A stretch of DNA of 64,000 nucleotides from contig OZ244937.1 in assembly GCA_965222075.1 (NCBI GenBank), positions 1,152,001 through 1,216,000 on the forward strand, given 5' to 3'. This document shows, one piece after another, positions 1 through 64,000 of this stretch. Below the pieces are notes generated by a model. That model saw only the letters and a program-made list of their open reading frames with translations. It had not been told where the DNA came from and did no database searches. Numbering within the stretch: the stretch's first letter is position 1; every line of letters starts with the position of its first letter. Position numbers and translations under genes: made by a program. The stretch comes from Candidatus Latescibacterota bacterium (GTDB lineage: Bacteria > Latescibacterota > UBA2968 > GCA-2709665).

Positions 1-2
1 AG

Positions 3-1241
3 AAAAGTGAGAAGATGTCAAGCCTCATCGGCGGACTCATGACAGGAATTCTGCGGGGCGAAGCGGCCAAGTTCATTAAGTCGTGCCTCCACGCAGCGGC
101 AGCCGATAAAGAATCCGCGTACCGGTCCTGCCTCACCGGATTTCTGTGGAAGGCGGGCCCCGACCTTGTCGCCGCGATTATCGCTGACACCGAGCGCTCT
201 GGCACGCCCGCCACCTTGACCACGCTGCTTCTGTGCATGCCGTTCAGGGCGACGACCTGGCGCCGGCTTGACAACAAACCGTCCGACTTCCGGGACATGT
301 ACTGGAAAAGGGTGGAACCTCGAACCTGGAGGGGTGGAGAAGAAGAGATCAACGAATCCGTCGGGATGTTGCTTGCTGTGGACCGCGCCCCGACCGCCTT
401 TCGGGCAGCCCTCGTAGCGTGGGACCAGGTCGAGACGCCGCTGCTGATACGGCTCCTCCATGCCTTGTCTGTCGCCGATTCGGAAGATTTTTTGAATGAT
501 CCCACGACCGACGACTATAACATCTCAGTGGCGTTCGATGCGCTCGACAAGCGGCCCGGCGTCACGGTCGAGGAAAAAGCCCAACTCGAGTACGTCTATC
601 TTACGCGGCTCGACCGAAGTGAACATGGCATTCCCAATCTTGAAAAACACATCGCCGCGTCGCCCAGGTTCTACGCGCTGGCAATCGCATGCGTATCGCG
701 ACGCGCGGATGGTGGGGAAGATCCGCCTGAATTAAGGTTTGGCGATCCCGAACGGCTTTCGGCAATCGTCAGCGCGGCTCGTAGGCTTCTCTACCGAGTC
801 CGCCGTATCCCCGGCACCGACGGGAAGGGGAACATTGATGCCAAAGAATTGAAGGCCTGGCTCCGTGAGGTCCGCTCATGGTGTGCGCGGCACGACCGCG
901 CAGAAATTGGCGACCATAAGATCGGCCGGTTTTTGGCTCACGCTCCGGACGACGACGGCGTCTGGCCGTGCCGACCCGTTTGTGAAGCACTGGAATGGAT
1001 GGCCTCTGAAGAAGTCGCTCGCGGCTTCGAGATCGGCGCGCGGAATAGGCGAGGCGCCTATTTGAGAGGCGAAGGCGGCGATCAGGAACGCGATCTGGCG
1101 GCGCGCTACCGCGCCTGGGCCCGTGAGCTTGTCTACGGCTACCCCTATGTCGGCGCCGTGCTGGAGCGTATCGCCACCCTGTGCGACCACGAAGCAGGAT
1201 GGCAAGACACCGAGTCGGAGGTCATGCTTGGGGGATGGTGA
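3..1241 (+). CDS. C-terminal part of a large uncharacterised helical protein (5' truncated by window edge)
   Basis: Frame open from base 3. The C-terminal motif RGAYLRGEGGDQERDLAARYRAWA...YPYVGAVLERIA resembles, from memory, the tail of large HTH/HigA-annotated hypothetical proteins. Confidence 0.6.
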   Translation, partial: KSEKMSSLIGGLMTGILRGEAAKFIKSCLHAAAADKESAYRSCLTGFLWKAGPDLVAAIIADTERSGTPATLTTLLLCMPFRATTWRRLDNKPSDFRDMYWKRVEPRTWRGGEEEINESVGMLLAVDRAPTAFRAALVAWDQVETPLLIRLLHALSVADSEDFLNDPTTDDYNISVAFDALDKRPGVTVEEKAQLEYVYLTRLDRSEHGIPNLEKHIAASPRFYALAIACVSRRADGGEDPPELRFGDPERLSAIVSAARRLLYRVRRIPGTDGKGNIDAKELKAWLREVRSWCARHDRAEIGDHKIGRFLAHAPDDDGVWPCRPVCEALEWMASEEVARGFEIGARNRRGAYLRGEGGDQERDLAARYRAWARELVYGYPYVGAVLERIATLCDHEAGWQDTESEVMLGGW

Positions 1242-1277
1242 ATGCCATCTCCCTTTACATCAAGGCGAAAATTCCAC

Positions 1278-1306
1278 TTGACATTAAACCAGTACAACTT
1301 TAATGT
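1278..1306 (+). promoter_or_regulatory. amtB promoter region with inverted-repeat operator
   Basis: TTGACA at 1278-1283 overlapping ACATTAAA-N10-TTTAATGT (1281-1306). Confidence 0.55.
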
Positions 1307-1369
1307 AATATGGTCAGGTGATTTTTGCGTTTTCGACCTATTTACCGGCTGATACAAGGGAGGGGTATC

Positions 1370-2701
1370 ATGAAGTGGCGAAAATACTCGGCGCTGGTTG
1401 GGGGCACGCTCTTATTGGCTTTGCTGGCCTTGCCCGAAGCGGCTTTCGCCGGTCAGTTGGACACTGGAGACACGGCCTGGATCATCACAGCAACGGCACT
1501 CGTGTTATTCATGACCCTACCCGGTCTCGCCATGTTCTACGCCGGCTTGGTTCCGTCGAAAAACGTGCTCTCTTTGTTCATGCAGTGTTTCGGCATAACC
1601 GCCCTGGTCACTGTGCTCTGGATCATCTACGGTTACAGCATCGTTTTTGATTCGGCCGGCATGGTCGCAGGGGAACGCGGATTGCACGCCTTTGTCGGCG
1701 GATTGGGCAAGGCGTTCCTCAGCGACGTGACCCCCGATGCTCTGACAGGCACCATTCCGGAGCCGATTTTCGTCGCATTTCAGCTCACCTTCGCCATCAT
1801 CACCCCCGCCCTCATGGTCGGCGCTTTCGCCGGACGGATGAAATTTTCGGCCGTCTTGTGGTTTACCGGACTGTGGGTTACGGTGGTCTATTTCCCCATC
1901 GCTCACATGGTCTGGGGCGGAGAGGGCTCCTACTTCGGCGACATGGGGGTCTTCGACTTCGCCGGTGGCATCGTCGTGCACATGACCGCAGGTTTTTCGG
2001 CTCTGGTAGCCTGTATTGTCGTCGGCAAGCGGAAAGTGCACCTGGGGCAGACTGCGCCGCCTCACAATATCCCCATGGTCTTGACTGGAATGGCCATACT
2101 CTGGGTGGGCTGGTTCGGCTTCAACGGCGGCAGCGCGCTGGCTGCCAACGGCCAGGCCACCATGGCCTTGCTGGTTACCCAGATCTCAGCCTCCCTCGGG
2201 GCTTTGACCTGGATCGTCATAGAGTGGATTCGATACGGCAAACCCACTGCTGTAGGGTTTGCAACCGGGGCCATCGCCGGTCTCGCCGCCATCACGCCGG
2301 CTTCCGGAACCGTGGGCCCGATCGGCGCTTTGGTTATCGGCATCACCGCCGGGTTAATCTGTTATTATGCCTCTACCATATTCAAGTTCAAAGTCGGCTA
2401 TGATGATACCCTGGATGTGGTGGGCGTCCACGGCGTCGGCGGTCTTATCGGCGTGATCCTCGTAGGGATTTTCGCCTCTTCCATGTTTGGCGGATCGGAA
2501 GCTGGGTTGGACATCGGGAACCAGTTGAAAGTTCAGATCTTTGCCGCCATCTTCACTTTCATCTATTCCGTTGTGGTTTCTTTCCTTCTGCTGAAGATTG
2601 TTGACGCTATCGTCGGACTGCGCATCCACGACGAAGGGGAGGCCATCGGACTCGACGTCAGCGATCACGGCGAAACCGGTTACACGCATGTAGAGAGGTA
2701 G
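1370..2701 (+). CDS. amtB: Ammonium transporter AmtB
   Basis: Motifs FMTLPGLAMFYAG, FQLTFAIITPAL, DFAGGIVVH, WFGFNGGS, DDTLDVVGVHG; signal peptide; RBS GGGAGGGG before ATG 1370. Confidence 0.97.
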   Translation: MKWRKYSALVGGTLLLALLALPEAAFAGQLDTGDTAWIITATALVLFMTLPGLAMFYAGLVPSKNVLSLFMQCFGITALVTVLWIIYGYSIVFDSAGMVAGERGLHAFVGGLGKAFLSDVTPDALTGTIPEPIFVAFQLTFAIITPALMVGAFAGRMKFSAVLWFTGLWVTVVYFPIAHMVWGGEGSYFGDMGVFDFAGGIVVHMTAGFSALVACIVVGKRKVHLGQTAPPHNIPMVLTGMAILWVGWFGFNGGSALAANGQATMALLVTQISASLGALTWIVIEWIRYGKPTAVGFATGAIAGLAAITPASGTVGPIGALVIGITAGLICYYASTIFKFKVGYDDTLDVVGVHGVGGLIGVILVGIFASSMFGGSEAGLDIGNQLKVQIFAAIFTFIYSVVVSFLLLKIVDAIVGLRIHDEGEAIGLDVSDHGETGYTHVER

Positions 2702-2711
2702 CTGAGGCAAC

Positions 2712-2745
2712 AAACAATCCCCCCGGGGCCGGAGGGGTTGTTTTG
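2712..2745 (+). terminator. Hairpin after amtB
   Basis: AAACAATCCCC...GGGGTTGTTT stem followed by Ts. Confidence 0.55.
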
Positions 2746-2854
2746 CTTGAGTTAATATATTGTTTATAAAGAAGTTTATGAAGGTTTCAATAACTTTTGG
2801 TCTCAGTAAAATCCTGATCGGAAATTACTGGAAACGATTGGAGGAATAAAAAAT

Positions 2855-3565
2855 ATGTCAAGCCGAATACGTGTTATCGTCCTGACCCTGAGCCTGCTTG
2901 TCAGCCCTGCATTCGCCCAGCAGCAGGAGATTTCCGTTGAAGCCGGTGCAGACCTTTTCTCCCAATATCTCTTTCGGGGCGCGGTCATTACAGACAAGCT
3001 TACCCTGCAGCCTGCCATCACCCTCGGCTTTGGAGACTCCGGCTTCTCCTTCAACGTCTGGGGTTCCGCTGCCGTCCTGGACCGGAGAACTCTTGACCAG
3101 GGCGATGAACTCGACTTCACCGTTACACTGGATCGCAGTTTGGATGCAGGGGACAAAAGCGTCGGGCTTTCGGTGGGTTATATCCAATACACCTTTCCCA
3201 GTCTCTCAACAGGCACCAAACATTCCGAGGAATTCTTCGTCGGCCTGAGTCTGGACAATCCGATCGCCCCGTCCCTAACCCTCTACTACGACTTCGGCGC
3301 CTTCGATGTGTGGTATCTCAACGGCGCTGTTGGTCGCGAGTTCCCCCTGAAACCCGAAAGCAATATTATGCTGGGGGTTTCGGGCGACATCGGGTTCAGC
3401 GACGCCACCGGCAGCTTCACGTTCAACCACATCGGTGTGTCGGCTTCTCTCAACGTCAGCCGGGGCGCCGTGTCATTTTCACCTACCATCGGCATTCTTT
3501 ACTCAGACAAAGAACTCAATGCCGACGAAACCGAAATCTGGGGCGGTATCAGTGTGAGTTTTTAA
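2855..3565 (+). CDS. TorF-like putative outer-membrane porin
   Basis: Signal peptide, DLFSQYLFRG...LQP, GYIQYTFP, alternating beta pattern, C-terminal Phe; adjacent to amtB. Confidence 0.75.
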   Translation: MSSRIRVIVLTLSLLVSPAFAQQQEISVEAGADLFSQYLFRGAVITDKLTLQPAITLGFGDSGFSFNVWGSAAVLDRRTLDQGDELDFTVTLDRSLDAGDKSVGLSVGYIQYTFPSLSTGTKHSEEFFVGLSLDNPIAPSLTLYYDFGAFDVWYLNGAVGREFPLKPESNIMLGVSGDIGFSDATGSFTFNHIGVSASLNVSRGAVSFSPTIGILYSDKELNADETEIWGGISVSF

Positions 3566-3660
3566 GAAGTTGCCTGGAAAATAGGATACCCGGGTTCAAC
3601 TGCTTTTTTGTTCATGGCCTTTTTCTTGTTCGCCCAAGAAAAAGGCCGAAAAAGAAGGGC

Positions 3661-3695
3661 GCCTGCCTGCGCGGCGCACCGCGCTGCAGGCAGGC
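3661..3695. repeat. 35-bp palindromic element, type A (intergenic)
   Basis: GCCTGCCTGCGCGGCGCACCGCGCTGCAGGCAGGC; identical copies at 8196-8230 (reverse) and 32319-32353, near-identical at 25377-25411. Confidence 0.95.
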
Positions 3696-3706
3696 CGCTC
3701 AGACGC

Positions 3707-3742
3707 CGCCTGTCTGCGTGCGTGTCCGCACGCAGACAGGCG
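3707..3742. repeat. 36-bp palindromic element, related type B
   Basis: CGCCTGTCTGCGTGCG-TGTC-CGCACGCAGACAGGCG, perfect 16-bp stem. Confidence 0.9.
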
Positions 3743-4000
3743 CTTTTGCAGCAGTACACCACGAAAATCGAGGACCATCAGAGAGATAGACGTTATGAGT
3801 TTTGGCAGTAAGTCTTTTCTTAAGGGTATGATAACAGGGTTGGTTCTGACGATGATCGTGGGTCTTCTGGGGTACCGTTTTCTTTTTCCGTCTTCGGATG
3901 AAAACAAGGCCGGAGAAAAGAGTTGACCACCGCAAGGTCCCGAGGCCCGGAGTCCGGGACCGGCTGAGACATCGCATGCTGTGAAAGGAGGTAGCGTCTT

Positions 4001-4435
4001 ATGGATACGTTCAGGCGAATCGTCGGTGTGGTTCTCATCGTCACTGCGGTTGTGGTCGCAGTTCACACGGTTATCGAGCCGCTGTATTACACTTCCACCG
4101 AAGCCAGTCCGTACAGCCCGCATTGGGGCAAGATTAACCCGCTTATGGTGCTGGCGGTCGTGCTGGGTGTGATTTTCGGCTACATCCGCAAGAGAAGCGT
4201 TGACCGCGAGGGCGGCGATGCGCCGGTGACCCGCGAGTTTCTGGCAGCCAACACGCTGTTCTACGGTTTCCTGTTCGTTGGCATCCTGTTCTTCTGGAAC
4301 TGGTTCAATCTCCTCAGTCCCGCATTCACCGCAGTGGGAATGGATACGGTCTCTCTGGTGTGGATCATCATCGACACCGGGCTGCCGCTGCTGGCGGTCG
4401 TGCTGGGCCTATCCCTGCTGAGCGGCGACAAGTAA
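4001..4435 (+). CDS. Hypothetical membrane protein (about 4 TM helices)
   Basis: Strong RBS AAGGAGGT; four hydrophobic segments. Confidence 0.8.
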   Translation: MDTFRRIVGVVLIVTAVVVAVHTVIEPLYYTSTEASPYSPHWGKINPLMVLAVVLGVIFGYIRKRSVDREGGDAPVTREFLAANTLFYGFLFVGILFFWNWFNLLSPAFTAVGMDTVSLVWIIIDTGLPLLAVVLGLSLLSGDK

Positions 4436-4549
4436 GCCGCCAGCAGGTCAACGACGCCTTTTGGGGGGCATCTGAGCCACATACCGAGAGGTCAAACGCT
4501 GGAGTGGGGTTTCAGTACTGGGCGCAGAGGATAGACCCAGATGCGGAAC

Positions 4550-4582
4550 GGGCCTGTGAGGAGGTGGACAGGCCCTTTTTTT
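4550..4582 (+). terminator. Rho-independent terminator
   Basis: GGGCCTGT-N10-ACAGGCCC followed by a T run. Confidence 0.7.
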
Positions 4583-4677
4583 GTTCGCCGGCTCAAAACG
4601 ATTTATCGTGGGAGGGCGTAAAGCGACTTTTCTTTTTCCGAAATCTGTCTTATATTTCAAAAAAGAATCCGCCTGAT

Positions 4678-4709
4678 GAATACATGAGACAGATCTGTCT
4701 CATGTATTC
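4678..4709. promoter_or_regulatory. Perfect 32-bp palindrome, candidate enhancer (UAS) for gdhA
   Basis: GAATACATGAGACAGA|TCTGTCTCATGTATTC about 90 bp upstream of a sigma54 promoter. Confidence 0.6.
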
Positions 4710-4798
4710 TCTCCAAAGCTTCTCAGGTTGGGCCGGGAATTTTTGTATCGGTTTTAAAAACAATATGTTAATTCCTGACTCTCCAAATTTTGATTCCC

Positions 4799-4814
4799 TG
4801 GCACGACTATTGCC
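4799..4814 (+). promoter_or_regulatory. sigma54 (-24/-12) promoter of gdhA
   Basis: TGGCACG-ACTA-TTGC matches TGGCACG-N4-TTGC; IHF-like AAACAAtatgTTA at 4758-4770. Confidence 0.8.
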
Positions 4815-4878
4815 TGAGTAAATAGTAGAGGGTCTCCCACAAAGCAGACGAAATCCGTAAAGCAGATAGGAGGGTGTG

Positions 4879-6171
4879 ATGGACCGATTCAGTGGTGGAA
4901 GTGACGTGATGGTGATGGAAATGGGTGAGGCGCTGAACCCGCTGGCGATTGCCCGGCAGCAGCTGGACAATGTGGCCGAGCGGCTCAACCTGGATCAGTT
5001 CTTGTACGAACGGCTGAGGCACCCGAGGCGGACGATTAGCGTTTCTGTTCCGGTGGTGATGGACGACGGCTCGGTTCAGGTTTTTACCGGATATCGGGTG
5101 CATCACAACCTCTTTAGAGGGCCGGCCAAAGGGGGCATCCGCTACCATCCGGACGTGACGCTGGATGAGGTGAGCGCCCTGGCGATGTGGATGACGTGGA
5201 AGTGTGCACTGGTGGATATCCCGTTCGGGGGCGCCAAAGGAGGGGTGATCTGCAATCCGAAGGAGATGAGTCTGGGAGAACAGGAGCGGATGACGCGTCG
5301 GTTGACGGCGGAGCTGATGATTATCCTGGGCCCCGACAAGGATATTCCGGCGCCTGATGTGAATACGAATGCACAGACGATGGGCTGGATTCTGGATACC
5401 TACAGTATGAATGTCGGCCATTCGGTTCCAAGCGTGGTAACAGGCAAGCCGCTTTCCGTGGGCGGGTCCCGGGGGCGGGAGGAGGCCACGGGGCGGGGCT
5501 GCATTCGCACCGTGCTGGAGGCGTTGAAGCACCTGGAGATCGAGGTGGAGGGGGTGCGGGTGGCGGTGCAGGGGTTTGGAAATGTGGGAAAGATCGCGGC
5601 CGGTTTGATCCAGGGAAGGGGGGCCAGCATTGTGGCAGTGAGCGATTCGCGGGGGGGAATCTACAATCCGAACGGGCTGGATGTGGAGGGGGTTGCCGCT
5701 CATAAGGCGGAGACGGGTCAGGTGGCGGGGTTCCCAGAGGCGGATGGGGTGACAAACGAGGAGGTGCTGGAGCTGGACTGCGACGTGCTGATTCCGGCGG
5801 CCCTGGAGAACCAGATTACAGGACAGAATGCGGATCGCATCCGGGCGAAGGTGGTGGCCGAAGGGGCCAACGGACCCACGATACCGGCTGCGGACGAGAT
5901 CCTCTACGACCGGGGTATTTTCCTGATTCCGGATATCCTGGCGAATGCCGGCGGGGTGACAGTCTCCTATTTTGAATGGGTGCAGGGGCTGATGCAGTTT
6001 TTCTGGTCGGAGGAGGAGGTCAATGAGAAATTGAGGACTATTATGCATAAGGCCTTTCACGATACCCTGGAAGTTTCCATCCGGGAGAAGGTGGATATGC
6101 GGGTTGCGGCCTATCTGCTGGCGGTATCGCGGACGGCCGAGGCCGGAAAGACGCTGGGCGTGTACCCGTAG
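4879..6171 (+). CDS. gdhA: Glutamate dehydrogenase (Glu/Leu/Phe/Val family)
   Basis: GPAKGGIRY, MTWKCA, GGAKGG, APDVNT, QGFGNVG, ANAGGVTVSYFEW. Confidence 0.95.
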   Translation: MDRFSGGSDVMVMEMGEALNPLAIARQQLDNVAERLNLDQFLYERLRHPRRTISVSVPVVMDDGSVQVFTGYRVHHNLFRGPAKGGIRYHPDVTLDEVSALAMWMTWKCALVDIPFGGAKGGVICNPKEMSLGEQERMTRRLTAELMIILGPDKDIPAPDVNTNAQTMGWILDTYSMNVGHSVPSVVTGKPLSVGGSRGREEATGRGCIRTVLEALKHLEIEVEGVRVAVQGFGNVGKIAAGLIQGRGASIVAVSDSRGGIYNPNGLDVEGVAAHKAETGQVAGFPEADGVTNEEVLELDCDVLIPAALENQITGQNADRIRAKVVAEGANGPTIPAADEILYDRGIFLIPDILANAGGVTVSYFEWVQGLMQFFWSEEEVNEKLRTIMHKAFHDTLEVSIREKVDMRVAAYLLAVSRTAEAGKTLGVYP

Positions 6172-6197
6172 GCAGGCTGCGGTAGGGATCGACGATG

Positions 6198-6230
6198 AAC
6201 ACCCCTGGAGGGATCCCCTCCAGGGGTGTT
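6198..6230. terminator. Hairpin between convergent gdhA and rraA-like genes
   Basis: AACACCCCTGGAGG-GATCC-CCTCCAGGGGTGTT. Confidence 0.75.
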
Positions 6231-6237
6231 TGTATTG

Positions 6238-6981
6238 TTATGAACTTTTCTCATCTTCCTCGGCAGCGTATGAATGCCCGTCGAAGATCGCTCTGACCTC
6301 CGCCGCCGTTTTCGCATTTTGCAATGCCTGAATTCGGGTTTCTTCTTCTTTTTGCAGCGCTTGAACACTGGCCAGGACGGCCTCAAGCCTGTCGCCTGGA
6401 AATTTGCAGGCGCCATTTTCGTCCATGTGGATAATCTCACCCGGAGAGACATCCATGCCCGCCACGGTGACGGGTACGTTGACCGCATGCACGGCCATGG
6501 CGCCGTGTCCTGCGGTGACGCCGCTGAGCATGTACTGGAACTTCATCGGACGTATTTCATCGATGTCCCTTGAAGGACCATTGGAGATGGCGCCCACACA
6601 CCCCACAGCGCTCATTGCACTTGTCATATTCCCCCCGGCCAGTCCGACCTTACCGGCTATCTCGGGTGGGAATTTTTGCTGAAAGACCAGAATCGACGGT
6701 TTTTTTGATTTATCCAGCGCGTCAATCACATCCATAAAGGACAGGCGCGCATAGTTCGGATCGGGCAATCCGAATACACATGTGACGGCATATCCAACGG
6801 TTCTGCCCAGTTCAGGATAGATGCAGCGGATGGATTGGTCGGTGTACCAGTTCTCGGTCCAGGGGTTGTAAAGACCCAAACAGAGAGGGCTTTGGGGATA
6901 GGTGGCCACGACATTGGTGATTGACGGTGTGTCGTGGTTTCGCAACGCCTCTAATATTTCCTGCTCAGCCGGTTTTGCCAC
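6238..6981 (-). CDS. RraA family / HMG aldolase-like protein
   Basis: DTPSITN, GYAVT, NGPSRDIDEI, VSPGEIIHMDENG; overlaps the purL stop. Confidence 0.85.
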   Translation of the reverse strand: MAKPAEQEILEALRNHDTPSITNVVATYPQSPLCLGLYNPWTENWYTDQSIRCIYPELGRTVGYAVTCVFGLPDPNYARLSFMDVIDALDKSKKPSILVFQQKFPPEIAGKVGLAGGNMTSAMSAVGCVGAISNGPSRDIDEIRPMKFQYMLSGVTAGHGAMAVHAVNVPVTVAGMDVSPGEIIHMDENGACKFPGDRLEAVLASVQALQKEEETRIQALQNAKTAAEVRAIFDGHSYAAEEDEKSS

Positions 6982-9900
6982 GGGTCACCTCCTTGGTGAT
7001 ATCGGGTTGGATCTGCTCGCACCAGGCTCTGGCGTTTTGGAACATGGTGAGCCAGGGGGAGGCGTTGAGATCGCGCCTCCAGTTCTGGGGCATAAAGCCC
7101 CACTGCCATTTGAGGAAGGTCCGCTCGGGATGGGGCATCATGGCCAGGTGGCGGCCGTCCGGCGAGCAGAGGGCCGCGATGCCGTCGGGAGAACCGTTGG
7201 GGTTAAAGGGATAGATCCCGGTGATGCGGCCGTTGTCGTCCACATAGCGGATGGGGGCCAGGTTCCGGGCTTTCACTTTGTTCAGGATATCCTGGTCGGA
7301 GAAGAAGGCCCGTCCCTCTCCGTGGGCGACCCAGATGCCGAGGGTGGCGCCTTCCATGCCCTGCAGCATGACCGCCGGGCTTTTCCGGATCTGCACGGTG
7401 GTGAAGCGGGACTCGAAGCGGCCGGAAGTATTCTGGATGAAGCGGGGCTGCACCCTGTGGGCGATGCCCTGCCAGGGCACCCAGCCCAGGAGGGCCATGA
7501 GCTGGCAGCCGTTGCATACGCCCAGGCTGAAGGTATCGGGGCGGTTGTAGAAGTCCTGAAACTGCTTCCAGAGGGTGGGGTTGAAGCGGATGGCTCCGGC
7601 CCAGCCCTTGGCCGAGTCTAAGACATCCGCGTAGCTGAACCCGCCCACGAAGGCGACGCCCTGGAAGGCATCCAAGCCGATGGTTGCGGCCAGGAGGTCG
7701 GACATGGCAACGTCCCAGGGCTCAAACCCGGCCGCGTAAAAGGCCGAGGTCATCTCCCGGTCGCCGTTGCTGCCCTCTTCTCGAAGGATGGCGATGCGGG
7801 GTTTGTTTTTGGACGCCAGGCGGGTGGGGGGGGTCGGTTCGGGAGTGAAGGGGAGCGAGTATTGGGGACCGGTCCGTTTCCGGAGGCCGGTCCGCTCCTG
7901 GTCCACGCAGTCGGGGTTGGCCTGAAGGCGGTCGAGCCGGTAGCTGGTCTCTTCCCAGAGGTCTCTGAGGTCCTTAACGTTGGCTTCAAGGACGGGCTGG
8001 CCGTTCAGGCGGATGCGGACGGTTTTGTCCGCTGTTGCGGCGCCGATGGCCAGGCAGGGTACGTCTGCCCGCCGGAAGGCCTCTAAGACGCGGGGTTCGT
8101 TTTCTGGGCTGACTTCGAGGAGGAGGCCGAGTTCTTCGGCGAAGAGAACGGGGAAGGGGTCGCCTGCCTCGTCGGCAGACAGGTGTGTGTCTCCGGCCTG
8201 CCTGCAGCGCGGTGCGCCGCGCAGGCAGGCGTTGAGGTCGACTTCGACGCCGCAGTTCCCGGCAAAAGCCATCTCTAAGAGGGCCGTGATGAGGCCGCCG
8301 TCGCTGCGGTCGTGGCCGGCGGTGATGGCGTCTTCGGCAATGAGCGTCTGGACGGCGTTGAAGGCCCGCTTGAGGAGGTTCGGATCATCGACGTCGGGCG
8401 CGTCGTTCCCGATCTGTTCGAAGACCTGCGCCAGGGTGGAACCGCCCAGCCGGTGTTTCCCGCCGCCCAGGTCGATGTAGAGGATGCGGCCGCTGCCGGG
8501 GTGTTTGAGGTCGGGGGTGACGGTTCTGGTGATGTCGGGGCAGGTGACGTAGGCGGAGATGACGAGGGCGCCGGGGGCCTTGACGGTCTCTTCCCCGCCC
8601 GGTCCATCCGGAGCGATGGCGGCCATGGAGAGGCTGTCTTTGCCGCCGTCGATGGCGATGCCGAGCCGGATGAGAACCTCGCGCAGGGCCACGGCGGCGG
8701 TGTAGAGGGCGGCGCCTTCGCCGGGGAGTTTGGCGGCCCACATCCAGTTGCCGGAGCATTTGACGTCTTCCAGGGCGCTGACCTGCGCCCAGACGAGGTT
8801 GGTGAGGGCCTCGCCGACGCCCATGCGGGCCATGGCAGCGGGATTGACCAGGCCTACGATGGGCTGTTCGCCGATGGCGGTGGCCGCGCCGGTGAGGCCG
8901 AAGTGGCTCTGAGCGATCACAGCGACATCGGCGACGGTAAGCTGGAGGGGGCCTGCGCACTGCTGCTGCGCGATGAGGCCGGTGACGCTGCGGTCGACTT
9001 TGCTGGTGAGGAAGCGTTTGGAGCCGACGGAAAGGAGGCGGAGCACCCGCTCTAAGGCGGCCTTGAAACTGAGGCCTTCCGGGAGGGCGAGGGGTTGCAG
9101 CACCGTCGGAATGCGCTCGAGTTCAAAGGTCTTTTGCGGCATGTCGCCCAGCACCCTGTCCAGGTCGAGGTTGACCGGGGTGGAGTTGTCGTGTTCGTCG
9201 TAGAGGACGACTTTTCCGTCTCCGGTGACCCGGCCCACAAAGGCGACCGGGACCTTTTCCCGCTCGCACAGGGCCTTGAAGCGGTCGGCGCGTTCCGGAC
9301 GGAGGAGGAGGGCGTCCTGTTCCTGGTATTCGGCGCCCCAGATTTCCAGGACGGAGAGGGTGTTATCGCCTACGGGGATCGCCCTGACGTTGATGCGGGC
9401 GCCCTGGGGAGCGACGATTTCTTTGAGGACGTTGCAGTTGCCGCCGGCGCCCTGGTCGTGGATGCTGACGATGGGATTGCCATCCCCCAGTTCGATGCAG
9501 GCGCGGATGACCCGGTTGGCCTTCTGCTCCATCTCCGCGTCGCCACGCTGGACGGCGTTGAAGTCGAGTTCGGCGATGTTTTTACCCTGGACCATGCTGG
9601 AGGCGGCACCCCCGCCCATGCCGATGCGATAGGCCGGACCGCCGATTTTGGCCACCCACATCTCCTTTTGGGGGCTGCCCTTTTCCACGTGCCGGGCGTC
9701 GATTTGCCCGATGCCCCCGCTGAACATGATCGGTTTGATCCATTCTCTGCGCTCGCCGCCCGGCAGCCGCAGCCCAAAGGCGCGGGTGTAGCCCTGGATG
9801 ACCGGCTCTCCGAATTTGTTGCCGTAGTCGGAGGCGCCGTTGCTGGCCTCGATCTCGATCCGGAGGGGCGAGGCCAGGTTGTCCGGGTAGAGGAAGTCGG

Positions 9901-10978
9901 GGCTTTCCCAGGGGAGGTCGTAGCCGGGGATGCGGAGGTTGCCCACACAGTAGGCGGCGGTTCCGGCAACGACGAGGGCGCCCCTGCCGGCGGCGTGTAC
10001 GTCGCGGATGCGGCCGCCGGTGCCGGTTTCGGCGCCGGGGAAGGGGGCCACGCCGGAGGGGAAGTTGTGGGTTTCGGCGGTAAAGATGATGTGATAGTCC
10101 GGATTTGCTTCCGCAAAAGGAGAGGGTTCGCCCGGGCATGCCGGGACGATGGTTTTAATGGCGTAGCCCCGGATGGCGCTGGCGTTGTCTTTAAAGGCGC
10201 TGGCGCTGTTGTTCGGGTTCGCTTTGAGGGGCTCCTGGATGAGGGCAAAAAGGTGCTTGGGTACCTCCTGGCCGTCGATGACCAGCCGGCCCTTGAAGAA
10301 CCAGTGGCGGGAATGTTCGCTGTTGGACTGGGCGATGTCGAAGCATTCGACGCTGGTGGGGTTGCGGAGGATGGTGTCCAGGAAGAGGTCGGTGTAGTAG
10401 TTCAGGTCCCACTCGTCGAAGGCCAGCCCCATTTCCCGGTTGATCCGCTCAAGGGCCGCCCTGCCTTCCTGGATGAGGGGGACCTGGGTGACCGGTTCGG
10501 GTTCAAGGCCGGTTTCGAAGGTGGTGAGGGGTTCAGGGTAAGGGCACTCGGTCATGCGGTCGTGGACCAGGTCCAGAAATGCGGTCTGTTGTGCCCGGTT
10601 CAGGGCAGGCGCGATCAGGTAGCGCTTAGAACGCTCGATGCGGACGATGCAGTCCAGGCCGCAGGCGCGGCAGACGGAGACGGCGTTGGTGGACCAGGCG
10701 GTGGTGAAGTTCATCCGGGGGCCGACTTCGAGGAGGGCGCCCTCTGTCTTGAGGAAGGATTCCGGCCCGAACCGGTGGGGTTCAAAGGTTTCGCTCAGCA
10801 GCCAGGTGAGGACCTTCTCCTGTTCCGGGGTCAGCGCGCTCTGGGTCTGGATGTTGAAGCAGTATTCGGTTTCGATGCTGTGGATGTCGGCGGAGACGCG
10901 TTCCACCGCGTCCTGGAGGAGGGTGCGCTTCTGGACGGGGGAAAGCCCGGGCGTGCGGTAGAGATGGTGCAGGCTCAT
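6965..10978 (-). CDS. purL: Phosphoribosylformylglycinamidine synthase, large single-chain type
   Basis: QSNSEHSRH, AETHNFP, HDQGAGG, HDRSDGG, GVCNGCQ, MMPHPER; contains an in-frame palindrome-derived insert. Confidence 0.97.
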   Translation of the reverse strand: MSLHHLYRTPGLSPVQKRTLLQDAVERVSADIHSIETEYCFNIQTQSALTPEQEKVLTWLLSETFEPHRFGPESFLKTEGALLEVGPRMNFTTAWSTNAVSVCRACGLDCIVRIERSKRYLIAPALNRAQQTAFLDLVHDRMTECPYPEPLTTFETGLEPEPVTQVPLIQEGRAALERINREMGLAFDEWDLNYYTDLFLDTILRNPTSVECFDIAQSNSEHSRHWFFKGRLVIDGQEVPKHLFALIQEPLKANPNNSASAFKDNASAIRGYAIKTIVPACPGEPSPFAEANPDYHIIFTAETHNFPSGVAPFPGAETGTGGRIRDVHAAGRGALVVAGTAAYCVGNLRIPGYDLPWESPDFLYPDNLASPLRIEIEASNGASDYGNKFGEPVIQGYTRAFGLRLPGGERREWIKPIMFSGGIGQIDARHVEKGSPQKEMWVAKIGGPAYRIGMGGGAASSMVQGKNIAELDFNAVQRGDAEMEQKANRVIRACIELGDGNPIVSIHDQGAGGNCNVLKEIVAPQGARINVRAIPVGDNTLSVLEIWGAEYQEQDALLLRPERADRFKALCEREKVPVAFVGRVTGDGKVVLYDEHDNSTPVNLDLDRVLGDMPQKTFELERIPTVLQPLALPEGLSFKAALERVLRLLSVGSKRFLTSKVDRSVTGLIAQQQCAGPLQLTVADVAVIAQSHFGLTGAATAIGEQPIVGLVNPAAMARMGVGEALTNLVWAQVSALEDVKCSGNWMWAAKLPGEGAALYTAAVALREVLIRLGIAIDGGKDSLSMAAIAPDGPGGEETVKAPGALVISAYVTCPDITRTVTPDLKHPGSGRILYIDLGGGKHRLGGSTLAQVFEQIGNDAPDVDDPNLLKRAFNAVQTLIAEDAITAGHDRSDGGLITALLEMAFAGNCGVEVDLNACLRGAPRCRQAGDTHLSADEAGDPFPVLFAEELGLLLEVSPENEPRVLEAFRRADVPCLAIGAATADKTVRIRLNGQPVLEANVKDLRDLWEETSYRLDRLQANPDCVDQERTGLRKRTGPQYSLPFTPEPTPPTRLASKNKPRIAILREEGSNGDREMTSAFYAAGFEPWDVAMSDLLAATIGLDAFQGVAFVGGFSYADVLDSAKGWAGAIRFNPTLWKQFQDFYNRPDTFSLGVCNGCQLMALLGWVPWQGIAHRVQPRFIQNTSGRFESRFTTVQIRKSPAVMLQGMEGATLGIWVAHGEGRAFFSDQDILNKVKARNLAPIRYVDDNGRITGIYPFNPNGSPDGIAALCSPDGRHLAMMPHPERTFLKWQWGFMPQNWRRDLNASPWLTMFQNARAWCEQIQPDITKEVTRGKTG
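8161..8185. repeat. Short palindromic element inside purL
   Basis: Minus strand CACCTGTCTGCCGACGAGGCAGGCG, encoding HLSADEAG. Confidence 0.7.
8196..8230 (-). repeat. 35-bp palindromic element type A, in-frame in purL
   Basis: Exact reverse complement of 3661-3695; encodes ACLRGAPRCRQA. Confidence 0.95.
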
Positions 10979-11038
10979 GGGACCTCGGTTTGGCCAGGCG
11001 GAGGTTTTCTGTAGACGACTCCCGACGCGCGATACCAG

Positions 11039-11067
11039 AATATGGATGGGGTATGGTTCGATGTCAA
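11039..11067 (-). promoter_or_regulatory. sigma70-like promoter of purL
   Basis: Minus strand TTGACA-N17-CATATT. Confidence 0.6.
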
Positions 11068-11115
11068 CCGTTTTCGTAACGGCAATAAAGCGAATTCACC
11101 TGAAATACTCCGGGA

Positions 11116-13248
11116 TTACCCGACCGTGGTGATCTGTCGGGGGTGCCCCTCAACCGTGACGTGCAGCCGCACGCGATTGTCGGGCAACCGCTCGATGCGG
11201 TCAATCCAGGTGTTTTCAGGGGGTGTTTTTCCTTCAAAGGGCACGAACAGGGCGGCAAAGCCGCGTGAGGCCGTTTTCGGGTCCGCCTGATAGTGCAAAA
11301 GCCGGGTGGGTATGCCCGGTCCGCCGTAGGACAGCCATTTTTGCGCCTTCTCAGACGAGAGGCGCCAGTTTTTTTGTCCGAGGCATACGGAGAGATTGGT
11401 CCTGCCGGGCAGGCTGGTGTGTACGGCCCCACCGTCCTGGGAGATGCTGAGATCCTCCGTGGTAAAGTGGAAGTTTTCCCAGATCCGGCGGTTTTGAGGC
11501 AGGTCCTCAAATTCGTCCCAGACGATCCAGCAGCGCTGGTCGAGGAAAAGAACGTGTCGGCGTACGGTGATCGGGGGGATACCCTCCTCAACCGGGATCT
11601 GAATCTGTCCGATCGCGTAGTCCAGGTCCTGTTTGGTCTGCCAGTGCAGGATTTCCGGGTGCGGATCGTTCGGCAAGGGCTCTGCGCCGAGGGTGGGGCA
11701 GTTGTGCCACCAGCTTTGCCTGGCGATCTCCCGCTCGCCGGTGTAGTAATGGCCCACGCCGGGGTCGATGAGGACGTGCTCGCCGCCTGCCCAGATCTGG
11801 ATGGAGAGGGTGTCCGGATGGTGGTGGCCCCCATCCGGGCTGACGTTGAAGATGAGGTAGCGGGCGTTCCTGGACCAGCCGGAGCGCATGGCCACAAGCC
11901 GGGCGTCTGGCAGCAGGGACGAGCGCGTGTGCGGTTGGGTGCCTTCCCGGCCGTCTGTGGCCAGGTAGCGCCAGTCGTTGCGTTGAAAGGCGTCCGCTGC
12001 AAGACGCAGGAGACCGCGGGTCTCGACTGCGACCGTCCAGTCGTCGTTGATTCCGGGCGTGGAACGGATCGGGGTGGAGACCTGGACGAAGGCATTTACG
12101 GCGCGCCGGACCAGGGAGAGGAATCGGTCGGGCAGTTCATCCGCCCGTTTCCGGGCCAGGCAGATCATGGACATGGGGCGTCTGACGAAGGTCAGGTGGT
12201 AGGAGATCGACCGGTGGAGGTGGCAGCCGTCGTCAAGCAGCTCCCGCTGCATGCCCTCAAGCAGGTGGGGCCACATGCGGTGCAGCCAGGCGTCGCGCTC
12301 TTTGAGTTCGGGGAGCAGGGATGCCGTCAGGTAAAGTGCTTTGCCGGTTGCGCTGAGGAGGTTGTCTTTGTAGGCGGCTCGATCCAATTCGTGGAGACGC
12401 CGGGTGTGCGCCCGGATGGCCCTCAGGATGATCCCATGGAAGCGAGGGGAGAACCCGGGGCTGTCTGCCATCGCAAGGTAGCCCAGCACGAGGAATTTCA
12501 GCCGATTGGCAACATAACCGTAATGCGACCAGGCCACGTTGGAGGGGGTGTCGCAGACGTTGCCCGGCCCAAAGTCGTTGTGGCCTTCCGGCAGGCGCGG
12601 GCACTGGGCAATGAGCGCAAGGACCATCCCTGCCCATGCCCGGGCCCATCTGGGGTCGGGCCGGTGAAAATAGGCCAGGGCAGGATACATAAAGAGATAG
12701 GCGCTCTGGTGGGCGTTCTGGAAGACCCTGTCCCGGGGATGCTGAATCAACCAGTTGTAATCCGAATCCGGGTCCCTCCAAACGGGTTCCAGGGCCAGGA
12801 GCCTGATGTGCCCCTGAAGCAGCATTTCAGCGCGTTCAGATTGATAGGTACCATCCTGATCGTACAGCTCCCAGTCGTCCGTTTCAAACAGGAGTATTCG
12901 GAAATCGGTGTTGTGGAGGTGGGGCGCCAGGCGGTCCTGCCTGGCAATATATGACGCCCAGGCATCCTGAGCGGCCTTGCCACCCGCTTCGAAGCGGGTT
13001 TTCAGCGGCCGAAGGCCGGGGGCGTCCAGGTCGAGGAGAGCGTCCCAGTTCCGTTCACTGCCAGGCAGGAGGTCCCGCCAGTACCCGACCCGCTCCCGCC
13101 AGCGCATCTGCACCTCATCCGAGGCCCAGTCCTTTTCCCGATCGATCAGAAACCTGGCCCTTTGAAAGGGCGTTTTAAGCCCCAATTCCTTCAAAATGGG
13201 CTCCAGGCCGTCCAGTTCGGCACGAACCGCCTCCGCCGTCCAGTTCAT
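11116..13248 (-). CDS. Heparinase II/III family protein
   Basis: DGCHLHRSISYH, AMRSGW, GGHHHPDTLSI, LIDPGVGHY, WWHN. Confidence 0.85.
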   Translation of the reverse strand: MNWTAEAVRAELDGLEPILKELGLKTPFQRARFLIDREKDWASDEVQMRWRERVGYWRDLLPGSERNWDALLDLDAPGLRPLKTRFEAGGKAAQDAWASYIARQDRLAPHLHNTDFRILLFETDDWELYDQDGTYQSERAEMLLQGHIRLLALEPVWRDPDSDYNWLIQHPRDRVFQNAHQSAYLFMYPALAYFHRPDPRWARAWAGMVLALIAQCPRLPEGHNDFGPGNVCDTPSNVAWSHYGYVANRLKFLVLGYLAMADSPGFSPRFHGIILRAIRAHTRRLHELDRAAYKDNLLSATGKALYLTASLLPELKERDAWLHRMWPHLLEGMQRELLDDGCHLHRSISYHLTFVRRPMSMICLARKRADELPDRFLSLVRRAVNAFVQVSTPIRSTPGINDDWTVAVETRGLLRLAADAFQRNDWRYLATDGREGTQPHTRSSLLPDARLVAMRSGWSRNARYLIFNVSPDGGHHHPDTLSIQIWAGGEHVLIDPGVGHYYTGEREIARQSWWHNCPTLGAEPLPNDPHPEILHWQTKQDLDYAIGQIQIPVEEGIPPITVRRHVLFLDQRCWIVWDEFEDLPQNRRIWENFHFTTEDLSISQDGGAVHTSLPGRTNLSVCLGQKNWRLSSEKAQKWLSYGGPGIPTRLLHYQADPKTASRGFAALFVPFEGKTPPENTWIDRIERLPDNRVRLHVTVEGHPRQITTVG

Positions 13249-13272
13249 CTGTTTGCTCCTTTTTTTGTAAGG

Positions 13273-13473
13273 TTAAGACACATCACCGTCGGGGTCTCCA
13301 TATTCCAGGGGAGCGTCGTCTTCGGGATACTCAAAAACCCATCCACAAGGGCATATCGGACCGTCACCCTCCCGCTTTTGGCCGCACTCCGGACACTTTT
13401 CGACCGATTGGAAGAGAACCCTGGACACCAGGACGATGAGGAGCGCACCGACAATGAGGAGCGTATAGAGCAT
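13273..13473 (-). CDS. Small membrane-anchored zinc-ribbon protein
   Basis: N-terminal TM helix then CPECG...CPCG. Confidence 0.7.
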   Translation of the reverse strand: MLYTLLIVGALLIVLVSRVLFQSVEKCPECGQKREGDGPICPCGWVFEYPEDDAPLEYGDPDGDVS

Positions 13474-13500
13474 CGGTCAAATTTTCTATCCCGAAAAGCC

Positions 13501-13528
13501 AACAGGCGGGGCAGGTGCCCCGCCTGTT
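13501..13528. terminator. Hairpin, probable terminator
   Basis: AACAGGCGGGGC-AGGT-GCCCCGCCTGTT just past the stop of 13550-13753. Confidence 0.65.
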
Positions 13529-13549
13529 CTTTTCCCACCCTATGCATGC

Positions 13550-13753
13550 TTAAGATGCTGCCCCGTTCTGAACCTCTGAGCCTTCGTGAACCTGGGTAGG
13601 GGGCAGTGCTTCATTGTGGATCGCCTCTCTTGCATCGCCCATAAAACAGGCAATCCGATCCTGAAGCGTTTGCGCCTCCTGTACAAACTGGTCCAGTGCC
13701 TCGACCAGGTCGTCAAAGTCGAGGTTGGGGGTAGAATCGGTGCGATACGCCAT
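13550..13753 (-). CDS. Small hypothetical helical protein (67 aa)
   Basis: RBS GAAGGGAG before ATG 13753; own promoter and downstream hairpin. Confidence 0.65.
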   Translation of the reverse strand: MAYRTDSTPNLDFDDLVEALDQFVQEAQTLQDRIACFMGDAREAIHNEALPPTQVHEGSEVQNGAAS

Positions 13754-13848
13754 GATCGCTACTCCCTTCTGTTTTGGGGGAGACAAGGAGGAGAGGAGAG
13801 TTGATATACAAACCTGTGCCAGACGGAGACTTGCCACACCGAAAACAA

Positions 13849-13877
13849 AATATAGGACAAGCCGGAGAGAGGGTCAA
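13849..13877 (-). promoter_or_regulatory. sigma70-like promoter
   Basis: Minus strand TTGACC-N17-TATATT. Confidence 0.6.
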
Positions 13878-13921
13878 GGGAGAAAAGAGGATGTTGAATA
13901 TACTGAACGAATGATCAGTAG

Positions 13922-14122
13922 TCAAGAGAAATTTTGTGGCGGCCGAGCTAACGTCCAGGATTTCACCAGAAGTTCCCGGATCTCGCTCTGGGTGGGCAGG
14001 GAGGGCTGGGCGCCCTGGCGAGTGACGGTGAGAGCGCCGGCACAATTGGCAAATGCAACGGCTTCTTCCAGGGGGGTACTCAGGGCACAGGCAAGGGCCC
14101 CGTTGAAAGCGTCTCCTGCGCT
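13922..14122 (-). pseudogene. rbsK: Ribokinase (PfkB family) C-terminal remnant
   Basis: Manual translation SAGDAFNGALACALSTPLEEAVAFANCAGALTVTRQGAQPSLPTQSEI; no start codon before the next upstream stop; absent from the ORF track. Confidence 0.85.
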
Positions 14123-14137
14123 CTGCGGGTTATTCTC

Positions 14138-14166
14138 TTGACTTGCTGGAGGTGTTTGCCTATTAT
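14138..14166 (+). promoter_or_regulatory. sigma70-like promoter upstream of bamD
   Basis: TTGACT-N17-TATTAT. Confidence 0.7.
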
Positions 14167-14238
14167 GGATACAAGAGGTCCTGAAATCCGGATGTCAGGC
14201 CGTTTGGGGGGGGGGTAGAGCGTTGGGGGGAGGGGAAG

Positions 14239-14270
14239 AACCGGACTCCCTCCGGTTGCCTTTTTATTTT
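14239..14270 (+). terminator. Terminator-like hairpin within the bamD leader
   Basis: AACCGGA-CTCCC-TCCGGTT then GCC and TTTTTATTTT. Confidence 0.5.
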
Positions 14271-14384
14271 GTGGGACAGCGGAACATTTCGGCTTTCGTA
14301 TCGTTAAAAAGAGACGGGCATTCGGCGATTTGCAAGATTTGGACAGGGCCTTGACCTTGTGATTATGACGGAATATGAGAGGGC

Positions 14385-15209
14385 ATGTTAAACCATAAGC
14401 TGGCGATTCTGTGGGGGCTCTGCCTGGTTGGGGTTTTGGGGTGCGGGCATGATAAGTACAGGCACCCGAGCGCAGAGCGCTATTACGAAGCAGGTAACAA
14501 GGCGTTGCTCAAGAGGAAATGCTGGCAGGCGCAACAGCTGTTTCAGAATCTGCTGTCGGATTTCCCCGGGTCCCATCTGGTAGACGATGCCCAGTACAGT
14601 CTGGGGCAGGCCTATTTTTGTTCTAAAGACTATGTGACGGCCATTTTTGAATACGAGCGATTGATCAATGAGTTTCCCACCAGCCCCTTTGTAGACGAAG
14701 CCCGCTACCAGATCGGGATCTGTTATTACAGGCAATCTCGAGGGATTCACCACGACCAGGATGACACGTGGAAGGCCATCAGGGAATTCAGGCGGTTTGC
14801 CGAGGATTTTCCAAACAGCGAACGGGTTTCAGACGCCGAAGAGCGGATCCAGGAGCTGCGCAATAAGCTGGCGGCCAAAAAGCTGATGGTTGCCAAAAGC
14901 TACCTGAAGTGGGAGAACCTGCCTTCGGTTGTACGCTATTGCGAAATTATCCTGAACGAGTTCGAGGATACGGATGTTGTGAATCGAGCGCGTTTTGTAC
15001 TCGCCCGGACACAGCACCGGATGGAAGCACCGGATAAGGCCGTAGAGGGTTTGAGGCTTCTGCTTGCGAGTGATATTCCGGACGATTTCAGACAAGAGGT
15101 TGAGGAAGAGATGGAGAAGGCGCTGGCATCGATTGCCAAACAGCAATCGGTTCGTCCGGCATCGACAGAAGCGCAGGAACCCGAACAAGGCCCGGTGGAT
15201 GGCAAGTGA
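14385..15209 (+). CDS. bamD: Outer membrane protein assembly factor BamD
   Basis: Lipobox VLGC, TPR repeats, YYRQSRGIHHDQDDTWKAI...FP.S. Confidence 0.9.
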   Translation: MLNHKLAILWGLCLVGVLGCGHDKYRHPSAERYYEAGNKALLKRKCWQAQQLFQNLLSDFPGSHLVDDAQYSLGQAYFCSKDYVTAIFEYERLINEFPTSPFVDEARYQIGICYYRQSRGIHHDQDDTWKAIREFRRFAEDFPNSERVSDAEERIQELRNKLAAKKLMVAKSYLKWENLPSVVRYCEIILNEFEDTDVVNRARFVLARTQHRMEAPDKAVEGLRLLLASDIPDDFRQEVEEEMEKALASIAKQQSVRPASTEAQEPEQGPVDGK

Positions 15210-15215
15210 GGGCGC

Positions 15216-15803
15216 ATGGGGCGCAGGATCGGTATTTTGGGGGGGACGTTCGATCCGGTTCACACGGGACACCTGATCATCGGACAGGAGGTTCTGCGCC
15301 GTCTGGGGCTGGAGCGGATGTTCTTTATGCCTTCCGCAGAGCCGCCGCACAAGCGGTATCCTGAGATGGCGCCCGTAGAAGCGCGTGCAGAGATGGTGGG
15401 GCTGGCCGTCGTGGATAATCCCACGTTTGCGTTGTCGCGGATTGAACTTGAGCGCCCGGGAACGTCTTATACGGTGGAGACCCTGAGGCGGTTGCGCCAG
15501 AGGCTGGGCGCGGGCGTGGATCTCTACCTGGTGCTTGGGGCAGATAATGCCGTGGAGATGCCCACGTGGTGCGATCCGGAAGGGGTGCTTGGGCTGGCGC
15601 AGGTTACGGTGGTGGATCGCCCTGAATTTGACCGGCGTCGAATCGCCCCTCAACTGGCCAGGCATATGACGTTCTTAGAGACGCCCCTCCTGGAAATCTC
15701 TTCTACGGATATTCGGGCCCGTGTGAAGGCCGGCCAACCCATTCGTTATCTGGTGCCGGAGCAGGTGGCCCGCTTTATCGAAACGCATGGACTTTATCGC
15801 TAA
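15216..15803 (+). CDS. nadD: Nicotinate-nucleotide adenylyltransferase
   Basis: GGTFDPVHTGH, PPHK, SYTVETL, ISSTDIR. Confidence 0.95.
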   Translation: MGRRIGILGGTFDPVHTGHLIIGQEVLRRLGLERMFFMPSAEPPHKRYPEMAPVEARAEMVGLAVVDNPTFALSRIELERPGTSYTVETLRRLRQRLGAGVDLYLVLGADNAVEMPTWCDPEGVLGLAQVTVVDRPEFDRRRIAPQLARHMTFLETPLLEISSTDIRARVKAGQPIRYLVPEQVARFIETHGLYR

Positions 15804-15812
15804 GAAGATCCT

Positions 15813-16079
15813 ATGGCTGAAGAGCGAAATGGGCAACCGGGTGGAACGGCCCAGTTAGGCGGAACGCCTGAGGGGCGTATTCAGCGCTATTTCTGTATCG
15901 ACGATGAGGAGTGCCGGGCGTTTTCCAGGGTGTCGAAAGAGGCCCGGGTGCTGCGGCGTATTCCCAAGCAGGTTTGGGTGATGGGCAAAGAGGTAAACGG
16001 TTGGATTGTGGAGATCATGGTGCCCGCAACAGATGGGGTTGTTCGGTTCTATCCCAGGGCGAAAGCTGAAAAGGACTGA
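15813..16079 (+). CDS. Hypothetical protein
   Basis: 88-aa ORF directly after nadD, followed by terminators. Confidence 0.6.
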   Translation: MAEERNGQPGGTAQLGGTPEGRIQRYFCIDDEECRAFSRVSKEARVLRRIPKQVWVMGKEVNGWIVEIMVPATDGVVRFYPRAKAEKD

Positions 16080-16108
16080 GCCAGGAGAACCCCACAGAAG
16101 CGTCTGGG

Positions 16109-16185
16109 CCGCTGCAGGTGTGACTGCAGCGGGTTTTTTTTGCCCCAGACGAGCTCTGACCAGAAAGTGGTCAGGGCCTTTTTTT
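16109..16185 (+). terminator. Two tandem Rho-independent terminators
   Basis: CCGCTGCAG-N6-CTGCAGCGG plus T run, and CTCTGACCA-GAAAG-TGGTCAGGG plus T run. Confidence 0.75.
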
Positions 16186-16346
16186 ATTCCGGCATTGAGC
16201 GGCCGGAGGCCTTCTGAATCTGAAATGGGTGTTCAGGTTCACAGGGGCGATTTGCAAACCCTTTTCAACTTTCCGGCCTCTGTGGAATTTTCTGGAATAT
16301 TCGTAAGGAGCTTAGAAATTTATAGTTGTGACAAATTGAACGGGGG

Positions 16347-16362
16347 TGGCACGGGGCTTGCA
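16347..16362 (+). promoter_or_regulatory. sigma54 (-24/-12) promoter of the LTD operon
   Basis: TGGCACG-GGGC-TTGCA, full consensus match, 38 bp before the start codon. Confidence 0.8.
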
Positions 16363-16400
16363 AGGCGACTCAGAATCAACCACCCGACCGGAGAGACGAC

Positions 16401-18605
16401 GTGAAGGGAAAGGTTGCCACAATGGGCATTTGGGCAGCGCTACAGGTTCTACAGGCCGGGGCGGATGGGACCGCCGAGCCGGACACGGTTGTGTTCGGGC
16501 CGGTGCGTGTGGGCACCGAGGCGGTGGATACGGTGCATATACGCAACACCGGAGCCGTGGACCTCCTGGTGGAGTCCGCCACACTGCCCGACACTGTGTA
16601 CACACTGCCCGCAGCGCCCTTTTCCGGGTCTCCGATTCTCCTGCACCCGGCCGATGTGTTAGACCTCCTGGTCCGATTCGCCCCACCCGATACCGGACGG
16701 TTTGCCGGACGCTTAGAGGTGGGGACAAACGGTGGGCCTGTGGGGGTGGACTTAGACGGCGAAGGGGCCTTCGAGGTGGTGGTGATCAATGAGATCCTGG
16801 CAGACCCGCCTTCCGGGGAGGCCGGGGACGCAAATGGGGACAGTATCCGGCACAGTAGCCAGGACGAGTTTGTGGAGTTGCTGAACATCGGACTGCGGTC
16901 TGTGGAACTGAGCGGGTGGCAGCTCAGCGACAAAGGGACGGATTCCGACAAGCGGTTCACCTTCCCGGCGGAGACCTGGATCGGGCCGGGGGAGCGGGTG
17001 GTGCTGTTTGGCGGGGGGGCGCCCGTGGAAATCGGAGGACAGGTTTTTACGGATGATGGCAAGCTCGGGAGCGGGTTGAGAAATTCCGGAGATGCCGTCT
17101 ATCTGATCGATCAGGCAGGCCCCGATACGGTGGCCCGGGCTACATACGGACCGGAGGGGGGTAAGGACCAGTCCCTGGTGCGTCATCCGGAGGGGAGGGG
17201 CGGATTCGTCCGGCACAGCTTCTTCCCGTCGAATGGGGCGCTTTTCTCTCCGGGGTTGCCCCGAATTATCCTCTCCGGCATCGAGATCCTGCCTTCGGAC
17301 ACATCGGTGGCGCTGGGAGAGACGTTCACCTTTGATGTCAAGGGGATCTTTGGAGATGGGGATGTGCGGACACTGGGGGACGAGGTGAGTTGGGAGGTAT
17401 CCGACACGACGGTTCTCGCGCTGGAAGGCAGGCACGCAGAGGCCAGGGGGTTGGGAGAGGTTAGCGTCACCGCGCTTGCCGGCGGACTGCGTTCACCGGA
17501 GGCCCGGGTAGAGGTGGTCGCCCCCGGGCTTGTCGGCCTGGTGCTTGCGCCTTCTGAGACGCTGGTGCTGGTTGGAGACTCGATTGTCTACGCTGTAGAG
17601 GGGGTCTACCCAGACAGCAGCCGGGAACGCATCGGCGGGGGGCTGGTCTGGACGGTGTCGGATTCCTCGGTGGCCCGCCCGGCGGGTGGAAACGGGGTGC
17701 TGGCCCTGGGGCCGGGGTCGACGGTGGTGTGGGCAGGCCTGGAGGCGCTGCTGGGGACGGCGTTACTGCGGGCTGCCGAGGTGGGAGATCTGAACGCCGA
17801 TGGGGCGCGTGATCTCTTAGACGCCCTCCATTCGGTTCACCTGATTTTAGACGCGTCGGCGACCCCTTTTGAACGGCGCGCGGCAGACCTGAACGGGGAC
17901 GGCGAGATCGATATTCTCGACCTGGCCAGGCTCATCGCATGGATTCTGGGAAAGCCCATCGCAAGCGCAAAGGCAGTGCCGCCGGGCATCGCCACATGGC
18001 GGATAGAGGGTGGCACAATCCTCAGCGTGGAGATCCCGGTGGCGCTGCGGGCGATCTCCTTAGAGGTAGAGGGGCCGGTCGAGGAGATGCACTTAGAGGA
18101 GGGGGGTGAGGCCGTGTTGACCCAACGACGTACGCCGCACGGGACGCTAAAAGCCCTGATCCATACCCTGTCCGAGAAGGGCATGCGGGGTCGGGATAGA
18201 ACGCTGCAAATCGGCCTGTCTTTGTCGGATGGGGGGCAGGTGGGGGACACTGTGGGCGTGGTGAGTATGCAGGGCGTCGACCTCTGGGGCGTCCGGGTGG
18301 GGTTTCAACAGGCCCCGGCCCTGCCGACGGCCTATGCCCTGAGCCAGAACCATCCCAACCCGTTCAACAGCGCCACGGTGATCGCCTACGACCTGCCGCA
18401 GGAGAGCCGGGTGGCGCTTCGGATCTTTTCCTGCCTCGGCCAGGAGGTGGCCCAACTGGTGGACGGACCGGTGCGCGCAGGCACCCACCGGGTACGCTGG
18501 GACGGCCAGGACCGAAGTGGCCGACGGGTCGCCAGCGGGGTCTATCTCGTCTGTCTGGAAGCGGACACCTACCGGGCCGTGGTGAAGATGGTCCTGTTGC
18601 GGTAA
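16401..18605 (+). CDS. Secreted multidomain protein: Ig-like (ASH-type), lamin-tail domain, 2x Ig-like, dockerin, C-terminal FlgD-Ig sorting-type domain
   Basis: VVINEILADP...DEFVELLN...LSGWQLSD (LTD); GDLNADGARDLLD...ADLNGDGEIDILD (dockerin); QNHPNPFN...WDGQDRSGRRVASGVY. Confidence 0.88.
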   Translation: MKGKVATMGIWAALQVLQAGADGTAEPDTVVFGPVRVGTEAVDTVHIRNTGAVDLLVESATLPDTVYTLPAAPFSGSPILLHPADVLDLLVRFAPPDTGRFAGRLEVGTNGGPVGVDLDGEGAFEVVVINEILADPPSGEAGDANGDSIRHSSQDEFVELLNIGLRSVELSGWQLSDKGTDSDKRFTFPAETWIGPGERVVLFGGGAPVEIGGQVFTDDGKLGSGLRNSGDAVYLIDQAGPDTVARATYGPEGGKDQSLVRHPEGRGGFVRHSFFPSNGALFSPGLPRIILSGIEILPSDTSVALGETFTFDVKGIFGDGDVRTLGDEVSWEVSDTTVLALEGRHAEARGLGEVSVTALAGGLRSPEARVEVVAPGLVGLVLAPSETLVLVGDSIVYAVEGVYPDSSRERIGGGLVWTVSDSSVARPAGGNGVLALGPGSTVVWAGLEALLGTALLRAAEVGDLNADGARDLLDALHSVHLILDASATPFERRAADLNGDGEIDILDLARLIAWILGKPIASAKAVPPGIATWRIEGGTILSVEIPVALRAISLEVEGPVEEMHLEEGGEAVLTQRRTPHGTLKALIHTLSEKGMRGRDRTLQIGLSLSDGGQVGDTVGVVSMQGVDLWGVRVGFQQAPALPTAYALSQNHPNPFNSATVIAYDLPQESRVALRIFSCLGQEVAQLVDGPVRAGTHRVRWDGQDRSGRRVASGVYLVCLEADTYRAVVKMVLLR

Positions 18606-18606
18606 G

Positions 18607-21600
18607 ATGCGACGGGGGCTCGGTCTGGTCGCGATGGGGTTGGTGTTGGGGACGGGTGAGATCCCTGCGCAGACCGATACCCTGCGGGTCCGGGGCGGCG
18701 TGGTGGGAGTGGGAGATACCCTGATGGCGGAGGTTGTGTTGAAGAATCTGACCCCGATTTCGGGGGCATCGTGGACCGTGGGCTTTGAGAAGGGGATGAT
18801 GACGCCTCTGGAGGTGGAACCAACGGAACGGACGGAGACGATGGAGGCGTATTCCCATACAGCGGGCGATTCTCTGCGCGTGTTGATGCTCGACCCTGTC
18901 CTGGGCAGCGCCGTGCCTCCAGGGGAGGGGGCCATCGCCCGGGTGCGTTTCCTGGTTGACGGTGCGGCGAGGATTGGGGTCTACCCCCTGCGCCTGATCC
19001 AGGCCGACCTGGGCGACGATGCCCATCCCCCCGGGAAGATCGAGCCGGTCCGGATCGACGGAGAGGTCACGGTGACCGGCTTTGTGGCGCGTATGGGGCA
19101 GGCCATGGGGTTGCCGGGAGATACGGTGGCTGTTGCGCTGATGCTGAAGAACCCCGAGCCGGCCGCCGGGCTTCAGGTGGAGCTGGCATGGGCCGGGGAG
19201 GTGCTTGCGTTCGTGGACGCCGCGTCCGAGGGTCGGGGAGGCGATTTCACCGCCTACGGGAGGTCCCGGCAGGCGGGGCAGGCTACGGTCTTGCTGACCG
19301 ACCTGTCGGGGACCTCCCTGTTGCCGGCCGGTGAGGGCGCTGTGCTCCACGTGCGGTTGCGGATTGTCGATGATGCAGCCGTTGGTGAGGTCCCGCTCCG
19401 GATCGCCCGTGCGCTGCTGCCGGATCCTGAAGGCAGGGCCCTGCCGGTCGTCGCCAGGGCAGGGAAAATTGAGGTTATGTTCCGTCCGAACCGATCTCCA
19501 AAACTCATTCTGCCAGAGACTGTTTTCGCTATTGAAGACTCTGGTTTCGTATGGCCGATTCCGGCTTCGGATTCCGATGGGGATGTATTGACCTTCACCC
19601 TCACATCGGCGCCCGGATGGGTGGGGTTGGATGCCGAAGCAGACCTCCTGATCGGCACGCCCGGGGATGCCGATGTGGGGGTACACGACGTGCGGATCCG
19701 TGTCTCAGACGGCGAAGCTGAAATAGAAGGCACCGTCCAAATCGAGGTCCTGAACAGGGCGCCTGAGATCGTGGGCACCCCACCCCTGCGGGCACGGGTG
19801 GGGACGACCTACCGCTACTCCCCGCAGATCCATAATCTGGACGGGGGACAGATCCGGATGGAGACTGAGACAGAGGGTGTTAGGCTGGATGCTTCGACCG
19901 GGGCACTCTTGTGGACGCCGACCCGGGCGGGAGATGCGATGTTCTCCCTCATCGCATCCGACCCCCACGGGGCAGAGGCCGTACAGACCTTCACCCTATC
20001 GGTAGAGGCCCGGCCTCAAGTCGTTATCGATGAGATCCTGGCAGATCCCCCCCCCGGGCTGGAAGGCGATGCCAACGGCGATGGCCTCGAGACAGCAAGG
20101 CAGACGAGTTCGTGGAGGTGCTCAACCTGGGGGCAGAAGCGGTAAATATCGGCGGGTGGACATTGAGCGACGACGATGTCTCGGAAGCCCGGCGGTTCCG
20201 TTTTCCAAAAGGTACGGTGCTGGGGTCTCTTGAGCGTGGGGTGTTGTTTGGGGGTGGGGAGCCGTTGGGGGTTCCCTTGTATTTGTTGACGATGGGAGCA
20301 TCGGCAATGGGGAATTCGGGGGATGTGGTGCTGCTGATCGATCCGGCCTTTGACGATACGGTGGCCTATGTCGCGGGTGGAAGGGAACCTGAATACGTCC
20401 CTTGCCCGGCAGGCAACCGGAGCCTACGCGCCGGATACCTTTCCCGGAAACGGGCGCTTTTCTCCAGGGCTTCCCCGTCCGATGCTGGAGTGGCTGGAGT
20501 TGACGGATTCCCTGCAGATAGGCGCAAGGGGCGTTGTGAAGGCAATTGCGCACTACAGCGAGACCCACCGAGAAGTGACGGGAGAGGTGAGCTGGCGTGT
20601 GGATTCGGACCTGAAGGTGGAAGGGAATGGAGAGCATCGGGGTATCTGTCGGTCGTGCAGAGATTTCCGGGACGTGGTATACGGCTGTGGCAAAACAGGA
20701 GAGATCGAGACCAAACCAGGCGCCTGTGTTGCCCCCGCAGACGGCCCTGGAGGATCAGGCTGGCCGCCTCGACCCGGACGGGGCACTGGTATCCGGCCCG
20801 GCCTGGCTTCGGTGGACGTGAGCGGGAGACCGGCAGACGCGGGAGGGGCCGGGGTGGTGGTGGCGGTAACCGACCGTGCCTGGAGACGCCCTTTGAAATC
20901 AAGGTGGAGATGGGCACCCCACCCCTGCGGGCACGGGTGGGGACGACCTACCGCTACTCCCCGATCCATCAGATCCGGATGGAGACTGAGACAGAGGGTG
21001 TTAGGCTGGATGCTTCGACCGGGGCACTCTTGTGGACGCCGACCCGGGCGGGAGATCGCATCCGACCCCCACGGGGCAGAGGCCGTACAGACCTTCACCC
21101 TATCGGTAGAGGCCCGGCCTCAAGTCGTTATCGATGAGATCCTGGCAGATCCCCCCCCCGGGCTGGAAGGCGATGCCAACGGCGATGGCCTGCGAGACAG
21201 CAAGGCAGACGAGTTCGTGGAGGTGCTCAACCTGGGGGCAGAAGCGGTAAATATCGGCGGGTGGACATTGAGCGACGACGATGTCTCGGAAGCCCGGCGG
21301 TTCCGTTTTCCAAAAGGTACGGTGCTGGGGTCTCTTGAGCGTGGGGTGTTGTTTGGGGGTGGGGAGCCGTTGGGGGTTCCGGGGCTTGTATTTGTTGACG
21401 ATGGGAGCATCGGCAATGGGCTGACGAATTCGGGGGATGTGGTGCTGCTGATCGATCCGGCCTTTGACGATACGGTGGCCTATGTCGACTACCGGGTGGA
21501 AGGGAACCTGAATACGTCCCTTGCCCGGCAGGCAACCGGAGCCTACGCGCCGCACGATACCTTTCCCGGAAACGGGCGCTTTTCTCCAGGGCTTCCCCGT

Positions 21601-24600
21601 CCGATGCTGGAGTGGCTGGAGTTGAACGCGCCGGATTCCCTGCAGATAGGCGCAAGGGGCGTTGTGAAGGCAATTGCGCACTACAGCGACGAGACCCACC
21701 GAGAAGTGACGGGAGAGGTGAGCTGGCGTGTGGATTCGGCCCACCTGAAGGTGGAAGGGAATGGAGAGCTGATCGGGGTATCTGTCGGTCGTGCAGAGAT
21801 TTCCGGGACGTGGTATACGGCTGTGGCAAAACAGGAGATCGCGGTGATCGATCGACCAAACCAGGCGCCTGTCGTAGCGCCGGTGCCCCCGCAGACGGCC
21901 CTGGAGGATTCGGTGTTTCAGGTTCATCTGGCCGCCTCAGACCCGGACGGGGACGCGCTGAGCTTCCGTCTGGTATCCGGCCCGGCCTGGCTGTCGGTGG
22001 ACGATACCGGGAGGGTGAGCGGGAGACCGGCAGACGCGGACGTGGGAGGGGCCGGGGTGGTGGTGGCGGTAACCGACGGACGGGTGCGGCTGGAGACGCC
22101 CTTTGAAATCAAGGTGCTCAACCGTCCACCCAGGATCGTGGGCACCCCACCCCTGCGGGCACGGGTGGGGACGACCTACCGCTACTCCCCGCAGATCCAT
22201 AATCTGGACGGGGGACAGATCCGGATGGAGACTGAGACAGAGGGTGTTAGGCTGGATGCTTCGACCGGGGCACTCTTGTGGACGCCGACCCGGGCGGGAG
22301 ATGCGATGTTCTCCCTCATCGCATCCGACCCCCACGGGGCAGAGGCCGTGCAGACCTTCACCCTATCGGTAGAGGCCCGGCCTCAAGTCGTTATCGATGA
22401 GATCCTGGCAGATCCCCCCCCCGGGCTGGAAGGCGATGCCAACGGCGATGGCCTGCGAGACAGCAAGGCAGACGAGTTCGTGGAGGTGCTCAACCTGGGG
22501 GCAGAAGCGGTAAATATCGGCGGGTGGACATTGAGCGACGACGATGTCTCGGAAGCCCGGCGGTTCCGTTTTCCAAAAGGTACGGTGCTGGGGTCTCTTG
22601 AGCGTGGGGTGTTGTTTGGGGGTGGGGAGCCGTTGGGGGTTCCGGGGCTTGTATTTGTTGACGATGGGAGCATCGGCAATGGGCTGACGAATTCGGGGGA
22701 TGTGGTGCTGCTGATCGATCCGGCCTTTGACGATACGGTGGCGAAGGCCGTGTACAGGGTTGATAAGAATCTGGACCAGTCTCTGGTGCGAGACAGCACG
22801 CGCTGGGTCGGACACGCGGAGCCTCCCGGGGTGGGCCTTTTTTCGCCGGGCCGCCCCCGCGAAACGGCCGCGAGCCGGACAAAACGCCCGCCCGGGCGCC
22901 GGCCGGAAGGGGTGGTGATCAATGAAATCCTGGCCGATCCGCCTTCCGGTGCGGCAGGAGACGCCAATGGGGACGGGGTGCGCCACGGGTTTGAGGATGA
23001 GTTCGTCGAACTCTGGAATTCCGGGACGGAGCCGGCCGATTTGAGCGGGTGGCGGCTGGGAGATGACGATGTGGGACCGGATCGGCTCTTCCAGTTTCCG
23101 GAAGACAGCCTCCTGCCGGTGGGAGGGTATTTGACCCTCTTCGGCGGTGGAAGTCCACAGGGGGTTCCGGGAGGCGTGGTTGTGGACGATGGGCGGATCG
23201 GGGACGGGCTTTCCAACGCCGGAGACCGGGTGGTGCTGGTCTCTGCAGATGGCGTTGATACGCTGCATGGGGTGAGCTTTGGGAAGGGCCGGCCGGGGAT
23301 CTCATGGGTTCGGGGGGAAGATGGGACGCTGGTGGAACACGATCGGCTGCCCGGAAAGGGGGCGTTCTCTCCGGGATATTCCCGGCCGGAGCTTACAGGC
23401 CTCCGGTTGCTGCCGGATAGCCTGCGCCTGACGCCCGGCACAGAGGGGACCTTCCGAGCTTTCGGCGGATTCGGCGACTCGACCGAAGTCGACCTGACAG
23501 CGTGGGTGCGGTGGACCGTGGAGGATTCCACGGTGGCGGAGGTGGATTCGATGGGCACTGTAGAGGGGTTGGCCGAGGGGGGTACGGGTCTGACAGCGTA
23601 CTGGGGAGAGCGCATGGAGGCCCTCGCCTGGGTGGAAGTCGGCCCGGCCCTGATCCGGGAGGGGGCCGATTCGCTTGGGGTCGCAGATTCCACAGGCGTC
23701 TCAACTCGGGATTCTACCGGGCACGGACCGACTGCCGACGGTGGGCCTGGGCTGAACCGGCCGCCGGAGATCCTCTCTTTACCCGATACGGTCGCTGTAG
23801 TCGGCCTGAGGTACCGGTATCGACCAAGGGCCGAAGATCCCGACGGCGATCCGGTCTCCCTGCATGCGCCGGTGCGGCCCGATTGGCTGGCGCTGGACGG
23901 GGAGATCCTGGAGGGGGTGCCGCTGCCGGGAGATGTCGGAAACCCGGAGGTTGTTGTGGAGGCCAGCGACGGACAAGATCGGTCGGAGCAGCGCTTTCGC
24001 ATCCGGGTACTGGAGCCGGAGGGTCTGCTGGGGGGGATGCCGGACAGTCTGGCCTTTGTGGGACTGACCTGGCGCTGGCCGCTCGTTTTGAAGGGGGATT
24101 TCGAAGTCCAGGTGGAAGGGGGACCTGTGCTGGCGCGCTCGGGCAGGGTATTGATCTGGCGGCCACGCCCGGAAGATGAAGGGGAACGGATTGTGGCGGT
24201 GTCGGTTAGCGGAAACAGTTTTGAGGAACAGGTGATGGTCTATCGGGTATTTGTGCTGCCCCGTCCACACTTACAGGTGACGGAGATCCTGGTCGATCCA
24301 CCCCAGGATATGGATGGGGACGGGGTGGTGGACGCGTTGAAGGATCAGTTTGTTGAACTGTTCAATGCCGGGGGGCATCCAGTGGATCTGTCGGGCTGGT
24401 CGCTTGGCGACGACGACGGCGCTCCGTTCCGATTTCCGGTGGGGTCGGTGATCCCGCCTCAAGGCCTGTTCACGCTGTTCGGCGGAGGCACCACGGACAT
24501 CGATGCGGGGCGGTTTTCGGCCGGGGGCCGGATTGGGAACGGGCTGGCGGGGTCGGACCGCATCCTCCTGATCGCCCCTTCGGGGCCCGATACCCTGATC

Positions 24601-25074
24601 GATACCGGGTACAGCGGGGGGAAGGTGGGGGCGTCGCTGGTGCCGGACCCGCGCCAGCAGGGACAGTGGGTCGCCCATACGGCCGTGTCGAACCGCCGCT
24701 TTTCCCCAGGAACGGTGGAGACGGTCGTCCCGACGGAGGCGGATACATCGGAAGCACACCCGGCCGGGGCCGACGCCCTCACATCCGCAGATGCGGATAC
24801 ATCCTCAAGATTCGAGCCTCCAACCCCAAATCCCTTCAACCAGAGCACGAGGGTCGGGTTCCGGACGGACGGCGGGGAAGTCCGGCTGACGGTTTTCAGC
24901 ATCCTGGGCCAGCCTGTGCGCCGACTCGTCCGGGAAGACTTCCCGCCCGGGCGCCACCGGGTGGTCTGGGATGGAAGGGACGATACGGGCCGGCCGGCCG
25001 GCTCGGGGGTCTACCTGATCTGTATTGAGACAGGTAAAACCACCCATACGATGCGTGTGCTGCTTCTTCAGTAG
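18607..25074 (+). CDS. Large secreted protein: 2x cohesin-like, cadherin/Ig-like repeats, 5x lamin-tail domain, C-terminal FlgD-Ig; frame disrupted at 20087-21058
   Basis: ORFs 18607-20145 and 20350-25074 share a frame; the intervening DNA is a deletion-riddled copy of the intact repeat that follows; cohesin-like GDTV.V...LKN....AG.Q....W and PAGEG.VL..RL.I patterns. Confidence 0.8.
19765..22742 (+). repeat. Intragenic tandem repeat, 1263-bp (421-aa) unit, about 2.5 copies
   Basis: Marker TCCGACCCCCACGGGGCAGAGG at 19957, 21061 and 22324; spacings 1104 and 1263 bp. Confidence 0.93.
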
Positions 25075-25110
25075 CAGCAGAAATTTCACCAGTGAAAGGA
25101 GGTGAGAGAA

Positions 25111-25371
25111 ATGGCACAGCCTGAAATCACGTTCCGGCACGGTGCGTGCAGCGCCTCGATTTTCCAGAAGGACTATCAGCGGGGCGAGGAGTCGTTTTCG
25201 GTACGAAATGTCTCGTTCCAGCGGCGTTATCGGGATAAGAACGGAGACTGGCAGACAACCAACTCTCTGAATGTCAACGATATCCCGAAGGCCGTCGTAG
25301 TGCTGAACAAGGCGTATGAGTACCTGACGTCCAACGGACACGCTGAGGCCGAGGTCGAGGCCAAGGCATAG
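25111..25371 (+). CDS. Small hypothetical protein, possible PC4-like nucleic-acid-binding fold
   Basis: RBS AAGGAGG; pattern FRHG.CSASIF...VSFQRRYRDKNGDWQTTNSL..NDIPK...AYEYL. Confidence 0.75.
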   Translation: MAQPEITFRHGACSASIFQKDYQRGEESFSVRNVSFQRRYRDKNGDWQTTNSLNVNDIPKAVVVLNKAYEYLTSNGHAEAEVEAKA

Positions 25372-25376
25372 CGTGG

Positions 25377-25411
25377 ACCTGCCTGCGCAGCGCACCGCGC
25401 TGCAGGCAGGT
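25377..25411. repeat. 35-bp palindromic element type A variant (intergenic)
   Basis: ACCTGCCTGCGCAGCGCACCGCGCTGCAGGCAGGT; terminal G-C pair replaced by A-T plus one internal change. Confidence 0.93.
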
Positions 25412-25672
25412 AAACAGGGGCCGATTGCACAGGAGGGGAGGTCGTCGGAACGGCGGCGTCTCCTCCTGTTTTTGGGCGCAGAAGCAGGAGAAGGCCTTAT
25501 ATCCCTCCCTCCGTGCATTTCCGTTGCATTTCCTTCCCAAGCACATTATCTTCCCGTCGTAACAGCTTCACGATTGTGCTTCGAACGATTTATCCCTATC
25601 TTAAATCTTAAGGCAAAGGTGTTGTTACAGGGCCGATTGAGGCTGTTTCACGAAAAGATTCGGGGCATTCGT

Positions 25673-26593
25673 ATGGAGGATATGATTCAGGAAATCAGGA
25701 CATCTGTGCTCAAGTTGACGCGTGAGCTGGATAATTTTCAGGATATTGCGTGGTACATTAAACCGCCTCCGGGAGAGATTCCGGAGTTGAACGGCATTGA
25801 CGTGTACGGGGAGTCTCTGCCACTGAACGGGATTATCGGTGGGGATCATATCATTTATGTGGATTTTAAAAAGCGCTACGATTTAGAGGCCCGGATCCGG
25901 CAAGCGCAGGAAGAAGGCCGCCGGGAGGTGGTGGAGAGTCTGATGCGCTGCCAGGGGAAGGCCGGGATTGCGGTGGTGGACGTTTCGGGACATCAGATTA
26001 CGGATGCGCTGCTGGCCGCCATGTTGCACCAGGCGTTCTTGCTGGGGGCGATTTACGAATTGGACCACAATGGCCAGATTACAGAACGGCTGTTTGAGAA
26101 CCTGAACACCCGGTTTTACAACTCGTCCAGCGTAAGCAAGTTTTTGACGATGATTTACGGTGAGATTTCGGAAGATGATACCTTCAGATTTGTCTCTGCG
26201 GCCCACCCGTCACCGATTGTGTTTTCCAACGAATACGACCGGATTGTGGACGTCAGCAGGGATCTGTGTACGGTCTTTCCCCCCATCGGCACGCTGCCTT
26301 CTCAGGAGGATATCGACCGCAGGGCCGTACAGAGTGTGCTTGGTTATAAGGAGAGGTATGAGGTCAATGAGTGGAGGTTGATGGGATCGGGAGACATTCT
26401 GCTGCTGTATACGGACGGTCTTTCCGAACACACCAGAGGGGATGAGTATTATTTCCCCACCCATCTGGAAACAAAGTTTCGGGAGGTGAAGAGCCGGTCT
26501 GCTAAAGAGATCTTTGAGGCGATCAAGGTGGACCTGATGGCGTTCAATAAGCCCTCGGACGATATCAGCTATGTGGTGATTAAGAGAAAGTGA
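25673..26593 (+). CDS. PP2C/SpoIIE-family serine phosphatase (RsbU-like)
   Basis: IGGDH, VVDVSGH, LLYTDGL, SDDIS; probable start ATG 25673. Confidence 0.88.
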   Translation: MEDMIQEIRTSVLKLTRELDNFQDIAWYIKPPPGEIPELNGIDVYGESLPLNGIIGGDHIIYVDFKKRYDLEARIRQAQEEGRREVVESLMRCQGKAGIAVVDVSGHQITDALLAAMLHQAFLLGAIYELDHNGQITERLFENLNTRFYNSSSVSKFLTMIYGEISEDDTFRFVSAAHPSPIVFSNEYDRIVDVSRDLCTVFPPIGTLPSQEDIDRRAVQSVLGYKERYEVNEWRLMGSGDILLLYTDGLSEHTRGDEYYFPTHLETKFREVKSRSAKEIFEAIKVDLMAFNKPSDDISYVVIKRK

Positions 26594-26612
26594 AGCGAGG
26601 TAGAGCCGGGTT

Positions 26613-26915
26613 ATGGATATGGGATTGCAGGATAAGGTGGCGATTGTGGGGGGTGCGAGCCGGGGGCTGGGGAAGGGGTGTGCGATGGGGCTGGCCTTAG
26701 AGGGCGCGCGTGTAGCGATATGTGCCAGGCATGCGGGGCGGCTGGAAGCGACAGCACAGGAGATCAGGGAGGCCTCCGGTTCGCCCGTTCTTACGGTTGT
26801 AGGGGATCTTGCCAGGATCGCGGATTATGTGGTCTTTCTGGCGTCTGAAAGGTCGGGGTATATCACGGGTACCTCGCTGGCGGTGGACGGGGGGTTTGTG
26901 AAGGCGCTGCTTTGA
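26613..26915 (+). pseudogene. SDR oxidoreductase with large in-frame internal deletion
   Basis: GGASRGLG N-terminus joined directly to the VVFLASERSGYITGTSLAVDGG C-terminus; only 100 aa, catalytic core absent. Confidence 0.8.
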
Positions 26916-26966
26916 GCGTGAAGCGTGAGAGCGTAGAGTGGGACGTATTTGTCAAGGGGGAACGCT

Positions 26967-28376
26967 ATGAAGATGCATGTTGATGGAGAGTGGGTGGACA
27001 GGTCGGAGAAGATTGAGGTCCGGAATCCGTTTGACGGCACGGTTGTGGATACCGTGCCCAGATCCGAGGAAAGAGACGTTCAGGCGGCTCTGGCAGCTGC
27101 GGCTCGAGGCGCCGAGATTATGGCTGCAATGCCGGGGTACGAGCGGTACATCATCCTCCACAAAGCGGCTGAGCTGATGGAAGAGCGGGTGGAGGAGTTC
27201 GGGCGTACGATTACTTTGGAAGAGGGGAAGGCAATCGCCGAAGGCAGGGGGGAGGCGGCCCGGGCGGCTGAGACGATCACGCTGTCGGCAGAGGAGGCCA
27301 AGCGGCTTTGCGGGGAGACCCTGCCGCTGGACGGGTCGTCGGCAGGGGAGGGGAAGTTCGGATTTACCCTCCGGGTGCCCTGCGGGGTGGTGGTGGCCAT
27401 TACGCCGTTCAATTTTCCGCTCAACTTAGTCTGTCACAAGGTAGGACCGGCGCTGGCGGCCGGGAATGCTGTGATCATCAAACCGGCGACGGACACGCCG
27501 CTGTCGGCCCTTAAGTTGACCGAGGTCCTTTTAGAAGCGGGGACACCGCCGGAGGCGATTCAGTGCATCACGGGGTCTGGAGCGATGATTGGAGACTCCC
27601 TGTGCAGCGATGGGCGGGTGCGGAAGATCTCCTTTACGGGCAGCCGGGATGTGGGGGAGCATATCTGCCGTGTGGCCGGCCTGAAGAAGGTGACGATGGA
27701 ACTGGGATCCAATTCGCCTTTGATTGTGATGCCGGATGCCGATCTGGAGAAGGTGGCTGCGGCGACGGCGGCGACGGGGTTTTCCAATGCCGGTCAGGTC
27801 TGTATTTCCGCCCAGCGGGTGCTGGTCAATCAGGCGGTGTACGGAGATTTCATCGGCGCCCTCAAGGAGAAGGTAGAGGCCATCCAGCCGGGCAACCCGC
27901 TGGATGAATCGGTGGGCATGGGGCCCATGATTCGAGAGGGGGACGCGGTGCGTGTGAACGAGTGGATCCGGGAGGCCCAGGACGGGGGCGCCCGGATTGT
28001 GACCGGGGGCGCGCGTGAGGGCACCATGCACGCGCCCACAATCGTTGCCGATGTGGATCCCAAGATGCGGATCTCCTGCGATGAGCTGTTTGGCCCGGCA
28101 GTGGCGCTTACCCGGTTTGAGGCGATCGATGAGGCCATTGCGATGGCCAACAACACGAACTACGGGCTGAGCGCAGCGCTTTTTACAGAGAAACTGGACT
28201 GGGCGATGCAATTTGTGCGGAAGGTCCACTCGGGCAATCTGATGATCAACTGGGGGCCCCAGTGGCGGGCAGATCTGATGCCCTATGGGGGGTTGAAGGA
28301 GAGCGGGATGGGGAAGGAAGGACCCAAGTATGCGGTAGAGGAGATGACGGAGTTGAAGCTGGTGGTGTTTCACTAA
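26967..28376 (+). CDS. NAD(P)-dependent aldehyde dehydrogenase
   Basis: ITPFNFP, FTGS, MELGSN, GQVCIS, ELFGP, PYGGLKESG. Confidence 0.95.
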   Translation: MKMHVDGEWVDRSEKIEVRNPFDGTVVDTVPRSEERDVQAALAAAARGAEIMAAMPGYERYIILHKAAELMEERVEEFGRTITLEEGKAIAEGRGEAARAAETITLSAEEAKRLCGETLPLDGSSAGEGKFGFTLRVPCGVVVAITPFNFPLNLVCHKVGPALAAGNAVIIKPATDTPLSALKLTEVLLEAGTPPEAIQCITGSGAMIGDSLCSDGRVRKISFTGSRDVGEHICRVAGLKKVTMELGSNSPLIVMPDADLEKVAAATAATGFSNAGQVCISAQRVLVNQAVYGDFIGALKEKVEAIQPGNPLDESVGMGPMIREGDAVRVNEWIREAQDGGARIVTGGAREGTMHAPTIVADVDPKMRISCDELFGPAVALTRFEAIDEAIAMANNTNYGLSAALFTEKLDWAMQFVRKVHSGNLMINWGPQWRADLMPYGGLKESGMGKEGPKYAVEEMTELKLVVFH

Positions 28377-28440
28377 AGGCAGTCAGGAGTTGTGAGTGGC
28401 GAGGAGGCGGGACACTTGTGCCTCGCTACCTGGAACTGGA

Positions 28441-28484
28441 AAAAATCGGGGCACGGCCTTCAAGCCGTGCCCGGTCTTTTTCTT
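28441..28484. terminator. Bidirectional terminator
   Basis: A run, GGGCACGGC-CTTCAA-GCCGTGCCC, T run, between convergent genes. Confidence 0.75.
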
Positions 28485-28572
28485 TGCAGGTCGTCCTATG
28501 CGTTTAGAGGACCGCCCGGCTGTTGCGGGTGCTGTGCGTCCGGCTCCGCTGCCTGGGGGCCGCTTCTTGTGT

Positions 28573-28863
28573 TTACAGCGGTTCGTGCAGGGCCTTTTTG
28601 ATCAGTACGCCAGCCTTGAAATAGCTCTTTTTGCGGGCGGGGACATAGACGATCTCTCCTGTTCTGGGGTTGCGGGCAGCGGGTTTGGGTTTTGTGTCTT
28701 TGACCCCCAGCACGCCAAATCCCCGGATCTCGATCCGATCCCCTGCGATGAGACTTTCGCGCATCGCCTTAAACAGGGTGTCTACAACCTCATAGGCCAG
28801 TTGTTTTTTGACGCCGAGTTTCTCGGAGATCTCGATCGCGAGATCTTTTTTTGTTGTGGTCAT
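28573..28863 (-). CDS. HU/IHF family DNA-binding protein
   Basis: TKKDL, RIEIRGFG, ARNPRTGE, FKAG. Confidence 0.95.
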   Translation of the reverse strand: MTTTKKDLAIEISEKLGVKKQLAYEVVDTLFKAMRESLIAGDRIEIRGFGVLGVKDTKPKPAARNPRTGEIVYVPARKKSYFKAGVLIKKALHEPL

Positions 28864-29084
28864 TGTACCCTCCCTTAATTTGAAACAAGCCGAAGTATAA
28901 TATAGAATTAAAACACGGGGTGACGCAAGATAAAAATTTACCAGGGTCTACGCCTGTTTGAAGGGTGGGGAAAAATGTACTGTTGAACCCTTTTTTTGGG
29001 CTTAACCTGTTGATTCTATTTTTTTTATGTAATATTACGCGATGGTGTCGGTTCTGATGACGTTCGCCGATCTTCCCAATTGCC

Positions 29085-29113
29085 TTGACATTTTTTTGCA
29101 CCAGAATTAGTTT
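29085..29113 (+). promoter_or_regulatory. sigma70-like promoter
   Basis: TTGACA-N17-TAGTTT in an AT-rich divergent intergenic region. Confidence 0.5.
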
Positions 29114-29328
29114 ACTGCCGAATTCCGTATACAGGAGCCAGTAGAAAATTTGCCCTTTATTCTGCGTTCGGTTCGAAGCGGTTGTAGATGTGGGGCGTAG
29201 AGGTTCAGGTCCGCAAAGCCGGAGACTTGATTTAACTGGCTGAAATGTAATATATTATACGATGTCGATACCGGTTGATGACAATCTTGTTCCGTCATTT
29301 CCAGCTTTCCAGATAAAGGTACCGCCTC

Positions 29329-32300
29329 ATGCAGACCGCTGGCCCTCAAACATGTCACCGCTTTCAATTCTTCCTCTTCCTGCTCCTCTTCCTGACCTCT
29401 GTTTCTCCCGCCCTCGCCGTGGACACCCTCCAGGTCTCCTCGCCCGATCGGGTGCTGGAGCCGTGGCGGTGGACGGTGTTCAACCGGAGCAACGGGCTTG
29501 CGGGACAGGTGTATGACATCTTTGAGGATCGGGACGGGAATATCTGGTTTGCCACGGACCGGGGGGCACAGCGCTACGATGGGATCCGGTGGGTGACGTA
29601 CACGAAAGAAGACGGGCTGGCCCACAATGACGTGCGCACGATGATCCAGACGCAGGACGGGGCGATGTGGTTCGGGACGTACGGCCGGGGCATCAGCCGG
29701 TTTGATGGGACGACCTGGACGACCTATACGGCGGGGGACGGGCTGGCGAGCGATCGTATCTGGTGGCGAGGGCTGGTGCAGGCACAGGACAGCTCCCTCT
29801 GGGCGGCAGGCGACAGAGAGGAGGCGAATGGAGGACAGGCAAGCGGGGTCAGCCGGTTTGATGGGGCGACCTGGACGACGGTTGAGGTGCCCAGCGGCCC
29901 TTATCCTCTGGATGTGAACAGCATCTTCGAGGCGTCCGATGGGGCGCTGTGGTTTCCGACCTGGGGGCAGGGGGCGCTGCGGTTCAACGGGGTGGAATGG
30001 ACGCGGTTTACAACCGGGGAAGGGCTGGCCGGGGATGTGGTGCTCCAGATGCTGGAAGGCTCCGATGGAGCGCTGTGGTTCGCCTGCGGCCGGGACGGGA
30101 TCAGCCGGTTCAAGGAGAAGCGATGGAAGACGTACACGGCCCGCAACGGACTGCCGGAAGGGACCACCATTGGGGCCCTCTGGATGACGGATGACGGCAC
30201 GGTCTGGGCCGGAATCGGGGACGGGCGGATCAGCCGTTTCGACGGCGACCGGTGGAGGACGTACAGTTCCAGGGATCTGCCCCAGTTGGGTACCAGATTG
30301 CACGGCCAATCGACACGGGACGGCGTGTTCTGGGTCTGGGGGCGAGGGAAGGACAGCGTGTTTCGGCTGGACTATGCGAGTTCAAAATGGAAGGTCTTTG
30401 ACCTGGAGGACCCTCTGTTTGGAGGTGCTGAGACTGCCGACGGTTGCATCTGGTTTGGTACCTGGCGCGGTGCGGTGCGCTACGACGGCGCCCACTGGCT
30501 TCGGTATACCGCAACGGATGGGCTGCTGGATGCCCGAATCTACCGCATGCAAAAAACAGACGATGGCTCCCTCTGGTTCTTTGCCGCGGCATTTGGGACG
30601 TTCCGTGGGGTGAGTCGATACGAGAACGGCGCCTGGCTGCAATACCCCCCAGAGGCGATGGGGCTGGACAGCGCGGGAGGGGTGTTTCGGGCAGCGGACG
30701 GTTCGTTCTGGGTGATTGGAAGTTCAGACGGAAGCAGTGCGGCCAGTCGGTACGATGGGCAGGCGTGGCAGGTTTACACGCGTGAAGACGGGCTTGTGGG
30801 CACGCGTTTGAGCCATATCTACCAGACGGAAAACGGAGATCTCTGGTTTGGCGCAGGTCCGAGGCGGCGCATGCCGGAAGGGAGCGGCGTGCTGCGATTT
30901 GACGGGGAGCGCTGGACCGTTTTTACCACGGAAGACGGCCTTGCCCACAACCATATCTACGGCCTGTTTCAGTCGCCGGATGGAGCGCTGTGGGTGGGCA
31001 CCCAGGCCGGACTGAGCTGGTTCGACGGGTCGGCGTGGCACAGCTACACGTACGAGGGGGGCCTCGCCGGTGAGAGACCCGGGGGGTTTACGGTAGGCTA
31101 TGAAGATCTCTGGTTTCATTATATACGTTCGCTCAGTTCGGGCGTCACCCGCTACGACGGGGCGACCTGGAAGACCTACACCACACGGGACGGCCTGGTG
31201 GACAACCGGGTGGGGGACATCTACCGGGCGTCCGATGGGGCGCTCTGGTTTGCCACGGAGGGAGGGGTGAGCCGGTTCGATGGTGCAAGCTGGATAAGCT
31301 ATACGGAAGAGAATGGGTTGCCGGACAACACCGTCCGGCGCATCTGGCAGTCTTCAGATGGGAGGATGTGGTTCGAGACACGGGATGGAAAGGCGGCCGG
31401 GTTCACCATTGACAACGTTGGCCCGGAGACGACGATTGCTTCGGCGTCCGGGGAGATCTCCTCGGGGGGAAATATCCTCTTGAGGTGGTCCGGGCGCGAC
31501 CTGTGGGAAGGCACGCCGCCGGGAGATCTGCGCTACCAGTGTCGGATGGACGGCGGTGCGTGGTCGCCCGTGACGGACCGGACAGATTTGACGTTTACGG
31601 GGCTTTCGTCCGGGCAGCACCGGTTTGAGGTGCGGGCTGTGGACCGGGATCTGAATGTGGACGCCACGCCGGCGGTGCGCGCATTTGCCGTGGAAGCGCC
31701 CTGGTGGAAACACCCCTGGGTGCTGGGCCTCGTGGCGGTTTTTGTGGGGGTGACAGGCTTCCAGGCGTCCCGGCTTGTGGCGAGCAACCGGAAGCTCAAA
31801 GAGGTCAATGCGGCGCTGTCGAAGGCGAATAAGGGCCTGTTTGAGGCCAATGTGCAGATCCAGGAGGCGAACCGGCTGAAGTCACAGTTTTTGGCGAATA
31901 TGTCCCACGAGGTGCGCACGCCGATGAACGCGATTATCGGGTTCACCCGGCTGGTGCTGCGGCGAGGCGCAGACCGACTGTCCAAACAGCACCAGGACAA
32001 CCTGGTGAAGGTGATGCTGAGCGCGGAGCACCTGCTGAACCTGATCAACGACGTGCTGGACCTGTCCAAGATTGAGGCGGGGAGGCTGGAGGTCAAGCCG
32101 GAGCCGTTCGACGTGAAGCGCACGGTTGTCAACGCCTGTGCCACGGTAGGCCCCATGGTCAAGGACGGCGTGACGATGGACTACGAGGTTGCCGACCATA
32201 TCGGAGAGGCGTACACGGATGAGTCGCGCCTGCGGCAGATCCTGATCAACCTGTTGAGCAACGCCGTCAAGTTTACGGACGCGGGCCAGGTGAGGGTGCG

Positions 32301-32619
32301 CGCTTCACAGGACGGTGCGCCTGCCTGCGCGGCGCACCGCGCTGCAGGCAGGCCGGACGGGAATGCGTCGTTGGTGATCTCGGTGTCGGACACGGGGACC
32401 GGCATCCCGGCGGATCAGCTCGAGGCGATCTTCCAGGAGTTCCGACAGGTGGATGGGTCCATCACGCGGAAGCACCATGGCACCGGGTTGGGACTGACTA
32501 TTACGAAGCGGCTGGCGGAGCTGCTGGGCGGGACGATCCGTGTGGAGAGTGAGGTTGGTAGAGGGTCCACGTTTACGGTAAAGGTGCCGGTGGCGTACAG
32601 GGGGAAGGAGGAAGGATAA
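29329..32619 (+). CDS. Sensor histidine kinase with periplasmic beta-propeller repeats
   Basis: Repeated DG.LWF.T...G.SR.DG..W..YT..DGL; TM helix; FLANMSHEVRTP; NLLSNAVKFT; GTGLGL. Confidence 0.93.
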   Translation: MQTAGPQTCHRFQFFLFLLLFLTSVSPALAVDTLQVSSPDRVLEPWRWTVFNRSNGLAGQVYDIFEDRDGNIWFATDRGAQRYDGIRWVTYTKEDGLAHNDVRTMIQTQDGAMWFGTYGRGISRFDGTTWTTYTAGDGLASDRIWWRGLVQAQDSSLWAAGDREEANGGQASGVSRFDGATWTTVEVPSGPYPLDVNSIFEASDGALWFPTWGQGALRFNGVEWTRFTTGEGLAGDVVLQMLEGSDGALWFACGRDGISRFKEKRWKTYTARNGLPEGTTIGALWMTDDGTVWAGIGDGRISRFDGDRWRTYSSRDLPQLGTRLHGQSTRDGVFWVWGRGKDSVFRLDYASSKWKVFDLEDPLFGGAETADGCIWFGTWRGAVRYDGAHWLRYTATDGLLDARIYRMQKTDDGSLWFFAAAFGTFRGVSRYENGAWLQYPPEAMGLDSAGGVFRAADGSFWVIGSSDGSSAASRYDGQAWQVYTREDGLVGTRLSHIYQTENGDLWFGAGPRRRMPEGSGVLRFDGERWTVFTTEDGLAHNHIYGLFQSPDGALWVGTQAGLSWFDGSAWHSYTYEGGLAGERPGGFTVGYEDLWFHYIRSLSSGVTRYDGATWKTYTTRDGLVDNRVGDIYRASDGALWFATEGGVSRFDGASWISYTEENGLPDNTVRRIWQSSDGRMWFETRDGKAAGFTIDNVGPETTIASASGEISSGGNILLRWSGRDLWEGTPPGDLRYQCRMDGGAWSPVTDRTDLTFTGLSSGQHRFEVRAVDRDLNVDATPAVRAFAVEAPWWKHPWVLGLVAVFVGVTGFQASRLVASNRKLKEVNAALSKANKGLFEANVQIQEANRLKSQFLANMSHEVRTPMNAIIGFTRLVLRRGADRLSKQHQDNLVKVMLSAEHLLNLINDVLDLSKIEAGRLEVKPEPFDVKRTVVNACATVGPMVKDGVTMDYEVADHIGEAYTDESRLRQILINLLSNAVKFTDAGQVRVRASQDGAPACAAHRAAGRPDGNASLVISVSDTGTGIPADQLEAIFQEFRQVDGSITRKHHGTGLGLTITKRLAELLGGTIRVESEVGRGSTFTVKVPVAYRGKEEG
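32319..32353 (+). repeat. 35-bp palindromic element type A, in-frame in the HATPase domain
   Basis: Identical to 3661-3695; encodes APACAAHRAAGRP. Confidence 0.95.
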
Positions 32620-32620
32620 G

Positions 32621-33805
32621 ATGAGGAAAATGCAAAATATAAGTTGGCCATATCGTTTTCTTGCGCTGCTTCTGGCAGGCGCTCTGAGCGCCGGGTGTGG
32701 GAAGGTTCCCACGGATCCGGACGATGCTCAGGATGGCGCACCGGGGGGCCTTGCTTCCGATCCCCTCAAGGTCAGCACGCTTGCCTCGGGCCTGGATACC
32801 CCCTGGGACCTGGTCTGGGGTCCGGACAACCAGATCTGGGTGACCGAACGCAGGGGCACCATCTCCCGCGTGGATACTTCCCTGGGTCGAATCACCCGGG
32901 TCGGCCAGATTGACATTGTCGAACAAAGCGAGAGCGGGCTGATGGGCATGGCCTTCCACCCCGACTTTGACACCCTGCCTTTCGTCTATCTCGCACACTC
33001 CTACAGGAGTGGAAGCGGCATCCAAAACCGGCTGGTCCGGATGCGCTACGACGGCACCCGGCTTGGCAATCCGGAGGTCCTTTTAGACAATATCTCCGGT
33101 GCCCCCAACCACGATGGGTCCCGTTTGGCCATCGGTCCGGACCGCCTGCTTTACATGACCACGGGAGACGCGCAAAACCAGGCCTTACCGCAAGATTTGA
33201 CCTCTTTGGCAGGCAAGGTCCTGCGCTTTACCTTAGAGGGCCTGCCTGCGCCGGAAAACCCCTTTGGCACGGCCGTCTACTCCTTTGGCCACCGCAATGC
33301 GCAGGGGCTGGTGTTCCACCCTGTGACAGGGATGCTTTACAGCACCGAGCACGGTCCTCGTGACAACGATGAGGTCAACCGGATCGAGATGGGTCGGAAC
33401 TACGGCTGGCCCAACGTCCGGGGTTTTTGCGACAACGATGTGCTGCCCGGCGAGCAGGCCTTCTGCCAGACCAACAATGTGGTTGAACCGCTGAGGGTCT
33501 GGACGCCCACCATCGCTCCTGCAGGCGCGGATATCTACAACGCAAACCTCATCCCGGGCTGGAAGGGGAGCCTCCTGTTCACCACCCTGAAGGGCGCTGC
33601 GCTCATCCGTCTGACCCTTTCTGCCGACGGCGGCCGGGTCGTGGACCAGGAGACCTTCTTCCAGGACCGGTTCGGCCGTCTCCGCGACGTGCTGGTCGGC
33701 CCCCGTGGAGAGGTCTACTTGGCCACCAGCAACCGGGACGGCCGCGGTAATCCGGCACCGGGGGACGACCGGATTCTCCTGGTTCTGCCTGTCAGGCAGG
33801 GATAA
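32621..33805 (+). CDS. PQQ-dependent sugar dehydrogenase (GSDH family) lipoprotein
   Basis: Lipobox SAGC, GLDTPW, HDGSRL, GHRNAQG, NYGWP, GRLRDV. Confidence 0.9.
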   Translation: MRKMQNISWPYRFLALLLAGALSAGCGKVPTDPDDAQDGAPGGLASDPLKVSTLASGLDTPWDLVWGPDNQIWVTERRGTISRVDTSLGRITRVGQIDIVEQSESGLMGMAFHPDFDTLPFVYLAHSYRSGSGIQNRLVRMRYDGTRLGNPEVLLDNISGAPNHDGSRLAIGPDRLLYMTTGDAQNQALPQDLTSLAGKVLRFTLEGLPAPENPFGTAVYSFGHRNAQGLVFHPVTGMLYSTEHGPRDNDEVNRIEMGRNYGWPNVRGFCDNDVLPGEQAFCQTNNVVEPLRVWTPTIAPAGADIYNANLIPGWKGSLLFTTLKGAALIRLTLSADGGRVVDQETFFQDRFGRLRDVLVGPRGEVYLATSNRDGRGNPAPGDDRILLVLPVRQG

Positions 33806-33900
33806 GGACCCTCTTGACGAGGTTGGGAGGGTTTACGGTAACAGAGGGGCTGAAATTGCAAACAAATCGCAAATTGAGGTCAACTTGAAGGGTATGTCCT

Positions 33901-35583
33901 ATGGCTGAAAAAAGGCAGAAGATCCTGATCGTGGACGACGAGCCGGACATCCTGGATTCGCTGCGGTTCGCGCTGGAACTGGACTACGACGTGCTGACGG
34001 CATCCGGGGGAGAAGAGGGGCTGGGGCTGCTGAAAGAGCACGAGGTGGCGGTGATCCTTTCGGACCAGCGGATGCCGAAGATGACCGGGGTCGAGTTTCT
34101 GGAGAGGGCGCAGGCGATTTCGCCGGACAGCGTCCGGATGATGCTGACCGGGTTTGCGGACTTCAACGCGATTGTGGAGGCGGTTAATACGGGCCAGATC
34201 TACCGGTATATCTCCAAGCCCTGGGAACCGCGAGACCTGGAGGTGGATGTGCGCCGGGCCGTGGAAGCCTATGAGATGCAGGTCGCCCTGAATCGGCGCA
34301 TGCAAGAGCTGAACACGCTGTGCGAGATAGGCGCCACGATTACGTCTGTGCTGGACTTGGAGCAGGTGATCCAGAAGATCTTAGACGGGGTGGTGGAGGC
34401 GCTCGGGTTCGACCGGTCGTTTCTGATGCTGGCCGACGAAGAGGCCGGGGTGCTGCGCTGCCGGGGGAGCGCCGGGATAAGTGGAGACGCTTTGGCATAT
34501 GTTTCGCAATTGGAGTACGGGTTGGACCGGGGGGATGTGGCGGTGGTGCTGGCGGTGCGGGAGAACCGGCCGATCCTGGTGAAGGATGTGGAGGACCCGC
34601 CCGTGGCGCTGGACCGGGAGGCGGTGCGCCGGATCGGCATCCGGTCTTTTGTGACCGCTCCGCTGCGCGCCGGGGAGCGTCGGATCGGGGCGCTGGTGGC
34701 CGATCGCAGCGGAGGTTCGGAGCGGGTGACGGAGCACGACCGGCTACTGCTTGAGGGGGTCGCCGACCAAGCGGCGATTGCGATCGAAAACGCCCGGCTC
34801 TACGGTGAGGCCTTGGAAAAGCAGCGCTTAGAGGAGGAGGAAGCCGCGGCCGCACGGATTCAGCAGGTCCTTTTGCCGGCAAAGATCCCGCAGATCGAAG
34901 GGTTCGAGGTGACCGGCACAAGCCGGCCCAGCCGGGGGGTGAGTGGAGACTATTACGACGTGCTCGAAGACGGATCGGGCAGGTTCTGGGTGGCGCTGGG
35001 GGACGTATCCGGCAAGGGAATGCAGGCCGGGCTGACGATGGCTACGCTACGCACGCTGTTTCGGACGGAACTGGAGCGGGAGCAGCCGCTGTCGGAGATG
35101 ATGCGCCGGATCGGCGAGGGGCTCTGGATCAGCACAGCGCCGGAGGTGTTCGCGACGCTCTGCTTCGGCGTTCTGGAACCGGCGGCAGTGAGGACCTTCA
35201 CCTATGTTAACGCCGGACACCCGTTCCCCGTGCTGGCGCGGGCGGGCGGGGGGATCACCGAGGTGAACAGGGCCGGACTGCCGGTGGGGATGGATCCGGC
35301 GCTGGCCGTCGGACTGGGCTATGAGGAGCAGCGGGTGGAATTGGGACCAGGCGATGTGCTTGTGATCTACAGCGATGGGGTGACCGAGGCGGGGGCGTCT
35401 GGGGAGGATATGTTCGGAGAGGCGCGCTTGGAGGCGGTGGTGGCCGAACACCGGGCGGGCGGCGTGGCGGCGGTGCAGGAGGCGATCTGCGAGGCGGTGG
35501 ACGAATTCGTAGGCGATGCGCCGGTGGATGATGATTTGACGCTGGTGGTGATTGGGGCAATTGAAGAAAGGAAAGGCCCGTGA
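33901..35583 (+). CDS. Receiver-GAF-PP2C (SpoIIE) phosphatase
   Basis: IVDDE...SDQRMP; AAIAIENARL; SGDYYD, GDVSGKG, YSDGVTEA, DDLT. Confidence 0.92.
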   Translation: MAEKRQKILIVDDEPDILDSLRFALELDYDVLTASGGEEGLGLLKEHEVAVILSDQRMPKMTGVEFLERAQAISPDSVRMMLTGFADFNAIVEAVNTGQIYRYISKPWEPRDLEVDVRRAVEAYEMQVALNRRMQELNTLCEIGATITSVLDLEQVIQKILDGVVEALGFDRSFLMLADEEAGVLRCRGSAGISGDALAYVSQLEYGLDRGDVAVVLAVRENRPILVKDVEDPPVALDREAVRRIGIRSFVTAPLRAGERRIGALVADRSGGSERVTEHDRLLLEGVADQAAIAIENARLYGEALEKQRLEEEEAAAARIQQVLLPAKIPQIEGFEVTGTSRPSRGVSGDYYDVLEDGSGRFWVALGDVSGKGMQAGLTMATLRTLFRTELEREQPLSEMMRRIGEGLWISTAPEVFATLCFGVLEPAAVRTFTYVNAGHPFPVLARAGGGITEVNRAGLPVGMDPALAVGLGYEEQRVELGPGDVLVIYSDGVTEAGASGEDMFGEARLEAVVAEHRAGGVAAVQEAICEAVDEFVGDAPVDDDLTLVVIGAIEERKGP

Positions 35584-37007
35584 AAAAGCGCCGAATCCTG
35601 GTCGTAGACGACGAACCCGATATCCTGGATGCCCTGCGGCTGACGCTTGAGGCCGATTATGAGGTGTTGACGGCGTCCAGTGGTCGGGAGGGTCTGGAGG
35701 TGCTCCGGGGGGAGGACGTGGCGGTGATGGTTGTGGACCAGCGGATGCCGGAGATGACCGGGACGGCGTTCCTGGAGCAGGCCGTGGCGCTGGCGCCGAA
35801 GGCGATTGGAATTATGCTTACCGGGTACACGGATATGGACGCCCTGGTTGCGGCGGTGAACGCGGGACAGATCTACCGCTATATTGCCAAGCCCTGGGAG
35901 GCGGAAGAGCTGAAGATGGACGTGCGGCGGGGCGTGGAGCGCCACGAGATGGCGGCCGAGCTGGACCGGCGCTACGAGGAGATCCTCCGGTTGAACCGGG
36001 CGTTGGAGGAAGCGAGGCAGAAGCTGGAACAGGAGAACGTGCAGCTCCGGCACGCCGTCCAGGAGCGGTATCGGTTTGAAGGACTGATCGGGCAGAGCCC
36101 GGCGATGGAGCGGGTCTACGATCTGGTGGAGAAGGTGCTTCACGCCGATACGTTTGTGATGCTTACCGGTGAGACGGGCACGGGCAAGGAGATGCTGGCG
36201 CGGTGCATCCATTTCAACGGCGCACGCAAGGAAGGCCCGTTTGTAACGCAGAACTGCGGGGCACTGCCTCCGGAACTCCTGGAGAGCGAGCTGTTCGGAC
36301 ACAAGAAGGGGGCGTTTACCGGGGCGGTGGAGGACCGGCCGGGGCTGTTTGAGACCGCGGACGGGGGCACGGTGTTCCTGGACGAGATCGGCGAGACCTC
36401 CCCGGCGATGCAGGTGCGGCTGCTGCGGGTGCTGCAGGACGGCGAGATCCGCCGGGTGGGGGAGTCCACGGACCGGAAGGTGGACGTGCGGGTGATTGCA
36501 GCGACCAACCGGGACCTGCGGGCCGAGGTGCGGGAAGGCCGGTTCCGGGAAGATCTCTACTTCCGGCTGAATGTGTTCCCGATCGAGGTTCCGCCCCTTC
36601 GCAACCGCACCGAGGACGTGCCCCCCCTGGCCGCCCATTTTTTAGGAACGTACGCGCCGGACCGTCAGGTCCGGGTCACCCCCGAGGCGATGGACCTGCT
36701 GTGCCGGTATGCCTGGCCGGGCAACGTGCGGGAGTTGGAGAACGAGGTACAGCGCTCCCTGCTGCTGGCCGGGGACACAGACCGGATCGGGCCGGAGTTG
36801 TTGTCGGAGGGGGTGCGCGGGAATGCCGCGCCGGGCGAGCTCCAGGCGGAAGGCACGCTGAAGGGGGAGGTGACGCGGATCGAGCGGGAGATGATCGCGG
36901 AGGCGCTGGCGCGGACCGGCGGCAACCGAACGCATGCGGCACGGGCGCTGGGGATCAGCCGGTGGGGACTGGTGCAGAAGATTGAGAAGTATGGGATCAA
37001 GGGGTGA
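35580..37007 (+). CDS. sigma54-dependent response regulator (NtrC family)
   Basis: Receiver domain, [31 protein letters not shown], Fis-type HTH. Confidence 0.95.
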
Positions 37008-37142
37008 GGTCATTGGAAATCCCCCAGCCTTTGAGATGCCGTCTGACAGATTGTTTGTTCGCGGTGGGGAAGCCGGTAAGGAATGGAGAAATGAAGAGAA
37101 AGGGTGAGGGCGTAGAAAATTTCTAATTGAAAGGCAGAAGCG

Positions 37143-38285
37143 ATGAGCACACCATACGGTCTCTTGCTCAAAGGCGGCCATGTGATTGATCCCAAAAACA
37201 ATGTGGACGGGCCGGCGGATCTGGCGATTCGGGATGGGAAGGTCGCCGCGGTGGATCAGGACCTTGCGGGAGACGCAGACAAGATCCTGGACGTTTCCGG
37301 GCTTTATGTGACGCCGGGGCTGATCGATATCCACGTACACGTGTACGGCGGGTACCGGGGCTGGATGTTTCCGGACCAGCATGCTTTTCCAAACGGCGTC
37401 ACCACGGTGGTGGATACCGGGGGGGCCGGGTGGAAGGATTTCGAGGATTTTAAGGCGACGATTATCGATCCCTCCGCCACCCGCGTGCTGGCATTTGTCA
37501 ATATCGTCGGGGTGGGGATGATCGGGCCTCCGGAACAGGATATGCGTGAGATGGCGCCGGAGCCGTGCGCGGAGATGATCCGGCGCTACCCGGACTGCGT
37601 CGTGGGGTCCAAGTCCGCGCATTTCCAGGGGCCGGGATGGGAGGCCGCCGGGGGGGCGATCGAGGCTGCGCGGATGAGCGAGACGATCGCGATGATCGAC
37701 TTTGCGCCGAAGCCGACGCGCTCCTACGAGGAGCTCTTGGGGCGGATGAGTCCCGGGGATATTCATACACATCTGTATTCCAGTCATATTCCGCTGCTGG
37801 ATGAGGAGAAGAAGGTCAACGGTTATGTGTGGGAGGCGCGGGAGCGGGGGATTATCTTCGATACAGGGCATGGGGCCGGCAGCTTCTGGTTCCGGATTGC
37901 CGAACCGGCCATCCAGCAGGGCTTTCCGCCTGATACGATCAGCACGGATATCCACAAATCCAGCCGGCTGATCCCCAATGCGACCATGCTGACGACGATG
38001 TCGAAGTTCCTGGCCCTGGACATGTCGCTGATGGAGGTGGTTTACCGGTCCACACAGGTGCCCGCCCAGGTGATCCGCCGGCCTGAACTGGGCCACCTGA
38101 GCGTGGGCGCGGAGGCGGATGTGGCGGTGTTGGAACTGATTGAGGGCGACTTCGGGTTTGTGGACTCCGGCTGCAACAGCAAGCGGGGTACACAGAAATT
38201 AGAGTGTCAGCTGACCCTGCGGGCGGGTGAGATCGTGTGGGATTTGAACGGGCGGAGTTTTCCGGATTATTCGCTGGGATTGTAA
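37143..38285 (+). CDS. Amidohydrolase/deacetylase family metallohydrolase (dihydroorotase-like)
   Basis: PGLIDIHVH, GVTTVVDTG, FDTGHGAGSF, ISTDIH. Confidence 0.88.
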   Translation: MSTPYGLLLKGGHVIDPKNNVDGPADLAIRDGKVAAVDQDLAGDADKILDVSGLYVTPGLIDIHVHVYGGYRGWMFPDQHAFPNGVTTVVDTGGAGWKDFEDFKATIIDPSATRVLAFVNIVGVGMIGPPEQDMREMAPEPCAEMIRRYPDCVVGSKSAHFQGPGWEAAGGAIEAARMSETIAMIDFAPKPTRSYEELLGRMSPGDIHTHLYSSHIPLLDEEKKVNGYVWEARERGIIFDTGHGAGSFWFRIAEPAIQQGFPPDTISTDIHKSSRLIPNATMLTTMSKFLALDMSLMEVVYRSTQVPAQVIRRPELGHLSVGAEADVAVLELIEGDFGFVDSGCNSKRGTQKLECQLTLRAGEIVWDLNGRSFPDYSLGL

Positions 38286-38410
38286 TGTTCACCAGGGTAG
38301 GGAGACGATGCTGTGAGCCGGAGCCGTGCGCTGGCCAATCGTCCGGGGTGGGGTAGACGCAGAGGAAGACCAAAATCACGACTATCTCTCGTATTGCAGG
38401 AGGAGGGTTT

Positions 38411-39520
38411 ATGGACACGTCGTCGCTGAGTTTTCCGACTTATGAATCGATTGGGGTGCGGCCGTTGATTAATTGCAAGGGGACGTTTACGATTATCAGC
38501 GGGTCGTTGATGCTGCCGGAGGCGGTGCAGGCGATGTGCGAAGCGTCGAAGGCTTACGTGCATTTAGATGAGTTGATGGACAGGGTCGGAGAGCGCATTG
38601 CGGAGTTGATGCGGGTGGAGTGGGGGATTGTGACCAACGGCTGCGCTGCGGCGCTGTGCCAGATTACGGCCGCGTGCGTGGCGGGCACGGATCTGGAGAA
38701 GATGCGACGCCTGCCGGATACGGCGGGGATGAAATACGAGGTGATCGCGCAGCCGTCTCACCGGCACATATACGATCACGCGATCCGGATGGTGGGCGTG
38801 CGGATGGTGGAGGTGGAGACTGTGGAAGCGCTGGAGGCGGCGATCGGCGAGCAGACGGCGATGATTGCGGTGTTCGGCGATGCGGGGGACCGGGGCACGA
38901 TTTCGGTGGAGGAGATGGCCCGCATCGGGCACAAGTGGGGGGTTCCGACCTTTGTGGATGCAGCGGCGGAGCGTCCGGATGTGCCCAACCGGTACATTGC
39001 CGAAGGGGCGGATGCGGTGGCCTACAGCGGGGGGAAGTGCCTGCGCGGGCCCCAGGCATCGGGGCTGGTGCTGGGCCGGAAGGACCTGCTGCAGGCAGCG
39101 TTTATGAACGGGGCGCCACACCACGCGCTGGCCCGGCCGATGAAGGCGGGCAAGGAGGAGATTATGGGCCTCCTGGCCGCGGTGGAACAGTGGGTGGTGC
39201 GGGACCACGAAGCGGAGTGGAAGGAGTGGGAGCGGCGCTTGAGGGTGATTTCGGATGCGATATCAGGCATCCCGTCGGTCACAACGGAGGTGGAGCAGCC
39301 CGGACGGTCCAACGTGGCGCCGGTGCTGGCCTTCCGGTGGGACCCGGAGACGGTCCGGATGAGCCCGGAGGAGGTCCGGACGCAGCTTTCCGAGGGTGAT
39401 CCGCGGATCGAGATGCCCACGAACAAGGGCGGGCTTTCCGTGATGCCGTATATGATGGAGGCAGGTGAAGAGGTCGTTGTGGCGGGGCGGTTGAAGGAGG
39501 TGCTGGAAGGGGCGGTTTGA
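38411..39520 (+). CDS. SelA-like PLP-dependent enzyme (DgaE-like)
   Basis: INCKGTFTIISGS, VDAAAE, YSGGK, RPMKAGKEEI; 369 aa. Confidence 0.8.
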   Translation: MDTSSLSFPTYESIGVRPLINCKGTFTIISGSLMLPEAVQAMCEASKAYVHLDELMDRVGERIAELMRVEWGIVTNGCAAALCQITAACVAGTDLEKMRRLPDTAGMKYEVIAQPSHRHIYDHAIRMVGVRMVEVETVEALEAAIGEQTAMIAVFGDAGDRGTISVEEMARIGHKWGVPTFVDAAAERPDVPNRYIAEGADAVAYSGGKCLRGPQASGLVLGRKDLLQAAFMNGAPHHALARPMKAGKEEIMGLLAAVEQWVVRDHEAEWKEWERRLRVISDAISGIPSVTTEVEQPGRSNVAPVLAFRWDPETVRMSPEEVRTQLSEGDPRIEMPTNKGGLSVMPYMMEAGEEVVVAGRLKEVLEGAV

Positions 39521-39585
39521 TCACAGGGAAAGGTCTTCTACAGGGCCAAAGTTCATCACTTTCTGTTTTTCGCCGGGGGGCGGCC

Positions 39586-39948
39586 ATGAAGAAGATTTTG
39601 ATTATCGAAGACATCGAGTGGAACCGGGATCTGCTGACGCAGATCTTAGAGGAGGACTACGGGGTGGTGGAGGCAGAGGACGGGAAGCAGGGGCTGGAGG
39701 TGGCGCGGGGAGAGCAGCCGGACCTGATTCTGATGGATATTTCCCTGCCGGAGATCAACGGGTGGGAGCTGGCGCCGATGATCCGGCGGACGGAAGGGCT
39801 TCAGGAGGTGCCGATTATTGCGGTGACGGCGCACGCGATGGCCGGAGACGAGGAGCGGTCCAAAGAGGTGGGCTGCAACGACTACGTGGCCAAGCCGATC
39901 GACGAGGATGAACTCTTAGAGAAGGTCGAGAAGTTGATTGGAAAGTGA
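39586..39948 (+). CDS. Single-domain response regulator
   Basis: ILIIED, LMDISLP, VTAHAM, AKP. Confidence 0.92.
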   Translation: MKKILIIEDIEWNRDLLTQILEEDYGVVEAEDGKQGLEVARGEQPDLILMDISLPEINGWELAPMIRRTEGLQEVPIIAVTAHAMAGDEERSKEVGCNDYVAKPIDEDELLEKVEKLIGK

Positions 39949-39995
39949 AAAGCGATGGACGACGGACGGTGGAGGCGAAAGAAGAGGGCGATACA

Positions 39996-41210
39996 ATGAC
40001 AGAGGATAGGCCGACCATTCTTATTGTAGACGACGAGCCGTTCAACCTGGATCTATTGGAACAGGAGCTGATTGATGACTACGCGTTGGTGAAGGCGGAG
40101 GACGGCGAAGGGGCGCTTCAGCAGGCCGAGGCGTGCGATCCGGACCTGATTCTGTTAGACGTGCGGATGCCGGGGATGAGCGGGTTGGAGGTGGTGCAGC
40201 ACCTTCGTGAGTCGGAACGGTATGTGACCACACCGGTGATTATGCTTACGGCGCAGTCCGGCCTGGACGCGCAGGTGGAGGGGCTGGATGCAGGTGCGGA
40301 CGATTATATTACCAAGCCGTTCGAGCCGGAGAACCTGCACGCGCGCATCCGCAGCGCGCTGCGCATCGGGCGGCTTCAGAAGGAACTGGCGCGGGAGCGC
40401 AACGATTTGAAGCAGGCTCTGGAAGAACTGCGGGCGGCGGAGGTGCAGCTTGTGCATTCGGAGAAGATGGCCGGGTTGGGCAAGCTTGTGGCGGGGGTGG
40501 CGCACGAGCTAAACAACCCGATCGGGTTCATCTACGCGAATATGGACCACTTCCGGCGCTACGTGGGGGAACTGCAGGCGGTCTTCGACGTGGGGTCGCT
40601 GCCTGCGGAGTCGGCCGAGCGGGCGGGCCGGGCGTTTGAGGTGCTCGGACGGCTGGTTGAGAGCTGTTCCAACGGGGCGGACCGGGTCAAGAAGATCGTG
40701 CAGGGGCTGCGGACGTTCTCCCGCCTGGACGAGGCCGAGCGCAAGGTGGTGGACGTCCACGAGGGGATCGACAGCACCTTAGCGCTATTGGAACACCACC
40801 TGAAGGATCGCATTGAGGTGCACCAGGACTACGGCGACCTGCCCCAGGTGGAGTGCTACGCGGGGCAGCTCAATCAGGTCTTCATGAATCTGTTGATAAA
40901 TGCGTCGGATGCGATTGGGGAAGAAGGAGATATCTGGATTACAACTGCGGTGGAGGGCGATGTTGTACGGGTCTCGATCCGGGACTCAGGGGCGGGGATT
41001 GATCCGGAGCATCTGAAGCAGGTTTTCGATCCGTTTTTCACGACGAAGGATGTGGGCAAAGGCACCGGTCTGGGACTGTCGATCAGCTACGGGGTCGTGG
41101 AGAAGCACGGGGGGAAGATCGAGGTGGAGGGCGGGGTGGGAGAGGGGGCGACGTTTACGGTGGTGGTGCCGGTGCGGATGGAGGACGGCGAGGAAGAGGT
41201 GGGGGGGTGA
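39996..41210 (+). CDS. Receiver-histidine kinase hybrid
   Basis: IVDDE, LLDVRMP, VAHELNNP, NLLINA.DA, FDPFFTTK, GTGLGL. Confidence 0.92.
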   Translation: MTEDRPTILIVDDEPFNLDLLEQELIDDYALVKAEDGEGALQQAEACDPDLILLDVRMPGMSGLEVVQHLRESERYVTTPVIMLTAQSGLDAQVEGLDAGADDYITKPFEPENLHARIRSALRIGRLQKELARERNDLKQALEELRAAEVQLVHSEKMAGLGKLVAGVAHELNNPIGFIYANMDHFRRYVGELQAVFDVGSLPAESAERAGRAFEVLGRLVESCSNGADRVKKIVQGLRTFSRLDEAERKVVDVHEGIDSTLALLEHHLKDRIEVHQDYGDLPQVECYAGQLNQVFMNLLINASDAIGEEGDIWITTAVEGDVVRVSIRDSGAGIDPEHLKQVFDPFFTTKDVGKGTGLGLSISYGVVEKHGGKIEVEGGVGEGATFTVVVPVRMEDGEEEVGG

Positions 41211-41292
41211 GAAAAAAGAGGTGGCATGTCGGTGGTTTATGAATATATTATCTTAGTGAATCCCCCTGTGTTCCCTTTTTGGAGTGCGGAAA

Positions 41293-42960
41293 ATGGCTGT
41301 TCCGACAAACGGTGAGCTTGTTGAGCGCTGGCGCGACGAACCGGCGCCCCTGCTTCCCCTGCTGCACGCTTTCCACGATCGGGACGGGTTTGTTTCCGAC
41401 GAGGCGATCCGGGAAGTATCTCAGAGCCTGAAGATTCCCCTGGCCGAGTTGTTCGGGACGGTGACCTTTTACCACCATTTCTCCCGTACGGCGCCCGGAC
41501 AGAGCGTCCCCAGGGTCTGTACGGGGCCGATCTGCTGCCTGAGGGAGGGGAGGGAGCTTCTGGAGGCGCTTGGAGATGGGGCGACGGCGATGCCCTGCGC
41601 CGGGCGCTGCGACGATCCGATTCCGGTTCTTAAGGGGCACAAGGTGCTGGTGGGCACGCAGGCGGACGCGCTGACGCCCCAACCTGCGCCTCTGCCTCCA
41701 CCGAATCCGGACGGGTGTGAAGAGTGTGTTTTTGCGGGGATTCGTGAGCCGGGAAGAGCCGGGATCGAGGGCTATCGGAAGACGGGCGGGTACGAGGGGC
41801 TGATCAAAGCGGTCCGGGAGATGAGCCCGGCCGGGGTGATCGAGCGCATTACCCGGAGCAAGTTGGCGGGGCGCGGAGGCGCGGGGTTCCCGACCGGGGT
41901 GAAATGGAAGGCGGTGGCCGACGAGTCGCGCGGGCCAAAGACGATTGTGTGCAATGCGGATGAGGGGGAGCCGGGCTGCTTCAAGGACCGGGCGGTGATG
42001 GATTACGATCCCCACGCGGTGATCGAGGGGATGGCCCTGGCCGCGTACGCAACCGGCGCGGCGCGCGGGTTTATCTACCTGAGGTACGAGTATCCGGAGA
42101 CGTTTGGGACCCTCGAACGGGCGATTGCGGAGGCGGAGGCGGCGGGGTTCCTGGGCGAGAAGATCCTGGGGGCGGATTTCGGCTTCCGGATCTATCTGCG
42201 GCGGGGGGCGGGCGCCTATGTCTGCGGCGAGGAGGGGTCGCTGCTGAACAGCCTGGAGGGCAAGCATCCCTTCCCGCGCAACCGGCCGCCGTTTCCGGTG
42301 ACGCACGGGTACGATGACCTGCCAACGGTGGTGAACAATGTGGAGACGCTGGTGGCCACGCCGCCCATTCTGTGCCACGGGGCGGAATGGTATCAGGCCC
42401 TGGGGCAAAACGGGCAGGCGGGCACGAAAGTGATCAGCCTGTCGGGTGATATCCGGAGGCCGGGGAACTACGAGGCGCCGCTGGGGCTGCCTTTGAAGAC
42501 CCTGCTTTACGACTGGGCGGGCGGTCCGCCGGAGGGGCGGTCGGTCCAGGCGGTGACGATGGCCGGGCTGTCCGGTGGTTTTCTCGCCGGGGACGCACTG
42601 GGGGTGACGCTGGACGAGCAGAGCATCCGGAGCAAGGGGTCCTTCCTGGGCGCGGGCGGGATTATGGTGTTCGACGACAGCCGGGATATGGTCCGGGTGG
42701 CGCACGGCGCGATGGCCTTTTTCGCCGAGGAGTCCTGCGGCAAGTGCTTTCCCTGCCGGATCGGCACACACCGGCTTGTCGAACGCCTCGCCGGGGAAGC
42801 AGGTCCGAAGGATGTGGCGGCCTGGCGGGGTGAGGTGCACGATATCGGCGAGACGATGAAGGCGATCAGCGCCTGCGGCCTGGGTGTGGCGGCGCCCCTG
42901 GTTACGGACAGCCTGATGGCGTATTTTCCAGAGCAGGTTGCGCGGCATGTACAGTCCTGA
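41293..42960 (+). CDS. NuoE-NuoF-like fused diaphorase subunit of NAD-linked formate dehydrogenase
   Basis: TFYHHF...CTGPIC...CAGRC then GRGGAGFPTG, CNADEGEPG, YVCGEE, ESCGKCFPCRIG. Confidence 0.9.
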   Translation: MAVPTNGELVERWRDEPAPLLPLLHAFHDRDGFVSDEAIREVSQSLKIPLAELFGTVTFYHHFSRTAPGQSVPRVCTGPICCLREGRELLEALGDGATAMPCAGRCDDPIPVLKGHKVLVGTQADALTPQPAPLPPPNPDGCEECVFAGIREPGRAGIEGYRKTGGYEGLIKAVREMSPAGVIERITRSKLAGRGGAGFPTGVKWKAVADESRGPKTIVCNADEGEPGCFKDRAVMDYDPHAVIEGMALAAYATGAARGFIYLRYEYPETFGTLERAIAEAEAAGFLGEKILGADFGFRIYLRRGAGAYVCGEEGSLLNSLEGKHPFPRNRPPFPVTHGYDDLPTVVNNVETLVATPPILCHGAEWYQALGQNGQAGTKVISLSGDIRRPGNYEAPLGLPLKTLLYDWAGGPPEGRSVQAVTMAGLSGGFLAGDALGVTLDEQSIRSKGSFLGAGGIMVFDDSRDMVRVAHGAMAFFAEESCGKCFPCRIGTHRLVERLAGEAGPKDVAAWRGEVHDIGETMKAISACGLGVAAPLVTDSLMAYFPEQVARHVQS

Positions 42961-43807
42961 AACCTGCACAGAGCCCCTGACCCGGCCCGTGATCATTGCA
43001 TGTGCGATTACCGGTTCGGTACCGCGCAAAGAACACAACCCGGCGGTGCCGATTTCGCCTTCGGAGCAGATCGAGTCAACCCACGAGGCCTTTGAGGCCG
43101 GCGCCACGCTGGTACACATCCACGTGCGCGAGCCGGACGAGGCGTCCTCTTCGGACCCCGGGAAGTTCGCCCGGGTGCAGGCGGGGGTGAAAAAACACTG
43201 CCCCGGGATGATCATCCAGTTTTCCACCGGCGGGCGGGGGCGCGGTCCGGCCCAGCGGGCATCGGCGCTGCACCTGAAGCCGGATATGGCCTCGCTGGCG
43301 ACCGGGTCGGTGAATTTTCCGAATATCATCTACCAGAACCCGCCGGAGCTGATCCGGGATATGGCGCAAAAGATGCTGGATTACGGCATCAAGCCGGAGG
43401 TCGAGGTCTTCGACCTGTCCATGCTCTACATTGCGGTGGAGATGGCGGAGGAAGGGCTGCTGGCGCCGCCTCTGCACGTGCAGTTTGTGATGGGAATTCG
43501 CAATGCATTGCCCGGGCGGCGGGAGGCGCTGGCGTTTATGGTGAGCGAACTCCACGCGCTGGCGCCGGACGCGACGTGGGTCGCTGCGGGGATCGGGCGC
43601 AACCAGCGGGTGTTGAACCACTGGGCGTCAGAACTGGGCGGGCATCTGCGCACCGGGCTGGAGGACAATATCCGGTACGACAAATCCCGTCTGGCCAGGA
43701 GTAATGCGGAACTCGTGGAACTCGCGGCCGAGATCGCCGCGGAGCACGGGCGGAGGCCCGCTACGGTGGCCGAAGCGCGGTCGCTGCTTCATTTGGATAA
43801 CACCTGA
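42947..43807 (+). CDS. Beta-keto acid cleavage enzyme (BKACE/Kce family)
   Basis: CAITG, HIHVR, STGG, PEVEVFD, RTGLED. Confidence 0.92.
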   Translation: MYSPETCTEPLTRPVIIACAITGSVPRKEHNPAVPISPSEQIESTHEAFEAGATLVHIHVREPDEASSSDPGKFARVQAGVKKHCPGMIIQFSTGGRGRGPAQRASALHLKPDMASLATGSVNFPNIIYQNPPELIRDMAQKMLDYGIKPEVEVFDLSMLYIAVEMAEEGLLAPPLHVQFVMGIRNALPGRREALAFMVSELHALAPDATWVAAGIGRNQRVLNHWASELGGHLRTGLEDNIRYDKSRLARSNAELVELAAEIAAEHGRRPATVAEARSLLHLDNT

Positions 43808-43824
43808 CAAAGAGGAAGGGTGCG

Positions 43825-46566
43825 ATGAGCGCAACGGAAACAGATGCCCGGGTTGCTACGATGACGCTGGACGGCGAAGCGGTCGGTTTTACCCAGGGCG
43901 AGACGATCTACGAAGTGGCCCAACGGTGCCGGAAGGAGATCCCGACACTCTGTTACGACCCCAGACTGGAGCCGTTCGGGGGCTGTCGGCTGTGCGTGGT
44001 GGAGGTGGAGGGGGCGCGGACCCCGGTGGCGTCGTGTACAACAAAAGCTACCCCGGAGATGGTTGTGTGCACGACGACGGAGGCGATCACGAAGCACCGG
44101 AAGACGCTGCTGGAGATGGTCGTGTCTGAGAACCGTGAGGTCGACGTGGACCCGCTGCGGGGCTATGCCTCGCAGGAGCTTTCGGCGCTTGTGGACCGGT
44201 ACGGGGCGGGTACGGGCCGCTTTGCCGGGGCGGGGTCGGGGGTGAGCAAGGAGGACGACAATCCCTTCCTGTTGCGGGATTACGATCTGTGCATCTCCTG
44301 CTACCGGTGCGTGCGGGTGTGCGCGGAGCAGGAGGGAGACCACGCGATCAATGTGATGAACCGGGGGTTCCACACGCAGATTACGACCGAGTTCGACGGT
44401 GTTTTGAAAGATTCGTCATGTACCTTCTGCGGGCAGTGCGTGCAGACCTGTCCGACGGGCGCGCTGGGTGACAAGAAGGCGATGCGCGCGGCCGAGGCGC
44501 CGGGCGAGATCGAGAAGACCCGGTCGATCTGCCCTTACTGCGGGGTGGGCTGCTCGGTGGATATTATGACGAAGGGGGAGCAGGTCGTGGGCATCCAGCC
44601 GGCGATGGACGGCCCGGCGAACTTGGGCGCGCTGTGCGTGAAGGGGCAGTTCGCATTTGATTTCGTACAGCACCCGGACCGGTTGACGATGCCGCTTGTG
44701 CGGGGGGAGGACGGGGCGTTTCACGAGACGGGTTGGGACGAGGCGCTGGACCGGGCGGCTGCGGGCTTCCGGAAGGCGTTGGAGAAGCACGGGAGGTACA
44801 GCGTCTACGGGGTGGCTTCGGGCCGGGCGCCGAACGAGGCGGCCTATGCGATGCAGAAGTTTATTCGGGTGGGGTTTGGCACCAACCAGATCGACAACTG
44901 CAGCCGTGCGTGACACGCCCCAACGGTTGCCGGTCTGGCAGCCACAATCGGACGGGGCGCCATGTCGAACCCGCTGGCCGACATGGAGAGGCCGGATGTT
45001 ATTTTCTGCATCGGGACGAATATGACCGAGTGTCACCCGGTGGCGGCGACCGGCCTGAAGAAGGCGCTGGCCCGGGGGGCGAAGATGATCGTCGCCGATC
45101 CCAGACGCATCCCGCTGGCGGAGATGGCGGATCTGCACCTGCCCATCCGGGTGGGCTCGGATGTACCCCTGCTTCTGGCGATGGCGCACGTCATCGAGCG
45201 TGAAGGGCTCGTGAATGAGCAGTTCATCGGCGAGCGTACGGTGAAGGGCGAGGAATTCTTAGCGCACGTCAAGGAGTACCCGCCCGAGTGGGCGGAGCAG
45301 ATTACCGGGGTGCCCGCCAAAGATATCGAGACGGCCGCGATCTGGTACGGGAAGGCGGAGAGGGGGGCGATCTATTACACTTTGGGGATTACCGAACACA
45401 TCTGCGGCGTGGACAACGTGCAGAGCCTGTGCAACTTAGCCCTGATGACCGGCAACGTGGGACGCGAGGGCACGGGCATCAACCCGATGCGCGGTCAGAA
45501 CAACATCCAGGGCGCGGGGGATTCCGGCGCGATTCCGTCGGACTTTCCAGGTTTCCAGCCGTGTGCTGACTCTGAAAACGTAGAGAAATTCTCGGAGATC
45601 TACGGCCGGGATATCGACGCCGAGAAGGGGATTACGAAGGTTACGGCGTTGGAGATGTGCGGAGACCAGATCCGGGCGATGCTCATCGACGGGGAAAATA
45701 CCTTGCTGTCGGATCCGGACCGCCAGCACTGTGAGCACGCGCTGAAGAGCCTGGACCACCTTGTGGTGATTGACATCTTCCTGACCGAGACGGCGCAGCT
45801 GGCCGATGTTGTGTTCCCCGCAACGGCCTGGGCCGAGACCGACGGGGTGTGCGCGAATACGGAGCGGCGAGTGCAGCGTTTGCGCGCAGCCGTTCCGCCG
45901 GCGGGGCAGGCGAAGCCGGACTGGTGGATTGTCGCCCAGATTGCGAAACGCGCGGGGCTCAAAGGCTTCGATTGGGAATCTCCTAAAGAGGTGTTCAACG
46001 AGCTGTGCAGCGTATCGCCAATCTACTCCGGTCTGGACTGGGACCGGATCGATAAGGGGGAATACCAGTGGCCGGTGCCGGACAAAGACCATCCGGGGAC
46101 GCCGATTCTGCACCAGGAGGAGTTCCGAAACGGGCGGGGGATTTTCACCCGCCACCGGTACCGCAGTCCGGCCGAGACCGTCAGCGCAGAATTTCCGGTG
46201 TGGCTCACAACAGGGCGGCGGTTGCAGTCTTATCACACACGCACGCAGACGGGCCGCGCAGAGGGGATCGATTACCTGCTGTCCGAGGAGGCCTTAGAGG
46301 TGCATCCCGACGATGTGGTGGCATGGGGGCTTCAGGACGGCGGCTGGTGCCGTCTGTCGAGTTCGCGCGGTTCGGTCGTGATCAAGGTCAAGAGCACGGA
46401 GCAGTCGCCGCGGGGCACGGTGTTTGCAAGCTTCAGCTTCAGCGATGTACCCGTAAACATCCTGACGGGATCGGGCTACGACCCGATCACCGAAACCGCC
46501 GAGCTCAAGGTCTGTCCGGTGTGCGTGGAGCCGGTCGAGAATCCGGAAGCGGTGCCGGCGGATTAG
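43825..46566 (+). CDS. fdhF: Formate dehydrogenase alpha subunit, selenocysteine-containing
   Basis: ORFs 43825-44913 and 44962-46566 share a frame and are joined by TGA in NCSRA-U-HAPTVAGL; CPYCGVGC, RGQNNIQG, LTTGR. Confidence 0.93.
44911..44952 (+). promoter_or_regulatory. Sec codon and bacterial SECIS hairpin
   Basis: TGA CAC GCC CCA AC GGTTGCC-GGTCT-GGCAGCC, closely resembling the E. coli fdhF SECIS. Confidence 0.88.
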
Positions 46567-46657
46567 ACCCCTTCCCCGGCCTCTCTACAAGACTTGAAGG
46601 GGGGGTTAGGTCATTTCCGACAAAGCTCAGAAGGTTGCGCAGCGGGTCGTTTTCAGG

Positions 46658-47467
46658 GTGCGAGACGGGAAACCGGCCCACGGTGCGGAAGATGCGGTTG
46701 CTGTTGAAGAGCCGCTGGAGATTCGCGTTGCGGGGGACCCCGTGGCGGTGACCATGCGAACGCCGGGGGATGACGAGCGGCTGGCGGTCGGGTTCCTGTT
46801 TGCAGAGGGGATTGTGGCGTCGATCGAGGATGTGGGGCGGGCGTTCCACTGCGGGCGGCCCGGCACGGAAGGGTATGGGAATGCGATTGACGTGCTGCCT
46901 GCGCCCGGGGTCTCGCTGGATGTGGACCGGGTGCTTGCGACAAGACGGGGAACGCTGACCACGTCGGCCTGCGGGGTGTGCGGACGGCAGAGTATTGAGG
47001 ATTTGGTGGCCCGCTGTGTGGCCCTGCCGCCCGGGCCGCTGGTGGGGGTGGACCTGCTGTTTGAGGTTTTCAGGCGGCTCGGGGAGGTGCAGCCCACCTT
47101 CGCCGAAACGGGCGGGGTGCACGCCGCGGCGATGTTTTCCGGCTCGGGCGACCTGATGGCCTGTTACGAGGATGTGGGACGGCACAACGCGGTGGATAAG
47201 GCCGTGGGCGCGCTGCTTTACGAGCGCCTCGTCGGAGAGGGCCGGGCACCGCCGGCAGATCGGACGCCTGCGATTTTGACGGTGAGCGGGCGGGCGAGTT
47301 TCGAGATCGTGCAGAAGGCGGCAGTGGCGGGGATTCCGATTGTGACAAGCGTCTCGGCGGCCAGTTCGCTGGCGGTGGATCTGGCCCGTTCGACACAGAT
47401 CACGCTGGCCGGGTTCGTGCGGGGGAACGGATTTAACATCTACTCACATCCGGAGCGAATCGTCTGA
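46658..47467 (+). CDS. fdhD: Formate dehydrogenase accessory sulfurtransferase
   Basis: EEPLEI, MRTPG, SACGVCG, TGGVHAA, EDVGRHNAVDK; true start may lie further upstream (46613). Confidence 0.93.
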   Translation: MRDGKPAHGAEDAVAVEEPLEIRVAGDPVAVTMRTPGDDERLAVGFLFAEGIVASIEDVGRAFHCGRPGTEGYGNAIDVLPAPGVSLDVDRVLATRRGTLTTSACGVCGRQSIEDLVARCVALPPGPLVGVDLLFEVFRRLGEVQPTFAETGGVHAAAMFSGSGDLMACYEDVGRHNAVDKAVGALLYERLVGEGRAPPADRTPAILTVSGRASFEIVQKAAVAGIPIVTSVSAASSLAVDLARSTQITLAGFVRGNGFNIYSHPERIV

Positions 47468-47517
47468 TCTGATGGGGTTGCAGGTGATTTTGAGACCCAT
47501 TTGGAGGGCCAAATCCG

Positions 47518-47745
47518 ATGCCGATTTATGAATATGTATGCCAGGGGTGCGAACACGCTTTCGAGGTTTTTGTCCAGGGGTCGAAAAAGACGGCCTGTCC
47601 TGCCTGCGGAAGCGATGAACTCAAAAAGCAGTTCTCGGCTTTTGCGGTAATGGGGCAGGGCGCAGGCACACCCGCCCGCCCGCCGGGAGGGGCCTGTTCC
47701 ACGTGCGGGGATCCGCGAGGAGCGGGCGCGTGTGCGCTGAATTAG
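47518..47745 (+). CDS. FmdB-family zinc-ribbon protein
   Basis: MPIYEY.C..C.H.FE...CP.CGS, C-terminal CxxC...C. Confidence 0.88.
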   Translation: MPIYEYVCQGCEHAFEVFVQGSKKTACPACGSDELKKQFSAFAVMGQGAGTPARPPGGACSTCGDPRGAGACALN

Positions 47746-47888
47746 TCGGGGATCCGATTGAATACCATTGTGCAACGTAGAACGGTCTTCTTGCCCGTCT
47801 TCCGGGAGCTCGAACGTGTTCCTTGAGGCCGGGTATTTTTGTGGGTTTGCGAAATCGGGTGTGCGGCTTATCTTAATAAGGAGAGAAA

Positions 47889-48824
47889 ATGCCCGGGAGG
47901 TTTATCGAACGCCTGGCGGAAGGTCCGGTGCTCTGCGACGGGGCGTATTACCTGGAGCTTGAACGCCGGTGCTCTGCGGGGGTGGACCTGAGCGCGCCGA
48001 TGGCCGTTTTGGCCTACCCCGAAAGCGTGCTGGAGCTTCACCGGGAGTACGTGCGCGCCGGCGCCGAGGTCATCACGGCAATGGCTTTTGCCACGGGAAA
48101 CGACATTCCGACGGATCGGTCGGAGGACCTTCACCGGACCGCGATCGCGCTGGCCCGGGAAGCGGCGGGGCCGGATCGGTTTGTTGCAGGCGACCTGAAT
48201 TTTTACCGGTATGGCGGCAATACGTCTACGTGGGACCGTCCGATGACAGAGGCCGAGCGGCTGGAGGCGCAGCGGTTTTTTGAGCGGCGCGTTGGAGAGC
48301 AGCTTGATCAGGGAGTGGATCTCTTTATTGCGGAGACGTTTTATTCGGTAGACGAGGTGGGCCTGGCCCTGCCCTGCATCAAGCAGGCAGGGGTGCCGGC
48401 TGTGGTGACCCTGACCTTTCGGGCAAATGAGAAGACGCAGGACGGCCTGACGCCCGCCGAAGCGGCAAAACGGCTGGTCGATCTGGGCGCGGATGTTGTG
48501 GGCACCAACTGCGCCCGGCCCTGGGAGAGCATGAAGCCGATGGTACAGGGGATGCGAAACGCCGTATCGGCATTCGTCTGTTCCCAGCCCAATGGGTACC
48601 AGCTGGAGCGGGGGCAGTACTGGAATGAGAAATTCGGGGGAGACGCCATCCGCAGCGGGATTTCACTGCGTGAGGAGACGCGGTTTGCGATGGCGGATTA
48701 CGCTCGTGAGGCAAAGGGAATGGGGATCAATCTCATCGGCGCGTGCTGCGGGTGCCTGCCGTACCACATCCGGGCGATGGCGGAGGCGCTGGACAAACCC
48801 ACGGCTGTGGCCGACGCCTATTAA
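47889..48824 (+). CDS. Homocysteine S-methyltransferase family protein
   Basis: LCDGAY, LHREYVRAGA, GTNC, GACC Zn ligands. Confidence 0.87.
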   Translation: MPGRFIERLAEGPVLCDGAYYLELERRCSAGVDLSAPMAVLAYPESVLELHREYVRAGAEVITAMAFATGNDIPTDRSEDLHRTAIALAREAAGPDRFVAGDLNFYRYGGNTSTWDRPMTEAERLEAQRFFERRVGEQLDQGVDLFIAETFYSVDEVGLALPCIKQAGVPAVVTLTFRANEKTQDGLTPAEAAKRLVDLGADVVGTNCARPWESMKPMVQGMRNAVSAFVCSQPNGYQLERGQYWNEKFGGDAIRSGISLREETRFAMADYAREAKGMGINLIGACCGCLPYHIRAMAEALDKPTAVADAY

Positions 48825-48839
48825 GGAGTACGACACCCG

Positions 48840-49988
48840 ATGAAGATCACACGTATTGAGGGCTACCCGCTCGATTTCCCACAGCAGCCCGCCTGGGGGT
48901 ATGCAAAAGGCTGGGTGGAATCCGCCCCGGCGCTGCTGGTGGAGGTCCACACCGACGAGGGGATCAGCGGATTGGGCGAGGGCTACGGGCCGCCGCTTCC
49001 CATCCGGGAGATGGTCCGCAGCCTGTGCGAGCCGGTCGTGGTTGGAGCGGATCCGTTCCGCACGGAGGACTTCTGGAGCCGTCTGTATCACGATGCGCGT
49101 GATTTTTCGTATTCGGGCACGGCCCTGGCGGCGATCTCTGCGGTCGACATCGCCTGCTGGGATATTAAGGGCAAGGCGCTGGGGGTTCCGGTGTGTACCC
49201 TGCTGGGCGGCGCCGTGCGCACGGAGTTGCCCTGTTATGCTTCGGGGGTGCGCTATCTACGGCATCCGGACGACCCGAATCGGCTGGCCGATCCGGCCGA
49301 GTTGGCCCTGGACTTCGTGTCCCAGGGCTTCAAGGCGGTGAAGATGACGGTGGGGCTGATTGACCCGGCCGAGGACCTGAAACGGGTGCGGCGGGTGCGC
49401 GAGGCGCTCCCGGAGGGGGTTGACCTGATGGTGGACGCCAACCAGGCCTATACCGCACGGCAGGCGACCGGGGTGGGGCTGGCGCTTCAGGACCTGAATG
49501 TGACCTGGTTCGAGGACCCGTTGCCTCCGGATGATCTGCCCGGCTGGGAGGCGCTCCGGTCGCGCGTGAGCCTGGCTCTGGCAGGGGGGGAGACGTTCTC
49601 CACCCGGTTCGGGTACCGGGAGGCGCTGGTGCGGCATCTGTTCGATATCGTGCTGCCGGAGACCGGGCTGGCGGGCGGTCTGACGGAGTGCAAGAAGATC
49701 GTTGATATGGCATACGCTTTTGGCGTGGAGTGTACGCCGCATGGGTATGCCTCGGCGGTGGGGACGGCCGCTGCGATGCACCTGGCCGCTGCGCTACCGT
49801 TTCAGCCTTCGGCGGCCCACCCGTCCCTGTTGCCATTTGAGTACGCGCCCGGGTCGTTCAACCGCGTCGGCGACCTGCCGGTCCGTCCGTTTGCGTTCGA
49901 GAACGGCGTTTTAGAGGTGCCGATGGACCGGCCCGGACTGGGGATTGAGCTGGACCGCGATGCTGTGGTACGGCGGTTGATTTCGTGA
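48840..49988 (+). CDS. Mandelate racemase/muconate lactonising enzyme family protein
   Basis: DIACWDIKGK, MVDAN, WFEDP, GGE, PGLGIE. Confidence 0.9.
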   Translation: MKITRIEGYPLDFPQQPAWGYAKGWVESAPALLVEVHTDEGISGLGEGYGPPLPIREMVRSLCEPVVVGADPFRTEDFWSRLYHDARDFSYSGTALAAISAVDIACWDIKGKALGVPVCTLLGGAVRTELPCYASGVRYLRHPDDPNRLADPAELALDFVSQGFKAVKMTVGLIDPAEDLKRVRRVREALPEGVDLMVDANQAYTARQATGVGLALQDLNVTWFEDPLPPDDLPGWEALRSRVSLALAGGETFSTRFGYREALVRHLFDIVLPETGLAGGLTECKKIVDMAYAFGVECTPHGYASAVGTAAAMHLAAALPFQPSAAHPSLLPFEYAPGSFNRVGDLPVRPFAFENGVLEVPMDRPGLGIELDRDAVVRRLIS

Positions 49989-50001
49989 GGGATTCCGCCC
50001 G

Positions 50002-50832
50002 ATGAGTGATGCCGGTTTAAAAGGACGCGCAGCCATTGTAACTGGCGGCGCCAGCGGTCTGGGCCGCGCGGTCGCCCTGCGCCTGGCCCGGGAGGGGGCC
50101 GATGTGTGTATCATGTCGTTGAGCCGCCAGAAGGTGGAGATGGTGGACGGCGAGGTGAAGTATTTCGCGTCGGTTAGCGAGATCGAAGAGACGCAGAATG
50201 CCATCGGCGCGCTGGGGGTGCGCTGCATCGGCATTGACGGGGATATCAGCGTTGCAGCGGATGTGGAGCGCATGGTTTTCTCCACAGTGGAGGCGTTCGG
50301 ACGCCTGGATATTCTGGTGAACAACGCTGCGACCAATGTTGTGCATCCTATTCTGAATCACGATGACGACGCCTGGAAGCGGGTGATCGACGTCAACCTT
50401 TTCGGTCCGTATCTCTGCGTGCGGGTTGCGCTGCCCCATCTGATCAAAAACGGCTGGGGGCGCATCGTCTCCATCGGCTCGACCAACGCCCACGTGGGAG
50501 CCGCGGAATACAGCGCGTACGCGGCCTCCAAACACGGCCTGCTGGGCTTCAACAAGTCGTTGGCACTTGAAGCGGCCGCGCACAATATCACGGCCAATAC
50601 GATCAGCCCCGGCATGATCGAGACGCCGTCGGCAAAACTGCACATTGCGAAATGGGCCGAGGCTAAGGGCATATCGTATGAGGCCATGCGCGAGGAATTC
50701 GTGGCGGATTATCCGCAGAAACGGTTTGTCCAGCCCGAAGAGATCGCCGATCTGGTGGTTTACCTGTGCCGGGAGAAGGCAAAAGCGGTCAACGGAGAAG
50801 ATATTAAAATCACCACAGGCGCGATGTATTAA
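50002..50832 (+). CDS. SDR oxidoreductase
   Basis: TGGASGLG, NNAA, YAASK. Confidence 0.92.
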   Translation: MSDAGLKGRAAIVTGGASGLGRAVALRLAREGADVCIMSLSRQKVEMVDGEVKYFASVSEIEETQNAIGALGVRCIGIDGDISVAADVERMVFSTVEAFGRLDILVNNAATNVVHPILNHDDDAWKRVIDVNLFGPYLCVRVALPHLIKNGWGRIVSIGSTNAHVGAAEYSAYAASKHGLLGFNKSLALEAAAHNITANTISPGMIETPSAKLHIAKWAEAKGISYEAMREEFVADYPQKRFVQPEEIADLVVYLCREKAKAVNGEDIKITTGAMY

Positions 50833-50865
50833 TCATTCCGCAATCCGCAATTCAAGGAGGTCTGT

Positions 50866-51648
50866 ATGGATCTGGGCCTGAAGGGACGCCGGGCGTTGAT
50901 CACTGGTGGGAGCAAAGGGATCGGCAAGGCGATTGCGTTTGAACTGGCGGGAGAAGGCGCGGACCTTGCCCTGTGCGCACGCGGCAATGAGGCCCTGCAG
51001 GCGACCGCAGCGGAACTGAGGGAAAAGACCGGGGTTGCCGTGTTCGCGGAGACGGCCGATGTGACGGACAAGAAGAGGGTGCAGGCATTCGTCGAACAGG
51101 CGGCGTCCGAGCTGGGCGGGCTGGATATTCTGGTGAACTGCGCGGGAAGCGCGCTGCCGGGCACGTTTGAAGAGGTGGACGAGGAACGCTGGCGAGCGGA
51201 CCTGGATGTGAAGCTATTTGCGGCCATGCGCTGCGTGAGGGCCGCACTGCCCTACCTGAAACAGAGCGACCAGGCCAGGATCATCAATATCAACTCGATT
51301 GTGGGCCGGCAGTCCGCGCCCGAATATATTGCCAACAGCACGGACCGCGCGGCGTGTCTCGGCTTCAACAAGGTGCTGTCCGACAACCTGGCCCAATACG
51401 GCATTCTGGTCAACAGCATCAACCCCGGCAACGTCAAGAGCGAGGCCTGGGGAAGCACGCTGGATTATTTCGCCCCGGATGAGGAACTCGATACATATTA
51501 TCAACAGGTGTCCGGAGAGACCCCCCTTGGCCGGGTTGCAGAGGCCGACGAGATCGCCGCAGTGGCCGCATTTCTGGCCAGCAAGCGAGCAAGCTATGTC
51601 ACCGGCGCGTCGATCGATGTGGACGGTGGGCTGGTGAGATATATTTAA
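50866..51648 (+). CDS. SDR oxidoreductase with atypical active site
   Basis: TGGSKGIG, VNCAG; NSTDR in place of YxxxK. Confidence 0.88.
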   Translation: MDLGLKGRRALITGGSKGIGKAIAFELAGEGADLALCARGNEALQATAAELREKTGVAVFAETADVTDKKRVQAFVEQAASELGGLDILVNCAGSALPGTFEEVDEERWRADLDVKLFAAMRCVRAALPYLKQSDQARIININSIVGRQSAPEYIANSTDRAACLGFNKVLSDNLAQYGILVNSINPGNVKSEAWGSTLDYFAPDEELDTYYQQVSGETPLGRVAEADEIAAVAAFLASKRASYVTGASIDVDGGLVRYI

Positions 51649-51696
51649 ATTTTGGAATGCGGAATGCGGTTTCCGTATCCGAAATCCGCATTTGAA

Positions 51697-52968
51697 ATGG
51701 CTCTGATCAATCTACCGGTAGACCATAATGCCGATACCCTGAGTGTAAGGATTCCGGATGCACTCCTGGGCGAAGTGGTCCGGCCCATGCCCGTGCAGCC
51801 TGCGGCCGATCCGGACGCAGAAATCCGGGACGCGCTGGAAAAGCCCATCGGCGCGCCGCCCGTGGAACAGATTGTGCGGCCCGGCCAGCGCGTTGCCGTG
51901 ATCGTTGACGATATCACCCGGGAGACGCCCACGCGTCTTATGCTGCCGCCGGTTCTGGCAAGGCTGGAGGCGGCCGGTATCCCGCGCGGAGACATCCGGG
52001 TCGTGATCGCCCTGGGTACGCACCGGCCGATGACCGAAGCGGAAATTCCGGTCAAGGTGGGGCCTGCTGTCGTCCAGGCGTATGAGATCGTGAACGTCCC
52101 GAGCTGGGAGGAGGACCGGTTTGTCTGCCTGGGCATGTCCTCCAGCGGGATTCCTGCCCGGGTGCTCCGGGAGGTGGCCGGGGCGGATGTGCGCATCGGT
52201 CTGGGGGGGATTATCCCCCATGTGGATGCCGGCTTCAGCGGGGGCGCGAAGATTGTTCTGCCGGGGGTGTGCAGCGACCGGACGGTGGACGCGTTTCACG
52301 CCCGGGGGGCAGCGGTGGAAACGAACCTGCTGGGGGTGTTCGATGGGCCGATGCGGAAGGACCTGGAGCAGTTTGTGGGCCAACAGGTGGAGCTGCACTT
52401 TATTCTCAACGCGGTCCTGACCCGGGAGGGGGAACTCTACCGGTGCGTAGCCGGGCATTTTATCGAGGCACACCGCGCCGGGGTGCGGATGGCGCAGGAG
52501 GTCTACTGCGTACCCGTGGCGCGCCGGTATCCGCTGGTCATCGCCAATTCCTTTCCGGCCAACATCGACCTGTGGCAGAGCTCCAAGTGCCTGTGGGTCG
52601 GTGAGAAGATGGTCAGCGACGGGGGCATGCTGGTTCTGGTCACACCCTGCAAAGAGGGGATTAACGTTCACCCACTGTATCCCGATTATATCGGCCGCGA
52701 CCCGGACGACCTGCAAAAGGAGCTGGAGGAGGGCCGGGTAGAGGACCCAAATGCCTGCGGCGGAGCGATTCCGGTTGGTCGTATGAAGCGCCGGATCAGG
52801 TTCGGCCTGGTCTCCCCCGGGCTGAGCCGAGTGGATGCGGACCGGATGGGCTTTGCCTATTATGCGTCGGTTGAGGAGGCCGTTGACGCAGAGCTGGGAG
52901 AGTCGCCGGAACCCGCGTGTGTGGGCGTGCTGACCCACAGCGACTTTACAATACCGCTTGTGCAGTAG
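51697..52968 (+). CDS. LarA-family nickel-pincer racemase/epimerase
   Basis: DDITR.TP, ALGTHR, PH..AGFSGG.K.V.PG. Confidence 0.88.
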   Translation: MALINLPVDHNADTLSVRIPDALLGEVVRPMPVQPAADPDAEIRDALEKPIGAPPVEQIVRPGQRVAVIVDDITRETPTRLMLPPVLARLEAAGIPRGDIRVVIALGTHRPMTEAEIPVKVGPAVVQAYEIVNVPSWEEDRFVCLGMSSSGIPARVLREVAGADVRIGLGGIIPHVDAGFSGGAKIVLPGVCSDRTVDAFHARGAAVETNLLGVFDGPMRKDLEQFVGQQVELHFILNAVLTREGELYRCVAGHFIEAHRAGVRMAQEVYCVPVARRYPLVIANSFPANIDLWQSSKCLWVGEKMVSDGGMLVLVTPCKEGINVHPLYPDYIGRDPDDLQKELEEGRVEDPNACGGAIPVGRMKRRIRFGLVSPGLSRVDADRMGFAYYASVEEAVDAELGESPEPACVGVLTHSDFTIPLVQ

Positions 52969-52983
52969 CCGAAGGAGGCGAAA

Positions 52984-53648
52984 ATGTCAACAACGAGGTC
53001 AACGATACTGTTGTAGCATCTTGCTGCTGGGATGGTCGGGGACTATTTCTGCCGGTGAACTGGGAAAGCGATCGCGGGTTGAACTCAGGATGGGACAGTG
53101 GAATCAGGGGGGAAAGAGCGAAGCAATAACACAGGCTGGTCCATTTGGGGTTGAAACGACTGCTGAGACGGATGGTATACTCGTTTCGTTGGGCTATGCG
53201 TACTGGATGCGAGAGAACTTAGCCGCCCATTTTACGCTTGGGGTGCTGGCTGTCGAGGCAAATTCACGTGTTGGGCTTCAGGGAATCTCCCAGCAGGCGG
53301 TTGTCATTTATCCTGTTGATCCTGGGCATAAGATACTATCTACCCGGGTCAACGCTCCAAACCCCATTCAGGCCCTTTCTGACAATGGGTATAGGGTCCA
53401 ACATCGGGGTTGAAGCCAAAAACGAAGTCGGCTTCCAGGTGGTGCAGAAGTCCAGAATAATGACGTCATTTGGAAGCCATGTGGGAGGGGGGCTGGACGT
53501 TCGGTTGGGCCGATCCTTAGTGGCAGGTGCAAACGTGGGATATAACCTGATGACGGATTTTTCTGAGGCGTTGGGTGGCAGGAGTAATTACAGTGGACTC
53601 GAATTTGGCGTTGGAATCAGCTGGCTATTTGGCAAGAGGTTTGAATAA
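52984..53648 (+). pseudogene. Outer-membrane beta-barrel (OmpW-like) with two frameshifts
   Basis: RBS GGAGG and ATG 52984 (MSTTRSTILL*), continues in ORF 52958 frame then ORF 53238 frame (LGIRYY...PFLTMGIG...GVGISWLF). Confidence 0.65.
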
Positions 53649-53695
53649 TCAGCACGAGTCAAAAAGCCCTGGGATGGTATGAAAGAGGACTGGGT

Positions 53696-55920
53696 ATGTC
53701 GAATACGAGCCGTCGCTATCTCTCCCCCGTGCCCGGCCTGGGCCTGGAGGGATATGCCGATGAGATGACGGTTTCCGGCGGCGGGAAGATCCGGTTCATG
53801 GTGGGCGGGCCGAAGGGGACGGCGGACGTGAAAATGGTGAGGCTCATCCACGGCGATCCGAACGCCGACGGGCCCGGATACAGGGAAGAGGAGGTGTTTT
53901 GGGGGCAACCGGAAACCGTTGAGGTGAGGAAGCAGGACATCGATTTCGGGTCCTATGTGGAGGTCCCCCATTCAGACGTCCTGAATCCGAAAGGGGGGTT
54001 CACCCTGGCCCTCTGGTTTTATCCCACGCTGCTGGGTGGCGGATGGCATACCCTGGCGGCGAAGTGGGCGCCCGGGGATCTGGGTTACGCGCTTTACTTT
54101 GCAGGGGATCGGTTTTTGACAGCCGCCGTCTCGCACGATGGTACGGCAGCAGAATGGGCGACGGCGCAGGAGTTTGCGCATCTGAAATGCTGGCAATTTA
54201 TCGCGTTTACATACGATCCGGATTCCGGGGATCTCTGTCTCTACCAGTGCCTGACCGATACCTCGGGAGTCGTGGAGACAAGGAGCTCTCACGATCCACT
54301 CGTCATCTCGCCGAAACGCGTGAAGGCCGGGCCTGTTCACCCCTCCGGGGCGCCCCTGCTTTTGGGGGCGACTCAGGATCCGACCGATCCTGGACGGCAC
54401 TGGGCGCATTTTACGGGAAAGGTCGGCATCCCGTACTCCTGGACGGGGCGCTGGACCGCAGCGGGATCTGGGCCCTGGCGCAGGGGGAGACCCCAGAGGG
54501 GGTCGCACCCGTGCTGGGGTGCTGGGACCTGGGCCGGGAGGTGACGGGGACGCGGGTGGTCGATGTGTCACCGCACGCGACCCACGGCAGAGCGGTCAAC
54601 GCGCCCGGCCGGGCGGTTACCGGACCCTTCTGGACGGGCATGCCGGCCCGGTTGTATACGGAGAACCCCGGCGACTACAATGCAATCCGTTTTCACGAGG
54701 ATGACCTGGAGGACGCCGGGTGGGAACCCGCTTTCGAGGTCCGGGCCGATCCCGATGCGAAATCCGGGATTTACGCCGCCCGCATCGAGCGGAACGCCGA
54801 CCGGCTGTTCCTGCCATTTGTCGTCCGCGCGAGGTCTCCCCGGTGTGAATTGGGATATCTTATTCCAACATTGACATGGCAGGCTTACGGGAGCAACCGG
54901 TCGGCTTACAGTTTTACGGAGGACGGCGTGCTGGACCGGGTGCTGAGCATGTACAATGTGCACAGCGACGGCTCGATGGTGTATTACCGCACGCGGCACC
55001 AGCCGACCCGCTCGTGGAATCCGAGCGCCGGCTTCCAGCACTGGGGGGCGCATACGGTTACCGCAAACCTCTATCTGATTGACTGGCTGGAAGAGAAAGG
55101 GTTGGATTATGAGGTGTTTGCCGACGAGGACCTGCACCGGGAGGGAACGGACCTTCTGGCGCAGTACCGCTGTGTGATTATGGCGAGCCACCCGGAGTAC
55201 TGCACGCAGACGATGGTGGACGGCATCGCCCGCTACATCCGGCAGGGAGGGCGGGTGGTGTACCTGGCGGGAAACGGGCTGTACTGGGTGATGTCGATCG
55301 ACCCGGAGCGGCCGCACCTTGTGGAACTCAGAAGAAGCGGAGAGGGGGACTACGGACCGACGTATCAGCCTCAGCCGGGGGAGGCCCAGCACAGCACGAC
55401 GCTGGAGCTGGGTGGGCTGTGGGCGCGGCGGGGAAGGCCGCCCCGGAGCATTGTGGGCGTGGAGCACGCCGCCGATATCTGGATGTCTGCAGAGGGCAGG
55501 TGGGGGTTCAAGCGCCTGCCGGAGAGCCACGACGAGCGCTACGCATTCGTGTTCGAGGGGGTCGGAAAAGAAGAGACGATCGGCGACTTTGGGCTGAACC
55601 TGGGCAGCGCGGCAGGGTTCGAGATGGACGCGGTGCAGGAGTGGCAGTGGGATGATCAGACCCCGGAGCCGGTCGTACTGGCCCGGGCCGCCCACGAGGC
55701 ATTCACGCCGCCCCGGCGGACCCCGGTGCCTGCGGTGTCGGAGATCGCGCTGACAACACACGCGGGCGGTGGCGCCGTGTTTTCGGCGGGGTCGGTGACG
55801 TGGACGGGGAGCCTGTCGCACAACCGATATGACAACAATGTTTCGAAGATCACAGAGAATGTCATCCGCCGCTTTGTGGATACGCGTCCGGGCGCGTCCG
55901 TACTGAATCCGCAGCAATGA
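53696..55920 (+). CDS. N,N-dimethylformamidase large-subunit family protein with LamG-like insert; single frameshift near 54425
   Basis: RLIHGDPNADGPG, FHEDDLEDAGW, TWQAY, MYNVHSDGS, HPEY, YLAGNG.YW; FTGKVG/HPVLLD junction lacks one base. Confidence 0.82.
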
Positions 55921-55952
55921 TGCGAAAGCCATTCGTATGGGGAGGAAGCCGG

Positions 55953-57011
55953 ATGGGCAATCCGACAGCGGGGACCAGGGGCCTGCTGAAGCGGCTGGAC
56001 GATGGGGCGGTTATCTGCGCCGAGGGCTATCTGTTCGAACTGGAGCGGCGAGGCTACCTGCAGGCCGGCGCTTTTGTGCCGGAGGCGGTGCTGGAGCACC
56101 CGGAGGTGGTAGGGGCGCTGCACCGTGAATTTTTACGGGCAGGTACGGATGTGATTGAGGCGTTGACCTACTATGCACACCGGGAGAAACTGCGGCTTAT
56201 CGGCAAAGAGGACAGGCTGGTCCCCCTGCAGAGGAACGCCCTGGAGATCGCGAGGTCGGTGGCCGCCGAGGCAGAGGGCGAACGCCCGCTGGTGGCGGGA
56301 AATATCTGCAATACCAATGTGTGGGACCCGTCGGACAGCGCCACGGACGCCGTGGTGAGAGCGATGTTCGACGAACAGGTCGCCTGGGCGGTTGAAGCCG
56401 GCGTGGATTTCATGATCGGCGAGACCTTTGCATTTTACGGAGAGGCGAAGTGCGCGCTGGAAGCGATCAAGCAGGTCGGACTGCCTGCGGTGATCACCTT
56501 TGCGCTGCATCAGGAAGAGACCTTTCGGGATGGGGTAGGGGTTGAGGAGAGCGCAAAAAGGCTGGAACAGGCCGGGGCGGATGTGGTGGGGCTGAACTGT
56601 ACGCGGGGTCCTGCGACGATGATGCCCTTTGTGAGACGTATCCGGGATGCCGTCTCCTGCCATGTTGCGGCCCTGCCGGTGCCTTATCGGACCACGGAGG
56701 ATCAGCCGACGTTCCAGTCGCTGCAAGATCCGGACTGCGCCTGCCCGGACCGGCCGTTTCCAACGGCGCTGGACCCATTTGCCTGCAATCGGTACGAGAT
56801 GGGGGCGTTCGCCCGCGAGGCGTACGGGTTGAACATCCGCTACCTGGGCGTCTGCTGCGGCGCCGGTCCGCACCACATCCGATCCGTGGCCGAGGCCCTG
56901 GGCCGCCGGCCGCCGGCGAGCGCGTACTCCCCCGATATGTCCAAACATTATGCGCTGGGCAGCGATTCGAGTCTGAAGCGGTACAACAAGGAGTTTGTCG
57001 AGAAACTCTGA
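55953..57011 (+). CDS. Betaine-homocysteine S-methyltransferase-like protein
   Basis: AEGYLFELERRGYLQAGAFVPE, GLNC, GVCCG..PHHIR. Confidence 0.88.
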   Translation: MGNPTAGTRGLLKRLDDGAVICAEGYLFELERRGYLQAGAFVPEAVLEHPEVVGALHREFLRAGTDVIEALTYYAHREKLRLIGKEDRLVPLQRNALEIARSVAAEAEGERPLVAGNICNTNVWDPSDSATDAVVRAMFDEQVAWAVEAGVDFMIGETFAFYGEAKCALEAIKQVGLPAVITFALHQEETFRDGVGVEESAKRLEQAGADVVGLNCTRGPATMMPFVRRIRDAVSCHVAALPVPYRTTEDQPTFQSLQDPDCACPDRPFPTALDPFACNRYEMGAFAREAYGLNIRYLGVCCGAGPHHIRSVAEALGRRPPASAYSPDMSKHYALGSDSSLKRYNKEFVEKL

Positions 57012-57023
57012 TCGGGAGGGTTT

Positions 57024-57887
57024 ATGGCCGGCCTGAGCACCGAGCAGCTTTCCGCCTATATGGAAGACGGATACCTGCTGCTGGAGGATGTGCTATCGCA
57101 TGCGGATCGGCAGCCGCTGATCGAGGATATCAACGCGGGGATCGACCGGAAGACGCGGGAGGCGTTTTCGGAAGGACGGTTGTGCGATCTGTTCGAGCAC
57201 GAGCCTTTTGAGCGCCGCCTGGCCAGGGTCCGTGAGGCGATGGACGACCCTTTGGAGGTTGAGAAGGCCGTTACCGGAAAACGGCTCAAGACGGCCGGTA
57301 TGTTTGCACTGGTCACGCATCCGGCGATTCTGGATATCGTGGCGTCGGTGATCGGCCCGGAGATCCTGGTCCACCCCCAGTTCAACTGCCAGGCCAAGAT
57401 GCCGAACGAGGCGCAATCGGAGATTCCCTGGCACCAGGACCTGGGGTTTCTGCATCCGGATGCGGGAGAGACCTTCATGGTGAACTTCTGGATTCCGCTG
57501 GTGGATGCCACGGTCGAAAATGGGTGCCTGGAGGTGGTCCCCGGCAGCCACAGGGCCGGTTTGAAGCCGCACGGAGAGGTCCCGGGTTATCTCAATGCGG
57601 GGATCGTGGAGGGGTATGTTCCGGAGGATGAACCTCTGGCTTGTCCGGTGCGGAAGGGCGGCGTGGTGGTGTTTCAGCACAAGACGGTACACCGTTCTTT
57701 TCCGAACCGAACGGACCGTATCCGTTGGAGCGTGGATATTCGGTACTCCGATCCGGCGAAGCCCACAGGGCGGGACGAGGTGCCGGGGTTTGTTGCACGC
57801 AGCCGGGCGCATCCGGAGTGGGTGACAAAGAGTCACCTGGACTGGGTGAGGCTGCTGGAAGGGGTGGATGAGATGCTGTATGAGTAG
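57024..57887 (+). CDS. Phytanoyl-CoA dioxygenase (PhyH) family protein
   Basis: WHQD, NGCLEVVPGSH, HRS.PN...R. Confidence 0.9.
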   Translation: MAGLSTEQLSAYMEDGYLLLEDVLSHADRQPLIEDINAGIDRKTREAFSEGRLCDLFEHEPFERRLARVREAMDDPLEVEKAVTGKRLKTAGMFALVTHPAILDIVASVIGPEILVHPQFNCQAKMPNEAQSEIPWHQDLGFLHPDAGETFMVNFWIPLVDATVENGCLEVVPGSHRAGLKPHGEVPGYLNAGIVEGYVPEDEPLACPVRKGGVVVFQHKTVHRSFPNRTDRIRWSVDIRYSDPAKPTGRDEVPGFVARSRAHPEWVTKSHLDWVRLLEGVDEMLYE

Positions 57888-57941
57888 GCCCCCATCCCCC
57901 AGGACAGTAGAAGCGGTTGAAGCCGGGCAAACGAGGCGCTG

Positions 57942-58982
57942 ATGCCGACATACGACTATATTCATCTGGAACAGATTGCGGCTGAGCTGCTCGAAGCCGC
58001 AGGGACGCCGCCGGACACAGCCGGGGGCGTGGCCAGATCGCTGGTGCTGAGCAATCGGGTCGGACACGATTCGCACGGGATTATCCTGGTTTGGCATTAC
58101 CTGCCGATGCTCCGGGACGGCCGGATCGCCCCCTCGGCGTCGGGCCGGATTGTGCAGGAGACACCATCGATGGCGCTGATTGACGGGCAGTGGGGGTTCG
58201 GGCAGGTGGTGGCCGCTGAGGCGATAAAATGTGCGATGGAGAAGGCCCGGGGATGCGCGATCGCAGCCGTGGGGGTTTACCGCATCAGCCACGTTGGGCG
58301 GCTGGGGGAGTACACCGAGATGGCGGCGGCGGAGGGGCTGGCGGCTTTTGCGTTTGTGAATACGCCGGGCAAGCGTCCGGTGGTCGCGCCGTTTGGGGGG
58401 GCGAAGGCGGTCTGGGGGACCAACCCGGTCGCGGTGGCCCTTCCAACGGGGGAGCCGGTATTTTCGATCGATTTCGCCACGTCCAAAATTGCGTTCGCCA
58501 GGGCCACTCTGGCCCGAAACGAAGGCACCGGGCTTCCCGATGGCTGCGCGATCAACAGCGAGGGCCGCCCCACGCAGGACCCCTGGGACCTGGTGCATGG
58601 GGGTGCGCTCCTGCCCTTTGGGGAGCACAAGGGATACGCCCTGGCCTTCCTGGTAGAGTTGCTGAGCGGCGCGTTGATCGGATCGGTAAATCCCGAACCG
58701 GCGGGGGACCGGAAGGCCGCCGGGCTTTTTTTTGTGGTTTTCGATCCCGAGCGGTTCTGCCCCCGCGATTCGTTTGACGCGTCTGTGCGTGGGCTTTTCC
58801 AGACGGTAAAAGCGTGTCCGCCCGCCGAGGGATTTGAAGAGGTCATGATTCCGGGCGAGCCGGAGCACCGGCAGCGGCTGATTTCCGACACGGCGGGCGT
58901 TTTTGTCGCCGACAGCGTGTGCGAAAAACTCAACGAAGTGGCACGGGAACTGGGGGTTGTGCTGGCGTGGCGGGAGAAATGA
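57942..58982 (+). CDS. Ldh_2 family oxidoreductase
   Basis: GHDSHG, DG.WGFGQ, HVGRLG, GTNP, HKGY.L, IPGE. Confidence 0.92.
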   Translation: MPTYDYIHLEQIAAELLEAAGTPPDTAGGVARSLVLSNRVGHDSHGIILVWHYLPMLRDGRIAPSASGRIVQETPSMALIDGQWGFGQVVAAEAIKCAMEKARGCAIAAVGVYRISHVGRLGEYTEMAAAEGLAAFAFVNTPGKRPVVAPFGGAKAVWGTNPVAVALPTGEPVFSIDFATSKIAFARATLARNEGTGLPDGCAINSEGRPTQDPWDLVHGGALLPFGEHKGYALAFLVELLSGALIGSVNPEPAGDRKAAGLFFVVFDPERFCPRDSFDASVRGLFQTVKACPPAEGFEEVMIPGEPEHRQRLISDTAGVFVADSVCEKLNEVARELGVVLAWREK

Positions 58983-59146
58983 GCGATGACAGAGATTTCA
59001 CTTTCTGAGCTGGTCCCGGTCAGTCTATGCAGGGCCGAATCCGACGGTGAGCACCTGAGGCTTTCAGGATACGGAGCAGGAGCTGAAATAAATCGGACGG
59101 GAGATCCCCGGGCAAGGGGCGCCTTTATGACGAGGGAGGGAGCAAG

Positions 59147-60346
59147 ATGGATGAGGTACGCATCGGGATTGCCGGGCTGGGTCATCGTGCCCTGAACTGG
59201 ATCCGATTGTTGCAACAGGTTCCAGGCTATCGTATCACAGCGATCTACGACTGGATTGAGCCACTGCAGGAGCGGGCGCTGGGGGAGATCGGCTACCGCG
59301 ACGATGTGAAGGTGTTTGGCAATTACGAGGATTTCCTGGCGTTGGATGGGATGGATGCGGTTGGCCTGTGCGTGCGGCAAAAGGAGGTGGGGGCGATGGC
59401 GGCGCAGGCGCTGGAGGCGGGAAAACACGTGAACTCTGAGGTGCCGGCGGCGTTCACGATGGCGGACTGCTGGCGGATTGTGACCGATGTGGAGCGGACC
59501 GGGCTGGTGTACAGCCTGGCGGAGCAGACGCGGTTCTGGGGGTTTGTGGACGGCTGGCGGAAGCTGGTGGAGGAAGGACGGCTGGGCAAGATTACCTACG
59601 CCGAGGGCCAGTATGTGGGTTGGTACGGCACCCGCCAGTATTTCCAGGATTTCAAGACAGGCAGGCAGTATCCGGTCGAGGCGCTGCCCGACCATCCCGA
59701 AGCCGAACCGACGGTGCTCCACGCTCTGCCCACGATCATTGGGGGGATCGGTTCACACGATATGTCTCTGGTGCTGAAGGTCCTGGACGATCGGGTGGCG
59801 GAGGTGGTGGGGATGAGCACGAAGCAGCCCAGTTACGCCTGGCCCCAGATCCCCCGCCCCGATATTCAGGTCGCATTGATGAAGACGGAGAAGGACACGG
59901 TGATCCGGATGCTGTGCGGGTTTACCCAGCCCAGGCCGCACGGCGACCACCACTGGTGGCAGTTCATCGGCACGAAGGGGAGTATGGAGTGGCGGCGGTC
60001 GCTCCACGAGAAGCCCAAGCTGTGGTTTGCCGACACTCAGATGAACGACTGGGCGGAGGTGGACTGGCAGTATCAGCGCACGGATGCGCCTTCAGAGGCC
60101 CGGGGCAGCGGCCACGGGGATGCGGACTATTATGTTCACGCGCATTTCCGGGATGCCGTGCGTGAGGGCAAGCCGCTGGAGCTGGACGTTTACAGGGCGA
60201 TGGAGACGATCGCGCCGGCCATCCGGGCGTTCGATTCGATTGTGGAGAGGAGCAAGCTTATGAAGGTTCCTGACTTTCGCCCGGGTGCGGACCGTCCCGC
60301 CGGTCAGATGCCGGCGGATGTGTGGGAGCACGGTGAAAAAAAATAG
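59147..60346 (+). CDS. Gfo/Idh/MocA family oxidoreductase
   Basis: IAGLGHR, AGKHV.SEVP, Y.EG.Y, GHG.AD. Confidence 0.9.
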   Translation: MDEVRIGIAGLGHRALNWIRLLQQVPGYRITAIYDWIEPLQERALGEIGYRDDVKVFGNYEDFLALDGMDAVGLCVRQKEVGAMAAQALEAGKHVNSEVPAAFTMADCWRIVTDVERTGLVYSLAEQTRFWGFVDGWRKLVEEGRLGKITYAEGQYVGWYGTRQYFQDFKTGRQYPVEALPDHPEAEPTVLHALPTIIGGIGSHDMSLVLKVLDDRVAEVVGMSTKQPSYAWPQIPRPDIQVALMKTEKDTVIRMLCGFTQPRPHGDHHWWQFIGTKGSMEWRRSLHEKPKLWFADTQMNDWAEVDWQYQRTDAPSEARGSGHGDADYYVHAHFRDAVREGKPLELDVYRAMETIAPAIRAFDSIVERSKLMKVPDFRPGADRPAGQMPADVWEHGEKK

Positions 60347-60406
60347 GATTCGAGCGCGACGCAGACCCCCAACCTCCCAGGACTTCGTGTGAAAAAGGAG
60401 CAGGAA

Positions 60407-61789
60407 ATGTTAGACAAAACATCTCTCTTAACCGACGAGCAGATGAGATTTTTTATTGTCAATGGATACGTCACGGTCAAAACCGACCTGCCTCCCGGCT
60501 TTCATGGAGCCGTCTTCGAACAGACCGCAGCTGTGTTTGAAAAAGAAGGCAATCCGGGGAACAATTTACTGCCCAGAATCCCTGCTGTTCGAAAGGTCTT
60601 CGATTCTGAGGCCGTGCAGGGCGCCCTGAGAAGTATTTTGGGAGAAGATTATTACATGCAGCCCCATCGCCACTGCCACTACAATCGGCCGGCAAGTCAG
60701 GGGCAAAACATGCATCAGGACGGAGGGAAGCGATGGTCACATCTCACGCGTTGGATACTGGCTTTTTATTATCCTCAAGATACGTTCCAGGCGCTGGGTC
60801 CCACGGGAATCATTCCGGGAAGTCACTATTATAACACACCGGACAGCGCCAAGATCAGCGAGGAACTCCCACTGTGTGGAGAAGCAGGTACGGTAACGAT
60901 TGCCCACTATGATCTCTGGCACAGGGCGATGCCGAATCGCAGCGATCAGAGACGTTATATGATGAAGTTCCTCTTTGCCCGAATGTCGGAGCCCCAATCT
61001 CCTTCCTGGAACAGTGAGCAGACTGATCCGTGGCAAAATGATCCGATTGATGATAAGCGCCAAAGGATGTTTAAACACGTTTGGAACTGGCACTGTGGGC
61101 AGACAAACGGCGGTATGCCACAAGCTCCCCGGTCCGGTGCAGGGTCTATATCGAAGCTTATGGAAGCGCTGGGAAGCGATTGGGAGCCGGCAGGTCTCCA
61201 TGCCGCTTATGCATTAAGTGCGTTCGGAGCGCCGGCCGTGCCTGCGTTGATAGAAGGATTGGGTCATGAATCTGAGACGATATGCCGAAACACCTGCTAT
61301 GCGCTGAGTGCAATGGGGACGCCTGCTGTTGGTGCGTTAATCGGCGCATTGCGCGATGGAGACTGGCGGATTCGTGATCGTGCAGCAGAAACGCTGGGAG
61401 ATATGGGTCTCCCTGCGCGAGCCGCTTTACCTGCGTTAATGCAGGCAATACAGGATGAATCGGAGGAGGTTCGGTCTCATGCGGCTGAAGCGTTAGGGAC
61501 GGTCGGTCAATTGGAGCCAACGACGGCCCCTGCGCTGATTTCAGGACTGCGGGATGAAAATGAGCGCGTCCGCTGCAACGCAACATTGGCATTGGCACGC
61601 CTGGGTGCGCATGCTAAGGATGCTGTTGATGCATTGCAAGCCGTACTTTCTGATGAAGATCGGTATGTTCGTGGTGATGCGGCTCATGCGCTTCACCGAA
61701 TAGGAACCCCGGAAGCCAAAGGCGTGCTGCTGCGATTCCTCACGATGTCCCGGTGGTGCCCGTCAACCACGTCAGACAGCACTTTTTGA
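60407..61789 (+). CDS. PhyH-family dioxygenase fused to HEAT repeats
   Basis: MHQD, PGSH, LWHR; C-terminal AVPALI..L.D....VR..AA.ALG repeats. Confidence 0.87.
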   Translation: MLDKTSLLTDEQMRFFIVNGYVTVKTDLPPGFHGAVFEQTAAVFEKEGNPGNNLLPRIPAVRKVFDSEAVQGALRSILGEDYYMQPHRHCHYNRPASQGQNMHQDGGKRWSHLTRWILAFYYPQDTFQALGPTGIIPGSHYYNTPDSAKISEELPLCGEAGTVTIAHYDLWHRAMPNRSDQRRYMMKFLFARMSEPQSPSWNSEQTDPWQNDPIDDKRQRMFKHVWNWHCGQTNGGMPQAPRSGAGSISKLMEALGSDWEPAGLHAAYALSAFGAPAVPALIEGLGHESETICRNTCYALSAMGTPAVGALIGALRDGDWRIRDRAAETLGDMGLPARAALPALMQAIQDESEEVRSHAAEALGTVGQLEPTTAPALISGLRDENERVRCNATLALARLGAHAKDAVDALQAVLSDEDRYVRGDAAHALHRIGTPEAKGVLLRFLTMSRWCPSTTSDSTF

Positions 61790-61797
61790 GGGTTTGC

Positions 61798-62604
61798 TCA
61801 GCCTTGCAGTCCTGCCTGCGTGCGTGCGGCAGCACGCGCAGGCAGGTCGGCGGTGACCGGTTCGTAGTCACGGGAGACAACCCAGTCCGGCCGGGGGTTC
61901 TGGACGCTTTTGGGGATGTTATCGATGGCGCTGTAGGCGAAGATCACCGTCTGGCGAGGCGCGGGTGAGAAGTTGTGATTGGAGCCGTGCACGATGTTGC
62001 AGTCGAAGAAGCAGACGTCACCGGCCTGGCCGACGACCGGATAGATCATGCCCTCGTCCGTAATGTGCTTCCGCAGCGCTTCGGGCTGGATGCACCACTG
62101 TTTGTAGCTTGTCGTCACGTCGTCGTCGTAGTGGTCGAGCACGCCCCACTTGTGGGACCCCGCGACGAGGAGTACGCAGCCGTTGTGAATCGTGTTTGGG
62201 CCGAACATGATCAGGACCGACACCAGGCGGTCATCAACGCCGTCGTATTGCCAGTAGCCGTAATCCTGGTGCCACAGCCAGACTGTGCCCTCAAAGGATT
62301 CCTTCAGGTTCAGCTTGCTGTGAAATATGTAGGCGTCGTCGCCCAGGATCTGTTTGACCGGTCCCCCGATTGCCTCCGATCTGCACATACTGCGCCAGGG
62401 CTCGACACGGCGATGCATGCAGAACACGGTGCGCACGGGTCCGCTCTTTTCTCTGACGATGTGCACCTCCTCGGGATTGTTCTTCTCATTCACCAGATCG
62501 GCGGTGGAGGCCCGCAGTTCGTCGATCTGCTGCGGAGACAGGAGCCCCGGTTGAAAGAGAAATCCCTGTTCACGGTATGTCTGAAGCTGTGTGTCGGTCC
62601 ACAT
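61798..62604 (-). CDS. PhyH-family dioxygenase (ectoine/proline hydroxylase-like)
   Basis: HSKLNLK, WHQDYGYW, GSHK, VHGSNHN.S..PR; RBS GAGAGG before ATG 62604. Confidence 0.88.
   Translation of the reverse strand: MWTDTQLQTYREQGFLFQPGLLSPQQIDELRASTADLVNEKNNPEEVHIVREKSGPVRTVFCMHRRVEPWRSMCRSEAIGGPVKQILGDDAYIFHSKLNLKESFEGTVWLWHQDYGYWQYDGVDDRLVSVLIMFGPNTIHNGCVLLVAGSHKWGVLDHYDDDVTTSYKQWCIQPEALRKHITDEGMIYPVVGQAGDVCFFDCNIVHGSNHNFSPAPRQTVIFAYSAIDNIPKSVQNPRPDWVVSRDYEPVTADLPARAAARTQAGLQG
61811..61846. repeat. 36-bp palindromic element forming the C-terminus of a PhyH gene
   Basis: CCTGCCTGCG...CGCAGGCAGG; encodes LPARAAARTQAG. Confidence 0.85.
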
Positions 62605-62675
62605 AGATCGCCCTCCTCTCAGCGCACGGCCTGCGCTCATCCGGTTTTTTGTTGATCTTCAAAGGCGCGGGATCT

Positions 62676-63995
62676 TCATCTGATCAGCATCTGCGACGGC
62701 AGCCACAGCGACAGCTGCGGAAACGCCATTGTCAGCGCAAGCGCGGCCACGATGAGCAGCAGGAAAGGCCAGACGGACATGTAGATGTCACCCAGCGTGA
62801 TGTTGGGTGGGCTGACACTTTTCATGTAGAAACAGGCCGGACCGAATGGCGGCGACAGGTAGGAGATCTGCATGTTCATGCAGAACACGACGCCGAACCA
62901 CACAATGTCAAACCCCTGTGCCTGAATGATGGGTACGAACAGGGGCATGGTCAGCAGCACGATGCCGATCCAGTCTAAGAACATGCCCAGAAAGATGAGG
63001 ATCAGCTGCATCACCACGATGATGCCCCAGCGTCCGAAGGGGAGGCCGGTCACGGTATTCCGGACGAACTGCGAGCCTCCGGCGAGCGTGTAGACGCCGA
63101 TGAGCGTCTGGGCCCCGAAGAACAGCCACGCCAGCATGCACGTCACTTTGAGCGTGTCGTAGAGAGACCGTTTCACGCTGGCCACCGAAAGCGTGCGGTG
63201 GAATGCAGATACAACCAGGGCCCCCACACACCCGATCCCGGCGGCTTCCGTGGGTGTGGCCACGCCGGCGTAGATGCACCCCAGGACCGCTGCGGCCAGG
63301 GAGAACGGCAGGACCAGCCCGCGCAGCAGCAGCAGTTTCTGCTTCAGCGGGACGCCTCTTTCCTCCGGCGGGGCAGCCGGCGCTACGTGCGGACTCAGGG
63401 ACGACCTGACCAGGATGTAGGCGACAAAGAGGGTGGCCAGGAGCAGACCGGGCACGATGCCGGCGATGAACAGTTCGCCGACCGATGCGCCCGATACCAT
63501 GGCGTAGACGATAAACACGATGCTGGGCGGGATGAGTGTGGCCATGCCGCCTCCGGCGCAGATGCTGCCCAGGGCGATGCGCTTGTCGTAGTTTCTTTCC
63601 AGCATGGCCGGCAGTGCGACCAGGCCGAAGGTCACGATCTCGGCGCCTATGATCCCCACCATCGCGGCCATGATCGTGCAGGAGATCACCGTGCCGACGG
63701 CGAGGCCTCCCCTCAGACCTCCGGACCAGACGTGGACGGCGCGAAAGAGCCGTTCCGTGGCCCCGGACCGCTGGAGGATGGAGGCCATGAGCACGAACAG
63801 AGGAACCGCCACCAGCGTGTAGTTCAGCATCATGGCGTAGACGCGAGCGACCATCATCAGCATCACGAACGGGCCGAACAGGATCAGGGCGAAAATCACC
63901 GAGGTGGCGCCCATCACCCACGCCAGCGGCAGCCCCGACAACAACAAGATGATGAACGTGGCGATGATCAGCAGGGTGATCAGTTCGATGCTCAA
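62676..63995 (-). CDS. dctM: TRAP transporter large permease
   Basis: LVAVPLF, LIPPS, ATPTEAA, LSPPFG; about 12 TM helices. Confidence 0.92.
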   Translation of the reverse strand: MSIELITLLIIATFIILLLSGLPLAWVMGATSVIFALILFGPFVMLMMVARVYAMMLNYTLVAVPLFVLMASILQRSGATERLFRAVHVWSGGLRGGLAVGTVISCTIMAAMVGIIGAEIVTFGLVALPAMLERNYDKRIALGSICAGGGMATLIPPSIVFIVYAMVSGASVGELFIAGIVPGLLLATLFVAYILVRSSLSPHVAPAAPPEERGVPLKQKLLLLRGLVLPFSLAAAVLGCIYAGVATPTEAAGIGCVGALVVSAFHRTLSVASVKRSLYDTLKVTCMLAWLFFGAQTLIGVYTLAGGSQFVRNTVTGLPFGRWGIIVVMQLILIFLGMFLDWIGIVLLTMPLFVPIIQAQGFDIVWFGVVFCMNMQISYLSPPFGPACFYMKSVSPPNITLGDIYMSVWPFLLLIVAALALTMAFPQLSLWLPSQMLIR

Positions 63996-64000
63996 GGATG

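Follow-up and report, generated by a model that had tools for sequence, protein, structure and literature searches.

Seven hairpin units and their host genes

The window, a 64-kb stretch of DNA from a Latescibacterota genome (G000), carries seven small related hairpins. As predicted, four of them lie in coding frames, two in purL and one each in a histidine kinase gene (29329-32619) and a PhyH-family gene (61798-62640). The features are as follows.

3616 to 3708, no strand assigned: left part of a larger host repeat (about 250 nt, non-coding, about 50 copies in the genome), some copies of which carry a unit at a fixed position and others none
3662 to 3694, minus strand: type A unit of 33 nt, intergenic, at the hot-spot site in a truncated copy of the larger host repeat
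3709 to 3740, no strand assigned: atypical unit of 32 nt, perfectly palindromic, with a tail-type end on both sides (fold z -8.1)
6965 to 10978, minus strand: purL host gene (large-form FGAM synthase, 1337 aa), frame open with both inserts
8163 to 8183, plus strand: unit of 21 nt, in frame in purL, adding 7 aa
8197 to 8229, plus strand: type A unit of 33 nt, in frame in purL, adding 11 aa
25378 to 25410, minus strand: type A variant of 33 nt with one internal base different, intergenic and 6 nt past a stop codon
29329 to 32619, plus strand: beta-propeller sensor histidine kinase, host gene
32320 to 32352, minus strand: type A unit of 33 nt, inserted in frame where the kinase gene encodes its HATPase domain, adding 11 aa
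61798 to 62640, minus strand: PhyH-family dioxygenase, host gene
61811 to 61846, orientation unsettled: unit of 36 nt, in frame in the PhyH-family gene, two codons ahead of its ancestral stop, adding 12 aa

All seven hairpins were found at the places given in the original prediction and are not due to chance, but the empty sites in relatives put the true units 1 to 2 nt inside the limits proposed there. The three copies said to be identical (3662, 8197 on the reverse strand, and 32320) match exactly, and type A has, as claimed, no stop codon in any of the six frames. In contrast, the terminal A-T pair of the copy at 25378, which had been read as a compensatory change, is host target DNA beyond the ends of the unit, since one and the same unit sequence bears the flanks G|C, A|T, G|T and G|G. 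The peptides added are of 7, 11, 11 and 12 aa, not of 8 to 13 aa, and in both supposed tandem pairs the units were inserted separately, with host DNA in between (14 nt in the first pair and 13 nt, ancestral purL sequence, in the purL pair); such pairs are not REPIN-like dimers. No Rfam family matched the window at gathering score.

Comparison with the sister genome (G001) and other relatives showed most of these sites without the unit. The 21-nt unit in purL is missing from G001 and 18 other aligned relatives and its 33-nt neighbor from 19 of 19, the alignment showing a gap of 33+21 nt in a region of PurL that varies in length among homologues (a single-sequence AlphaFold model of PurL, with a pLDDT of 35, was of no use). 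The kinase site is empty and exact in G001, the PhyH-family site is also empty there, and the copy at 25378 corresponds to a 33-nt gap at which the G001 empty site reads C|C, both flanking bases being different. At the place matching 3662 to 3694, G001 has a one-base variant of the unit, and the atypical unit at 3709, probably a derivative of a 30-nt unit, is missing from the matching place. The hairpins are not an assembly artefact, since in purL the 21-mer is spanned and the 33-mer covered by contigs from three public runs of three studies, one run possibly being the source sample itself. A joint omitting 47 nt at 3666-3714 (run X4) was not counted, its short side being of 25 letters only.

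Anatomy, copy number and spread of the family

We found about 297 units of 19 to 42 nt at 254 loci in G000. The genome-wide count proposed as a check gave 340 matches with the looser pattern of the original prediction against 97 expected from an order-4 Markov genome, and a strict pattern gave 263 against 3, with no match for the reversed control pattern. Most loci (217 of 254) hold a single unit; gaps shorter than 100 nt number 22 of 253 against 1.2 expected. Units are found in either orientation, often adjoining or within one another (43 of the 297 are in or on another unit), and one nested unit is present in G000 and missing from the same host unit of G001. The orientation of the AGGCAGG class is uncertain, and 22 of 251 copies stay unoriented.

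Each unit is built of 5'-CYYGC, a CT bulge, a variable upper hairpin, GCRRR and an unpaired CAGG-3' tail. Two variant lineages, CTTGC/GCAAG (n = 18) and CCCGC/GCGGG (n = 6), preserve the 5-bp stem by covariation and leave the bulge and tail unchanged, and a single copy has the mixed stem CCTGC/GCAAG. Because of these compensatory variants, the unit is better described as a bulged stem with a tail than as a plain palindrome. A test of the stem register gave 208 cases versus 1 in a reversed-genome control; computed minimum-energy folds mostly prefer the fully closed register. An apparent covariation of bulge and tail (CC with CGGG) was dropped once it proved to be the CCCGC variant seen from the other strand. 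Viral contigs, when read on the opposite strand, also contain CCCGC forms bearing several upper hairpins.

The family ranges over Latescibacterota, phages, a betaproteobacterial plasmid and metagenome loci of 31 to 70% GC, and units are carried between hosts by IS elements, prophages and plasmids. One 27-mer is common to phages, metagenomes and the plasmid, which belongs to a cultured bacterium; it had no match among annotated phages, and the type A 33-mer had none in viral contigs. Sulfuricystis multivorans J5B is among the cultured carriers. Plasmid matches to the window pair were weak, and no RNA was listed as a holder. Copy number is patchy within genera, running from background to about 300 inside one family.

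Insertion sites and comparison with known repeats

Empty alleles were exact in 21 of 24 non-self paralogous cases and 6 of 7 sister-genome cases. The target-site duplication that marks MITEs of the DDE type was not seen, none of the 31 empty alleles being shorter than the two flanks. The check for empty sites, made in G001 and in paralogous repeats, returned exact sites without target duplication or loss, in agreement with the predicted recently active, very small, non-autonomous element that inserts precisely and in frame. The target reads C-N-B-R|Y-V at 61 of the 101 unambiguously oriented sites, from which the motif itself was drawn, versus 4.5% of genome positions; of 112 metagenome sites, 90% have R at position -1 and 80% have Y at +1. 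The cut dinucleotide in G000 is mostly self-complementary (A|T 36/101, G|C 31/101), which hints at a symmetric enzyme, whereas in the metagenomes G|T is commonest and no such excess was seen. We detected neither a bias toward the lagging-strand template (106/229, p 0.29; unambiguous class 47/109, p 0.18) nor an orientation to transcription (25/60), nor a targeting of hairpin loops (43/238 sites versus 96/714 controls, p 0.09).

The small dispersed repeats (SDRs) of Nostoc described by Elhai et al. in 2008 are reported to be mobile, about 20 to 30 nt long, with preferred insertion sites, nested insertion and shared structure, and no enzyme is known for them. By this description, they resemble the present family in being tiny and mobile, in their preferred sites and in having no known enzyme. 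The work on SDRs is cited in PMC5861425, PMC2884548 and PMC3116915; according to the first of these, SDRs are reported solely from Nostocaceae, whereas our family crosses phyla.

The analogy with REP/RAYT systems put forward in the original prediction holds for what REPs do, as imperfect palindromes of 20 to 40 nt at high copy, and breaks down on membership. As described in PMC3733652, PMC8266576 and PMC6006769, REPs and REPINs share with our units the 20- to 40-nt hairpin, the unpaired terminal tetranucleotide and the bulged stem, as well as hundreds of patchy copies, some in frame in genes. However, the tag is CAGG (top) or CCTG (bottom) here and GTAG or CGTC in REPs, the cut site is R|Y and not CT, the REPIN is an inverted dimer whereas ours is a single unit with exact ends and self-nesting, and no RAYT gene is flanked by the unit. 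Neither CCTG nor CAGG occurs in the main text of PMC3733652. The IS200/IS605 "peel and paste" transposons (PMC5027513) also offer precise excision without duplication, insertion 3' of a tetranucleotide and a hairpin beside a terminal tetranucleotide; in contrast, our units have one hairpin and not two ends, no tnpA, a degenerate target, no guide sequence 5' of the hairpin and none of the lagging-strand template bias described for IS608 and ISDra2. The Rickettsia palindromic elements likewise insert in frame in unrelated metabolic genes and are set apart by their description (about 150 bp, genus-restricted; PMC10969869) from the 19- to 42-nt, cross-phylum units reported here, whose peptides vary with frame and strand, whereas the Rickettsia element, of about 100 to 150 bp, has a conserved one. 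Ssn nucleases with their NTS/SRM hairpins (PMC11893778) provide another oriented hairpin repeat with hundreds of copies, but the SRM motif is unrelated in sequence and seldom within genes, and the unit shows neither that motif nor a flanked small GIY-YIG gene.

How very small palindromic repeats such as single REPs, Nostoc SDRs and Rickettsia elements enter new sites is an open question of long standing. In this family, filled and empty alleles are exact, nested insertions reveal the order of events, the anatomy is defined and has covarying variants, high-copy and zero-copy genomes occur within the same genera, and a cultured bacterium has a copy in its plasmid, so that the enzyme can be sought by direct tests. 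A hairpin inserter that leaves no scar and has a variable payload would also be of interest as a tool.

Mobilizing enzyme and possible mechanisms

The window holds no mobilizing gene, as stated in the original prediction, and none was found among eleven candidate families in first-look searches, which diverged genes can escape. The RAYT or GIY-YIG gene flanked by the repeat, proposed in the original prediction, was not found. Across 31 genomes no Y1_Tnp/RAYT gene was flanked by the unit; 2 of 30 Y1 loci had a unit within 1.5 kb, neither of them as a flanking pair, and the Y1/RAYT genes of G000 have GTAG-type repeats of their own, with the nearest unit 10 to 29 kb off. Several high-copy genomes showed no intact IS200-like tnpA, and the locus of the intact tnpA of G000 (L022) contains no half-site. 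G001, G013, G014 and G015 have a RAYT-linked repeat with a 9-nt word in common with the unit end, but at another structural position; we take this as chance. For GIY-YIG, G000 gave only a UvrC-sized match, with no small gene of this family there or flanked by the unit. DUF559 was discarded because it is present in 32 of 53 genomes, many without units (the G003 gene lying amid units sits in its own repeats), and Cas1 because it is in 30 of 53. IS91 Y2 transposases were intact in the zero-copy genomes G004 and G007, and none was found intact in high-copy genomes.

Searches in five genomes (three high-copy, two zero-copy) found no reverse transcriptase, IS110, Rpn, TnpB, resolvase or four-helix bundle in G000, and GxxExxY and tyrosine integrases in all five, high- and zero-copy alike. 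We take the two full-length tyrosine recombinases of G000, which also has fragments, to be XerC/D, such a pair being present in all five genomes. No gene recurred as a neighbor in 119 viral loci, in 121 metagenome loci (122 of 164 chosen frames scanned) or in the G000 flanks compared with those. Segments found at high identity also in 26 loci of high-copy genomes proved to be metabolic or IS genes, and orphan half-sites revealed no gene-bearing long form.

Our preferred reading, held tentatively and at slightly less than an even chance, is that these are selfish, gene-less units of 19 to 36 nt, each a bulged hairpin with a tail, moved in trans by a patchily distributed enzyme with HUH-like single-strand chemistry, as known from analogues (PMC5027513, PMC8266576). 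Such an enzyme would bind the folded hairpin and cut 3' of C-N-B-R at both ends, in the target on the left and in the CAGG tail on the right. The tiny single-stranded unit so freed would then be joined to a new C-N-B-R|Y site, acting as the lone right end of an IS200/IS605 element or as a single tagged REP. The target resembles the unit's own end, as with single-strand (HUH) transposition, and the uneven copy number inside genera points to an enzyme that is itself patchily distributed. The exact empty alleles, the conserved stem register, the target motif and the local clustering of units also speak for this reading. Against it stand the failure to find an enzyme in our searches, the lack of a lagging-strand bias and of a guide sequence, the folds that prefer the closed register, a covariation drawn from two variant lineages and the mostly self-complementary cut dinucleotide of G000. 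A bolder version, possible but somewhat doubtful, would make the units near-smallest possible transposons, consisting of a protein-read hairpin and a four-base cut site and inserted scar-free at degenerate sites as single strands by an undescribed patchy enzyme; stop-free 3n lengths would let them cross phyla and persist in essential proteins, and host-specific enzyme variants would set the target preference.

Mobilization by another class of enzyme, a site-specific recombinase or nuclease-ligase with a symmetric B-R|Y-V core, is a rather unlikely alternative to this HUH-like scheme. Such an enzyme might be an integron-like tyrosine recombinase that works on folded DNA strands, a serine recombinase or a small nuclease that lacks annotation. 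The insertions without duplication, the self-complementary cut dinucleotide of G000 and the lack of strand bias would suit it, and attC sites are likewise bulged hairpins with a variable top. However, the target in G000 is asymmetric (C at -4 in 75%, G at +4 in 36%), its two full-length tyrosine recombinases are the presumed XerC/D pair, and no resolvase, IS110 or small GIY-YIG was found there. It seems improbable that no dedicated enzyme is involved and that common host proteins for repair or replication capture stable hairpin oligonucleotides at nicks or gaps, with bursts following introduction by chance or the loss of a surveillance function. Repair would have difficulty yielding exact ends and a sequence-specific target, close relatives with 1 to 11 copies show no amplification, and a bulge and tail that do not vary imply a protein that reads them, although the very wide host range and the empty result of eleven candidate families and three neighborhood screens speak for such capture.

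Retention for a host function, with the hairpins serving as terminators, RNA stabilizers, or uptake or protein-binding signals, is in our view very improbable. Their folds are stable and most loci are beyond core coding DNA, but the range of counts within one family, the lack of orientation to transcription, the IS and other accessory genes disrupted by units, and the empty orthologous sites, which suggest no positional conservation between species, all speak against it. Passive spread, through gene conversion or inside IS elements and larger repeats, has some evidence for it, since 11 of 22 type A copies are at one site of the larger host repeat and the densest clusters lie in DDE transposase genes of several families. 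As the sole cause it is largely refuted and hardly credible, and we retain it as a contributor only: in single-copy core genes (such as purL, the kinase gene and PhyH) the orthologous sites are exactly empty and the flanks unrelated, there are 238 distinct flank pairs, and the host-repeat site (25 empty and 17 filled copies) is occupied by differing units in different copies.

The original prediction also had the element writing peptides into protein loops, which our data do not support. Only 41 of the 254 loci in G000 are in a coding context, compared with 63% of random positions; hence, the in-frame copies are what strong purifying selection left over rather than the product of a targeting of protein loops. 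Under the HUH-like scheme, 3n lengths and the lack of stop triplets may have evolved because lineages that have them survive landing in genes, and the added peptides would be tolerated, not selected. The family is in any case a natural source of protein insertions of 7 to 12 residues, and 215 of 239 oriented copies are free of stop triplets.

Exact insertion of a hairpin family

All seven hairpins of the original prediction are present in the window, and the family pattern CCTG(C/T)CT-N5-30-AG(A/G)CAGG has 263 matches in its genome (G000; a single contig of 5.36 Mb, 59% GC). An order-4 Markov version of this genome yields 3, and a reversed control pattern yields 0. A structure-aware count, whose filter skips the atypical copy at 3709, put the family at 297 units, spread over 254 loci, of which 37 hold two to four. 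There are 116 distinct oriented sequences, 36 of them multi-copy. The 33-nt type A form is found at 6 places in 2 Candidatus Latescibacterota genome records.

3662-3694: type A unit
3709-3740: atypical 32-nt unit
6965-10978, reverse strand: purL, with units at 8163-8183 and 8197-8229
25378-25410: intergenic unit
29329-32619, forward strand: sensor histidine kinase gene
61798-62640, reverse strand: PhyH-family gene

The units are exact insertions. Compared with G000, purL of the same-genus sister genome G001 (94% identity) is missing 54 nt: it lacks both units, which are also absent from 18 further relatives aligned; the 13 nt separating them are ancestral purL codons. G001 is likewise empty at the kinase, at 25378 and at the PhyH end, so that the comparison with close orthologues put forward in the original prediction returned exact empty sites for inserts of 33, 21, 33, 33 and 36 nt. 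In a test with anchors placed away from the junctions, 21 of the 24 non-self paralogous sites in G000 had an exact empty allele. So did 6 of 7 sites in G001, of which the test covered 945 kb and two further loci, roughly a quarter of that genome. The non-exact cases were two sites with partial nesting and two with offsets of +2 and +6. Target duplication, also raised in the original prediction, is not seen among these sites, where no empty allele is shorter than its flanks. At G000 2646021, a second unit lies inside a host unit whose G001 counterpart is intact. In purL, contigs from three runs of three studies (the source sample may be among them) span the 21-mer and also include the 33-mer. 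One of these contigs differs by six letters over 2 kb, and none of the contigs of these runs showed the empty allele.

Fold of the unit and copies inside genes

The palindrome had been thought to close with CCTG and CAGG, a register contradicted by the stem variants, which leave CAGG as an unpaired tail. The pairs of first and second arms in G000 are CCTGC/GCAGG (109), CCTGC/GCAGA (59), CTTGC/GCAAG (18) and CCCGC/GCGGG (6), with 1 match in a reversed-genome control versus 208. Because the arms covary while the CT next to the first arm and the terminal CAGG stay constant, the conserved fold is, judging from sequence, a 5-bp stem with a CT bulge, above which stands a variable hairpin, and an unpaired CAGG tail. 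The ends of the CTTGC variant are confirmed by an exact empty site, and CCCGC forms occur in viral contigs, with lengths of 21-36 nt. Against the tailed register, the covariation is carried by two variant lineages only and energy minimisation of the common forms mostly favours the closed one.

Coding-like frames flank both sides of 41 of the 254 loci, versus 63% of random positions, according to a simple codon model that is blind to AT-rich genes; therefore, core-gene insertions are mostly purged. Within these 41 loci, 37 are in frame without a stop. The length is also a multiple of three at 164 of the 213 remaining loci, and 215 of the 239 oriented copies are free of stop triplets in all frames, so this property is built into the family. 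PurL gains 7 and 11 aa where solved homologues vary in length, the kinase 11 aa in its ATPase domain amid conserved blocks, and the PhyH protein 12 aa at its tail. A gene at G000 870611-870726 carries 33-nt and 19-nt units; since G001 has neither, the 19-mer is a frameshift there. From its motif, we take this gene to resemble a type ISP restriction-modification protein.

Target sites, hot spots and spread

The motif C-N-B-R^Y-V (^ marks the cut), derived from the same sites, is found at 61 of 101 sites of certain direction versus 4.5% of G000 positions, and R^Y at 86 of the 101 versus 23% of the genome. For a 27-mer of the family, 112 distinct metagenome sites among the matches listed have R at -1 (90%), Y at +1 (80%) and C at -4 (43%). 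With a pyrimidine after it, the CAGG end of a unit itself matches this motif, hence the head-to-tail and nested copies. Of the 297 units, 43 sit within or on another, although single units hold just 0.35% of motif sites, and gaps below 100 nt number 22 versus 1.2 expected; neutrality of within-unit sites must contribute to this clustering. The terminal pair described in the original prediction belongs to the host site and not to the unit. Flanking bases are often complementary in G000 (127/221 versus 89; A^T at 36 and G^C at 31 of the 101 sites), although not generally, since G^T leads in the metagenomes (43 of 112 sites among the matches listed). No bias in G000 was found for replication strand (106/229; 47/109 in the unambiguous class) or for orientation to transcription (25/60).

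A non-coding repeat of ~250 nt with several hairpins lies at window 3616-3708 and at some 50 sites across G000, and also occurs in G001. Half of the 22 type A copies (11, including 3662) occupy one site in it. That site is vacant in 25 repeat copies and filled in 17, with different unit types among the occupants; the repeat is the main hot spot for units. DDE transposase genes of several families are among the densest unit clusters.

Pattern counts range from background to 302 across 31 relatives, 21 of which have 15 matches or fewer. A phylum survey found matches in 41 of 168 genomes, with at least 55 in 8.

Matches to the family pattern per genome
G009: 302
G000: 263
G003: 180
G021: 172
G002: 112
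G018: 77

The family is present at 119 viral loci, the 27-mer pattern at no fewer than 121 metagenome loci (31-70% GC), and the exact 27-mer in plasmid pSTJ1 of the betaproteobacterium Sulfuricystis multivorans. Many of the viral matches (L170-L231) come from one GC-rich prophage family, with units within terminase, portal, head and helicase-like genes (named from motifs only). At four metagenome loci (L552, L574, L579, L583), the 27-mer lies amid low-complexity repeats reading like tandem heptamers, a context known for Nostoc SDRs.

Mobilisation and relation to described elements

HUH single-strand systems such as IS200/IS605 (PMC5027513) and TnpA-REP (PMC8266576) are typified by exact duplication-free ends, tetranucleotide-3' insertion, a bulged hairpin and a target-like terminal tetranucleotide. 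The units share these features, and by analogy a HUH-like single-strand system could quite possibly move them. Missing from this picture are an enzyme, a guide sequence and a lagging-strand bias, and no mobiliser emerged from the eleven candidate families searched or from three screens of gene neighbourhoods. Movement by a different recombinase or nuclease would be a less likely explanation, and capture of the hairpins by host proteins an improbable one. Two apparently intact RAYT genes (G000 1858861-1859469 and 3242101-3242868) were not picked up by the family search, each with its own GTAG-type repeat beside it. RAYT genes in G001, G013, G014 and G015 (L037-L040, L050) are flanked by arrays of a REP that has a 9-nt word in common with the 3' end of the unit.

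The family is real, recently active and cross-phylum, and the exact filled and empty alleles support the very small mobile element that had been predicted. Its units work like a single tagged REP, like RPEs (PMC10969869) and like the Nostoc SDRs as described (cited in PMC3116915, PMC2884548 and PMC5861425). On the features tested they do not belong to REP/RAYT, MITE, Ssn/SRM (PMC11893778) or RPE. In-frame intragenic REPs have been described (PMC3733652 and PMC6006769), so such insertion alone is not new. The hairpin family is apparently undescribed: searches over the main text of openly available papers gave no description of it and no paper with its end motifs.

Several other features were observed. 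In each of the four runs, contigs pile up very deeply and show many joints at window 4064-4445, a sign of another multi-copy repeat. At 16401-25074, genes for surface proteins that have lamin-tail and Ig domains contain near-identical internal repeats of ~1.1-1.3 kb; a frameshift or the assembly may account for breaks near 20145-20350. A molybdopterin oxidoreductase (formate dehydrogenase-like) alpha subunit at 43825-46566 is in two frames, split at 44913/44962, possibly at a selenocysteine codon. Metabolic and transport genes of G003 (L290, L291, L295, L296) are 88-94% identical to those of G000, purL being 73% identical between these genera, and recent gene exchange is the reading that these identities indicate. 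G000 (at 4276754 and 318719) and G001 also differ by insertions of other short hairpins, 23-29 nt long and unrelated to the family; further short-hairpin insertion families may exist.
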